Below, in pieces: positions 1-64,000 of a stretch of DNA of 64,000 nucleotides. The stretch spans positions 142,042,001 to 142,106,000 of the forward strand of contig CM059425.1 of the NCBI GenBank assembly GCA_030390025.1, in the 5' to 3' direction. The position numbers were made by a program, and so were the translations under genes. Every line of letters begins with the position of its first letter. Positions within the stretch are counted from its first letter, which is position 1. The DNA comes from Squalus acanthias (taxonomy: Eukaryota). A model generated the notes under the pieces. That model was not told the origin of the DNA. It ran no database searches and saw only the letters and a list, made by a program, of their open reading frames with translations.

Positions 1-672
1 GATGGGATGCATCCTAGGATGCTGAGGGAATTGAGGGGGGAAATCGTGGAGTTACTGGCCATAATATTCCAATCCTCCTTAGATACAGGGGTGGTGCCAG
101 AGGACTGGAGAATTGCAAATGTTATATCATTGTTCAAAAAGGTGTAAAGATAAACCCAGTAACTATAGGCCAGTCAGTTTGACCTCGGTAGTGGGGAAGC
201 TTTTAGAAACAGTAATCAGGGACAAAATGAACAGTCACTTGGACAAGTGTGGATTAATTAAGGAAAGCCAGCACTGATTTGTTAAAGGCAAATCGTGTTT
301 AACTAACTTGATTGAGTTCTTTGATGAGGTAACAGAGAGGGTTGATGAGGGTAATGCAGTTGACGTTGTGTACATGGATTTCCAAAAGGTGTTCGACAAA
401 GTGCCACATAATAGGCTTGCCAGCAAAGTTGAAGCCCATGGAATAAAAGGGACAGTGGCAACATGGATACGGAATTAGCTAAATGATAGGAAACAGAGCG
501 TAGTGGTGAACGGTTATTTTTCGGACTGGAGGAAAGTATACAGTGGTGTTCCCTAGGGGTCCGTTCGAGGACTACTGCTTTTCTTAATATATATTAATGA
601 CTTGGACGTGGGTGTACAGGGCACAATGTCAAAATTTACAAATGGCACAAAACTTGGAAGTTTCGTGAACAG
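1..672 (+). mobile_element. CR1 LINE RT fragment
   Basis: [22 protein letters not shown] and DFQKVFDKVPH motifs with stops. Confidence 0.9.
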
Positions 673-699
673 TGCTGTAGCCATTCTATGATTCTATGA

Positions 700-1340
700 A
701 TCTGCTTCCACCACCCTTTCAGGCAGTGCAAGCCAGATCACAACAATTCACTGAATAAAAAAATGTTTCATGTCGCCTCTGGTTCTTTTGCAAATCACCT
801 TAAATCTGTGCCCTCTGGTTACTGACCCTCCTGCCACTGTAAACAGTTTTACCTTATTTACTCCATCAAAACCATTCATGATTTTGAACACCTATCAAAT
901 CTCCTCTTAAAATTCTCTGCTCTGAGTAGAACAACCACAGCTTCTCCAGTCTCTCCACATAACTGAAGTCCCTCATCCCTGGTACCATTCTAGCAAATCT
1001 CTTCTGTACCCTCTCCAAGGCCTTGACATCCTTTCTAAAGTGTGGTGCCCAGAATTGAACACAGTACTCCAGCTGGGGCCTAGCCAGTGTTTTATAAAGG
1101 TTTAACAGAACTTCCTTGTTTTTGTACTCTATTCCTCTATTAAAAAAGTCAAGGATTCCATATACTTTTATTTTTTTATTTTTTAAAAACAGCCTTCTCA
1201 ACTTGTCCTGCCACCTTCAAAGATTTGTGTACATACACCCCTCGGTCTCTCTGTTCCTGCACCCCCTTTAGAATTGTACCATTTAGTTTATATTGCCTCT
1301 CTTCATTCTTCCAACCAAAATGTATCACTGCACACTCCTC
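700..1340 (-). mobile_element. CR1 LINE 3' fragment
   Basis: [14 protein letters not shown] and LRGDLI motifs. Confidence 0.9.
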
Positions 1341-1584
1341 TGATGGTATGAGAAGTAGATCTCAAGTCTGGATCACTGGAGACTGCAGGCTGGGACATAC
1401 TGGGAAACAGGCATCTAGCGAAGCTTAGCAAGAGTGGAGGTGATAGTTGCATGGGGCTTTGTGCCCAAGAGGACTCAGGTCAAAGTGGAGGGGTAAAATT
1501 AATAAAACTGTAATAATAGTATTTAACAAATACAACAGATCCAAGGTTTCTATGAAGAATAAATCAGTACATGGGAAAACTTAC

Positions 1585-1760
1585 CATGGTATCATTATAA
1601 ACCATCTGACAACCCTTTTCTTTGTATGGACCCAACACCAGTTTGCCACAAGAAAATGTCTTCCCATTTAAGCTCTTGCAGATGGCAATGGACCTATTAT
1701 CCTCATACTCTGTCTTTAAGGGATAGAAGAAATCACACGTTTCTGAAGTTTGAACGCAGT
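1585..1760 (-). CDS. CENPC: CENP-C cupin (dimerisation) domain, first exon ([12 protein letters not shown]...[31 protein letters not shown])
   Basis: Acceptor actttcag, donor ATG|gtaagt, phase 1 to 0; matches the FSTGKLILGPxxEKGxQ cupin signature of vertebrate CENP-C. Confidence 0.92.
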
Positions 1761-4700
1761 CTGAAAGTTTTTTAAAAAATCACACGATTAGAAGGTGTGT
1801 GTTACACTTTCACACCAAATTCAAAATGGCCATTGCTGGGCACAAGAATCCAAACATTGACACACTATTCTTGTCTGAGTCTATTAGTTGTACTGTACAT
1901 TTTAATTTATTAATTTAAACATCAATCATCTACTTTCTACTTCCACTCTTTATGGTTTCTCCCATGCACACTACAACTGACAAAAGGCTAAAGCCAAAAG
2001 AAGATGACCAGAGTGAAGAATTGACCAAAGCAATGCAGGTCTTCAATCAACTACCTTGAACATGACAGCAATAACATGCATTCCAAGACCAGAAGTTGAC
2101 TTTCTGAGCAAGACTAAAATAAATGTGTATTTAAAAAAAAAAATTATAAAAACTGGTAACAAGAAACAATGTATTAAAAAGTAAACTATTTTAAACAATT
2201 AATAGAACTTGAAGTTCAGGTCCAGAGGGGTCTATACTGAAGAATACTTAGGAGAGGTTGGTGATGAAATAGCAGCACTAATCAGAAGTTATCAAAATTC
2301 TCTGAAACCAGAAAGTATTACACACGTTCAAAAATGGGGGAAATGATCAGCCAGGTAACTGTACACAAGTTAGGCTCAAGTCAACAGTAGCAAAAATAAT
2401 GAGGGATAACATTAATACTTACAAAAGTATGGGCTAATCCAGGAAAAACAACACAGATTTGAAAAGGCCGTGGCATAGTTGGACTTTCAAAATGTATTTA
2501 ATAAAGCGCCATATAAAACAAACTTGTTGCAAAGATTAAGGCCCATAACATTAAAGTTGAAGTAGCAACAGATAGAGAGATGGCTGAAGGATGGCAAACA
2601 GAGTAGAAATAAATAACTGCTTCTCAGATTGGCAAGATTCAGCTAATGATGTGCCGTGGAGTTGTGTTGGCATCTCTCTTGTTCTCCATATACTTAAATT
2701 AGACATGGATATGGAGGAAATATCAGCATTTGCTGATGACATCAAATAGGAAGAATGGCAAACCGTGAGGACAAATGCAGGACACAGGTTATGGGAATGG
2801 CAAATATAGTTCAATGTTGTATTTTTCCAAATAGATGTAGTCTATTTGGAAAAAACAGAATGGGAATATAACCTAGAAATGAGAGTTTCATGCAAAGGGT
2901 TATTAGAAGATAGAATGCACGACTGCAAGTGGCTATTGAAGCAGAGTCAATCATGACATTTAAGAGATAATATTAAAATGGATGCAGAAGAGCAAAGAAA
3001 TCAGATTAGACTAAGTAGCTCCGATGTGGAGCCAGTACAGGCACATTGAGACAAATGGCTTCTCCTGTGCTGAAATCTCTATAATTTTATCAAGATTAAC
3101 TATTTCCTTGTGCCCTAACGTAATGTACTCCTGCAAATGATAGAAGCAAGAAAAAAAATTTTGGAGGTGCATCTCTGGAACAAAGTCCTATGCACTCAGG
3201 GCTAAGCGAAGGACATGACCAATTATGGGCCCAGTATTTTAATAAAAAATTGCCCCAGTGATTCCCTATTGTTTCAATGATGGTCTATTCGTTTTTGTGT
3301 GGAGATTGAATACATGAACAAGATTAGATAAAAGTGCTTAAGAGTCTATTATATGCAAGTGGAAACTTGGTAAATACTTGCTTCTGTTCATCAGACCTGA
3401 CTGCAATTAGATTAAGAAAATCATAGAAACAAACTCTCCATCAGCCATCGTAGTGCCATTTCCCGCTACTCAAAATACCAAGAAGTGCAAAATGAAGAAC
3501 ATGTTCTTGAATCTACAAATTAGAACTAAAATATTGCACATACTGCTTAGTAGACTTTTTCCAAGGACACTAACCTACAAATATTTCACTGCTTTCCTTT
3601 ACACTCCACACACAGGTAGATTTCAAACTTTTTTGTATAGCTACTTCAGATGGCTCCTTCTCACAGTTATAACCTATTCAAATAATAAAACAGATTGAAG
3701 TTATTAAAAAGTACTTGAATTTGCATAATGTCATTATCACACCACAGTATTTTTGGGTATATTTAATACACTGTTAAAACTGGTAAATAATATTGATTCA
3801 AGGCTAGGATTAATCCACAACTAAAACCAAGGCAGACATTATTCTCCAAATGAAGATCTACTGCATGGGCCACAGATCAACTGGATGAAAGCCACAGAAA
3901 ACAGTGCATCCTTATCCCCTTTTTTAAAAAGCTGCTGGTTTATTTCTGTTTTGAGTACTTGTCAAAATGTAATTTTATCAATGGTTTTAATTAATCATTC
4001 AGGTACAGGGAAAGAAGAGCCAGTTCTGGGATTAAAGGGCATTCAAGTCAGTCAACATCTGATCTGCAAGGTCTAATGTAAAGCAGGGTTTTCTAGGATT
4101 CAAAGACCAGGAACAATTTCTATGTAATTCATGATTTGGTTAATCCAGAATTCAAAATACATTCAGAAAGAATTGACATTAATGAGTTGTCTCTCCTACA
4201 ACATTTTGGATGAAACAATCCCAGTTTTGTACCTTTTTCAGAAAAAAAAATCAGAAGCATTCCCACAAAAAAATGAGGCACTTAATAGAAAAGTTGCCAA
4301 TATGGTAAACATATTTTAACAGGAGTAATAGACTGCCTGCACTATGTAGAAAAAATAAGCACTGCACCTCCAATTCTAAACTGAAGATCCATACTCCAAC
4401 GCCACAAGACATATAGGGGGAGAAATTCAGTATCGCCCCATTTGGGGCGCAATTATCGGCTGGGCGCAAAGATTAGCGCCTGTCGCTAATTATCGCCACC
4501 GACTGCAAACTTGACTTTTATCGCCCCTGGAGGTGATTGCAGCGCTATATCAGGCGCTTCACACCTGTCTTAAGGCACAAAGGCCGAGGAGCGAGGCGCT
4601 ACCTCAGAGCGCTGGCGAAGCTCATGTAATGTCAGTCAGCAATGGAACACACACACAATGGCACAGGCCAGTTCTTAAAGGGGATGGTTAATCTTGCTTT

Positions 4701-7700
4701 CCATCCACATCCTGCTCATTGCAGCCTTGAATCTCGGCCTGGAGAGACCTGCACATCAAATGTGCTGGAAAGAACAATGGAGAGTACCAGGCAAAGAGCT
4801 CAGAGTGCAGCCCCCACGGTCTCTGCTAAATCAATACAAGGAATGGCAAATCAAAATGAACCTGCAAAGTGCTGCTCAGTACCCAAAACTCCTTCACACA
4901 ACGTTGAATCTCTCCAGAAGTCTCTCCCTCTCTCTCTCAGAATGCGTAGTTCAAAAATGGCACCAACAATAAAAGGCAGGAAGCGGTCACCTTTAAATAG
5001 CGCTCCCCCTTTCCCTTCATGACTGCAGAACGCTCCCCCAACCTGTTGTTGCTAGCGTCAGGCGGTAAGGCAGGGGGCGCCACTCAATATCCGCTCCAGG
5101 GCAATACCGGGGCGTTGCGCACTCGAGTGACGTCATGATCTGCCGGTGCAGGAGATCGTGGCGGTAGTGTTTAGCGCCGCCGCAAAATCTCTAGTTAATT
5201 TCGCGAGCGGCGCAAACTTCACCGCGCCTGGGCGCTAGATGCTTTGCACCCCATTAGCGCCCTCTTAAGGCGCTAACGGGAGGCGCAACCAACTGAATTT
5301 TTCCCCCATAAAGCCTACCCTGTCTTGTTTCAATTCCATTTTGTGTGGAGGTTGTGCTTAATTGCCCATCCTCAAAATAGAAGAGGATATGGTGGAGAAC
5401 TTCACTCAGAAAGAAAGGCTTCAACAGCCGGTAAGTTAACTCATCCCCAACCCACTTCCAGTCTCCTATCGACACCGCAAGTCATCACGAAGTAAATAAA
5501 CTTCGGAGTGATGGCTTATGGTGTGGATAAGAGACCGGAAATGGGGAGGCGGGTTTCACTTAAGAGGAACTGGTTTTGTGAGCTAGTTGGCTCAAAGTCA
5601 TACCCTAAAGGATTGTACTTGCTATCCAGAGATTAATTAATACTATCCACTCAGTATTCTAAACTTTAAAGTGGATATTTTTTTGCCACAATTGCAAACT
5701 GCCTACAATTGCAGGAGGAAACTATATTTATAGCTTGGCTCATCCTCTCAAGAGCCAAGCCATTGAATGAGGGCTGAGGCATGCAGTATCATATCTCATC
5801 CTCCATCTGTAAAAATCCTACCTGCATAGAAATAACATGGGAAAATCAGCACTGAGTTCCAACATCCAAAACACCCATAGACATCAGAGTAACTGGGATT
5901 ACTAATGTCCCTATATTTGAATCGGCTGAAGAGGTCACTGTGACATTCTACACCACTTCAAAGTGTTCTAATAAGTTTTCGAAGGCCCACACAAATTTGA
6001 AAAGTTGCAAGTCTTCATTATGTGGTTTAAAAAAAAAACTAAAACTTGGCCTTTTGAAAATGGCTGTACTACTTAATAAATAAATAAATAAATAAATGTG
6101 TTTCCACTTCACTGACATGGATTAGACAATTGTTTTGCCTGTGAAGCACCATCGTTTTTTTTAACGTTAGGGCACTGTACAAATGCAAGTTGTTGTTGCT
6201 GTTGTTGAATCAATTTATTGCACAATGTCAATCACCAACTAATCCCGCAGGGTCTAACTATTACAAAGTTACAGAACTTTATCATCCCATTACACAATAA
6301 TCCACAAGTGTCTCTAAACTGTATGTGGTGAGCCGGCAAATGTTATAGTGTGCAAATGCTATAGTGTACATTCCAATTGGAAAACTCTAAAAAAAAAACA
6401 AGCGATCTAAAATCACTGAGGCATTTTTGGTTTAAAAAAATCCTATATCTTGAGGTCTATGAATTGAAATTCTAATTACGATAGTAACACTGGTGTGCCT
6501 CAACTGTATGCAGACAAAAAGTTTGCAAACTGGAAGGTATACATTAGTACAATTGCTTTATTCTTGGCAGGGGTTCTTTAATTCAACAACACCCTCCATC
6601 TCCCTTATGCTTTACCTGGTCTAGTCTATATTTGACTCCAGTCCCACATCAACATGGTTGACTCTTAACTACCATCTGAAGTGGCCTAGCAAGCCATTTG
6701 GTTGTATCAAACCACTACTCAGTGGTTCAAGGTGGTCCACCACAACCATCTCCGAGCAACTAAAGATAGGCAATAAATAGCACCCTCCCCAGCAACACCC
6801 ACATCCAAGAATGAATAAATAAAACACCTGAAGAAGCTTCACTACATTCAGAACAAACACGATGCGTTACTCTCGTGTTGGGATACGATGATACCTGTAG
6901 TTACTTAAAGGTTGTCAGTCATTTTTGTTCCCAGGATTCCCTACGGAACCAAGTTGCTCTAATGCCATTTGATTTTTGGGCACCATGACATTACAAGACT
7001 GGGTTTCCCTGAACTTCTATTAAGACTGTAAACACACAGTATCCTGGTAGCAGTCATTCTGCGGCAGTCCGCGGTACCATCTGCATTTGAGCCACCACGA
7101 CAAAGCAGAGGGTGGCTACTGGGCGACAAAAGCTATCCTTTGACACGTTGGCTCATGACTCCGGTGTGCAACCCATGCACACGTGGGCAGCATGCATACA
7201 ATGAAAGCTATGCTGCCACACAAAATGTGATAGAGCACACCATTGGCGTGCTGAAACAATGCTTCCGCTGCCTGGACCGCTCTGGAGGAGCCCTGCGGTA
7301 CTCGGCAGAGCACGTGTCAAGATTCGTGGTGGTCTGCTGCACAACCTTGCCACCACCTATACAACAACCAGCTGAGGAGCAGCAGGAGGAAACCTAGATA
7401 GCCCCTTTCTGGCCGGGCTGTCCAGGAATGACTCATCCAACTGCAATATCAGTAAATGAAAACCCAATTCCCCATTGAACAACAGTCCTACACCTTACCA
7501 TCCCTGTTACTGATCATCACAGCATCCGCTTGGCCACAATGCAAAAATAAAAGTAAATACAAAACAAACATTCCAAGCCAAGTTTATAAATCAAACCATG
7601 CTATCATCACTCTTGTGCATTCCATTAGTGCCAGTCTCCCGTGTGCCTGTGCCTGTCCTAGTGCTCCTACGCCATGCTACCCCAGTAGCTGCAGCAGGGC

Positions 7701-10700
7701 TGGTGGAAGGCTGCTGACTTTCAGTGGGGGTGACTGCAGGTGGCCTTGGAGGACGACCTCAAGCAGCTCTGGGCCAAGAAGGTCCGGCTTCGGACTGTAC
7801 CATCTCGGCATGGGCGGCAGCAGTCTGGGCTAGCTGGCTGACAGGCAACAGCAAGGGCAGTGGCAGAGTGGCAATGGATGAATGCTGTCACCCTAACAGA
7901 GGACAGCAGATTTGTGCTCCAGAGCCACTTCCACTCCCCAGCAATCCTAGTAATCTGTTGGAGGACAGATTGCTGGACTGATGTGACACCCTGCAAGCCC
8001 ATTTGAACACTGGTATCCGCAGTCATAATGGCAGTAAGCTGACCTTGCATGACAGAAGTCTGAGCTTCCACTGCAGCACCGAGACGTGTGTGGCTTTTGC
8101 TTGTGCTGCAATGGAAGCTTAGACATCGGCCATCAGACGCTGGATCATGGTTAGGTCCGCAAGTGTGCTAATGGAGCTGGTCACCACTTTCATGCTGGAA
8201 AGGATGGGCTCCAAGCTATGTGCAAAGCCCTGTGCCAAGTTGGTGCCGGACTCCTCCATGCTACTGGATATTGCACTCAGACTTTCTGGCAGGCCTGCCA
8301 ATGCACCAAGCATTTCTTTGTACAAAGCCATTAGCCTTCTTCTGTAGCCCGAACCATTGAAGTGGCTCACCAGAGTCCTCTGCAGCAGAACTCGTGTGCG
8401 ACCTTGCCCTCCGGTGAGCTGGCACCTATGCTACCCTTGTCCCCTGCCCTGGCTGCAGGCCACATGTGCCTAGTGTCTCACCACGTGCAGATCCTGCCTC
8501 TAAGCTATCTCTAAATTACGGGCAGTGTCAGTATCTGAGCTGGTGGTTGCGAGTGTGAAATCGAGTAACGGTGTTTCTTCTTCATCACTGTCTTCCTGCT
8601 CTTCCACCTCTTGCTCTTCCACCATTACCCGGCCAGGTTGCAGTTCTTGGGTATCTGAAAAGGAGAAAGGCACAAGGGTAGGGTTGTGGTGAGGGATGGG
8701 GAGGAAAACAAGAGGTGCATGCTTATACAATCTGCAGTAAATTAGAAGAGATTGTGGGATGAAGAGGAAGTGGGATGTGAGGAGGAGGATTAGGTATGAG
8801 GATACCTTTATCTTCAATGGTTTCAGTCCCACCGCTGGCCACGGCCTCAGCGATGGCCGCTCCAATGTTGGCAACCACCATCTCCTTCATTGGAGTAAGG
8901 ACATCCAGCTGCACCTAGCGGTTAGCTCCTGCTGCCTCCGGTTATGCGCCAACTTGTCCTGCAAGTGAGAGGGAAGTGAGTCAGTGAGTGTGGTGCAATC
9001 TGTTTGGGCGATGTGCTCGTTATGGTTGAATAGTTGGCAGTGTGTGCAAGCTGCGGGTGTGAGGCTTGCAGCAGTGCCAAGTGTGTGAGGATGAGGTGAA
9101 ACAATTAATGTGAGGTATGAAGCTGGTAGGTGAGTGATGGGGGTGCAGTGCATTGAGCAGTTGCTGAGGCTAGTCGTGCAGTTGGTGGGATATGGCATTT
9201 GAAGATGAATTCACTGACATTGAACAATTGTGTGAGGTCATTGAACTTCTTGCGGCACTGCATCCAGGTCCTCGGGGCTTGACTCCTACGGCTATCTGCT
9301 CCCACTGCCTTTGCGGAATTTGTCTGGAGGGCCTCCTGTGGAGAGAGGACCTCTCTCCTCCTCTCCATCTCCTCCACCAAGGCCTCCTGTGTAGCATCAG
9401 AGAACCTTGGAGCACTGTCTCTCCCATGTCGCGCCATAATTCGCTCTTCTTCCTGCTCAAACTCCCTTCCACGAACAATTCCGACTCTCTTCCACAAACA
9501 ATTCCAACAGCTGCTCCAGCCAGAATGCACCTCCCCTTTAAGAGGTGCAGGCTGGCTTTAAGTAGTGGAGGCTAGCTTTAAGTGGTGCCAGCCTCACACA
9601 AACTTGGGCCTCCTGCTGAGCGTGCAGCCACTCAAGAGCACGTTTAGCGCTTGCTGCACACAGCAATCATGCAAATTAGCAGGCCTCCCTCTGCTGATGA
9701 ATCAGCACTCCATGTTGAACACCACTTGGAAGAAGTACAGAGAGTAGCAAGGGCACAGAATGTATTCTGGGTGGGGGACTTCAATGTCCATCACCAAGAG
9801 TGGCTCGGCAGCACCACTACTGACCGAGCCGGCCGAGTACTGAAGGACACAGCTGCCAGTCTGGGCCTGCGACAGGTGGAGAGAGAAACACGAGGGGAAA
9901 AACCTACTTGACCTCGTCCTCACCAATCTACCTGTCACAGATGCATCTGTCCATGACAGCATTGATAGCAGTGACCACCGCACAGTCTTTATGGAGATGA
10001 AGTCCCGTTTTCACTGAGGACACCCTCCATCGTGTTGTGTGGCACTACCACCTTGCTAAATGGGATAGATTCAGAACAGATCTAGCAGCTCAAAACTGGG
10101 CCATCAGCAGCAGCAGAATGTTTTTTGTTTTTTTTTATTCGTTCATGGGATGTGGGCGTCGCTGGCAAGGCCAGCATTTATTGCCCATCCCTAAAATAAT
10201 TGTATTCCACCACAATCTGTAACCTCATGGCCCAGCATATCCCTCACTCTACCATTACCATCAAGCCAGGGGACCAACCCTGGTTCAATAAAGAGCGTAG
10301 AACACATGCCAGGACCAGCACCAGGCATACCTAAAAATGTGGTACCAACCTGGGGAAGCTGCAACACAGGACTACATGCATGCTAAAAAGCAGAAGCAGC
10401 ATGCTATAGACAGAGCTAAGCGATCCCACAATCAATAGATCAGATCAAAGCTCTGCAGTCCTGCCACATCCAGTCGTCAACAGTGGTGGACCATTAAACA
10501 ACTAACGGGAGGAGGAGCTCCATGAATATCCCCATCCTCAATGATGGTGGAGCCCAGCACGTGAGTGCAAAAGTCAAAGCTGAAGCATTTGAAACCATCT
10601 TCAGCCAGAAGTGCCGAGTGGATGATCCATATTGGCCTCCTCCTGAAGTCCCCACCACAACAGAAGTCAGTCTTCAGCCAATTCGATTTACTCCACGTGA

Positions 10701-13700
10701 TATCAAGAAACAGCTGAGGGCACTGGATAAAGCAAAGGCTGTGGGCCCCGACAACATCCCGGCTGTCGTGCTGAAGACTTGTGCTCCAGAACTAGCCGTG
10801 CCTCTAGCAAAGCTGTTCCAGTACAGCTACAACACTGGCATCTACCCGACAATGTGGAAGATTGCCCAGGTATGTCCTGTCCACAAAAAGCAGGACAAAT
10901 CCAATCCGGCCAATTACCACCCCATCAGTCTACTCTCAATCATTAGCAAAGTGATGGAAGGTGTCGTCAACAGTGCTATCAAGCAGCACTTACTCACCAA
11001 TAACCTGCTCACTGATGCCCAGTTTGGGTTCCGCCAGGACCACTTGGCTCCAGACCATATTACAGCCTTGGTCCAAACATGGACAAAAGAGCTGAATTCC
11101 AGAGGTGAGGTGAGAGTGACTGCCCTTGACATCAAGGCAGCATTTGACCGAGTGTGGCATTAAGGAACCCTAGTAAAACTGAAGTCAATGGGAATTGGGG
11201 GGGGGGGGGGAAACGCTCCACTGACTGGAGTCATACCTAGCACAAAAGGAAGATGGTTGTGGTGGTTGGAGGTCAATCATCTCAGCCCCAGGACAGCACT
11301 GCAGGGCAGTATCCTAGGCCCAACCATCTTCAGCTGCTTCATCAATGACCTTCCCTCTATCATATGGTCAGAAGTGGGGATGTTCGCTGATGACTGCAGT
11401 GTTCAGTGCCATTCGCAACTCCTCAGATAATGACGCGGTCCATGCCTGCATGCAGCAAGACCTGGACGACATTCAGGCTTGGGCTCATAAGTGGCAGGTA
11501 ACATTCGCGCCACACAAGTGACAGGCAATAACTATCTCCAATAAGCGAGAGTCTAACCACTGCCCCTTGACATTCAACAGTATTACCATCGCCGAATCCC
11601 CCATCATCAACATCCTGGGGGTCACCATTGACCAGAAACTGAACTGGACCAGCCACATAAATACTGTGGCAACAAGAGCAGATCAGAGGCTGGGTATTCT
11701 GCGGCAAGTATCTCACCTCCTGACTCCCCAAAGCCTTTCCACCATCTACAAGGCACAAGTCAGGAGTGTGATGGAATACTCTCCACTTGCCCAGATGAGT
11801 GCAGCTCCAACAACACTCAAGAAGCTCGACATCATCCAAGACAAAGCAGTCCGCTTGATTGGCACCCCATCCACCACCTTAAACATTCACTCCCTCCACC
11901 ACCAGCGTACCGTGGCTGCAGTGTACACCATCTACAAGATGCACTGCAGCAACTCTCCAAGGCTTCTTCGGCAGCAGTTCCAAAACTCGCGACCTCTGCC
12001 ACCTAGAAGGACAAGGGCAGCAGGTGCACGAGTACACCAACACCTCATAGTCACACAGCATCCTGACTTGGAAGTATATTGCCGTTCCTTCATCGGCGCT
12101 GGGTCAAAATCTTTGAAATCCCGCCCATTTTGGGGCGCTAATATCGGCCGGGCGCAAAGTTTAGTGCCCGGCGCTAATCATCTCCTCCAACTGCAAAATT
12201 CGCCTCTTATCGCCCCTGGAGGTGATGTGAGCGCTAAATCAAGCGCTACACACCTCACAAAGCGCAAACGTTGGGGAGCGAGGCGCTACCTCAGAATGCT
12301 ACCGAAGTTCAAGCGATGTCAGTTACCATGGAAGCCAGACAGACTGGCGCCATCCAGTTCTTAAAGGAGAGGGGCCATCTTGCTGGCCAGCCACACCCTG
12401 CTCATTGCAGTCTTGAATCTCAGCCTGGAGACCCCTCTAAAGCAATTGTGTTGGAAGCACTAATGGATAGGCCCACGGAAAGAGCTCGGTGCTTAGGAAC
12501 CTCAAAAGTGGTGCTGAGGGCCAAAACGCCTTAGGGCAGCGTTAAATCTTTCCAGACGTCTCTCTCCCTCTCAATCTGCGTGTACCAAAAATTGCCGACA
12601 AGGCAGGAAGCGCCCACCTTTAAATAGCGCTCCCCCAGCCCGTTCCCGACTTGAAAACGTTCCCCTCTACCTGTCTTTCCTAGCGGCAGGCGCTAAGGCA
12701 GGGGGCACAACTCAATATCCAGTCCGGGGTGCTATTGGGGCGTTGCACGCTCGACTGACAGCACGATTTGCGGGCGCAGGAGATCGTGGCGGTAGTGATT
12801 AGCGTCGCCGCAAAACAACTGGTCAATTTCGCGAGTGGCGTTCAACTCGCCGCGCTCGGGCGCTAAGTTCCTAGCGCCCCGTTAGCGCTAACCAACCAAA
12901 TCTCCCCCCCCATAAATGTTTTTTTAAAGTTCTCACCATTGAATTATTGAACCACAAGACAGAAACAACACTAGATCGGATAAAGTCAAATAAACCTGTA
13001 TAGTTCATCGCCCTGGATAAACTTTGGAAAGTAAAATGATTTGCAACACATGGTGCAAATACTAACAAGAGTCTCACACCTTTCTAATGTCCAATAGAAA
13101 TCATTACCAAAGCTTAGCAAATACATCCATTATTTCCACTTAGTAGAAATAAGTGTCCAACCCCATACATGAAAATAATTGGTTTTAAACATCTGATAAA
13201 AAAGGAAAAACACCTGAAAATCGCAGGTTGATTAACGCCCCATTTAAACCCCAAAAAACAGGATTTAAAAGACGGAAGCCATTGTCTTCAGGTCCCCACC
13301 ACAAACTAACTTTGCCATCAACTTCACCCCCTCCTGCCTCAGGCTGAAACAGACTGTTGCCGACGTTGGCATCCTATTCAACCCCAAACTGAGTTTGACA
13401 CGATATCCTCTCCATCAAAGACCGCCTACTTTCACCTCCGTAACATTGACGGCCTCTACCACTGCCTCAGCCCATCTACTGCTGAAACCCTCAGCCATAC
13501 CGTTATCACCTCCAAACTAGACTACTCCAATGTGCTCCTGGCTGTCCTCCCATTCTCCATCTTCCGTAAACTAGCTCATCCAAAACTCTGCTGCCTGTAT
13601 CCCATCCTGCACCAGGTCCCACTCACCCATTTCATCAATTTTTAAATTCTCATCCTTGTGTTTAAATTCCTTCATGGAATTGTGCCTCCCCATCTCTAAA

Positions 13701-16700
13701 CTCCTCCCCCCCGCCAACCTCTCCATTTCTCTGACTCTAGCCTGTTGTGAAACCCCCCCCCCCTCCCCAAGCCCCACCATCGGCTCGGTGTCCATTTTCT
13801 GAGCATCTTGACATTTTTCTACGTTAAAGGTGCTATATAAATGCAATTTATTGTTGAAAAACGGAGCGGGGAATGACAATTACTTTAAAAAAAACTCTAC
13901 ACACCAGTAGTGGCCAAAGACTGAAATGTGGACATGAAATTGTCAATAGGAAAAGATGACTAAATTGTGACCAAAAATGTGTGACAATATAATGTAATCT
14001 TTCTGAACAGGAACAGCATGTCTTGCATAGGGTTTTAATATAATAGAGACCAGTAGCTCTGAATGATCAAGTTCAGTGAATCACAGCGCAGAGTCAGGGC
14101 ATCAGGGCTGTGATCTAGTACAGAATTATCAGGCCAATCGTGCCATGCAGCTACTCAGGAGACGGTTATAAGTGAATAGCATCCAGATGAATCTAGCCAT
14201 TAGAGCACCTAAAACAGGGAAGAAGCAACACCACGACAAGAGCTTCAGGAGAGTGGCCAATTATACCTGAAAGTTGTTTTTTCTTTGAAGGACCTTGCAC
14301 ATTTCCAGTAATGCTAACCCCACCGTCTCAAATCATGAGACAAACTCTTAATAATGATATTTGGTAAGAAATCATGAGTTGGTATTTTTTGGTTTATAAA
14401 CGTTATTAGTGGCTTTATTTAATCTCTAACAGGTCACAGCTCTTTACAAAAACTGTATTACTGCATCTGAAAATGCTTTACAAAAAACTTTTTAAAAATC
14501 CTACCCGTTATCACCACCCTTCACGAGTTGGGGTAAATTTTCATTAAAAATCGCGTGTCTCGCGATTAATTCGCGAGAGTTGGCATTACGGGGACACCAA
14601 CCTGTGCGCCATCCATGCCAGGCAAGTCACCATCATGCCCAAAGACATCCAGCTGACCCGCCGCATTTGCAGAGAGCGTGTCTAAACCCGGCTTAAGTGC
14701 AACAGCGGCTCTTTTAAGAGCCACCAAATCGACATGGGTTAGAGCTGCGATCTCCTCTAACCAGAGATTTTTGTTGGTCATTAACCCATTACATTGTAGG
14801 TACAGGCACAGACCTTTACTTAAAGGGGTGCAGGACTGATATATTATCTGGAATTCATAAACCGGCAGTGCCGGAGGGTCATTGCTGCTCAGCAGAATCT
14901 CACCCCTACCCTGTGTCCGAGCATTAACTGGGATTGGTGATAGTAAATAGTTCCCAGTATTAGTTGGAAGGAATTAATGGATCCAGCTCCATTCTCAGGA
15001 GCGTTATTTACAAATATTAGCTAATGAGACCTCTGATATTTAATAAACTGAAATCAGTGCACAGGACACCCAACATAGCTCCATCGCTCTGACTCTAACC
15101 GCAAGTTCTCAGGGGCAGTCGCCCTTGCGCAACGAGGAGAGAATCCCCGATTCTATACCACCAGTGTAGCAGGTAGCTTTGTGTCCAGAGAATGGGCTTG
15201 GGGGGTGTGGGGGAAGGTAGATCTGGGAAGTACTGTAAAGGACACAGGTCCTGTGTGTGCGCGCAACGCTCACTTATCCTGTCCTCTAGGAACAGTGTGG
15301 TATAAAGAGACCAGTTTATGAAAGAAACACAGCCGGAGAATGGCCTCTTCCTTTCCACGCTTGCTCTGTTCCAGGAGTAGATTCTAACTGATCAGAAGTG
15401 CCCAGAGCTCTTGAGAAAGAAACCAGTATTCAAACTATCAAAATCCAAAACAGACCAGAATTGAATCAGGCTTTTTTATCACTAAATTAATTCCCCCGGC
15501 AGCAGTTTCAAGGCCCCCCCCCCCCCCCACTTTCAAAAAAAGAAATCGCACAACACATGGAAGAGGCTGAAGTCGCTGAATATGATGTCACATCATTAAA
15601 CTGGAACTGCGCAGGCACGAGAAATTCTGAAGGAAAATCATGAATTTTTAGTTGACTTGCGAGATGGGACAATTTTTTCATTAAAAGTCGCGTGTCTCGC
15701 GACTAATTTACAAGAGTTGTCATTACTGCACTTCAAATAATCCTCAGTGAAAATAGGCATTCAAAGTTAAAAAGAAAGATAAAAGTTAAATAATAAAAAT
15801 AATTTATTCAACTGAAGGAAAACAGAGACAACAATGACTTGCATTTTCAGAATCTATTATTTTTAGATTATATTTTCAAACATTTGAAGACTTTCAGAAG
15901 CCATGAAAAACAGTGGAAGAAGCAAACCAATGGTAAAATAATCCCTTTCTAGTGTGGTATTAACAGAATGAACTACTTACCTAGAATTTACAGCACAGAC
16001 ACAGGCCATTTGGACCAACTGGTCTAAGTTTGTGTTTATGCTCCACACGAGCCTCCTCCCACCACTCTTCATCAGCATAACCTTCTATTCCTTTATCCTT
16101 CAAGTGTTTATCTAGCTTTCCCTTAAATGCATTTATGCTATTCGCCTCAATTACTCCACGTGGTAGCTCTCTGGGTAAAGAAGTTCCTCCTGAATTGGAT
16201 TTATTGGTGGCCATCTTATATTTATGGCACCTAGTTTTGGGCTCCCCACAAGTGGAAACATTTTCTCTACATCTATCCTATCAAACCCTTTCATAATCTT
16301 AAAGACCTGTGTCAGGTCACCACTCAGCCTTCTCTTTTCTAGAAAAACAGAGCCTCAGCCTGTTCAGTCTTTCTTGATAAGTATAACCTCTCAGTTCTGG
16401 TATCAACCATCTTTTTTGAACATTTGTGTACCTGTACCCCTAGATCTCTTTGCTCCTTTAACCCATTTAGACACTTACTTTCCAAGGAATATGTGGGGCT
16501 GGATTCTCATAGGGCCGTGGAGGCGGGTTTGGAGACGTGTGGGGGGTTAAAATTGCAAAAAGTGGCGGGCAGACCTGATCCTGCCTCCATGCTATTTTGA
16601 TAAAATCGTGTGCGGTGTTCCCGACTCCGTCCCGCCTCCAAGAGGCGGGAGAGGCCATTAAAGCCCTTAACAAGCCCTAAATTGGCTCTGTAATGCCATT

Positions 16701-19700
16701 TTGAAACGTTTTAGCTAGTTTAACCCTTTTCCGACGTGAAGCACGCCTGATGTGAAACACGCCAGTGAAAGCTGGCGGGAGCACAAGTGGATAGCTGACT
16801 ATCAGCTGCAGGTCCACTATTACAACGGAGATGTGATGAAGGTAGTAGTAGTATTAGGTCTGAAAGTCGCCTCTGATGCTGCTGCATTGAATGTCTTCAG
16901 AGACTGCCTGGCCTTTGCTGAGAGAGGACCAGGATGCAAAAAAATTCTCTCTCTCTGAGCTGCTGCTCATTTTGCATCCAGGTCCACTCACAGCAAAGGC
17001 CAGGCAGTCTCTGAAGACCTTCAATGCAGCAGCAATGATGACATCATCAGAGGCGACTTTCAGACTGAAACCACTAATTGGTTCATGGGTTCCCACATGC
17101 TGGAACTCAATTGCCCAATTAGGTGAAAATTGCATCAATCTCCCACATCCAATTGCAGTCGGGTGGATAACACGAAATGCGGATGACACGACCCCAACCC
17201 GCCCCAGTATCAAAATCCAGCCCGAGGTCTCCTTATTCTTCCTATCAAAATGCACCACCTCACACTTGGCTATATTGAAATTCATTTGCCAATTACATGC
17301 CCATTCTGCAAGTTTATTAATGTCCTTAATAAACTTGCAGAATGGACATGTAATTAGCAAATGAATTCAATATAGTGAAGTGTAATTTGTCGCAGTCTTC
17401 CTCAGTACCACCTAATTTGGTGTAGTCCGCAAATTTTGAAACTGTACTTGATTCCAAATCGTTGATGTAAATGGTGAACACTGGTCCCCCAGCACTGATC
17501 TTTGTCGAACACCATTTCCCACCTTTTGCCAGTCTCAGTATTTCGAAGGGCCGAGGTGCACCATCAGAACACAGTCTTATATACAGAAGAGCTGAAGAAA
17601 GACCTTGAATGGCACTAAACCTTTAAATGGACAGTGTCTTAGTGCACTATAGTCCAATAGAAATCGCTAACTAGCTACGACAATACCATTTTAGACACAT
17701 GCAATAATTTTACTGGTGTTACATAACATTTTAGCAAATAACCAATAAGCAGTAACCAAGGAAGTAAAGCACTCAACAATCAAAAATCACTCGCACGCTG
17801 CTTTACATCTTCCCATTTTACCAACAGACATAAAGGTTAAAGTACACATGTATATAGTGTAAATGAGTATGAAGATCACATGACCAACAACGTCTATTGC
17901 TCATTTTTTATTTCGTGATCAGAAATACGATTTTCCACAACTGAATTCCCAATTAGCCATATGTGGCTAATGTATTGGACAACACAGTCTTAGTGGCCCA
18001 CCACACCTTTTCCCTAAATTGAAGGATAGCAATCATTTGTAAATGAGGTGAACTCCAAGTAGATCCTCTCATTAAACCATACCTGATTCATCTGTTTCAT
18101 AATTCACATGTTCTCCCAACAAGTGCTTCACAGGCTTCACTTTGGTTCGTTTTGAACATCGAAAAGGTGTGTGTTTGGAACAGACTATTGACAAAAATAT
18201 ATTACAAGTGATCTTGAGTGTCCCAAACAATGGTTTTCAGTTTTACAAGAGTTACTAGACCCAAACATGTTACAAAAGATGAAAAATTCTGCACACCTAC
18301 ACACTCTTCACAGAAAACCCCAAATGTGAACGAATTCTCAAGTCAGATCAGGACAAGTAGCAGCCTTCTAAATGGCTAATATTTGTTTTTCTTCAACTAT
18401 CCCCTGCTTTATTTAATGCCTGCGTCATAGCAAGTATTTTAAGGCTGATCCTGACATTAAATTGTGATACTAATAGAGAATAACCATTATACAATTGGAT
18501 TTCTTTCCATTGCAGATTATTGAAAGCAAATTACATTGTTTTGTATGAAGATGTTTAATTGCATTCCATCTCATGCATCTTCAGATTGAGCTAGCCAGTT
18601 TCTAAAAAAAAAAATCAGCAAGCTCCGATAGTTAGCTGGTGACTTTTAATAAGTACATCACTGGAGAGATTATTTAATATTGGTCAGAATATTGTCATTA
18701 TTTCATATTGTACCTCAAGAACTTAAGATAACAAGGCACCCACATAGTGAAACCAACCATGGCTAGAGGTTAAAGATAGTATTAGATTAAAAGAGGTTCA
18801 CAAGGTTGCCAAAAATAGTAAGTTTGAGGATTGGGAGGGTTTTAGAAATCATCAAAGGATGACCAAGAAAATGATAGAGGGAGATAATAAAATGAGAGTA
18901 AACTAGCAAGAAATTAGAAACAGATTGCAAGAGCTTCTACAAATATGTAAAAAGGAAGAGATTACCGAAAGTAAACATGGGTCCCTTATAGGCAGACAGG
19001 AAAAATTAAAATGGGGAATAAGGAAATGGCAGAGACATTAAACAAGCATATTGTATCTGTCTTCACAGTAGAAGACACAAAAAAAAGTGGGGACCCGAGG
19101 GTCTAATGAGAGTAAGGAACTTAGTGATTAATATTAGTAAAGAAAAAGAACTGGAAAAATTAACGTGACTAAAAGCCGACAAATCCCTATATCCTAGGGT
19201 TTTAAAAGAGGTGGCTGCAGAGATAGTGGATGCATTGGTTTAGATCTTCCAGAATTCCCTAGATTTTAAAACAGTCCCCCCGTGGATTGAAAAGTAGCAA
19301 ATTTAACCCAGCTATTCAAGAGAGGGAGAGAAAAAACAGGGAACTATAGGCCAGTTGGCCTGAGATCAGTAGTAGGGAAAATGCTACAATTGATCATTAG
19401 GTACGTGGTAACAGGGCATTTAGAAAAATCATAATATGATTAGGCAGAGTCAACACGGTTTTATAAAAGGGAAATCGTGTTTGGCAGATCTATTTGAGAT
19501 TTTTGAGGGTGTAACTAGCAGGGTAGATAAGAAGGATGTAGTACATTTGGATTTTCAAAAGGCATTTGATAAGGTGCCACACAAGAGATTGATACACTAG
19601 ATTATACGGACTTCCAGAAGGCTTCAATAAAGTCCCTCATAAGAGACTGTTAGCTAAAGTTGAAGCTCACGGAATTAAAGGGCAAATTATTGAGCTGGTT

Positions 19701-22700
19701 AGGAAATTGGCTGAGCGGCAGGAAACAGAGAGTAGGGATAATGGGCAGGTCCTTTAATTGGCAGGATTTGACTAGTGGTGTCCCACCGGGATCGGTGTTG
19801 GGGCCTCAACTATTCACTGTATTTATTAACAGGTGACTGGATAGAGAGCCACATATCCAAGTTTGCCAATGACACAAAGATAGGCAGCATTGTAAGCAGT
19901 GTAGATGGAAGCATAAAATTACAAAGAGATATGTGAATGGGCAAAACTGTGGCAAATGGAGGCAAGTGTGAGGTCATCCACTTTGGACCAAAAAAGGATA
20001 GATCAGAGTAAGTTCTAAATGGTGAAAAGCTGGAAGCAGTGGCGGTCCAAAGAAACTTGGGGGTCCATGTATATAGATCAGTAAAATGTCATGGACAGGT
20101 ACAGAAAATAATCAAAAGGGCTAATGGAATTTTCTAAAGGACTAGAATACAAGGGGGTGGAATTCATGCAACAGCTATACAAAGCCCTGGTTAGACCACA
20201 CCTGGAGTACTGTGTTCTGGGCACCCACCTTAGGAAGGATATATTGGCCTTTCAGGAAGTGCAGCGTAGACTTACTAGAATGATACCTGGACTCCAAAGA
20301 TTAAATAATGAGGAGAGATTACACAAACTAGGGCTGTATTTCCTGGAATTTAGAAGATTAAGGGGTGATATTAGATATTAAGGGGAACGGATAGGGTAGA
20401 TAGCGAGAAACTATTTCCGCTGGTTGAGGAGTCTAGGACTGGGGGACATGGCCTAAAAATTAGAGCCAGGCCTTTCGGAGTGAAATTAGGAAATACTTCT
20501 ACACGCAAAGGGTGGTAGAAGTTTAGAACTCCCTTTCACAAACAAGTGGCAGTTGATGCTAGGTCAATTGTTAATTTTAAATCGGAGACTGATAGATTAC
20601 TGTTAACCAAAGGTATTAAGGAATATGGAGTAAAGGCAGGTATATGGCGTCAGCTCACAGATCAGCCATGATCTCACTGAATGGCAGAACAGGCTTGAGG
20701 GGCTAAATGGCCTACTCCTGTTCCTATCCATTTATGGAACATCTTAGCGCAAAAATTTAAGTGCTTCACAGCTCTACAATAATTTACTTTGAAATGCAGT
20801 GATTTTTATGCAAGAAAATACAGCAGCCATTTTGCAGTTAGTTCGATCCCACAAACAAAAATGATGTAAATAATCAACTCATCTGTTTTGGTACTGCTGA
20901 TGAAGAAACTGCATTGATTAGAAAACCAAACAAATCCCTGCTCCTGTTTGAATGGTGCCATGGGATCTTCCAACATTCATGTGAATCATCAGACTGACTC
21001 ATCTAAAAAAAAACAGCACCTTGGACAATGCAGCACTTTCTCAGTATTGCATTCATGTCAGCCTCGATTATGTGGTCAAGTCCTGGAATGGGGCTTAAAC
21101 CCACAGCCTTCTGACTCAGAGGCAAGAGTGCTACCAATTAAGTCAAACTGATAATAGTACCACCAGTAACTCAATGCACTTTTGCTGTTTTATAACCAGT
21201 AAGTGCTTTAAACCTGTGTTGAACTGTCCATTTTCCTCACTGGTACTCTCTTTTGTATAACTGCCATCCTCATTGGCATCACCAAGATCTGGAAGGAGAA
21301 AAAAACAAGCATAAATGGATACATACTGCAGATGTGGTTTTCCTCGTTCTTTGAGAGTAGTTCAACTTCCAATAACAAATCAATGCAATCAGACAAGCTC
21401 CTACTATTTCAACTTGTTGGATACAGTCCCCTGCCAGAGTTTCCACCAGAACCAGAGGCCAACAACTGAGTCAATATTGGAGAGTAGAGGATTTCTTCCT
21501 GCCCCTCTGCTGTCCAACCTGCCGAGGCCGTTTAGATCCAGGGGTGAGACTTTCCATACACCCAGACAAGCCCGCTTTATTTTGACAGGCACATTGGGGG
21601 AATTTTAACAGCAAAAAAATGGCGGGTTTGGGTCGGTGGGAGGTTAAAGTGGTAGAAATCTGAATCCCGACCCCAACCCGCCGATTTACCTTTTTAACCA
21701 GGAGGTGGGTTGACACTTTAAACAGTGGTCCGCGCAGAGTGGTCTTAAACGGAGTGCTTCTAAACAGAGTGTTAAAGTTGGGAATTTGGAGTGTGGCAGA
21801 ATTTGGAGCAGAGGGGGAAAGGAAGTGCTGCTTTTTGCCTTGTAGTGTTTTGTGTTACAAGTAAATATTTAATTTAATCTACCTATAACTTAAACTAGAT
21901 CTAGTAATTAGTTAAAAACTAAACTATAAGCCAAGTAAATTAAATACATAAACTTTAATTAATTAAATAAATAAAACAAGGTTATATAGGGATGGCAGTG
22001 CAGGTGGTGTGCCGCAACTGCGAGTTTGTGGAGAGCATTGCGATCCCGAACGACCGTGTCTGCATCTCAAGGAACTTCAGCTCAGAGATCTTGAGCTGGA
22101 GTCCAAGGTGCAGCCATTGCGGGGCATCAGGAAGGGGGAGGATTACCTGGACACTTCACACCCCTTCGGTTAGGGGTAGTGGTACAGGTCTGGTTAGTGG
22201 TCAGGGACATGAGGGCGTGACCCCAAGTGCAGTGCTGGAGGGGCGCTGGCCTTTGCCATTATCGAACAGGTATGAAGTTCTTGCTGCCTGTGTAGATGAG
22301 GGCAAAGTCTGCAAGGTGGATGAGCAAACTGATGATGGCACCATGGTACATGAGGCCATTCAAGTGGCTGGGGGGGGGGGGGGGGGAGAAGAAGAGTGAA
22401 AAGGAATGTTGTAGTGGTAGGGGACTGTATAGTCAGGGGGATAGATACTGTTCTCTGCAGCTGCGACTGGGAGTTCCGAAGGCTGTGTTGCCTACCCAGT
22501 GCCAGGGTTAAGGATATCTCCTCGTGGCTGGAAAAGAATTTGGCGGGGGGGGGGGGGGGGGGGGAATGGAAAGAGGATCCAGCTGTCGTGGTCCACGCAA
22601 AGCCAATGACATAGGTAGAACTAGTAATGAAGTTCTGCTGAGAGAGTTTGAGGAGCTAGGGTCCAAATTAAAACACAGAACCTCAAAGGTAATAATCCCT

Positions 22701-25700
22701 GGATTGTTACCTGAGCCATGCGCAAATTGACATAGGGACAAGCAGATCAGAGAGAGTTAAATGCCTGGCTCAGAGTGGTGCGCAAGGAAGGATTTTGATT
22801 CCTGGAGCACTGGCACCAGTACTGGGGAAAGAGGGAGCTGTTCCGTTGGGACGTGGTCCACCTCTCAATCTGGCTGGCTACCAAGGGCAGGGGGGAAAAC
22901 AGAGGGAAAAATTTTAATTAGGCCCTGTTAAATTCAGTAGGGCCTGAGGGAAACCCATTCTCCCAGGTTTCCCGACCAATGTTACCCCCAAGGAGCACGG
23001 CCGCGTACTAATCAGGAGGTCCCACACAGGCCACTGGAGGACACCGCGCATACACGGCTGCGCAGCAAATTTAAAGGGACCGCATACTTAAAGTGACCAC
23101 AAATTAGAGGGATCATTGTTCCCCCTACCTGCCTCCAAGTTAAAATCCTGCCCATTGGATCTACTGGCTTCAAATACATTTCCTATCTGACCTGGACACA
23201 AGTTTAGAGAAGGAATCCAAGATCACTGTTCCATGGAAGAACTATTACATGCTGGCCTTCTTGTGAAGATGATCACACTTCTGAAAGTCATGTGACTTTG
23301 GAAAACAATACAAACAGATTTCAATTCTGTCAATCACTGGGAAAAATCTGTTATATTCAACTTTTAAAACTGGAAGCTGTCATTGACCAAAAGTGGATGA
23401 GCCCAGCAAAACCACAGCCACTGATACAGGCAGCAGCAAACAACATGGAGGTGCAATTAAGTATTGGCCAAGGAAACCACCGTTGACAACTTTGGAAAAA
23501 GGAAACTTCTCCAAAAAAAAAATGAACTTTCAAAAAGACTTAATGGGGCTGAGCCGTACAGAACAGTAGATCCCAGGTCTGATTCATAGTTTATACAGAG
23601 TTATTTATCTATTAGGGTGGTAGTAGGAATCACTACAACGGTCTCTGCTCCACCAGCCAACAAGGAAAAGGACAGACAGACAGGCTTTCCACTCCCGATT
23701 GCTATCTGGTGATCCCTGCTGGAAAGTGCACTTGAGTGAACATCAGATGAGTCAGGTTCAGCTGTGATGACCCTTTCCTTCCACAAAAAAGATTGAGCAA
23801 TCTACCAATAATGACTTCCTATACTCACACACAAAGAATTATCATTTGGGTAAGAGAGCAAAGGGCTAGAAGAGGGAGAGATCACTTAACCAAAATGATA
23901 ACATAATGGCAAGAATTTCTTTGAAAGAATGTTCTTCGGCTACTTCTCACATTTAAACTAAACCATATTTTCTGCAGCAGTTTTACTCATACCCATCATT
24001 TCTTCGTGATCAAAGTTTCCATTGTCACCTGTATCTGAAGACTCCTCTTCATAACTCGCACTTGGCCCCGGCCCACTCCTATTAAAAACAGGCCTAAAAA
24101 TAAAAAAAACTCAAATTGGAAATTATGAGCAGACTACAAATAGTTTTTATGTTGGAATGTTAAGCAGTACATGTGTAAAAATTGTAGCTCAGAAGCACTA
24201 TAGATCAATATTCACCAGTTCTCAGGATATTTTTCCATTGCTGATTAATTGCTAGATAATATTCACAAGCAGAATGATTGAAGATTCCGATTAAAGCACA
24301 TTCATTACAAGTCCTTGAACAAGTTTGCCTACTTACACAGCACCGCAGGGAAGTCCTTGCTTTAAAGTTCTCTTTCTTTGCACAGAAGTGCTGGGCTCTG
24401 GTTCGGCATCCTCCTCACTCTCATCCGGTGTCGGTTCACAATGCTGAGAAGGGACAGTTTTATCTTGGTATTTCAGAGTGTCATAATTTCTGGGGCTCAT
24501 TACAACCCGATTTGGAGGACTTGAGGATACCTGGGTATTTGCACAAAGTTGATCAGCAGGTTTGGTGATAGACTTTCTGGGGCTCATTACAACCTGACTT
24601 GGAGTCCCCGAGGACACCTTGCCAATTGCAGGAAGTCTGTCAGCAGGTTTTTGTACAGTCTTTTTGCCAACATAAGCTGCACCAAAGGATGCTGAAGATT
24701 CTCGAAAGGGTTTTTGTGATGTTGGCTTGCATGATAAAGAAGAGATATAGTCCTTAGTTTCCCTTGAAGTTGTACAAACATGTGCAGGTCTTGAAATGGG
24801 ACTGTACTCCTCCTCTTCCATTTCATTTTTATTGTGCACATCAGAATTATGCACCTTCTGCTTCAGTATAGATTTTTGTTTTTTGGTCAGGTGCATGTCA
24901 GAGGGTTTTGCCTTTTCTTCTTCAGCCTCAGAAAACAATCGCTTTTTTGGTATGGATGGCGCCAAAGAATACTTTTGTTTTCTACTTTGCTTCTTAACTG
25001 ATACCCTACCAGAATGATTGTCCTGTTGATTAGCTGTCCTCTGCTGCCCTGTGGGTTTTGACTGGCTGTGTGGTGGACTACCCGGAGAACAATCATTTTC
25101 AAAAACATCCTCCTCAAAAGTTTGCTCGTCTGAACTACACACTTCAGTCTCCAAAGGCTTTGTTTGAGCACATGCAGCTCTTCTTTTCAAAACCATCTGC
25201 TTTTTCTTCATTTGTGATCTCAAAGACTTAGCCTTTGTCATCCTGTCTTGTAAATTGGCATTCAGTGCTGGCAAATAATCTGTCTTCAATCTCTTTTGCA
25301 GATGGTTGTCAGCATGTTGTACCACCCACCACTTTGGTGGCGGTCTGGTACGACGTTGGGGCCTCGTATATACATCCAAAGCATTACCTTGGAGATGATT
25401 CTCATCAAGTTCCCAGGGAGAAGGGGAGCACTTCTTAGAATCGCCAGGTTTCTTCGGTCGAGTTTCCTTCTTTGACATTTCTTTCTCTTTTACTGAAATA
25501 AAAAGGCAATATTCAATCAAAGCAACTTTGAAAAGAAAGAGCTTGCCTTTATATAGCTCCTTTCATCATCTTAGGATGTCCTAAAATGCTTTACAGATAA
25601 TGAAGTACTTTTGAGACGTAGTCACTATTGAAAAGTAGGCAAACGCGGCAGCCAATTTGTGCACAGCAAGGTCCCACAAATGGCAATAAGATAACGGCCA

Positions 25701-28700
25701 CATAATCTACTCAAGTGATGTTGGTTGAGAGATAAATAGTGGCCAAGACCCCGGACTCCCTTACTCTTCAAATAGTGCCATGGGATCTTTCACATCCTGA
25801 GTGGGTAGACAGAGTCTCATCTGAAAGACAGCACCTCCAACAATGCAGCTCTCCCTCAGTACTGCACTGAAGTGCCACCCTAGATTATGTGCTCAAGTCT
25901 CTGGAGTAGGGCTTGAACCTACATAGGATCAGGAGTAGGCCATTCAGTCCTTCAAGCCTGTTCTGCCATTCAATGAGAGCACGGCTGATCTGTATCTTAA
26001 CTCCATCCACCTGCCTTGGCGCCATATCCTTTTATACCCTTGTCTCGAAAAAATCTATCGATCTCAGATTTAAAATTATTAATTGAGCCGAGCACTTCTA
26101 CCACCCTTTGTGTGAAGAAGTGTTTCCTAACATCTCTCCAGAATGGCCTGGCTCTGATTTTAAGGTTATGTCCACTTGTCCTAGACGCCTTCACCAGTGG
26201 AATAAGTTTTTCCTCTATCTACCCTATCAATTTATTTCAAAATCCTAAAAACCTCATTCAAATCACCCTTAACCTTCTATATTCCACAGAATACAGCCTA
26301 GTTTATGTAATCTTTCCTCATAATTTAAGCTTTGGAGCCCTGGTAACATTCTAGAGAATCAGTGCTGCACTCCTTCCAAGGCCAATATATCCTTTCTAAG
26401 GTGCAGTGCCCAGAACTGTACACAGTACCCCAGATGTGGTCTAACTAGGGCTTTGCATAGCTGTAGCAAAACTTCCTCCCCTTTATATTCTATCCCTCTA
26501 GTTATAAAAGCTAACGTTCCATTAGCCTTTTTGATTTTTTTTGTACTCGACTACTATGTTTTAGTGGTCTGTGTACATGGACCCCTAAATCTATTTTGAC
26601 TGCCACTGTTCCTAGCTGTTCACCATTTAAATACCATGATCTATCCTTTTTTGGTCCAAAATGGATGTCCTCACACTTACCTACATTGTAATGCATCTGC
26701 CACAATTTCGACCACTCACAATCTATCAATGGGCCAGAAATTCAGCTCTCCGGCTTCCCGCGGGTGCAAGAATCGCGCGCGTACTTACATACCGCGCCTG
26801 CCGTCGTGCTTCGGGCCCACGTGGAATTCGGCTCCTGGGCCTCCTGCAGCTGCCGGCGCGCAGTGCTTGCGTATCCCAGGGGCGCAGTTAGTTCAAAGCG
26901 TCCCCTGGGATCACGTGGGCCATGGAGAGCCAATCGGAAATCTTCATTCATAGATTTTGACAGGAAGACCTGTCAAATCTATGAATAGAGATCGGTCCCA
27001 AAACCTCACTAAAACTTCAAATAAATTTTTTTTAAAAATCACATTTTTAAAATAACTAAATTACATAAATTAACTACTTTAAACAAAAATTTAAATTTTT
27101 GAAAAAAAATTACACTTAACGGTGCTAAAAATAAACTTACCTTTCTTTAAAGTATGTAAAAAAGATAAACCTGTTGAAAAAATGTTTAAATTGTACTTAA
27201 TTCACCACTGACCTTGTTAAAAGCAGGCCTTGCGCCTCCTTTTTCCCCGCGCAGCTTCTCCGTACTTACCCTCACGGAGAAACCTAAAAAAAAACGAAGT
27301 TCGCTGCGTGTGCGCTGCCTCTCCGGCGCACGCATTCGACCTCTGAACCCCTTCCTTCAGGGGAACGGAAGTTCTGGTTTCCAGCGTATGCGCGAAACCG
27401 GCACTTTCGTTGGGTCTACGGGCGAGTACCCAGCGCGTACTCACCCATGGAGACCCGAATTTCTGGCCCATTGTCTCTTTGTAATTTTATGCTTCCATCT
27501 ACACGACTTACCACACCACCAATTGTTGTGTCATCAGCAAACTTGGATATATGGCACTCTATTGTGTTAACTAAGTCATTAATAAATATAAATATAGTGA
27601 AAAGTTGAGGTCCCGGCACATATCCTTGCGGGACACTACTAGTCACTTCCTTCCAATGTGAGTACATATCCACTATCCCTACTCTGTTTACTTCTGCCCA
27701 ACCAATCTCCTAACCAGGTCAATAATTTGCCCTTTAATTCAATGACCTTTAATTTTAGCTAACAGTCTCTTGTGTGGAACGAATGCCTTCTGGAAGTCCA
27801 TATGAACTACATTCACAGACATTCCTATAGTTACTTCCTCAAAAAATTCTATTAGGTTTGTTGGACATGACCTACCTGTTACAAATCCATGCTGGCTCTC
27901 TCTAATCAGCTCAAATTTCTCTAAGTGCTGAGTCACTCTGTCCTTAATTATAGATTCCAATAACTTCCCCACAACAGACGTTAGACTAACAGATCTATAA
28001 TTTCCTGGTTTCTCTCTCTCACTTTTGTTGTAATTCATACAGAATCTTTTTAAGACTCTGTAGACTGTTTGCGGTAGTGTACTGTTAAACACTCTGTTTG
28101 CAGAGTCCTGCCACAAGGCCAACCCCACCTCCAACTTATTGGCTGACATAATGTAACTCATTGGCCTGTAATTTGTGGTCAGCAGCGAACCTAAGGCGCT
28201 TACTGCAGACCTCGAAGCAAGCTGCCCACAAAGTTCTCGCGATCTCTGTAGCAAGACGTTTGCCTTTCTCGATGTGCAATTGAATGTAGCGCTGCGTAAC
28301 GGGAATCCCCAGCAAAGAGCTGCAGTGACGTCAACAAGCTGTCTAAGTAGCCAATCACATTGAAGAATTCTCACAGACAGCAAACCAGGAAATGAAAAGC
28401 AGCTTTTATCTGCACTTTTAAAAAATGTTAGAGAGCGAAATAAAGATTGAGACTTTCACATGGAGATAAGGTAGAAGCTAAAATTTCATGAACAAACTTT
28501 AAAAAAAGATAATTTAAATTCAATTTCAAAATGTAGAAATTTGACACTCCACAAATATAAAAATTCGTTTTTCAGGGATAGTACGGTTGTTTAGCAGTCA
28601 ATACACTGTTAAAACCCCAGTTACACCTGTCCCAACAAGGTTTAACATTTAATGCGGTATTTAACATGCATTAGCACAGAAAAGCCCAAGTTTTCAATCA

Positions 28701-31700
28701 GTTCCACTGATTACCGGCTATTAAGGGAGGTTCCACAGCGTAGCCTGCGTCGGAGCAGTGAATGGCTGACTGTAACTTCCCCCGTTTAGATGCGCTTGCG
28801 CTAAATCCTGAAGTTGCGGTCAGTTTCAGAGGGGACAATGAGCTGTCATTACCCACCGCAAAATCCAGGCTAATGGCCGACACAGTGGTGTCAATAGACA
28901 CTGGCAAATCAGTGCCATCAACATGGCAAGTTCAGCGTGCAACATATCACATCTCCAGACCCAATTTGTGTTATGAAAATAGAAAATTTAGTTTTGCTCT
29001 CCCTCAAATTCAGGAGGAAGATTGCTTTTTGTTAATTTGCCACCTGAATCAAGAATCCAGAAATTTATTGGTGGAAACCAGTTAGATTACATAGAATTTA
29101 CAGCACAGAAACAGGTCATTCTACCCAACTGGTCTATGCTGGTGTTCATGCTCCACACGAGCTTCCTCCCACCCTACTTCATCTAACCCTATCTGCAAAA
29201 CCTTCTAAAGGTCCCTACACATAAAGCATGTAGATGGTCAACTGTGATGTTTTATCAATGCTCTATGTTAAAGCTATCCTGATTAAAATATGTCATTAAT
29301 ACTGCAGTGGTACATGTTAATTATATTCAACACTTGGTGATTGCCCGGATACATGTGTGTTAATCAACTGCATTGCCTTTTTTGTGTATACATTACACAC
29401 ATACTTCACGCAAAGTAAAAAAGGAATCATACATGCTAAACTAGAAAGCTAACAGCACTTGATAGCTTTAAAAAAAGCTGACAACTTGAAAAACAGCCCG
29501 AGCATGAGTCTTTGACTGGGGTCACTGGTTTTCAGTGAGTGAGTGAAAATCTATTTTTATTACTCGAGATTTCATTTTTTTTATAAACCAGATGACATTC
29601 CACAATTTGGTTAATAGTTTTGTGTGAAATTTTGTACTTAGTTATAAATTACAGAAAAAGTGCGGTTTTTTTTGTTGCAGTATCTGGTTTAGAAATTTCT
29701 GAAAGGGGATGCAAAATTTAGCAAGCTTGAGATTTTTTTCCGGGGGTAAAGCCGGAAGAGTCTGGGGCGATAGCACACTCGGGGAATGCTAGAGAGATAA
29801 ATAGACATTGATTTGCCCGGGTCTTCCATGGTGTTGAGTCTTAGCCAGTACAGGACTATATGCTGACCAAAGGAAGATATAACCCTAGCCCAGCTTTCTA
29901 AGCATGGGGTTAAATGTTTAAATCACCTACCTGGTGCTAGTAGGCGAGAGCGGGAGAACCATCACGCAAGTTTCGTGCGTGCACTCGAGATTTGTCATTC
30001 TGGGGTTGAGGACAAGGCAGCGTCACACGTTTAAATACAGCAGATTTTTGATAGCAATCTCCGACAAAACACAGCAGCCCCCCCGGAAAAAAAATTGCTA
30101 CCGGTTGTCATGCAAGTACAGAAGTCATTCTCCCAGCTTGCAGTTGCGGTTTCAGGCTAACACCTTACTTACAGTAACCCAATTCAATCTAAGAAAAGCA
30201 GTAAAAAGTGAAGGAAAAAAATAACTATGGGCAAAAATGCTCCATTTATTTTCCAGACTTCCACACGATCTGCTATCACCTGGATAAAAACCTGTTGAAG
30301 CTGCGCGACCTGACTGCATGAGAGTTTGAGCGGGAAAAGCCCAGTAAGATCTAGATTGGCGATTGCCACGAGTTGGCGAGTGGCGTGTCCCAGCTTGTGG
30401 TGCTCAATGAAGTGTCCTGGGTACAGCAGTGTTAGGTATATGCCCTATTCAGAAAATAACCGTCTCTTACCTGCTCATATATATGGAGAGGAGGTCGGGT
30501 GGGGAAAGAAATACAACCTAATCTACCGGCCAGCTCGCTCTAACAGGTTTGCAGTAACTGGACATCGGAAGTAGGCTCCTTGCAGCAGAGAAAAACTCCT
30601 CGAACGTATCCTTTCAAAAAAAATCGTCCAATCCCAACCGCAGGTTCCAACCAGTCTGAACATACTCTTATACGGAGTTTTGATTATAATTGACAACCTT
30701 TGTTTGCTGTCTCGCAGCACACGACGGTCTTTTCGTAAATTTGTTTGGGGATTGTTACTTTTTCAGATACATTAGCAAACTGGACAGTGGGATTTTTGCT
30801 GGACTGTTTATTCTGTGCACGCAACATTTTTTAGTCACATTAGATTCCTACTGGGATAAGTTTACATACAATGTACTTTTTAGGACTATTCGTAAGCATT
30901 ATCGGAGGTAGCAATTTGACATCTGCATGGGGAATGTATTTCTCCCTTGCAGATACTTCAGATTTATCGAGATGCCATTGAACATCACTTTGGGGTTGTC
31001 TATTTACAGAGCAGTTAACTTTCCTTCGTTTTGGCGGGAGAAGAAGCGATGTACAATTTGCTCTGTTTGGTTCAGCAGGTAATCATAGAATCATAAGCTT
31101 ATATAAACTGCTGGCAATTGTTTTGGACAGGGTGACCAGCTATTACTAAAATTATAGTTTTGGTACTCGAAATTGTCCTGTTATATTGGTAATACCTGCC
31201 TTAGTACAATAATAAAATGTATTGCATTTATATAGTGCCGATCACACTGAAAATTCACACAATGAATTACTTAGACAAAGGTGGCAGTCATCCTGTAACA
31301 AAAATGTATGATCACTTACTCTGTTTTTTTCCTGGTATTAATTGAGGGAGGAACATTAGTCAGGACTCAAATAAAACTCTCAGCTCTTCAAAAAGTATCA
31401 TGGATGTTTAATATCCACCTGAATCACCAAGGCAGACAGACAGCTTTGGTTCATGAAATAAAAACAGAAAATGCTGGAAATACACAGCAGGTCTGACGAA
31501 AGGTCATTGACCTGAAACGTTAACTCTGTTTCTCTCTCCACAAATGCTGCCTGACCTGCTGAGTATTTCCAGCATTTTCTGTTTTTATTTCAGATTTCCA
31601 GCATCTGCAGTATTTTGCTTTTGTTTGAGACAGCTTTGGTTCTGTGTGTGGTCTGAAAAACAGGACTTCTGATAATACTGCACTGCAGTGCCAGACTAGT

Positions 31701-34700
31701 TTAGCTCAAACCCCAATGTGGGACTCCAACCCACAATCCTCTGGGTCAGATGCAAAAGTGCTACAACTGGGCAAAGCTGACATGATATGCACTTAATTTT
31801 TTCCCTTCTGCTTAAATCCATATCATTCCTTATATGCAAGTTGATTATTGAACTCTTGCTTTGAGCTGGATGTGGTTAGAGAAAAGAAAAGCAGCAAAGT
31901 GAGGGAGATATTTATTTAAAACAGGAGGTTCCCAAACTGGGGGGAGGGTGATGGTTAATGGGGGGCATGAGGAGAATGGGCTGGCTCACAGCATCAATCA
32001 GAAGAACGTGCTACTGGAGGAGGCAGAACTGGTGGACATTGATGCTTTGCTCTTAGCGTAGAGGAAAATACAGAGGAAAGAGCAAAAATGAGAGAATGCA
32101 GCAGTAATGTGCAGAGTACAGGAAATGTAGGGGCCTGGAGAGAATAACCTTAACAGTTGCTGTTATTTGCAATGCTCATTTGCTCAATGGGTGCTCGCAG
32201 CCCACATCCTGCACCACTGGAGGTAATTCAATTCTGGAGTTCAAATGTCAAGGAATAAGCTCACCAGTACTAAATGCCTCCCTGAAATCAAACCCTGCAC
32301 TCAATATTATTCATTACACCTCATGTGTAAACCAAAGAACACAAATGTTTACTTTTCCCATAAGCAGTACTGCTACAGTACAGATTATACTGCAAGTTTG
32401 GTAAATGCACCTCATACAAAAGGCTGCCATGTTAATGTCCTTCATGAATGATTGTCACAGAGCAAGGTTTGTTCATGGCAAAAAAGGCTCAATGGGCCAA
32501 ATGGCATACTCCCATTCATAGAAACTTAATTGACTGGGCTTGGTGAACCAGATACTGCTGTAACAACTTACATTTACATTGTGCCTTTAATGAGAAAAAC
32601 ATCCCAAGGCACTTCAGATAGGCATACTGAAAACAGATACCGGGCCAGGAAAGGCTAAGATTTCATTTGAACGTGCCCTGAATATACACCTTCTTCCCTA
32701 AAACATGCATATTTACAATCCTTTCTCCAGATATAAGATTTAGCGACAGTATTTACATACATTTAGATTTTTTTTTTGAAGTAATTGTACACAGCTTGCA
32801 GGAGGGTACTCTGAGTACAAGCAATGTGCATGATGAAACAAAATCTGACTAGAATCTGAAATATAGGAAGCATGACTGTTCTCTTCCTCACATTACGCTC
32901 TTGTTGAAAATTCAAGATATTCACTAATCATTATGGATTCAGAGTAGCCACTTAACATCAACTTACTGGCAATTAATATGTAGAACAGTAACTCTACTGA
33001 TGTTGGCTGTGGTGACTGGCAAAATCTCAGCAGCAAAGTATTGGATCACAATATCTGTATTTTAATTTTAAACATATAAATAAACAGGATATCCAAAATA
33101 CTGGAAAAACTGAAAGAGTCAAATGAAAAAAAGTTACCTGTTGGTTTCTGTTTCTGTTGTTTCTTTGCTCTCTTTTTGCTTTGAGTTCCCGGTTTTGCAA
33201 ATAAAGTTAGCTTTGATTTCTTTTCATCACTATGTAGCCCCCCGGGCAAATTTACTGAACTTTCAGATTCTGGGAGCTTCTTCGAAGTAATCATACCCTG
33301 CTCAGACAGTCTGGACTTTTCAGTTCTGTTTCTGTTTTCCTCAACACAGAAATGTGGTTCCTGGTGTAATTCCTCTCGCTGTTCTTGTAATTCCCCCTGC
33401 TCTTCAGCTCCGTCAAATTCAACTATAGATTTGTCCCTTGGTGGTCTTAGTTTTAATTCTCCTAATTTTTTTTGTTTGGGAGACAAATGTTTAGAGTGGG
33501 ATAAAGATTCATTTCGTATTTCCTGTTGCTCTCTCTCAGTATTGGCAACAGTTTTATCATTTTTCAACAGACATGCAGATCTTTTCCCAGATTCCTTTGG
33601 TTGATTTTCATTTTTTTTGTTTTTCTTGTTCTGAGCTAACTGTTTTTCATCATTGTTCTTTTTTGATTGAATGGCAACTTCTTTTCTTGTTGCATCTGTC
33701 TTCTGCCTTTTTTCTTTCTTTTTCGTTTCCTTTGCATCAGAGACAGATTTCTTTTCCTGTTCAGTTGGATCCTGGTTTGGTACCATGGCTTTCTTCGGTA
33801 TTGTAATCCATGATTCAAAACAGAAGCTCTCCTCTTCTTCCAATTCAAACTCAAACTCACGGTTAGGTGCTGAAGTAATGGGAATAACTTGTTTTGGTTG
33901 TGGTAATGCAGAAACAGCTGGCCTGTGAAGACATTTTTTTTTTAAGTTATCAATTTCTACTCTAGTCTGGAGAGTATTGTTGGTATTAAGCCTAATCAAA
34001 TGTGTAATAGTGGCCAGTAATGTTGGGAATATGATAACATGCTCTCTTACTATCCATTTTAAAATTGTCGTAAGAATATTTTTTTTTATGTTAACCGAAT
34101 CAATTTATGCAAAAAGTCAATTACATTGGCAGGTTAGGTGCTCAAGAGCCTCATATTGCCAAACTAAAGTATTGTTCATTTGTTATGTTCACCTCGCTCA
34201 ATTGGGACAGGCATTACTGGAGAAGCTGCAGTGAGAAAGCTGAAGTCTGCATTTAAAGGTGAGCTGCTTTAAAATCTCTTTCCAGTTTCTAGATTTTTGC
34301 ACATTATAGGAACTGGTACCGAACTTAGCAACAGAACCATCAAATGCTGGAAAAGGCTATCAAGTACACAAGGCACAGTATTAAATCCCACCACTACACT
34401 ACTGTAGCAGGGAGTTATCTGGTAATGGCAATAGGGGTGTGTCTAAGCTTTAACAGGGAAGCAGTGACAAGAGCTGTGCAATCCCCTTTCAGAAAACCTC
34501 TAGACAATATGCAACATCTGCATGGCAGTGACACTGCCCAACATCAGCATGGGCCTTGTTTTTTATGCACCAAGCTCTCTCCTGGCTAGCAGAGGACATT
34601 TGCAGTGTTAGCTGCATCAAGGTGGTGACAGATGCATAATTTAACAGACAATGACATCACCACTGTTGCCTCTGACCAACATCAAATAACACAAGAAGGC

Positions 34701-37700
34701 AACACAGTTCTACAGAACTGCTTTCCAGAGCCCAGGGGGTCACCTGCACCATATTGTCTTTCGGACTTCTACACAAATCTGTGCCCTAATGACTAAAGGG
34801 ATTTTAGTCTCTTAATGTGAATATGGTACGCAACCACCACCAGAGAGCCAGCAGGTCAATACCTGCTTCCTCATGAACTCTCGAGATGTTTTAATTTGAA
34901 ATCAGACATCTGTGCCATCCTTTATTTGAAAATAAATGAAGAATGGAAGGATTGCAGGTGTAATAAAGCTAATGCTACAACTATAATTATCAAATATCCC
35001 ATTGGGATCTTCAGGCAACACTTCAGATAGCTGAACTCATCTGCAGCAAACTTACAGTGCAACCCACCTCCCCAGGTGTCCTTCATTCTGAAAATGCTAC
35101 AGTGAAATCAGCAGCAGTACTAGCAATCCAGCAGCATAGACTGGTGAGCCAGGCATTAATTCCACAATTCCAGATGCCTTCCCATGAGTGCAACAGCAAT
35201 ACCGTTTCTTAAAAAGACAAACCATATCTGCAAATTAATTGTACCTAGACCACCTTATCCTCCATTTTTATGCAACCAGGTGAATTTCTAAGTTTCTACA
35301 TTAAATGTGCTCATTTTTTCACCTAAAACATATAGTTTTCATAACTCAGTACTGAAAGAACATTTATTGATCTAGGAAGACACAAGATGGTAATATCAAC
35401 ATTTAAGATAGATAGGAGGGAAATAATTTATAAACTAGACAAACTTAGAGGATAAAACCCCTTGCCCAGATGGATTACATCTGTGCATACTCAAAGAAGC
35501 TAAGGAAGTGATAACAGAGGCACTATATGCATTAGAGGGAAAGATAGAGCAAATCCAGGGAACTATAGATCAGTTAGCTTTACTTCAGTGGTAGGAAAGA
35601 TAATGGAATCTTTACTCAAAGATGTAATAGAAAAACCATTTAGAAACTGAAAATATAATAAAGAGTAGTGAGCACAGATTTCAAAAGGGAAGGTAATGCT
35701 TGACCAACCTTATTGAATTCTTTGAAGAAGTAACAAAGAGTAGACATGGGTAATGCAGTAAATGTAATGTATTTGGATTTTCAAAAGGCCTTCGATAAGG
35801 TACTGCAAAGTTGACTCATGACTAAGGTCAGAGCATGTGGAGTCAGAGGACAAGTAGCAGAATGGATAGCAAGTTGGCTACAGAATAGGAAACAGAAAAT
35901 AGGGGTTAAAGGTAGTTACTCAGACTGGCGGAAGGTGTGAAGTGGTGTTCGACAGGGATTGGTGCTGGGACCACTGTTGTTTACCAGTTACATAAATGAT
36001 TTGAACTCGGGAATTGGAAGTACAATATGAAAATTTACAGTTGATACCAAATTGGAGGTAGTCAATATTGAGGAAGACTGCAACAATATACAAGAAGTCA
36101 TCAGCAAACTTGCAGAATTGGAATGTAAATGGCAAATTAATTCCAACATAGATAATTGGGATGGTGCATTTTGGTAGAAGGAATAAAGAGGCCACCTACT
36201 CCTTGGAAAATAAGAGTCTAAATGGGGTCGAGGCGCAAAGGGATATAGGGGTACAGATTCAGAAATCATTAAAAAGTAGCAACACAGGTTAGCAAAGCCA
36301 TAAGAAGTGCAAACAAAGGGATTCATTTCTAGAGGAATAGAATTTAAAGAAAAAGTTACGTAAAACTTATATAGAACTTTGGTTAGACCACACGGAGTAC
36401 CGTGAACAGTTCAGGTCTCCATATTACAAAAAGGATATAGAAGTACTGGAGAAAGTACAAAAAAGATTTACAAGGATGATGCCAGAAATGAGAGGGTACA
36501 ACTATCAGAAAAGACTGAACAGACTGGGGCTCTTTTCTCTAGAAAAGAGAGGTGTGACCTGATAGAGGTCTTTAAAATTATGAAAGCGTTTGATAGGGTG
36601 CATGTAGAGACGATGTTTACACTTGTTTGGGGGGGGGGGGGGGGTGGGGGGAAACCAAAACTAGGGGCTGTAAATATAAGATAGATAGTCACCAATAAAT
36701 CCAATAGGGAATTCAGAAGAAACTTCTTTACCCAAAGAGTGGTAAGAATGTGGAACTTGCTACCACAAGGAGTGGTTGAGGCGAATAGCATAGATGCATT
36801 TAAGGGGAAGCTAGATAAGCACATGAGAAAAGAATAGGATATGCTGATTGGGTTCAATGAAGAGGGGTGGGAGGAGGCTCGTGTGAAGCATAAACGCCGG
36901 CGTAGACCAGTTCAAGATATATACAGCAGACCCAAATTCCCAACAGCTCTTGCTGTCTAATTGTGGAGCTTGTTAGAAATGGCAACAACAAACACCCAAT
37001 GGTGTTTCATCTGATGAAGCTTGGTCATGTATTTAGCCTATTCCTTCATCATGGTCCTATGAAATTGGTCCCTCAAATGGTTCAGGGCCAGTTAATCCAC
37101 TCTTGAGCTCAAGTCTACTTTTGTGCCTCAAATCAAAGGCAAGATTCTTGTGTCTCGGGTATTGTCTAAATGAGCTCACCATTCTAGAAGGAGACAGTCA
37201 CCAATATAAATGCTGCAAGAGTTGCAGGTTGCTCAGTGTTCTGTGTCCACCAAGAGTGGAGCATTAGCATCAGCAGGTTGGTACCACATCCAGCGCAGTG
37301 TTGAATGGGTTTGCTTAACTATTTTAGCAGCAAAGAAAACTGCTTTTGACTGTACAGAGGTTCAACCATTAGGATTTAAAACTAATTAGCAAAACCAAAA
37401 TAGTTAAACATGAATAGAACTTTCTCTGATGTGAGAGTCAAGGTCTTGCTGCCTTGACAGAAAGATACGAGGACTTGCCTCAGATTACGACTGCAATATT
37501 GCAGCATGTGATCAACTAGGGCAGAACATTTCTTGGACTGCGTCCCATAAATTATAGCAAATTTGCATTTCTTTGTGGCGGTTGAATTGCTAAAAATGAG
37601 TTTTGAAAAAAAAAAGTCTTTAGTTTTCTTCTTCCTTCCCCCAAATTCCAATAAAGTAATTCTCCAAGGAATGTTAAATGATATTTTTGAGCTTTACCTC

Positions 37701-40700
37701 CAAATGCAAAACTGAAGTAACAAAGTTCTGACCACTTAACATAATGGGCTTGTTACAACTGTCGTGAAATAATTTTTGAGAGCCTTAACTGAAGATTTTT
37801 TTTAAAGTTTCCTCTCCACAATATTTCCTTTGCGACTTTTCCATAATCATGCTAATCGAGAGAGATTCCAACGCCATATAGCCTCTAATATAGAAAAAGT
37901 TCCATGGCACATCTAGTGAAAAATAGTTTTGGTCTTCAAAACTCAAACATACTGCTTTAGCAAAAAGAGCCTGCACAGGGGCAGTGAGCCAAATGGCTTC
38001 CTTCTGTGTTGTAAACATTTGGTTCTATGCTTGGGAAATTATTGCTGTGACTAATCCTTGAGATCAGACCTTAAATCCTTTTTAAAAAGTCCTATTAAGA
38101 AATCATAATCATAACATTCCTATAAAGAAGGTATCAAGACTTACTTTATCCCAAATCTGTAAAATGACGACTTAGGAAACACAGATGCTTGTTCTTTCTT
38201 CTGTTTTTCAAGTCCGGAGGTGGACGGGACAACATTCTCAGTTGGATACCTATTTTGTTTATTATCCACACATGTGCTGTTCACGACTGCCGGTGTTTCA
38301 CTTACATTCAAACTTGGTCTGCAACAGAGTTATTGAGAACTTAGCAGTGACAACACAAAAGAAAAATCTAGGATTTAAGAGGCAAGGAGAGTTTTTAATG
38401 AGTAACCTGTAAAAGGAAGCACATTTCTTGAACTATAATTTATCAAGTAGAAGTTGCTGCAGCTTTCTGCAGAAATTTGATAAATCAACAGTATCCTATA
38501 TTTATATAGCGCCTTTAATGTACTAAAATATCCCAAGGCACTTCACAGGAGTGCTATCAAAAAAATAAATTGACACCAAGCTATAAAAGGAGATGTTAGG
38601 GCAGATGACCAAAAGCTTGGTCGAAGAGGTAGGTTTTAAGGAGCGTCTTAAAAGGAGGAAAGTGAAGAGGCGGAGAGATTTAGGGAGGGAGTTCCAGAGC
38701 TTAGGACCTAGGCAGCTGAAGGCACCACCGCCAATGGTGGAGCATTTAAAATCAGGGACGTTCAAAAGGCCAGAATAGGCAGAGCGCAGAGGTCTAGGGG
38801 GATTATACGGCTGGAGGAGATTACACAGATGTAAGATGGGGCAAGGCCATGGAGGGATTTGAAAACAATGATGAGAATTTTAAAATTGAGGCGTTGCTTA
38901 ACTGGGAGCCAATATAGATCAGCAAGCACAGGGGAGATGGGTGAGCAGGACTTGGTACAAGTTAGCACACGGGTGGCAGAGTTTTGGATGACCTCAAGTT
39001 TATGGAGGGTAGAACTACGGAGGCCGGCCAGGAGTGCATTGGAATAGTCAAGTCTAGAGGTGATAAAGGCATGGATGAAGGTTTCAGCAGCAGATAAGTT
39101 GAGGTAAGGGCGGAGACGGGCGATATTACGAAGATGTAATGGGCAGTCTTGGTGATAGAACGGATGAGAAGTAGGAAGCTCAATACATGATCATATGATG
39201 TCAAGGTTGCGAACAGACTTGGTCAGCCTTAGAGAGTTGCCGGGGAGAGAGATCAAATCAATGGAAAGGGAATGGAGTTTGTGGCATGAACCGAAGACAA
39301 TGTTTCAGTCTTCCCAATATTTAATTGGAGGAAATTTCTACTCATCTAATGCTGGATGTCGGACAAGCAATCTGATAGTATAGAGACGGTGGAGGGTTCA
39401 AGAGAGGTAGAGCTGGGTATCATCAGAGTACTTGTGAAAACTCATGTTGTGTTGTTAGATGATGTCACCGAGGGGGAGCATGTAGCTGAGAAATATGAGG
39501 GGGCCAAGGACAGATCCTTGGGGGACACCAGAGGTGACAGTGCGGGATCGGGAAGAGAAGCCATTGCTGGTGATTCTATGGTTACAGCTGGAAAGATAGG
39601 AACTAAACCAGGCGAGTGCAGTCCCATCCAGCTGAACAACAGTGGAGAGGCGTTGGAGCAGAATTTTGTGGTCAACCACGTCAAAGGTTGCAGACAGGGC
39701 CAGAAGGACGAGAAATGATAGATTACCTTTGTCGCAGTCAATTAGGATGTCATTTGTAACCTTAGTAAGAGCAGTTTCAGTACTGTGGCAGGGACGGAAG
39801 CCTAATTGGAGGGATTCAAACAAGGAGTTCTGGGAAAGATGGGCACAGATTTGGGAGGTGACAACACGTTCAAGAACTTTGGAGAGGAAAGAGAGGTTGG
39901 AGATGGTGCAAGGGTTTGCAAGGATAGAGGGTCAAGGGTTTTTTTTTTTTGAGAGGGGTGCTGACGGCAGATTTGAAGGAAAGGGGGAAAATACCGGAGG
40001 AGAGACACCGTTAACAACATCCACTAACATGGGAGCCAGGCAGGAAAGTTGGGTTGTCAGCAATTTAGTAGGAATAGGGTCGAGAGAGCAGGTCGGTCAG
40101 TCTCATTGACCAGATGAGCTTTGAAAGTGCAAGAGGGGAGACAGGAGAGAAATGAGAAATATGCAAATTTAGGGTTAAGGCAGGGGGAAAACAGAGAGGA
40201 AGCAAGGTCCAGTGAGCTAGGGGAAGGGAGGGAATTGAAAGCAGAAGCAGTTGAACGGATGTTGTCAATCTTTTTAACAAAGAAGTCTGTGAGCTCCTCA
40301 CATTTATTGTTGGAGGTGAGGGAGGAGGAAGGAGAGGGTGGTTTGAGAAGATGGTTAGTTGTGGATAATCGGGGGGCAGTACTGTGTGGCGGGGGCAGGT
40401 TGGTAGAGGACCTTTGTCTTACTGTGAAGAGAAGCCTGGTGTTATTTTTGCCATCAGCTAATGATTATCAAGTATACAAGTGTACAACAGTGCCCCAACT
40501 GTAACAGTCAACGTGTTAAATTTCATAGAATCATACAGCACAGAAAGAGGCCTTTCAGCCCCTTGTGCTTCTGCCAGCTCTTTGAAAGAGCTATCTTATT
40601 GGTCCCATTTCCTTGCCCTTTCCCCATAGTCCTGCAAATGATTTGTGCTTTTCAAGTATATATCCAATTCCTTTTTGAAAGTTACTTGTGAATCTTCTGC

Positions 40701-43700
40701 CATTCCCCTTTCAGGCAGTGCATTTCAGATCATAACTCCTCAAGTAAAAAAATTCTCATCTCCCCACTGGTTTTTTTGCCAATTTTTCTTAACTCTGTGT
40801 CCTCTGGTTACCGACTTTTTTGCCACTGGAAACAGTGTTTCCTTATTTACTCTATCAAAACCCGTCAAGATTTTGAACACCTCTATCAAATCTCCCCTTA
40901 ACCTCCTCTGCTCCAAGGACCCCAGCTTCTCTCGTCTCTCCACTTAACTGAAGTCTTTCATTCCTGGTGCCATTCTAATAAATCTCTGCGCCTTCTCCAA
41001 GGCCTTGGCATTCTTCCTAAAGTGTGGTGCCCAGAATTGGACACTATTCCAGCCAAGGCCAAACCAGTGATTTATAAAAGGTTTATAAAAGATTCCCCAA
41101 TGCTTAGGTTTTCAAGGTTTTTGCAAATACTGTTAGAGGATCTCCTAAACTTAAATCTTTTGATTCCTCCCCAAGGCCAAATGATAATAGAACAGTTTTC
41201 AAACCTTTCTGCTTGGGGGCCACCTCTTAATCCTATGTTTGAAAGATAGTGTCAGCTAGCTAAAGAAAAATGGTGCCATCATTGCAGAAAACTTCAATGG
41301 ATAGCTGATCTCCCCTGGCATTGCTCACCATTTATCACTGCTCTGCTACCTCACCACTTTCTACCTGAATGCAGGTTTACAGATTGCTTCTGGAATGGCA
41401 GGCCTGACTAAAAGAAAAAACACGTGCTACACCACAACCATGTCCATTACTATATTTGGATGCCCTCGACAAGCCTGGGCAAAACTATGAGAATATAAAC
41501 TTCTGTTTTTGAGTTAGTCCAAGATAGACTTTTGTTTTCCAAACAGGTATGCATTTTAGAGTCAGAAGGTGTTTTGTTTATTACTGTTAACTAAATTGTG
41601 CATGAACCGAAGATGTTTAATTCTAATGTTGATTTTCTAGTATATAATAAATGATCGTTTTCTTTACAAAACCATGGTTTATGTCTGAATTTTCTTTAGG
41701 AAGAAGAGCCCATGAAGGAAAGATAAAATTAAATCGTGTGGAGATGAAAAGGCATTTCCCCAAATTTTGCCCCTACACCAGTCCCCAGAACTATGGTACG
41801 ATTATGCTACTGCGTAATACCTCACTTGCATTACTTTTTTTCCATTTTATAAACAAATCTGATTAATAAGTTGGCAATCACAAAAAAAGTGTCTTCCAAA
41901 ATGGTGCAAGATGTGGTGGAATCCTACTGCCATCCAGTGGCAGGTTTATAGCAAAAAGGAAAATTGCCTGCCTGATGGTCTGTAAAGCCCATATTTTTTA
42001 AACACATTGGGCCAGAAATTCGGGTTGGAGGCTTCCCGCGGGCGCAAGCCCCCGACCTTCACTTACCTAGCGCGCCTGCCGTTGTGCTGTGGGCCCGCGT
42101 GGGATTCCGGTCCTGGGCCTCCACCAGCTGCCGGTGTGCAGTGCTTGCGTATCCCAGGGGCGTAGTTAGTTCAGAGCGTCCCCTGGGATCACGTGGGCCA
42201 TGGAGAGTCAATCGGAGCAGGGAATCTCCATTTATAGATTTGACAGGAAGACCTGTCAAATCTATGAATAGAGATCACCCCCAAAACCTAACTAAAACTT
42301 CAAATAAATTTTTTTTTTAAATCACATTTTTAAAATAACTATAAATTACATAAATTAACTTTTAAACAAAAATTTTAATTTTTGAAAACATTTACAGTTT
42401 TTAACGGGGCTAAAAATAAACTTACCTTTCTTTAAAGTATTTAAAAAAGATAAACTTGTGGAAAATGTGTTTAAATTTCACTTAATTCACCACTTACCTT
42501 GTTAAAAGCAGGCCTTGCGCCTGCTTTTTCCCCACGCAGCTGCCAGGGACTTACCTTCACTTAAAACCTCTAAAAAAAAAACGGAAGTTCGCTGCGTTCG
42601 CGCTGCCTCTCCGGCGCACGCATTTGACCTCCAAGGTAACGGAAGTTCCGGTTTCCAGCCCATGCGCGAAACCGGCACTTTCGTTGGGTCTACGGGGGAG
42701 TACACAGCGCGTACTCACCCGTAGAGACCCGAATTTCTGCCCCATTAAGGTTTAGTTCCAGTTTATAGGAAACACTTGCTTAAAGGAGATGCCTGATGTG
42801 GTGGGCACGAGTGAAGAGTATTGGGAAAGAGAACCTGAACCAAGACATTCAAAATGTTTCGACAATATCGAAGTTTGGAGGGACCATCTGTCATTGGTAT
42901 TGAATTTGGTAGCAGGTCTAGGGAGATTCTTGCATAGAATTACATAGAATATACAACACAGAAACAGGTCATTTGGCTCAACCAGTCCATGCTGGCATTT
43001 ATGCGCCACTCGAGCCTCCTCCCATCCTTTCTCATCTAACTATCAGCATAACTCTATTCCCTTCTCCCTCATATGTTTATCTAGCTTCCCCTTAAATGAA
43101 TCTATACGATTCGCATCAACTACTCCCTGTGGTAGCGAGTTCCACATTCGCGCCATTCTCTGGGTAAAGAAGTTTCTTCTGAATTCCCTATTTGATTTCT
43201 TAGTGACTGTTTATATTGATGGCCACTGGTTTTCCTCTTCCCCACAAGTGGAAGCACACTGTCTACTCCATCAAAACCTTTCATAATTTTAAAGACCTCG
43301 ATTAGGTTCCCCTCAGCCTTCTCTTTTCAAGAGAAGAGAAAAGAGACCCATCCTGTTCATCCTTTCCTGATAGGTATAGCCTCGTTCTGGTATTATCCTT
43401 GTAAATCTTTTTTGCACCCTCTCCTGTGCCTCTATATACTTTTTATAATATAACTGCACACAGTACTCCAAGTACTCTAACCAACATTCAATCCAAGTTT
43501 ACCATAACCTCTCTACTTTTCAATTCTATCCCTCTAGAAATAAACCCTAGTGCTTGGTTTGCTTTTGTTATGGCCTTATTGACGTGCGTTGCAACTTTTA
43601 GTGATTTGTACTCCCAGATCCCTTTGCTCCTCTACCCCATTTAGATTCTCATTTTCCAAGTAATATGTGACCTCCTTATTTTTCTTACCAAAATGTAATA

Positions 43701-46700
43701 CCTCACACTTATCTACATTGAAATTCATTTACCAATTATACACCCATTCTGCAAGTTTATTAATGCCTTCTTGTAATTTGTTGCACTCTTCCTCAGTGTT
43801 GACTATCGCTCCCAATTTGGTGTTGTCTGCAATTTAGAAAGTGTTTTTGATTCCAGAGTCTAAATCGGTAATATAAATTGTGAACAGTGGTCCCTGCACT
43901 GATCCTTGTGTGACCCCACTTTCCACCTTCTGCCACTCTGATTAGCTACCCTTTACCCCTACTCTCTGCTTTGTCTTTCAGTCAGCCAGCTATCCATTCT
44001 GTTACTTGTCCCCTGACTCCACATGCTCTGACCTTATTCACGAGTCTATTATGTGGTACCTTATCAAAGGCTTTTGGAAATCTAGATATTACATCTACTG
44101 CATTACCCTGGTCTACTCTCTTACCTCTTCAAAGAATTCAATGATGTTGGTCAAGCAAAACTTCCCTTTTGAAATCCATGCTAATATTCATCATTATAAA
44201 TTTTGTTTCTAGATGTTTTCCTATATTCTCCTTTAGTAGGGATTCCATTATTTTTCATACTACTGATGTTAAACTGAGTGATCTATAGTTCCCTGGACAT
44301 GTTCTATCTCCCTTCGTAAATATAGGAATAATGTTAGCTATCCGCCAGTCCTCTGGCACTACTTTTTCTAACAAATTATTAAATATGTGTAATAGTGCCT
44401 CCGCTATCTCTTCTCTAGATTCTTTTAGAATGCGTGGATGGAATCCGTCTGGACCAGGGTTTTATCCTCAGAGTTTGATTAGTTTATTTAATATTTCTCT
44501 TTATTTTAAATGCAGTTATATCATTTCTAATCTCATCTTCCAATGTCATGTCCACTTGACCAAGTTCTATTCTCAGCCCCTCAAAATCAGCTTTTCTCCT
44601 GATCTTTGTCATGCTTATGTCCTTCTCAATTATTATCCTAAACAGTATTATATTATGGTCACTATTGCCTAGATGTTCCCCTACTTTTACTTCTCTTATT
44701 TGCTGTGGTTCATTCCCCATTACCAGATCCAGTAGCAAATCCTCCCTTGTTGGGCTTCTTACATACTGGGTTAAAAAGGAGTCCTGTGCACGTTGTAGGA
44801 AATCCATTCCCTTATCCCTGTTATCTACCTCTTCTGTCCAATTAATATCGAGGTAGTTGAGATTCCCCACGATTATTCTTCTATGTTTGTTATCATTTCC
44901 CTAATTTGTTTTCATATTTCTTCCTCCATCTCCCTTCCACTATTAGGTGGTCTGTAGACTACCCTTATTAATGTGATTGATCCTTTTTTAATCTCTCATC
45001 TCTATCCACATGGATTCTATTTCTGACTCGCTGATGGCTGCGTTATTTTTTCTACTGCCATTATGTTATCTCTAACTACAACTACTCCACCTCCCCCTTT
45101 CTATCTTTTCTAATTAGGTTATACCCTGCAATGTTTAATTCCCAGTCCTGAATTTTCTGTAGCCATGTCTTAGACTATATCTGGATCCTTGCAATGCATT
45201 ATTGCCTCCAGTTCCCCTATTTTATTACAGACAATGAGTGCATTGCTGTACAGACAGTTTAACTCATTTTTAATAGCAGTTCCTCTCACTTTATTTTTAA
45301 TCATCTTTTTATACTTCTGTTCTATAACTGTTTATTTCCTGGCTATTTATGTCCTCCCTTACTTTATTCTGTCCCATGCTCTCCTGTTTTGTTTACATTC
45401 AAACTTGTTTCATTTCTTGTAGATCCCTCCCCCCATCTTACTAGTTTAAAGTCTTTGCAATCTCCCTATTTACTCTTTCTGGTTCAGGTGGAGTCCGTCC
45501 CATCGGTACAGCTCCTTCCTGTCCCAGTACTGGTGCCAGCACTCTTTAGCCGCGTATTAACCCGCCTGATCTGTCTGTCTCTATGCCAATTTGCACATGG
45601 CTCGGGCAGTAATCTAGACTCTCGAGGCCCTGCTTTTTAATTTAGTTCCCAACTCCTGATACTCCCTCAGCAGGACCGCCTCCCTGTTCCTATCCATGTT
45701 GTTTGTTCCAACATGGACCACAACTAGATTCTCCCCTCCTTTTTCAAATTCCTCCCCAGCAGCCTCAAGATATCCCTTATCCTAGCACCAGGTAGACAAC
45801 ACACCCATCGGGACTCTCGATCATGGCTGCAGAGAACGCCATCTATCTCTCCCCCCCCCCCCCCCCCCCCCCCGGCTCCACTAGAATCCCCTATCACGAC
45901 CACATTTCTACTCTGCTCTTCTTTACCCCCTCCATACGCGCCCCCCCCCCCCCCAATAGAAAACAATTTGTGCGTCAATTTGAGAAAAAAAAACAAGTTT
46001 CAGAGTTCAAATCTCAATGGTCAGGTGAACTGTAAACTCCTGTTCCAGGCCAGGATTCAACAGCAGTATCCATCTGTACCCGCTGACCCACAGTAACTGA
46101 CGGAGCAATTCTCTTGAATTTGACTCAGCTGATTTTAAGGTGCCTGCGCTGTTGTTAACTAAGAAATCTTGCTGGGGGCTGACAATCTCTGATGCTGCTG
46201 CTTCAAATTGAAAAACAGCTGTACAATGGAGATCAACTGAAGCAGAAAATAACATTAAAATGGAAAAGTTAACTTCCACTTTGCCTCTAGGAATTAGGAC
46301 TGAAAAAAACTGATTAATCAAGATAATTGATTAAAAACTTTGATATATCAAGACTCTGACTAATGTTTTCTTCAGAGTGATATATTTTCTTTCTGCATCA
46401 CTTTAAATGATCTTAAACATTTCCAAGATTCTATTTTATTTTTCAGTTCTCCTTCCAACTTAACCCTCCCAAAACTTCTCTTATAACCCAAATTTTGTTC
46501 TTCTAAAACCATTCATGTCCATATTGTTATTTTAGGTCATAACCTTTAATGCAACATCAAATCTAACTGTATAATGATCACCCAGTCAGGGTTAATTGAT
46601 CTATTTAATAGGGAAGCTAGATCAATATCTGTTGAAAAGAGGGAGAAGATGGAATTGTAGGTTATAGAGAAATTAACAGCATTGTTTGACTTTTTTCTCC

Positions 46701-49700
46701 CTCCCCATGGAAGGTAGGTAAAGGAACTTGGTGTTTCTTAAAGTAGGGGTCGGGACCCAACAGACAATGGTGGAAAAGTGCATGATAAAATAATCATACG
46801 AGACTTTGGATAGAACAGAGAGATGCCCAGGATGAATTTGTATAACAGCACAATCAGTTTGGTGGTTATTTTCCCTCTGCAAAATGACAGGAGCATAGGA
46901 AGTACTCAACCATCCATTCAGCTATCTGTTGTTTAGTTACAGTTTTCCCTTATGTTTTTGTTCCGTTGTAAGCAAACAGCTACCTTTTAAATTTCTAAAC
47001 TGCTCTGTGCAAGAGACAATAAATTAATGCTCTGCGAGGATCTACATAATAGAAATGTCATTCCAATTCTGACTTGTGCGGCAGCCGTTAAAACAGTGGG
47101 AAAATTTCATTGCCCAAATTAAACTGAAAGAAACAAAGACTTACATTTATTTAGCACCTTTCACGACCACCGGATGTCCCAAAGCGCTTTATAGCCAATT
47201 AAGTACTTTTTTTGAAGTTTAGTCACTGTTGTAATGTAGGAAATGTAGGAAACTAGGAAGAAACTTTAGGTAAAAACGCCAACTGAGTCATAAGGATCGC
47301 CCTGTGAGAATTCCAATTTAAACACAGTTGGGTTACATTAAGTACTTTATTGGCTGTAAAGCGCTTTGAGACGTCCAGTGGTCATGAAAGGCACTATATA
47401 AATGCAAGTCTTTCTTTCTTTATTGAAGGCTTGCAGTTCACGAAGCCTGCAAGCTGAAATTAACACTAACAAATGGGCAATTTTCCATATTAGAAACTTA
47501 AGCTCACATTTGAAGAGATTCAAGTGAGGTGTACATTAGCTTGTGGAAAACTAAATTAATTTTCAATGTGGGAACCAGCAGGGGCCTTATTCTATACAAT
47601 TTCCAAATAGCTTGCATAAAACAGGCGATGATCCACTGGTGACGATCCACTGGTGACGGACGCAAACCTCGCTGAGTCAGATGATAAAATATTACTATTT
47701 CTTCATATGCATCTTTAGTTAGGTCAAGACACCAAGTTAAAAATGAAGTTAAGTCAGCTAACTTGGCTGCACCTCTAAAGCACCGTGGGAAATTTTTCTA
47801 CGTTAAAGGTGCTATATAAATGCAAATTGTTGTAACCAATGTTCCCTTTAAGCTGCGCGGCTGTGCCCGCGCAGCAGGCTCACCAGCTTTCAAATAGGGA
47901 AAACCGCGCATGTGCGGTATTTTGAATGGTTGCACACCCCAAAAACAATTAAAGGGAACATTGGTTGTAACTATTGTCATAAGTCGTAAGACAAGAATAC
48001 GCAAACTGTCTTGGATCTGAATATAATTAAACTAAATATTCTTGGGCTAGGCTCATTTTTTGTTGAAGTTGTTTACATCTGTGACTTCCTTTTGTCAAGT
48101 AATTCATGTGAACAGTTTTGATTACTTGTAAAGATTACCCTGAGGGACATCTAAGCAGGCCCATGCTCTTGCATTACCTATTTTGTCGTAGCATTATACA
48201 GGTCAGGAGCTAAAAGGACCTCGGAGAAATTATTTTGAAACTGATGGTGTAAAATTACGTACTGTATTGTTAATTTTATCTACTGATTTATTTGTTCCTA
48301 TGTAACTTTTTTGAGATAAACAATTCACAGTTTAGCCTGAAATATATGGTCCACGCGCATGTTTGTTTTCACCCATTAGATCAGGAGTAGGTTGTGGACA
48401 ATCCATTCTATAACTGGTATAACCCAACTGCAAAAATATAGATTGCTAGCCCTTTGGCATGCTACATCCCATTCTTTCATTTTATAAGAGGCACAGCCGC
48501 TTATCAAAGCTGCCATACGCAATGAACACAAGACTGTTGGCAGATAACCCGATTTGTAACACCATTAATGATTCAAGTGGAAGATGAAGGACAGAAACTC
48601 TACATGATATTGGTTTTAGACCAATGTCGAGCAGATACTGGAGATACTCCAGAATGTGCAGGACATCACATCAGAGAACACCAGTGCACAAATCTTAACC
48701 GTTTTATGCCATAAATTCAACTAGTGGAAGCCTTGTAAAAATTAATCAGTTTATACCAGAGATGGGAGACCATGCTATAATAGTCGTCATCTTTTAATAA
48801 CCAGACATTGAACTGAAATGCCTCCAAATGTAACCCCACTATTTAAGAAAGGAGGTAGTGAGAAAACGGGGAACTACAGACCAGTTAGCCTGACATCAGT
48901 AGTAGGGAAAATGCTAGAATCTATTATTAAGGACGTGGTAACAGGGAATAGAAAATAATAATAGGATTGGGCAGAGTCAACACGGATTTATGGAAGGGAA
49001 GTCGCGTTTGACGAATTTGTTAGAATTTTTTGAGGTTGTAACTAGCAGAATAGATAAGGGTGAACCAGTGGATGTGGTGTATTTGGATTTTCAGAAGGCA
49101 TTTGGATAAGGTGCCACATAAGAAGTTATTAAACAAAATTAGGGCTCATGGGATAGGGGGTAATATACTAGCATGGATTGAGGATTGGTTAACGGACAGA
49201 AAACAGAGAGTAGGAATAAACGGGTCATTTTCGGCTTGGCAGGCTGTAACTTGTGGGGTACCGCAAGTATTAGTGCTTGGGCATCCACTAGTCACAATCT
49301 ATATCAATGATTTGGATGAGGGGACCAAATGTAATATATCCAAGTTTGCTGATGATACAAAGCTGGGTGGGAATGTAAGTTGTGAGGAGGATGCAAAGAG
49401 GCTTCAAAGGGGATAGAGACAAGCTAAGTGAGTGGGCAAGAACATGGCAAATGGAATATAATGTGGAGAAATGTGAAGTTATCCACTTTAGTAGGAAAAA
49501 TAGAAAAGCAGAGTATTTTTTAAATGGAGAGAGATTGGGAAATGTTGGTGTTCAGTGGGACCTGTGTGTCCTTGTACACGAATCACTGAAAGTTAACATG
49601 CAGGTACAGCAAGCAATTAGGAAAGCAAATGGTATGATGGCCTTTATTTCAAGAGGATTTGAGTATAAGAGTAAAGACGTCTTACTTCAATTATATAGGG

Positions 49701-52700
49701 CCCTGGTGAGACCACACCTGGAGTATTGTGTACAGTTTTGGTCTCCTTACCGAAGGAAGGATATACTTGCCATAGAGGGAGTGCAACGAAGGTTCACCAG
49801 ACTGATTCCTGGGATGGGGGGATTGTCCTATGAGAAGAGATTGAGTAGACTAGGCCTATATTCTCTAGAGTTTAGAAGAATGAGAGGTGATCTCATTGAA
49901 ACATACAAAATTCTTGCAGAGCTTAACTGGTAGATGCAGGGAGGATGTTTCCCCTGGCTGGGGAGTCTAGAACCAGGGGTCACAGTCTCAGAATAAGGGG
50001 TCAGCCATTTAGGACTGAGATGAGGAGAAATTTCTTCACTCAGAGGGTGGTGAATCTTTGGAATTCTCTACCCCAGAGGGCTGTGGAGGCTCAGTCGTGG
50101 AGTATATTCAAGACAAAGATCGATAGATTTTTGGATATTAAGGGAATCAAGGGATATGGGGATAGTGCAGGAAAGTGGAGTTGAGGTAGAAGTTCAGCCA
50201 TGATCTTATTGAATGGCGGAGCAGGCTCGAGGGGCCAAATGGCCTACTCCTGCTCCTATTTCTTATATTTGCTTGCAGTATTGAACAACCAACTGCGAGC
50301 AGAGATCTCTTGTGCAAGGATTCTGCCTTTGCTCATTGCAATGTTGTCCAAGACCTACAGTTTGCAGGGCCAGTGAGATGTCTGTCTGTGTGCCTTGGAA
50401 TGTTTTACTACGTTAAAGGCGCTATATAAATACAAGTTGTTGTTGTGCTCTCATCTATTAAATTAAAGATTCAGGGAAACAAGAAATGCATACTAAAACT
50501 TTTGCTTGTAGGAGACAACCCCCTCCAGGCTGACATGCCCTCTATCCTCAACCACTAATATAGGACCTAGTGTTAGTTCAGAAAGGAGCGCAGATCTATT
50601 TCCTGAAAATGTTCCAAGTTACTTACAGTGCAGCTTCCACTTGTGAGGGTGAACGGAGATGAGAGAGCGTCTGCAGCTATGTTGTCTACCCTGAGCGAAA
50701 GAGTAATCTTATGACTCAGTCAGTTTCATAGTAGCAGGATTGCATCCTGACAAAGGAAGCAGAGGGAAGTTCCTCCTCCATTATTGATCTAGAGGACCAT
50801 CGTGTTCTCACCATACATTCTACTGTGCTCAGGAAGTGTTCCAGAACTTACCTAATTGCCCTTAATTCCAGTTTAATTGTTGTGTGAACTGGACTGCTCT
50901 ATTGACTGGATTTGTGCTCGCTGACCTACATTGGCTCCCGATCCACCAACGCCTCAATTTTAAACTTAGTGGTCAAATCCCTCCAACCCCTTGCTATCTC
51001 GGTAACCTCCTTCAGCCCTACAACCCTCAGAGAACTCTGTGTTCTTCCAACTCTGGCCTCTTGTGCATCTCCCACTTCCTTCACCCCACCATTAGCGGCC
51101 ATGCCTTCTTCCGTCTAGGCCCTAAGCTATGGAAGTTCCTTCGTCTCTTCACCTCTCCCTCCTCCTTTAAGAAGTTACTTAAAACCTACCTTTTTGACCA
51201 ATTGTTTGCTCACCTGTTCTAATGTCTACTTCTTTGGCTCAGCATCAATGTTTGTCTGATTGCACTCCTGTGAAGCACCTTGGGATGTTTTACTACATTA
51301 AAGACGCTATATAAATACAAGTTGTTGTTTTCAAAACGGTGGCCTCAATTTTAACCCTCATCGCCCAGCGAAAATGGCACGTGGGGAATGGTTAAATTTA
51401 AGCTAAGTCGACTTACTGGCCTGAGCTCGCTCTGCATGCCAGAACTCGCTGTCTGGGCTTACACATCAAGAAAAGCCACTTGTGTGAGATAGCAGAAGGC
51501 TGCCAGCACTTGTAGAACCATGCATCAACAATAGTTAGCTCACCTTTGAGAGGGAAGCTGGAAGAAACCAAAAAAGAAAGCCTATATTGAGTTTACTTGT
51601 TGTGCCTGACTAGCTTTCGTACCCTTTTGAATTAATTCTTTGTGGAAGTCTTGAAAGAGTTTGAGATGCATTCACAACATTTGCTTCCTTGTTCTTCCCA
51701 CTCAACAGGCTGCTTCTTGGTTTGTGTGTTTCTAACCCAACTAGTTTGTCATTTTCATCATCATCTGCTATGGTCTCAGTCAATGGCACAGGTACGAGAT
51801 CCACACATTTAGTTAAACTGTAATGATCTGTAATGAAAGAAGGACAGATAATGAGATTATGTAGTCTCTGTAAAACTATTATCAACAAAGTGCTCTGAAT
51901 AAACCTTTTTTTTTTTAAAAAGTCAGTTTCCACATTAAACTGCAGGATAAGCAACAGGAAGGACACTGTTTGAACTAACATATGAGCCACATTGTTCAAG
52001 TGGTCCTTCCTCAACCCTTTCATAAAGACTGCCATCTGGAAATGTACATTAGTTCTTTTGAAAGCAAATTATTACAACAAGGAACCAGCTAACCACCAGT
52101 AATTCTGGCCAATGATGTGCCCTTTCATGAGCCTTAACTAAAGATGAATACTGGGAGGTAAGAGCAGAATAGAAATGTGGTAGTGATAGGGGATTCTATA
52201 ATTAGGGGGATAAATAGCGTCCTCTGCAGCCAAGAATGAGAATCCCAAAGGTTGTGTCGCCTACCCGGTGCCAGGGTAAGCGCTAACTCGTGGCGGCTGG
52301 AGAGGAATTTGGAAAAGGCGAGGGGGCGGGGGTAAATCCAGTTGTCGTGATCCATGTCGGAACAAACTATTAAAGAAAGGAGGGAGACAGAAAGCAGGAA
52401 ACTATAGGCCAGTTAGCCTAACATCTGTCATTTGGAAAATGCTGGAATCCATTATTAAGGAAGTAGTAGCAAGACATTTAGAAAATCATAATGCAATCAA
52501 GCAGAGTCAACATGGTTTTATGAAAGGGAAATCGTGTTTGACAAATTTATTAGAGTTCTTTGAGGATGTAACAAGCAGGGTGGATAAAGGGGAACTAGTA
52601 GAGATAGTGTATTTGGATTTCCAAAAAGCATGCGATAAGGTGCTGCATAAAAGGTTACTGCACAAGAGCTCATGGTGTTGGGGGCAATACATTAGCATGG

Positions 52701-55700
52701 ATAGAGGATTGGCTAACTAACAGAAAAGAGTGAGTCAGGATAAATGGGTCATTTTCAGGTTGGCAAACTGTAACTAGTAGGGTGCCACAGAGATCAGTGC
52801 TGGGGCCTCAACTATTTACAATCTATATTAATGACTTGGATGTAATGACCAAGTGTACTGTAGCCAAATTTGCTGACGATACAAAGATAGGTGGGAAAGC
52901 AAGTTGTGAGGAGGACACAAAGGGCTGGATTTTCAATGACCCGTGGAGTCGGGTTTGGAGGCGTAGGGGGGGGTTAAAGTTGCAGATTCGGGGGTCCCGA
53001 CCCCATCCCGCCTCCACGCAATTTTGACTAAATCGGTCACGGGGTTCCCGACTCCGTCCCGCCTCCAAGAGGCGGGAGAGGCCATTAAAGCCCTTAACAA
53101 GCCCTAAATTGGCTCTGTAATGCCATTTTGAAACTTTTAGCTAGTTTAACCCTTTTCCGACGTGAAGTACGCCTGATGTGAAACCTGGCGGGAGCACAAG
53201 TGGATAGCTGATTATCAGCTGCAGGTCCACTATTACAACGGAGATGTGATGAAGGTAGTATTAGTATTAGGTCTGAAAGTCGCCTCTGATGCTGCTGCAT
53301 TAAAAATTCATTCTCTCTCTCTCGCTGCTCATTTTGCATCAATGATGACATCATCAGAGGCGACTTTCAGACTGAAACCACTAATTAGTTCATGGGTTCC
53401 CACATGCTGGAACTCAATTGCCCAATTAAGTGAAAATTGCATCAATCTCCCACATCCAATTGCAGGCGGGTGGATAACACGAAATGCGGATGACACGACC
53501 CCAACCCGCCCCAGTATCAAAATCCAGCCCAAAGAGTCTGCAAAGGGATATAGATAGGTTACATGAGTGGGCAGATGGGGTATAATGTGGGAAAATGTGA
53601 GGTTATCCACTTTGGTAGGAAGAATACAAAAGCAAAATATTATTTAAATGGAGAGAGACTACAGAATGCTGCGGTACAGAGGGATCTGGGTGTCCTCGTA
53701 CAGTCACTGAAGGTGGGAATGCAAGTGCAGCAGGCAGTCAAGAAAGCAAACGGAATGATGGCCTTCATAGCAAGGGGATTTGAGTACAGGAGTAGGGAGG
53801 TGATGCTACAGTTGTACAGGGCCTTGGTGAGGCCACACCTGGAGTATTGTGCGCAGTTTTGGTCTCCTAACTTAAGGAAGGACATTCTTGCTATTGAGGG
53901 AGTGCAGCGAAGGTTCACTAGATTGATTCCTGGGATGGCCGGACTGACATATCAAGAAAGATTGGGTCAACTGAACTTGTATCCTCTGGAGTTCAGAAGA
54001 ATGAGGGGGGATCTTATAGAGACATTTAAAATCCTGACTGGTTTAGACAAATTAGATGCGGGCAGAATGTTCCCAATGGTAGGGAAAACTAGAACCAGGG
54101 GTCACAGTCTAAGGATTAAGGGGAAGCCATTTAGGACTGAGCTGAGGAGGAACTTCTTCACCCAGAGAGTGGTGAATCTATGGAATTCTCTTCCACAGAA
54201 GGTTGTTGAGGCCAGTTCGCTAAATATATTCAAAAGGGAGTTAGATATAACACTCACAACTAAGGGGATCAAGGGGTATGGCGAGAAAGCAGGAATGGGG
54301 TACTGAGGTAGCATGTTCAGCCATGAACGCATTGAATGGCGGTGCAGGCTCGAAGGACCGAATGGTCTACTCCTGTACCTATTTTCTATGTTTCTATGAA
54401 ACACAAAAAGTTAGCATGCAGGTAAAGCAAGTAATTAGGAAGACAAATGGAATGTTGGCCTTTATTGCAAGGGGGATGGAGTATAAAAGTAGGGGATTCT
54501 TGCTTCAACTGTACAGGCCGTTGGCGAGACGACACCTAGAGTACTGCGTACAGTTTTGGTCTCATTTATGGAGTGATATACTTGCATTGGAGGCAGTTCA
54601 GAGAAGGTTCAATAGGTTGATTCCCGGGATGAAGGGGTTGTCTTATGAGGAAAGGTTGAGCCTATACACATTGGCATTTAGAAGAATGAGAGGTGATCTT
54701 ATTGCAACATAAGATTCTGAAGGGGCTTGACAGGGTAGATGCTGAGAGGATGTTTCCCCTTGTGGGGGAATCTATAACTAGGGGGCATAGTTTCAGAATA
54801 AGGAGTCGCCCATTTAAAACGGAGATGAGGAGGAATTTCTTCTCTCAGAAGGTCGTGAATCTGTGGAATTCTCTACCCCCGCGAGCTGTGGAGGCGGAGT
54901 CATTGAATATATTAAAAGCTGAGATAGACAGATTTTTGAACTACAAGGGAGTCGAGGGTTATGGGGAACGGGCAGAAAAGTGGAACTGAGGCCAAGATCA
55001 GATCAGCCATGATCTTATTGAATGGCGGGGCAGGCTCGAGGGGCCAAATGGCCTACTCCTGCTCCTATTTCTTATGTAACAAACGACATAGGTAGGAACA
55101 GGGAGGAGGTCCTGCTAAGGGAGTATTGGGAGTTAGGAGCTAAATTAAAAAGCAGGACATAGAGGGTAATAATCGCTGGATTATTGCCTGAGCCACGTGC
55201 AAATTGACATAGAATCAGTCAGATCAGGAGAATTAACACATGGCTAAAGGGCTGGTGTGGGAAAGAGGGGTTCCTTTTCATGGGACACTGGCACCAGTAC
55301 TGGGACAGGAAGGAGCTGCACCGATGGGACCCGTGTCCTAGCTAAAATAAGAACATAAGACATAAGAACATAAGACGCAGGAGCAGGAGTAGGTCATTTG
55401 GCCCCTCGAGCCTGCTCCGCCATTCAATAAGATCATGGCTGAACTGATCTTGGCCTCAACTCCACTTCCCTGCCCGCTCCCCATAACCCTTCACTCCCTT
55501 ACCATTCAAAAATCTGTTTATCTCCACCTTAAATATATTCAATGACTCAGCCTCCACAGCTCTCTGGGGAAGAGAATTCCAAAGATTCACGACCCTCAGA
55601 GAAGAAATTCCTCCTCATTTCAGTTTTAAATGGGTGCCCCCTCGTTCTAGATTCCCCCACGAGGGGAAACATCCTCTCTGCATCTACCCTGTCAAGCCCC

Positions 55701-58700
55701 TTCAGAATCTGATATGTTTCAATAAGATTCCCTCTCATTCTTCTAAACTCCAATGAATATAGGCCCAACCTGCTCAACCTTTCTTCATAAGACAACCCCT
55801 TCATCTCCTGAATCATCCTCGTGAACCTTCTGAACTGCCTCCAATGCAAGTATATCCTTCCTTAAATAAGGAGACCAAAACTGTAGGCAGTGCTCCAGGT
55901 GTGGTCTCACCAACGCCCTGTACAGTTGTAACAGGACTTCCCTACTTTTATACTCCATTCCCTTTGCAATAAAGGCCAACATTCCATTTGCCTTCCTAAT
56001 TACTTGCTGTACCTACATGCTAACTTTGTGATTCATGTGCAAGGACCCCCAGATCCCTCTGTACCTCAGCATTTTGTAATCTCTCCCCATTTAAATAATA
56101 ATTTGCTTTTTTATTTTTCCTACCAAAGTGGATAACCTCGCATTTTCCCACATTATACTCCATCTGCCAGATTTTTGCCCACTCACTTAACCTATCTACA
56201 GCCTTTTGGAGATTCGTTGCGTTCTCCACACAATTTGCTTTCCCACCTATCTTTGCATCATCAGCAAATTTGGCTACAGTACACTCAGTCCCTTCATCCA
56301 AGTCATTAATATAGATTGTAAATAGTTGAGGCCCCAGCACTGATCCCTGCGGCAGCCCACTAGTTACAGTTTGCCAACCTGAAAATGACCCATTTATGGT
56401 AAATAGGGAGGTGGCAAAGGCTTCAAACTAGTAAGATGGTGGGGGAGGGATTTACAAGAAATGAAACCAGCCTAAATATAAACAAAACAGGAAAGGAGAG
56501 CATAGCAAATAATAAAGTAAGGGAGGGCATTGATGGCCCGGGAATAAATAGAGTTATAGCACAGGAGTTTAAAAAGATGGTTAAAAATAAAGTGAAAGGA
56601 ACTGCTATTAAAAATGAGTTAATCTGTCTGTACAGCATTGCACAGTGTCCGTAATAAAACAGGGGAGCTGGAAGCAATCATGCGTTGCGAGGAACCAGAC
56701 ATGGTAGGGTTTACCGAGACATGGCTACAGAAAAATCAGGACTGGGAATTAAACATTGCAGGGTATAACATATTTAGAAAAAAGATAGAGAGGGAAAAGG
56801 GGGAGGTGGAGTAGCTGTACTTATTAGGGATAACATAATGGCAGTAGAAAAAAGTGGCCATCAGCAAGACAGAAATAGAATCCATGTGCATAGAGATAAA
56901 ACATAAAGGATCAAACAAACTAATAGGGCTAGTCTACAGGCCACCTAATAGTGGAAGGGAGGTGGAGGAAGAAATATGCAAACAAATTAGGGAAATGAGT
57001 AAAAAACATGGAATAATAATCATGGGGGACTTCAACTACCCCAATATTAATTGGACAGAAGAGGTAGGTAAAAGGGATAAGGGAATGGAGTTCCTACAAT
57101 GTGTACAGGACTCCTTTCTAACCCAATATGTGAAAAGCCCAACAAGGGAGGATTCGCTATTGGATCTAGTAATGGGGAATGAATCAGAGCAGATAAGGGA
57201 ACATCTAGGCAATAGTGACCATAATATAATACGCTTTAAGTTAAAAGTTGAGAAGGACATAAGTATGACAAAGACCAGGGTAATAGATTGGAGAAAAGCT
57301 GATTTTGAGGGGCTGAGAATAGAATTTGGGAAAATAACATGGACAACAATATTGGCAAACAATGACGTAGAATGACAATGGGAATTTAAAACTGTTCAAC
57401 AGAGTTCATAAAAAACAAAAACGAGCTAAATACTAATGAGACACCATGGATGAATAAAGCCATAAGGGAAAAATTGAGGGAAGGAATGAAGCATACATTA
57501 AGTACATGGCAAGCAGGGGAGAGCATGATAAGGGAGAATACAAAGAAATTAGGAGAGAAGTCAAAAAAACAATTAGGAAGGCAAAGAGGAACTATGAAAT
57601 TAAATTATCAAGGAACATAAAAGAAAATAGTAAAATATTTTACAGCTACAGAAGTAAAAAAAAAAGGAAGGTCAGGATGGGAATAGGACCACTAAGGGAT
57701 GGACAGAGTAATACCACAGGCAGTGATAGAGAGATGGCAGAAATATTAAATAATTACTTTGCTTCAGTATTTACCAGGGAGATCAAACAGGTGGACATAG
57801 CATCAGATGATGAGATTAGTAATGAGATGACTTAATTTAAAATAAAAAGGAGATATATTAAATAAACTAATCAAACTCAGGATAAAACCCCTGGTCCGTA
57901 CGGAATGCATCCGCGTATTTTAAAAGAATCTAGGGAAGAGATAGCAGAGGCATTACTACACATATTTAATAATTCGTTAGAACAAGGTATAGTGCCAGAG
58001 GACTGGCGGATAGCTAACGTAATAAATATATTTTTAAAAAGAGAGAACATGTCCAGGGAACTATAGACCTGTCAGCTTAACATCGGTGGTAGGAAAAATA
58101 ATGGAATCCCTACTAAAAGGAGAAAATAGAAGAACATCTAGAAACCAAAAATATAATAATGAATAGTCAGCATGGATTTCAAAAGGGAAAGTCTTGCTTG
58201 ACCAACCTCACTGAATTCTTTGAAGAGGTAACAGAGAGAGTAGACAAGAGTAATGGAGTAGATGTAATTGATCTAGATTTTCAAAAGGCCTTCGATAAGG
58301 TACCGCATAATAAACTAATGAATAATGTCAGAAATGCAGAGTCAGGGGACAAGTAGCAGAATGGAGAGCTGGCTGGATGAAAGATAGAAAGCAGAGAGTA
58401 GGGGTAAAGGGTAGCGATTCAGAGTGGCAGAAGGGGGGGGGGGAAGTGGTGTTCCACAAGGATCAGTGCTGGGACCACTGTTGTTCACGATTTATATTAA
58501 CGATTTAGACTTTGGAATCAAAAACACAATTTCGAAATTTGCAGATCACACCAATTTTTTTGGGGGGGGTTAGTTAATACTGAGGAGAACTGCAATAAAT
58601 TACAGGAAGACATTAATAAACTTGTAGAATGGACATATAATTAGCAAATGAATTTCAACACAGATAAATGTGAGGTATTACATTTTGGTAAGAAGAATAG

Positions 58701-61700
58701 GGAGATCACTTATTACTTGGAGGGTGAGAGTCTGGGTCGGGTAGAGGAGCAAAGGGATCTCGGAATACAAATATAAAAATCACTAAAAGTAACGACACAG
58801 GTTAACAAGGCCATAAAAAAAGCAAACCAAGGACTAGGGTTTATTTCTAGAGGGATAGAATTGAAAAGTAGTGAAGTTATGCTAAACTTGCATCGAACCT
58901 TGGTTAGACCACACTTGGAGTACTGCATAAAATTCTGGTCGCCATATTATAAAAAGGATATAGAGGCACTGTAGAGGGTGCAGAGAAGATTTACAAGAAT
59001 GACACCAGAAATGCGAGGATATACCTATCAGGAAAGGATGAACAGGCTGGGTCTCTCTTCTCTTGAAAAGGGAAGCCTGAGGGGTGACCTAATAGAGGTC
59101 TTTAAAATTATGAAGGGTTTTGATAAAGTGGATAGAGAGAGAATGTTTCCACTTGTGGGGAAGAACAAAACTAGAGGCCATCAATATAAGATAGTCACCA
59201 AAAAATCAAATAGGGAATTCAGAAGAAACTTCTTTACCCAAAGAGTGGTGAAATTGTGGAACTTGCTACCACAGGGAGTGGTTGAAGCGAATAGTATAGA
59301 TGCATTTAAGGGGCGGTTAGATAAGCATATGAGGGAGAAGGGAATAGAGGGTTATGCTGATAGTTAGATGAGGAAAGACAGGAGGAGGCTCTAGTGGAGC
59401 ATAAACAACGGCATGGGCTGGTTGGGTCAAATGGCCTGTTTCTGTGCTGTATATCCTATGGAGTAAGTTTTTATTTAGCCTCTATTGAGTGATTACAGTT
59501 CACAAAACTTTTTTTGTATAGTTTGTTGTGTATATTAGTTTATATTACACATTTGTACATTTACATTTATTGTGTCGCTTTAGTCACACAATTGTGATAC
59601 TGACTGTGAGCCCCGAGTGCTTTATTTGCTATGAGGAGTGTCCAGGATAGCGGTGAAGAGCTACTGATAACTTGTCTGTACAGTTTTCTTGTCACCAATA
59701 CAAAGCTGGGTGGGAATGTAAGTTGTGAGGAAGATGCAAGGAGGCTTCAAGGGGACAGGCTAAGTGAGTGGGCAACAACATGGCAAATGGAATATAATGT
59801 GAAGAAATGTGAAGTTATCCACTTCGGTAGAAAAAAATAGAAAAGCAGAGTATTTTTTAAATGGAGAGAGATTGGAAAATGTTGGTGTTCAGAGGGACCT
59901 GGATGCCCTTGTACACGAGTCACTGAAAGTTAACATGCAGGTACAGCAAGCAATTTGGAAAGCAAATGGTATGTTGGCCTTTATTACAAGAGGATTTGAG
60001 TACAAGAGTAAAGATGTCTTACTGCAATTATATAGGGCCCTGGTGAGACCACACCTGGAGTATTGTGTAGTTTTGGTCTCCTTACCCAAGGAAGGATATA
60101 GTTGCCATAGAAGGAGTGCAACGAAGGTTCACCAGACTGGTTCCTGGGATGGGTGGGGGAGGGGGGGAATTGTCCTATGAGGAGAGATTGAGTAGACTAG
60201 GCCTATATTCTCTAGAGTTTAGAAGAATGAGAGGTGATCTCATTGAAACATACAAAATTCTTACAGGGCTCGACAGGGTGGATGCAGGGAGAATGTTTCC
60301 CCTGGCTGGGAAGTCTAGAACCAGGGGTCACAGTCTCAGAATAAGGGGTCAGCCATTTAGGACTGAGATGAGGAGAAATTTCTTCACTCAGAGGGTGGTG
60401 AATCTTTGGAATTCTCTACCCCAGAGGGCTGTGGAGGCTCAGTCGTGGAGTATATTCAAGACAGAGATCGATAGATTTTTGGATATTAAGGGAATCAAGG
60501 GATATGGGGATAGTGCAGGAAAATGGAGATGAGGTAGAAGATCAGCCATAATCTTATTGAATGGCGGAGCAGGCTCGAAGGGCCAAATGGCCTACTCCTG
60601 CTCCTATTTCTTATGTTCTTGACGAGAGTTAGTTATGGATGTGCCCAGCCCCTGACCCACTGCCAGCAAACAAACGTGGGAGCAAGAACAGCAGAGTCTG
60701 ATTCACATTGACTGCAGGCAGATAAAGGGGGGTTCATGTGAAAGATCGAAGAGGAAACCCAGCATGGGCTTCAAGAGCAGGAGGAGATGGAGCTGAACAG
60801 GGAGATAGTGGGCAGGGGAAAGAACAAGTCCAAGCACCGTTTTTTGCAGGATTTTCTTTTAATGCTCGCCATTTATATGGGAAATTTAATCCGGTCAAAA
60901 ACTGTGTTTAATCATAAGGATTAAATGTAAATTGCAGGATTCAAGTGTTGGCAATTCTTGGCTTCCAACTGCTGCTCACCAGTGACTAATGCATTCCCCA
61001 CAACCTTCTCAGTGCTCACCCATTTCAAACTAACTTCTGATTTTAGTGAGGAATAAATGTGGATTTTTCTTTTTAAAACAAGTAATTTACCACAAGTTTG
61101 CATTTCAAATTCTTAGCTGCAAATTCACAGGCCACCTAGATTATTCTCTTTTTTAAAAAAAACAACAGTTGAACAAAAAAGGTCACGAGCAAATATGCAG
61201 GTCTCCTTAACTAGAGAATAAGGAAGATATTGGACAGCTCACACATATGTGGTAAAAGACATGGACAACTTGTGTGGTATAAAACCTGAAGAGAAACTTG
61301 TATGTTTTTTGTTAATTTAGTATAAGACTACAAGGAGCATCACAGAATGCATCCAGCAGTCATCATTAGCCCTTCAAGTTTGTTCAAAGAGTCTGCAGCA
61401 AAGGAGGTTGTTTATTGGCTAGTAGGATTTGACTTTGGTTTGGAAATGAGTTTGCTTCTATTTTGTTTAGATAATGGCCCGTATTTTCCGATCTGGAAAA
61501 AAATCTACGGACTTACCTGAGGGCTCCTGAGGTGCGTATACTTCCGTTACTGAGCCTTTCCAAACTCGAAATGCGCAGGGCCCACGTATCCCAGAGGCGC
61601 ATGCAGTTCGCAAGTGTCCCTGCGATCACGTGGGCCATGGGGAGCCAATAGGAGAAGGGAATCTCCCTTCAAACACTTGACAGATAGGCCTGTCAAATAT

Positions 61701-63224
61701 ATGAATGGAGATCACCCCAAAAACACTAAAACATTAAATACATTTTTTAAAAACCATCACATTTTTTAAATGAGTTGGAATTACAATAACATTTAAACAA
61801 AAATTTAATTTTTTGAAAAAAAGAATTAAAGTTATTTACTGGGCTAAAAATAAACTTACCTTTTTTTTTAAAAAAAAAAGTATTTTTAAATGATAAATGA
61901 GTGAAATTTTTTTTTTTTTACTTTTTTCAACTCTTAAAGCAGGCCTTACAAATTTCTAAGGGTTTTCTGCGGGCGCAGGTTCTCCAGAAAGCGGAACTAT
62001 CCGCCCGCAGAGGCCCTTCTCTAGGGCAGGCGACGGATCTGTCAAGAGCATTCTTGACAGATCGGAAATGCCAGTTTTCAAGCGCATGCGCTGTACATGC
62101 CTGAAACCGGCATTTCCGATGTCCCTACGGGTGTGTACACAGCTCGTATACACCCGTAGGCATCGGAATATATGGCCCAATGTTTGTGCAAGTTATTTTC
62201 TCTCTATATAACATGAACAGGTGTTTGTGTACTCAAACTTCAGAATGCTTGGGCCAGATGAGGCACCCGCTACTAATCAAGCTGGTTCACTGATGAGGTG
62301 AGTGAGCACACAGCGGCTTGAGTTTTAAAACAGCCAAAGGCTCACAGTAAAGTAATTCTGATCAGGTCAGCACACATACTGTACACGAATCACTTCTATG
62401 CAGGAGATAACCAGCATTAATCAGATGCTGTTTTAGAGTACATATAAAATGATTTACCTGATAACATTGGTCCTTTAACCACTTCCTTTTTGTTTGGAGT
62501 TTCAGGTTCTGCGTACAAATTTTTTTTAGGTGTTTTTCTGTTACTTGCTACTGCTTTGGGCAAACTGACCGAACTACCAGATTCTGCAGAGTTCTTACAA
62601 TTTACTGCACCCTGCTCAGATACTTTGGACTTTTCCATTCCGTTTGCTTTTTCTGCAACACATAAAAGTGTTTTTTCTAGGAATGCCTCACATTCATCTC
62701 TGTTGCTCTCAATTGCAGCACATTTTTTTCCTGATTTTCTATGTCCTAATTTTGTTTTTTGTTTGGGAGTCAAAGATAGTTTAGAGGCGGATGAAGGTTC
62801 ATTTTGTAATTCTTCCTGCTCTTCCTCTGCATTATTCTTCAAGAGATGTAAAGCAGACCTTTTGCCAACTTCTTCTGGTTTAGTTAGTTTGTTCAGTTTG
62901 GAAGCTTTTTTGCCCTCTAGCTGTTTAGGAAGGGACAAGGGCTCACTTAGTAATCTCTCTAGTTTTTCATCTGTGGCAGCAACTTCTTTTCTTGCTGTTT
63001 TCTGGTGGTTTTCTTTCTTTTTTACTTCCTTTATGTTCGAGACAGATTTCTTTTCTTGCTCATCTGGTTTCTGGCTTAATACTTGGGTCTTCCTCGGTAT
63101 AGTAATCCGTGACTCAAAACTGAAGTTCTCCTCTTCCATCAATTCAAACGCAAAGTCATTACACTTGGGTGCTGAAATACTAGGCACAACTTGGGCTGGT
63201 GGCGGCAATGCAGAAACAGCTGGT
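1585..63224 (-). CDS. CENPC: Centromere protein C, multi-exon gene, partial at both ends (about 1200 codons in window)
   Basis: Motifs occur in the expected order on the minus strand: [12 protein letters not shown]-binding motif, central motif [17 protein letters not shown]-motif-like exon, cupin-domain exon. The ten exons have GT-AG ends and compatible phases, total 3601 nt and give one open frame. Confidence 0.92.
2200..3080 (+). mobile_element. Old degenerate CR1 fragment
   Basis: Remnant DFQN.F.K.P and FADD motifs and a CR1-like 3' end. Confidence 0.65.
4416..5307. mobile_element. Harbinger/PIF-type MITE, family 1
   Basis: TIR GGGGGAGAAATTCAGT / ACTGAATTTTTCCCCC, 3-bp TSD ATA, GC-rich; second copy near 12120-12910. 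Confidence 0.8.
7035..7455 (+). mobile_element. Harbinger DDE transposase 3' fragment (HARBI1-like), decayed
   Basis: [20 protein letters not shown]...[15 protein letters not shown] motifs. Confidence 0.9.
7600..9560 (-). mobile_element. Harbinger Myb/SANT-like partner gene, spliced and frameshifted
   Basis: APRFSD..EALVEE..RREVL, WEQIA and [13 protein letters not shown] motifs; convergent with the transposase. Confidence 0.85.
9690..12115 (+). mobile_element. LINE ORF2 (endonuclease C-terminal part plus RT), CR1/L2-group lineage distinct from the other CR1 copies
   Basis: [47 protein letters not shown]; stops and frameshifts. Confidence 0.9.
12120..12910. mobile_element. MITE family 1, second copy with left TIR truncated
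   Basis: Colinear with 4435-5307 and ends in ATCTCCCCCCC-ATA. Confidence 0.75.
13290..13858 (+). mobile_element. L2 LINE 3' fragment
   Basis: SKLDYSN-like motif and ggtgctatataaatgca tail; homologous to the 38500-39200 element. Confidence 0.75.
14267..14326 (-). CDS. CENPC: Candidate CENP-C exon ([20 protein letters not shown])
   Basis: Resembles GGFVISGVLSP, which follows the CENP-C motif; donor CAG|gtataa; the acceptor is an unusual GAG; phase 1 to 1. Confidence 0.5.
14590..14747 (+). pseudogene. H3: Histone H3 3' fragment with histone stem-loop and HDE
   Basis: [30 protein letters not shown] (14593-14685), GGCTCTTTTAAGAGCC (14707-14722) followed by ACCA, and AGAGCTG (14741-14747). Confidence 0.92.
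15982..17540 (-). mobile_element. CR1 3' fragment with internal deletions, interrupted by a MITE
   Basis: WQMNFN..KCEVVHF and [10 protein letters not shown] motifs. Confidence 0.85.
16496..17223. mobile_element. MITE family 3 (TIR GGGCTGGAT), copy 1, with long internal palindrome
   Basis: GGGCTGGAT...ATCCAGCCC termini; near-identical to 52922-53530. Confidence 0.85.
18083..18184 (-). CDS. CENPC: CENP-C motif exon, degenerate ([34 protein letters not shown])
   Basis: Acceptor ttttgtcaatag, donor CAG|gtatgg, phase 1 to 1; aligns without gaps to RRTKRTRLKPLEYWRGERIDY. Confidence 0.88.
18750..20730 (+). mobile_element. CR1 ORF2 3' portion, apparently a chimera of two subfamilies
   Basis: RT motifs, RPHLEYC and a CR1 tail; the DFQKAF.KVPH block is repeated near 19545-19650. 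Confidence 0.88.
20740..21150 (-). repeat. SINE-like repeat
   Basis: Homologous to 25530-25920 and 31220-31780; tRNA-like head remnant at the right end. Confidence 0.55.
21214..21288 (-). CDS. CENPC: CENP-C exon ([25 protein letters not shown])
   Basis: Strong acceptor ttttttctccttccag, donor CAG|gtttaa, phase 1 to 1, 75 nt. Confidence 0.72.
21596..23153. mobile_element. Harbinger-type MITE split by a CR1 5' segment
   Basis: Imperfect TIR GGGGGAATTTTAAC / GTTAAAATCCTGCCC with ATT on both flanks. Confidence 0.6.
21720..22880 (+). mobile_element. CR1 5'UTR plus ORF1 (zinc-finger remnant and SGNH esterase), decayed
   Basis: [32 protein letters not shown] and GLLPEP motifs. Confidence 0.85.
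23993..24093 (-). CDS. CENPC: CENP-C exon ([19 protein letters not shown]...EEMM)
   Basis: Acceptor ttttatttttag, donor G|gtatga, phase 2 to 1, 101 nt. Confidence 0.85.
24337..25492 (-). CDS. CENPC: CENP-C large exon with central CENP-A nucleosome-binding motif ([17 protein letters not shown])
   Basis: Acceptor tttttatttcag, donor GT|gtaagt, phase 1 to 2, 1156 nt open; motif comparable to human RRISRRPSDWWVV. Confidence 0.92.
24487..24660 (-). repeat. Coding tandem repeat, 2 x 87 bp (29 aa)
   Basis: tttctggggctcattacaacc at 24487 and 24574; KPADxL...VSS...VVMSPR twice. Confidence 0.9.
25530..25920 (-). repeat. SINE with L2-like tail
   Basis: cttgcctttatatagc tail and homology to the other SINE copies. 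Confidence 0.6.
25922..28025 (-). mobile_element. CR1 ORF2 3' portion, interrupted by a MITE
   Basis: [24 protein letters not shown] and FFTQRVV motifs. Confidence 0.9.
26731..27469. mobile_element. MITE family 2 (TIR GGGCCAGAAATTC), copy 1
   Basis: Perfect 13-bp TIR, flanks AAT/ATT, inserted in CR1; AT-rich core. Confidence 0.88.
28163..28871. mobile_element. Harbinger-type MITE, family 4
   Basis: Imperfect TIR GGCCTGTAATTTGTGGT / ACCGCAAAATCCAGGCT, flanks ATT/AAT. Confidence 0.6.
31456..31625. repeat. Fold-back palindromic repeat inserted in a SINE
   Basis: aaataaaaacagaaaatgctggaaatac ... gtatttccagcattttctgtttttattt. Confidence 0.75.
33138..33922 (-). CDS. CENPC: CENP-C exon, CCAN-binding module copy B (PAVSALPQP...[23 protein letters not shown]...)
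   Basis: Acceptor cttcacag, donor CAG|gtaact, phase 2 to 1, 785 nt open; motif resembles human EDEFIIDE..SWITIPRK. Confidence 0.9.
35410..36910 (+). mobile_element. CR1 ORF2 3' portion, decayed
   Basis: RT motifs and a CR1 3' end. Confidence 0.88.
38145..38318 (-). CDS. CENPC: CENP-C exon ([12 protein letters not shown]...[12 protein letters not shown])
   Basis: Acceptor ctctgttgcag, donor AA|gtaagt, phase 2 to 2, 174 nt open; joins in frame to 33922. Confidence 0.8.
38490..40450 (-). mobile_element. L2 LINE RT and 3' end
   Basis: [47 protein letters not shown]; ggcgctatataaat tail. Confidence 0.9.
40520..41090 (-). mobile_element. CR1 3' fragment
   Basis: [14 protein letters not shown] motif and ttctatga tail. 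Confidence 0.85.
42009..42743. mobile_element. MITE family 2, copy 2
   Basis: TIR GGGCCAGAAATTC / GAATTTCTGCCCC, exact TSD ATT. Confidence 0.88.
42933..45915 (-). mobile_element. Long CR1 (ORF1 esterase, endonuclease, RT, tail) with internal deletions
   Basis: [31 protein letters not shown] and RT motifs. Confidence 0.9.
46080..46236 (-). CDS. Candidate additional or alternative CENP-C exon ([21 protein letters not shown]...ELLRQLLW)
   Basis: Good acceptor ttttctgcttcag and open frame; donor uncertain (GG|gtacag, phase 1 to 2); cannot directly follow exon 51623-51827 in frame. Confidence 0.45.
47837..47963. mobile_element. 127-bp hAT-type MITE
   Basis: TIR CAATGTTCCCTTTAA / TTAAAGGGAACATTG with exact 8-bp TSD GTTGTAAC (47829-47836 and 47964-47971). 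Confidence 0.9.
48828..50268 (+). mobile_element. CR1 ORF2 3' half, young subfamily
   Basis: Long open RT stretches ([24 protein letters not shown]); close to 59695-60620. Confidence 0.92.
50910..51330 (+). mobile_element. L2 3' fragment
   Basis: LADLHWLPI and PKLW motifs; gctatataaatacaagttgttgtt tail. Confidence 0.8.
51623..51827 (-). CDS. CENPC: CENP-C exon ([13 protein letters not shown]...LPQRINSK)
   Basis: Acceptor ttctttcattacag, donor GG|gtacga (modest), phase 1 to 2, non-repeat open frame that fits the preceding exon. Confidence 0.65.
52922..53530. mobile_element. MITE family 3, copy 2
   Basis: TIR GGGCTGGATTTT / AAAATCCAGCCC, TSD AAA. Confidence 0.88.
53701..54398 (+). mobile_element. 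CR1 3' fragment of a different subfamily nested in the nested CR1
   Basis: Has its own (TTTCTATG)2 tail; the host resumes at 54399 with the same RT segment. Confidence 0.85.
55346..56397 (-). mobile_element. Nested antisense CR1 3' fragment
   Basis: aagaacat-repeat tail at the left end; AKFADD and RPHLEHC motifs. Confidence 0.9.
59695..60620 (+). mobile_element. CR1 3' fragment, young subfamily
   Basis: Highly similar to 49355-50268. Confidence 0.9.
61476..62178. mobile_element. MITE family 2, divergent copy 3
   Basis: Imperfect TIR GGCCCGTATTTTCCG / CGGAATATATGGCCC, TSD AAT; shares GATCACGTGGGCCATGG and the AT-rich core. Confidence 0.78.
62458..63224 (-). CDS. CENPC: CENP-C exon, CCAN-binding module copy A (PAVSALPPP...[20 protein letters not shown]...)
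   Basis: Acceptor ttcctttcacag, donor CAG|gtaaat, phase 2 to 1, 767 nt open; paralogous to exon 33138-33922. Confidence 0.88.
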
Positions 63225-63656
63225 CTGTGAAAGGAATGTAATAAACAGTATTAAATTAGAGACTGCAACCTAGTCCTCTTTAAATGCTCATCTCACTGCC
63301 TCAAAAAAATCCATGCTTTTTTATCTGTCCACTAAACTCACCAGTGTCTTTCTTGTTACAGATCATGTGCAGAAAGACTACGAAGGCTTGAATTGCTGGT
63401 TTTATTTTACTTAATTTTCAGGCACTAGTTTTTGATTAAAAGATCAAACAGCTTTGTTCCAGTCATTGAATTAGCATTAGGGTTCTTTCATAAGGTAACG
63501 AAGGGCATTTGCCATGAAAGGCATTTATTCCAGGGTCCAGTTTATGTGTGAAACAATCATGTACAATGTTCTCAATCAGAGGATACATCACCACTCTGGG
63601 TCAACTGTTTCTCCACTGTCAATTATATATTTGAATGGAATGGTCACAAAAATTAA

Positions 63657-64000
63657 GGCCGGAATTTTCCAGGGAGGTAGCGGGCGTGATCGGTGGCGGG
63701 TCGGGTGGGAAAGTTGTTATTTTTGACAGCGGGTCGGGAACCCACCGTCATCCCGCCCCCACACGCCTTTCCCCCAGGCATGTGTCATCACGGAGCCGAC
63801 CTGACCGGCAGCGGCAGGGGACCCAATTGAGATGATTAACAGCTAGTTTACAGGCACTTAAGAGCCATATTTCACTTACTTTTTAAATTTCCCTGCATGG
63901 CCACCGGATTCAGGCAGCTCGGGAAGCACGTCTGTCAACCTGAGGTGAGAGTTCTGTGGCCATTGCTCCAGCTGATTACTTGACAGCATCAAATGTACAG
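63657..64000. mobile_element. Start of a GC-rich MITE-like element, cut by the window end
   Basis: AGGCCGGAATTTTCC terminus and CpG-rich arm like the other MITEs; the second TIR is not visible. Confidence 0.45.

Follow-up and report, generated by a model that had tools for sequence, protein, structure and literature searches.

The CENPC gene in the window

The window, i.e. the whole 64,000-nucleotide stretch of Squalus acanthias DNA that was analysed, carries on its reverse strand most of a CENPC gene, of which tblastn located ten collinear exons from position 63224 to position 1585. In the direction of transcription, an acidic exon (62458..63224) is followed by two exons placed by tblastn and the exon model (51623..51827 and 38145..38318), a second acidic exon (33138..33922), a large exon with the central motif (24337..25492; about 78-79% identity to Heptranchias), two linker exons (23993..24093, with SGPGP, and 21214..21288), a degenerate CENP-C-motif exon (18083..18184), a pre-cupin exon (3575..3673) and the first cupin exon (1585..1760; 88-91% identity to four other sharks). 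This ten-exon model is stop-free and gives a protein of 1213 aa with the motif exon and 1179 aa without it. Neither the first ~260 residues nor the final cupin exons found a match within the window, so that the gene extends past both window ends.

The central motif, RxxxxPxxWW, is located at 25326..25355 (reverse strand), with its anchor arginine, proline and WW at canonical spacing. It is the sole match, at 25355, to R-x4-P-x2-[YWF][YWF] in the six frames of the window, and the human central domain can be aligned with its Heptranchias counterpart.

When the large exon was used as a query, 15 elasmobranch CENP-C proteins were retrieved, with Heptranchias at 78% and Pristiophorus at 74% as the best. 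A quick IQ-TREE tree of 18 rows, midpoint-rooted, without P0006, P0019 and P0021 and with P0020 as a long branch of uncertain place, follows the expected shark and ray groups; it puts the window gene as sister to Pristiophorus (SH-aLRT 99) with a short end branch of 0.066, which identifies it as the orthologous squalomorph-shark CENPC. At the domain level, the Heptranchias ortholog passes the cut-off of the CENP-C cupin family PF11699 (67 vs. 29 bits). The isolated cupin exon of the window, with the last cupin exons lying beyond it, had no Pfam match, and seven isolated window ORFs gave no CENP-C family match, the single chance match having an E value of 0.24. Cupin identity, collinear exons and the tree together assign the gene to the CENP-C / Mif2 family.

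Concerning the two acidic exons (63224-62458 and 33922-33138, reverse strand), they appear as copies of a duplicated exon, with about 43-46% cross-identity by tblastn. Both bear F-E-x-E...S-F-x-F-E-S-[W/R]-I-T-I-P, aligning to human CENP-C ~277-350, the tryptophan being retained in the second copy and missing in the first. We take this segment to have a CCAN-binding role. With a strict regular expression, by which Chiloscyllium was missed entirely, 7 of the 17 elasmobranch proteins show two copies and P0020 a single one.

The linker exon upstream of the motif exon (21288-21214) has two in-phase donors, CCA|GTGAGG after 21241 and CAG|GTTTAA after 21214. Protein ends suggest that Heptranchias joins the motif exon from the first donor, and that Pristiophorus skips it using the second. 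No counterpart of the short exon that comes next in Heptranchias and Pristiophorus (SNIVQ/STIDQ type; its alignment is downstream of the tetrapod motif) turned up between 21200 and 3700, the best window score being 15 vs. 34 between the two species.

The introns are filled with LINE reverse-transcriptase fragments, at 10498-12361 (forward strand) and at many other sites, with an RVT_1 match at 10498-11160 (E 1.8e-11). An intronic ORF at 9557-9108 (reverse strand) resembles the Myb/SANT-like domain PF13873 below the cut-off (E 7e-4), and may derive from a Harbinger-type transposon.

State of the CENP-C-motif exon

The motif exon is a 102-bp in-frame cassette of phase 1-1 with a stop-free frame, flanked by the acceptor ...caatag|TC and the donor TCAG|gtatgg. 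These splice sites (7/9 donor consensus positions and 10/17 acceptor pyrimidines) are within the range of those of the other nine exons. Its identity was assessed by several searches. tblastn with Heptranchias CENP-C matches it with an E value of 7.6e-7, collinear with the flanking exons, and with the 21-aa canonical motif of a bird (P0019) the score at 18161 is 51, against 27 at the next-best site in the six frames of the window; in 200 order-2 Markov resamples of the window sequence, the score was never above 42 (mean 28). Against the PDB, the exon peptide, which is disordered and 33 aa long, had two matches only, both weak and both to CENP-C motif chains (7bxt_K, E 0.39; 4x23_V, E 0.84). 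By sequence, the exon is thus recognised as the ortholog of the tetrapod CENP-C-motif exon.

The original prediction, made from the letters alone, was that this exon has lost the invariant YW of the motif, now HL, and kept the arginine anchor, P, GE, the final Y and the upstream TP. The codons bear this out: H is CAC (18125-18123) and L is TTG (18122-18120), each one base from TAC or TGG, so that the exon does not carry the full canonical CENP-C motif. The anchor arginine (CGA, 18147..18149), which aligns to human R742 as counted from the 7xhn_C alignment via Heptranchias, is retained, as are P, GE, the final Y and the Thr-Pro (18165..18170) that aligns with the CDK1 site of chicken (T651) and human (T734). 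No intact motif lies towards the cupin exon, as had been claimed: a [YWF]W-x-GE pattern is absent from all six window frames, and no second DNA copy of the motif exon was found in the window either. One correction is that the loss is not limited to YW. On the pattern RxxRxxxxPLxYWxGERxxY (Kral 2016), half of the ten invariants are replaced (R>C, L>V, Y>H, W>L, R>H), i.e. two arginines and a leucine in addition to YW, and 5/10 are kept, compared with 8/10 in Heptranchias and 10/10 in the bird control (P0019). The alignment to human, described as gapless, is free of gaps only from the arginines on; one codon is missing, relative to chicken and Heptranchias, between these and TP, the TP to motif distance being one residue less than in chicken. 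As for the bounds given, 18083-18184 is indeed bordered by AG and GT, and the reading frame begins at 18182 and not at 18184.

Decay and constraint were compared between the window and Heptranchias. Over the 20-aa core, the two differ at five positions, four of them 'invariant' (Fisher p 0.30), which gives no sign of protection at the invariant positions; the non-invariant core positions are identical at 9 out of 10. The whole exon is identical at 23/33 residues vs. 879/1113 in the eight other non-cupin exons (p 0.14), and both tests are nonsignificant in either direction. The two carriers replaced YW differently, by HL in the window and by YR in Heptranchias, and they share a run of ten consecutive residues. 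The five lost invariants and the lost codon of the window copy look like decay, and two of the changes, R>C (TGT) and R>H (CAT), would fit CpG decay. The open frame, ordinary splice sites, in-frame deletion, TP, anchor arginine and ten-residue run are compatible with some remaining constraint. HL is best seen as one among several decay changes, in preference to a targeted two-residue switch or a new specificity.

Distribution among sharks, rays and other vertebrates

Seventeen named CENP-C proteins from 16 elasmobranch species, with one predicted protein per 90% cluster, were compared with the window. Two further searches extended this sample: one among shorter proteins had a single match, the bird CENP-C (P0019) that served as the canonical control, and one among 50% representatives had four, of which two were already known, P0020 was used and P0021 (E 4.6e-4 over a 25-residue match) was not. 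P0020 (1104 aa), placed outside the elasmobranchs in the midpoint-rooted tree, is possibly from a chimaera. Some of these orthologs are hidden under unrelated names, such as 'uro-adherence factor A-like' (P0002) and 'axoneme-associated protein mst101(2)-like' (P0018).

The central RxxxxPxxWW occurs once per protein in all 17 named elasmobranch proteins and in P0020, whereas an intact YW CENP-C motif is present in none of the 18, and no chondrichthyan CENP-C with YW was returned by the protein searches. P0020 carries the central motif only. The motif exon itself is missing from 16 of the 17 elasmobranch proteins, the sole carrier being isoform X2 of Heptranchias perlo (P0002), in which Y is kept and W is replaced by R. 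Best ungapped exon scores were 14-27 in the 16 non-carriers vs. 74 in Heptranchias and 45 in the bird. These absences concern predicted proteins, so the exon may persist unspliced in those genomes, while its presence in the window is genomic.

By our own reading of part 1 of the Kral 2016 supplement (PMC4830207), YW is kept in all 25 coelacanth and tetrapod rows, from which YW is likely the ancestral state. Motif loss thus appears common to the sampled cartilaginous fishes, and not an oddity of one lineage. The original prediction had restricted the reading of CENP-A through the central region alone to the lineage at hand: the intact central motif, seen at 25355-25326 and in 18/18 relatives, and the 0/18 count for YW agree with such a reading, and the restriction to one lineage does not stand.

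Reading of CENP-A and comparison with known systems

Published work bears directly on what the two motifs can do. In human RPE-1 cells, either CENP-C motif alone suffices and the deletion of both is not tolerated, with the central domain binding preferentially in vitro, according to the available part of the source (PMC6891089); CENP-A retention requires the central domain and not the CENP-C motif (PMC5472775). In chicken KNL2, mutating the equivalent aromatic pair abolishes binding, and the central WW docks at the same CENP-A tail site (PMC10015371). A chicken mini-CENP-C made of the CCAN-binding region and the cupin is enough in DT40 cells, as stated in the accessible portion of a preprint (bioRxiv 10.1101/2022.08.17.504347). 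In the elephant shark, a 'CENP-C motif' site without tryptophans has been described together with the proposal that a single motif may suffice, and M18BP1/KNL2 retains the CENP-C motif in non-mammals (Kral 2016, PMC4830207). Given that human RPE-1 cells are rescued by one motif or the other, a CENP-C that reads CENP-A by its central motif only is less surprising than the original prediction held.

Chondrichthyan CENP-C probably reads CENP-A through the central motif, the motif exon being a fading, skippable vestige. The central motif would grip the CENP-A nucleosome, with its arginine on the H2A/H2B acidic patch and its WW on the CENP-A tail, and by homology the protein would also act via its CCAN-binding region and cupin dimer. 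The C-terminal CENP-C motif would have turned redundant in cartilaginous fishes and the symmetrical 102-bp exon would, as a result, now be a vestige, missing from most protein models of sharks and rays, and eroding though still recognisable in the window and in Heptranchias. Judging from the human and chicken data, the HL remnant most likely does not bind CENP-A, and the central motif would do this work. Relaxed selection on the exon and its low or optional inclusion would be expected. We favour a dispensable, skippable vestige, the present data being compatible with a neutral relic and with weak constraint alike.

An unlikely alternative is that the remnant is still spliced and selected as a generic, CDK-site-bearing basic peptide, attaching to the H2A/H2B acidic patch or to DNA with no specificity for CENP-A. 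The features kept in both carriers (anchor arginine, TP, P, GE, Y), the 9/10 identical non-invariant core positions, the in-frame deletion with normal splice sites, and the fact that an NCBI-named Heptranchias isoform contains the exon would all suit such a peptide. However, the exon is dispensed with in 16/17 elasmobranch models, including isoform X2 of the nearest relative, two further arginines are lost in the window, and overall exon identity is no higher than linker level. Somewhat less likely still is a more elaborate form, in which selection maintains an expressed, alternatively spliced squalomorph cassette that acts as a generic nucleosome clamp switched in mitosis: it would have shed CENP-A specificity independently here (TGG>TTG) and in Heptranchias (W>R), kept its CDK site and arginine anchor, and been lost on separate occasions from galeomorphs, batoids and the chimaera-like outgroup.

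A further reading, quite improbable, takes this locus for a specialised or decaying paralog and supposes that a canonical CENPC with YW lies at another place in the genome. The only hint of a relaxed copy comes from the cupin exon, where three residues (at 1740, 1665 and 1596, reverse strand) are found in none of the 17 relatives: M>T and K>N at otherwise invariant positions, and G at a variable W/S/M/C site. The sequence comparison of the genome was also limited to the 64-kb window. Against this stand the species-like tree with its short end branch, the ten stop-free exons and the lack of any chondrichthyan YW CENP-C in the protein searches, and the specialised paralog put forward in the original prediction is consequently unsupported. 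Compensatory co-evolution, in which HL (or YR) would have remained a specific reader of an altered shark CENP-A tail, would agree with the partly retained motif scaffold, but is very improbable: the central WW docks at that tail site too (PMC10015371) and is unchanged in 18/18 proteins, the replacements differ between the carriers and the exon is absent from most models. An assembly or sequencing error masking an intact YW is barely credible despite both codons being one base from TAC or TGG, for two separate errors would be needed, these would still leave the other three invariant changes and the 3-bp deletion, and W is also missing in the independent genome of Heptranchias.

Within the literature covered on fish and shark CENP-C and CENP-A, which includes few subscription papers, Kral 2016 alone deals with chondrichthyan CENP-C, and no publication on a vestigial orthologous CENP-C exon in squalomorphs was found. 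That paper already put forward the core idea, for the elephant shark, and the gain here is one of breadth and detail and not a new mechanism: the window feature adds another example, in more detail, of a pattern noted in a cartilaginous fish and predicted by known redundancy. What seems new, and modestly so, is an orthologous exon caught decaying, along with the breadth over sharks and rays. If the central-motif reading is true, cartilaginous fishes would be a whole vertebrate clade on the central motif alone, a mirror of birds and a natural counterpart to deleting the CENP-C motif in human cells, and whole animals could do without the 'yeast-to-human invariant' motif and its CDK1 switch. The vestigial exon helps to date the motif loss and suggests that the central motif is older than the split from bony vertebrates; it also raises the question of how M18BP1/KNL2 and an unregulated central motif share the CENP-A nucleosome.

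Among known systems, the putative CENP-C of the elephant shark (Callorhinchus milii; Kral 2016) likewise has no canonical motif tryptophans. The site in that study was chosen from an alignment with teleost sequences and may be something other than the orthologous exon, whereas the window exon, with its TP, R, P, GE and Y, is identifiable as the ortholog of the tetrapod motif exon. Heptranchias X2 resembles the window in having the same exon at the same place, W lost and the central motif intact; it differs in keeping Y and 8/10 invariants, compared with 5/10, HL and one codon less in the window. Putative teleost CENP-C (Kral 2016) is also devoid of the canonical YWxGERxxY and relies on RxxxxPxxWW, of which teleosts have two regions, as opposed to one in each of the 18 chondrichthyan-type proteins. 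Human CENP-C (7xhn_C; central domain 426-537, CENP-C motif 736-758) shares with the window gene the order of acidic CCAN-binding region, central motif, motif exon position and cupin, but both of its motifs are intact and redundant, while the window gene has the central one only. Finally, chicken CENP-C (7bxt, 7by0) likewise has one functional CENP-A-binding motif, which in the window gene is predicted from sequence, and, in the portion of the chicken source available, it is the mirror image of the window gene: the CDK1-regulated CENP-C motif is kept and the central domain is absent.

Follow-up and report, generated by a model that had tools for sequence, protein, structure and literature searches.

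Introduction

Human and chicken CENP-C, which are among the closest described systems, share one order of parts with the locus analysed here: an N-terminal part, an LN-type motif with SWIxIP, an RxxxxPxxWW motif and a C-terminal cupin. In the passages cited here, human residues 303-FIIDE-307 bind CENP-LN and extend the β-sheet of CENP-N (PMC9235857). A structural study assigns DEFxIDE, with two hydrophobic anchors that dock on CENP-LN, to this complex and an FxxLFL helix (residues 262–267) to CENP-HIKM (bioRxiv 2022.01.07.475394). Binding of CENP-HIKM receives additive input from L265-F266-L267 and from W317 and none from the EFIID motif, and W317A alone impairs it only partly (PMC4494010). 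For CENP-C of chicken cells, the oligomerising cupin plus the CCAN-binding domain are described as both required and enough, and localisation is restored once the CCAN-binding domain is made to oligomerise artificially (bioRxiv 2022.08.17.504347). The basic stretch adjoining the LN motif is reported to bind DNA, and the chicken CCAN shell to shrink once the disordered arm is shortened (PMC13685990).

Two further features of known CENP-C proteins bear on the question of copy number. Human CENP-C contains two CENP-A-nucleosome-binding motifs, one in its central region and the other being the CENP-C motif (PMC5777823, PMC9235857), and this nucleosome-binding motif of CENP-C occurs in one or two copies (PMC5777823). 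In grasses, tandem duplications of exons 9–10 and 11–12 of the CENP-C gene have recurred (Talbert et al. 2004, PMC549713). Shark and teleost CENP-C were covered by Kral (PMC4830207), including a CENP-C motif of Callorhinchus without tryptophans; the main text of that paper has no mention of a duplicated CCAN region in shark CENP-C. In the literature searched, mostly text from outside subscription journals, we found no account of a CCAN-binding region duplicated in sharks or in any other vertebrate. It is an active question how many CCAN units are organised by a single CENP-C, and in what arrangement.

Here, we analyse a 64,000-nucleotide stretch of the Squalus acanthias genome (hereafter the window). 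A first-pass annotation of its letters had proposed that a CCAN-binding exon was duplicated within a CENP-C gene, giving a protein with two modules, one chain of which could engage two CCAN complexes or act as a longer tether. We find that the duplication is real, old and conserved, and that it is more widely distributed and less symmetrical than first proposed.

Results

A single CENP-C gene spans the window

The window contains a single CENP-C gene on the minus strand, whose exons we joined with orthologues as a guide (Table 1). Nine exons, running from position 63224 down to 1585, splice into 3538 nt, that is 1179 codons without a stop; with an optional tenth exon, the in-window part amounts to 1213 codons, in keeping with the roughly 1200 amino acids estimated initially. 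All joined exons have canonical splice sites and maintain the frame throughout, and the 5′ exons and the last cupin exons of the gene lie beyond the window. The coordinates, lengths, phases and ttcacag acceptor context that the first-pass annotation gave for its exons were all correct. So were its statements that exons A and B are fully open, each forming one open frame on the minus strand, and that A, L1, L2 and B join in frame.

The predicted orthology to CENP-C is based on the cupin and the central motif. The first cupin-domain exon is about 70% identical to the cupins of orthologues; in the full-length orthologues P0001 and P0002 the cupin PF11699 scores 67–68 bits against a cut-off of 29, and the top PDB matches are CENP-C cupins (phmmer, 1e-28 to 1e-20). 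Of 19 elasmobranch proteins, 17 have the RxxxxPxxWW motif; the other two are truncated isoforms from Leucoraja. The orthologues also share a conserved YRSRY(F/Y)R segment at the N-terminus. Neither the central exon nor exons A and B have a significant Pfam match. Upstream of the cupin, the intact CENP-C motif (RxxRxxxxPLxYWxGER, PMC4830207) is absent. A degenerate form without YW lies in the optional exon, which has a match in one of 19 homologues (Heptranchias), and none of 19 chondrichthyan proteins has YW or WW within its last 400 residues. Because loss of the CENP-C motif is known from Callorhinchus and several orthologues carry the source name ‘centromere protein C’ or ‘centromere protein C-like’, we regard the window gene as an atypical CENP-C member.

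Table 1. Exons and motifs of the CENP-C gene in the window, in order of transcription. Motif coordinates are derived from the exon frame.
Feature	Coordinates	Strand	Length (nt)	Remarks
Exon A, first copy of the large exon with a CENP-LN-type motif	62458..63224	-	767	phase 2 to 1; TTCACAG/GTAAAT
Motif of copy A	63089..63157	-		F303- and I305-equivalents F and L; Trp317-equivalent replaced by Arg
Linker exon L1	51623..51827	-	205	phase 1 to 2; probably a diverged copy of the exon two places upstream of A
Exon L2	38145..38318	-	174	phase 2 to 2; diverged copy of the exon directly upstream of A
Exon B, second copy of the large exon	33138..33922	-	785	phase 2 to 1; TTCACAG/GTAACT
Motif of copy B	33790..33858	-		complete motif including Trp
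Central exon with the RxxxxPxxWW CENP-A-nucleosome-binding motif	24337..25492	-	1156	
CENP-C coding exon	23993..24093	-	101	
CENP-C coding exon	21214..21288	-	75	
Optional exon, degenerate CENP-C motif	18083..18184	-	102	frame-neutral; RSKR-type core, then KHLLGE, without Tyr-Trp
CENP-C coding exon preceding the cupin	3575..3673	-	99	
First cupin-domain exon	1585..1760	-	176	rest of the cupin past the window start

Exons A and B are old paralogues within one gene

In line with the intragenic duplication first proposed, A and B are paralogues inside one CENP-C gene. Their products are identical at 123 of 270 positions (46%; blastp, E 5e-58), and blastn aligns their DNA at the 5′ end (197/259 identical, 76%, E 5e-50) and near the 3′ end (87/117, 74%). 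Each copy is closely matched by its own counterpart in Pristiophorus CENP-C: exon A is 81% identical to residues 257–511 and exon B 82% identical to residues 637–893. The DNA similarity between A and B ends at the exon plus 7 nt of the acceptor, and the flanking intron sequences that we compared gave only chance-level matches, which argues that the duplication is old. A tblastn search found no third copy of the exon in the window.

The duplicated unit is larger than one exon. In orthologues, L2 has its counterpart in the stretch that immediately precedes A (hhalign 94%, E 1.2e-7), and L1 weakly resembles the next region further upstream (hhalign 33%, E 4.7e-4, with eight control pairs at 1.1% or below). 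The duplicated unit therefore comprised two exons and probably a third, L1.

The remaining self-similarity in the window is intronic. Of six intronic open reading frames scanned, four match families of reverse transcriptases, endonucleases or transposases, and one more matches a Myb/SANT domain.

It is extremely improbable that A and B belong to two tandem genes, or that one of them is a pseudo-exon or an assembly artefact. Such a reading could draw on the position of the gene's 5′ end, beyond the window, and on a model built from genomic sequence alone. Yet between the copies, where the 3′ or 5′ exons of other genes would lie, tblastn with 19 orthologues matched only L1 and L2, and no central-motif, cupin or N-terminal exons were found. 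The canonical, in-frame splice sites, the 46% identity of the copies, their unrelated introns and the presence of orthologous A and B in 17 species, each set roughly tracking the species tree, argue against it as well. We also rejected a second gene between the copies, as there are no extra CENP-C exons there, and a recent segmental duplication, given the dissimilar introns and the orthologous pairs.

The duplication is shared by sharks and rays

A search with exon B retrieved 18 proteins, from sharks and rays only and several of them named centromere protein C-like; the Narcine protein came from a cupin search. A and B occur together in 17 of the 18, and Narcine also has both, its A being shortened. 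All 17 elasmobranch species retrieved (11 sharks and 6 rays) have a two-copy protein model, these homologues being database gene-model predictions and not single-molecule cDNAs; in each species, the two copies lie in one predicted protein, not apart. Public gene models thus already hold both copies, without comment.

In a tree of 38 module sequences, the window copies are closest to those of Pristiophorus and Heptranchias, and the 18 A copies of sharks and rays form one side of a starred branch with a support of 95/81 (98/97, again starred, in a smaller sequence set). Because the shark and ray A copies thereby stand in a clade of their own, the module tree shows that the duplication predates the shark–ray split, some 270–300 million years ago, and is not peculiar to the S. 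acanthias genome. The first-pass annotation, right about the duplication itself, had missed this scope, as it had missed similar repeats in other CENP-C-like proteins (see below).

The chimaera Callorhinchus milii has one copy with Trp and one degenerate (P0025) or two degenerate (P0168) copies. They form long branches: copy 1 joins A with a support of just 54/0, and a grouping of both copies together is not rejected (p-AU 0.34). The shark L1 profile matches before each extra Callorhinchus copy at 6.8–9.1 bits, compared to at most 0.1 in 50 shuffles, and an orthologue-like L1 segment sits between the copies; an L2 match between them was not found. Because of this L1-like linker, a single duplication in the common ancestor of extant cartilaginous fishes, about 410–420 million years ago, is favoured, if not proven.

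Isoform models show how the copies may be spliced. The frame is maintained when A and L1 (972 nt) are skipped together, and also when L2 alone is left out. Carcharodon isoform X3 (P0009) is without A and L1, Carcharodon X2 has both copies, and Scyliorhinus canicula X2 shows the L2-skip pattern. Skipping of A and L1 could yield a CENP-C isoform with one site.

The motif is the most conserved part of both copies

Between A and B of the window, dS is 0.66, dN is 0.39 and dN/dS is 0.59 (239 codons; bootstrap 0.39–0.80), which is only moderate constraint; for the first 85 codons, the interval extends up to 1.08. More telling is the comparison across 17 proteins, in which mean pairwise identity of the 24-residue motif is 75% in A and 81% in B, compared with 53% and 52% in the remainder of the exon, and the motif windows are the most highly conserved in both copies. 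The contrast between 75% and 53% shows that copy A is not in neutral decay, a possibility that the first-pass annotation had named as fatal to its proposal and against which the dN/dS estimate also speaks. By this comparison of sequences, the CENP-LN-type motif is shown to be selectively conserved in both copies.

Putative binding determinants are distributed unequally between the copies

The duplicated segment is supported as a homologue of human CENP-C 283–332 by its position and its motif; the Pristiophorus orthologue of copy B (638–689) aligned to this human segment in a single weak phmmer match in the PDB (7.7 bits, i-E 6.8). The structurally assigned human CENP-HIKM site at 262–267 lies upstream of the human part that matches this exon.

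Upon comparison of individual positions, copy B proved complete at the motif. Its EFEFELEE aligns with the human DEFxIDE-type motif, with F, L and the acidic flanks present. Copy B has Phe at the F303 position in the window and all 17 homologues, and Trp at the W317 position in the window and 16 of 17; the sole exception is Narcine, whose A keeps the Trp. Copy A was counted in 16 homologues, because Heterodontus is truncated at the motif. The F303-equivalent is Phe in the window and in 13 of these (I, I and T in three carpet sharks), the 305 position is hydrophobic in all 16, and the D306 position is non-acidic in all 16, being hydrophobic or Thr. In copy A of the window, the F and L anchors are retained and two acidic positions are taken by Ala (the E302 position) and Met. 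None of the 12 shark A copies, that of the window among them, has the Trp317-equivalent (R, L, Q or K stands in its place, Gln in eight of nine galeomorph sharks), whereas A of all six rays has it; the window codons are CGG (Arg) in A versus TGG (Trp) in B.

Rays show a different distribution. Both copies bear the Trp in five of the six, and the B copies of Pristis, Hypanus and Mobula have Ser at the I305 position, where their A copies have Leu. As aligned, the losses at the Trp in Narcine and at the I305 position in these three rays are complementary between the copies, and at least one copy departs from the human-type motif in every species examined. In the window, K and R together number 14 (A) and 15 (B) within the 50 residues after the motif, and the two motifs are spaced 381 residues apart.

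The FxxLFL helix for CENP-HIKM, sought some 37–40 residues upstream of the motif, was not clearly seen in either shark copy. Both shark copies have a short xFG(K/I) element 26–28 residues upstream. An FxxLFL-like motif for B is expected at the 3′ end of L2, and one for A in an exon outside the window. By eye, an FxxLFL-like segment can be seen in several non-shark proteins, among them P0020 (copy 2), P0061, P0032 and P0022.

These patterns bear directly on the strong form of the first-pass annotation's proposal: two equivalent modules, each binding CENP-LN and CENP-HIKM, by which the CCAN bound per CENP-C chain would be doubled. The LN-type motifs conserved in A and B, the roughly 380 disordered residues between them, the two Trp-bearing copies of most rays and the merely partial effect of human W317A (PMC4494010) are all compatible with it. 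Nevertheless, we consider it quite unlikely: A is without the Trp in every shark, with Arg in the window; FxxLFL was not identified; three rays have Ser in B at the I305 position; and no species examined has two copies that both conform to the human type. With the Trp missing from shark A and FxxLFL unclear, ‘two complete CCAN modules’ is an overstatement, and two CENP-LN sites of unequal strength are more likely, judging from the residues retained.

A further reading is a change of partner: after loss of the Trp in the shark stem, FEL(M)..ESFSFES.I.IP(R/K)K of copy A would bind a target other than CENP-LN. In its favour, residues specific to A are fixed across lineages (hydrophobic or Thr at the D306 position, Gln for Trp in most galeomorph sharks). 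However, the hydrophobic anchors that A retains are those that dock on CENP-LN in the human structure, and no result points to another partner, so that we regard this reading as very unlikely.

Motif repeats recur in other CENP-C-like proteins

To cover CENP-C-like proteins beyond cartilaginous fishes, we used a cupin search of a library at 50% identity, which gave 281 proteins; the best 150 of these, 148 of them new, supplied a scan set of 79 proteins of at least 700 amino acids, with shorter ones, five mammal-like entries and one tag fusion excluded. An iterated motif profile was applied; its threshold was set higher than the top score obtained from five versions of the set whose sequences had been locally shuffled. 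Among the 79, drawn from the best 150 of 281, the motif occurs in 34 and two or more times in nine, at scores inflated by the feeding of matches back into the profile. The shark-only profile already gave multiple matches in P0020, P0076, P0100 and P0090, and windowed self-alignment recovered repeats of the motif region in eight of the nine multi-copy proteins, P0061 being the exception. P0020, P0076, P0100, P0153, P0090 and others carry 2–5 LN-type motif copies per chain.

From about 28% identity in P0020, the repeats reach about 80% over 350 residues in P0076 and up to 100% in P0153; P0072, a sister of P0076 with a single copy, is nearly identical to it. A quick cupin tree of 42 rows requires eight changes in copy number, and starred branches force at least five of these. 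A single copy is present in each of the 14 scanned proteins grouping with the chicken anchor (P0030, taken as PDB 7by0 by length and match). The scattered positions in the cupin tree and the wide range of repeat identity suggest mostly separate, often younger events; the repeats in these nine of 79 proteins thus apparently arose independently, and some of the multi-copy models may carry assembly or annotation errors.

We also considered whether multiplication of the motif is linked to loss of the CENP-A motif. In a tally of the nine multi-copy non-chondrichthyan proteins, five are without RxxxxPxx[WYF]W but three have two, and the five are close relatives; we therefore do not propose the link.

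Discussion

Our analyses point to an asymmetric two-site CENP-C, in which an ancient tandem duplication of two or three exons would have produced two unequal CENP-LN docking sites, a reading whose probability we place slightly above even. By extension of the human and chicken work, each motif could extend the CENP-N sheet by a β-strand, and the Lys-rich stretch that follows the motif could contact DNA. One chain, dimerised and oligomerised through its single cupin, would then offer two CENP-LN sites about 380 residues apart. In sharks, B would be the full site, combining the LN motif with a Trp that aids CENP-HIKM binding, and A an LN-biased site that should bind more weakly because it is without one HIKM determinant. 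The likely effect would be greater avidity, cross-linking of neighbouring CCAN units and a longer disordered arm; that each chain would simply carry twice as many complete CCANs is less likely.

The complementary degeneration across lineages also fits the notion that one good copy is enough. By this account, only one copy would bind the CCAN at a time, and the other would be a redundant or alternatively spliced backup, or would serve as spacer and DNA-binding arm, fixing how long the tether is. The one-module Carcharodon model P0009, the decayed extra copies of Callorhinchus, the smaller chicken CCAN shell seen with a shortened disordered region (PMC13685990) and the readiness with which CENP-C-like proteins gain other internal repeats are all in line with such a role. 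A pure spacer, however, would not hold the copy A motif so far above the rest of its exon in conservation, and we consider this account unlikely.

Returning to the two unequal sites, a broader proposal is that CCAN valency is evolvable. Cartilaginous fishes would, over hundreds of millions of years, have run with two CCAN sites and one nucleosome site, the reverse of the human arrangement; other lineages would have multiplied the motif two- to five-fold independently; splicing may switch between one- and two-site forms; and a chain would bridge two CCANs. We advance this proposal tentatively, as a possibility and not as an expectation. If true, the 1:1 CENP-C:CCAN unit in the models for human and chicken would not be a general rule. 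Shark and ray CENP-C would represent a natural, long-maintained version with two putative sites and lineage-specific losses, and the pattern of the Trp (retained in ray A, lost from shark A and from Narcine B) lets the LN and Trp motifs be separated and valency be tested. The repeats found elsewhere among CENP-C-like proteins suggest that the pattern is general; we did not find it described in the papers searched.

What is new here is the long-kept duplication of a CCAN motif; the protein itself was known, and exon duplication has a precedent in grasses. Like grass CENP-C, the family shows recurrent intragenic duplication of a set of exons with later specialisation and loss. As described in the cited text, however, the grass repeats are basic, putatively DNA-binding and come from a poorly conserved middle region (PMC549713), whereas the shark unit contains a defined candidate docking motif for the vertebrate CCAN. 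Human CENP-C matched the module once and the 14 chicken-group proteins have one copy each, whereas the shark gene has two; unlike human and chicken CENP-C, it has no clear FxxLFL and its CENP-C motif is degenerate. In human CENP-C, the doubled motif is one of nucleosome valency. In sharks, by contrast, it is the putative CCAN motif that is doubled, and the second nucleosome motif is without its tryptophans.

The C-terminal nucleosome-binding motif

Upstream of the cupin domain, the window contains a frame-neutral exon with intact splice sites that encodes a degenerate CENP-C motif from which the Tyr-Trp pair is missing (see table). A segment corresponding to this exon is found in only one of 19 homologues, that of Heptranchias, and none of 19 chondrichthyan proteins contains YW or WW within its last 400 residues. 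Judged from these sequences, the central motif appears to be the sole nucleosome-binding motif used by cartilaginous fish CENP-C. For Callorhinchus CENP-C, the missing tryptophans of the CENP-C motif have already been noted (PMC4830207).

Table. Sequence features within the CENP-C gene of the window
Feature	Position	Strand	Details
DDE_Tnp_4 nuclease fragment	7032-7397	+	E 9e-17
Myb/SANT-like fragment	9105-9557	-	E 7e-4
Decayed LINE fragments (RVT_1, Exo_endo_phos_2), examples	10498-11163, 39455-39931, 56848-57375		
Histone H3-like fragment, similar to the 3' end of such a gene	~14590-14725	+	short; coding end, stop, then GGCTCTTTTAAGAGCC hairpin
Palindromic or inverted-repeat intron segments	16858-17065, 17262-17383, 31454-31592		75-89% self-complementary
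Exon with degenerate CENP-C motif	18083-18184	-	frame-neutral; no Tyr-Trp; AG/GT intact
In-frame tandem repeat, central exon	24487-24650		87 bp (29 codons); 1.9 copies, 80% identical

Intronic elements

The DDE_Tnp_4 and Myb/SANT-like fragments lie convergently in the same 17.5-kb intron, an arrangement that suggests a decayed transposon, which we take to be of the Harbinger type. Decayed LINE fragments are numerous across the introns and explain a large part of the self-similarity seen there; several intron segments are also palindromic or inverted repeats. The H3-like fragment likewise sits within a CENP-C intron, on the strand opposite to CENP-C, and we presume that it derives from H3 and that its hairpin is the histone stem-loop.

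Further repeats in the coding sequence

Two of the orthologues bear the database labels 'uro-adherence factor A-like' (P0001) and 'axoneme-associated protein mst101(2)-like' (P0019), and several others are listed as 'uncharacterized', which may be why the intragenic A/B duplication of shark and ray CENP-C has been overlooked so far. The two Callorhinchus milii models differ by a near-identical 215-residue extra repeat, comprising the linker and a degenerate module, that is present in P0168 (NCBI) and absent from P0025 (UniRef); the discrepancy is due either to recent duplication or to a difference in isoform or assembly. The second half of exon B contains an additional internal repeat of ~80 residues in the homologues P0001, P0003, P0004, P0005, P0007, P0008, P0010, P0012, P0013 and P0019, which is missing in the window, Pristiophorus, Heterodontus and the carpet sharks. 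The central exon differs as well, in that Pristiophorus has a single copy of the tandem unit that is present in 1.9 copies in the window.
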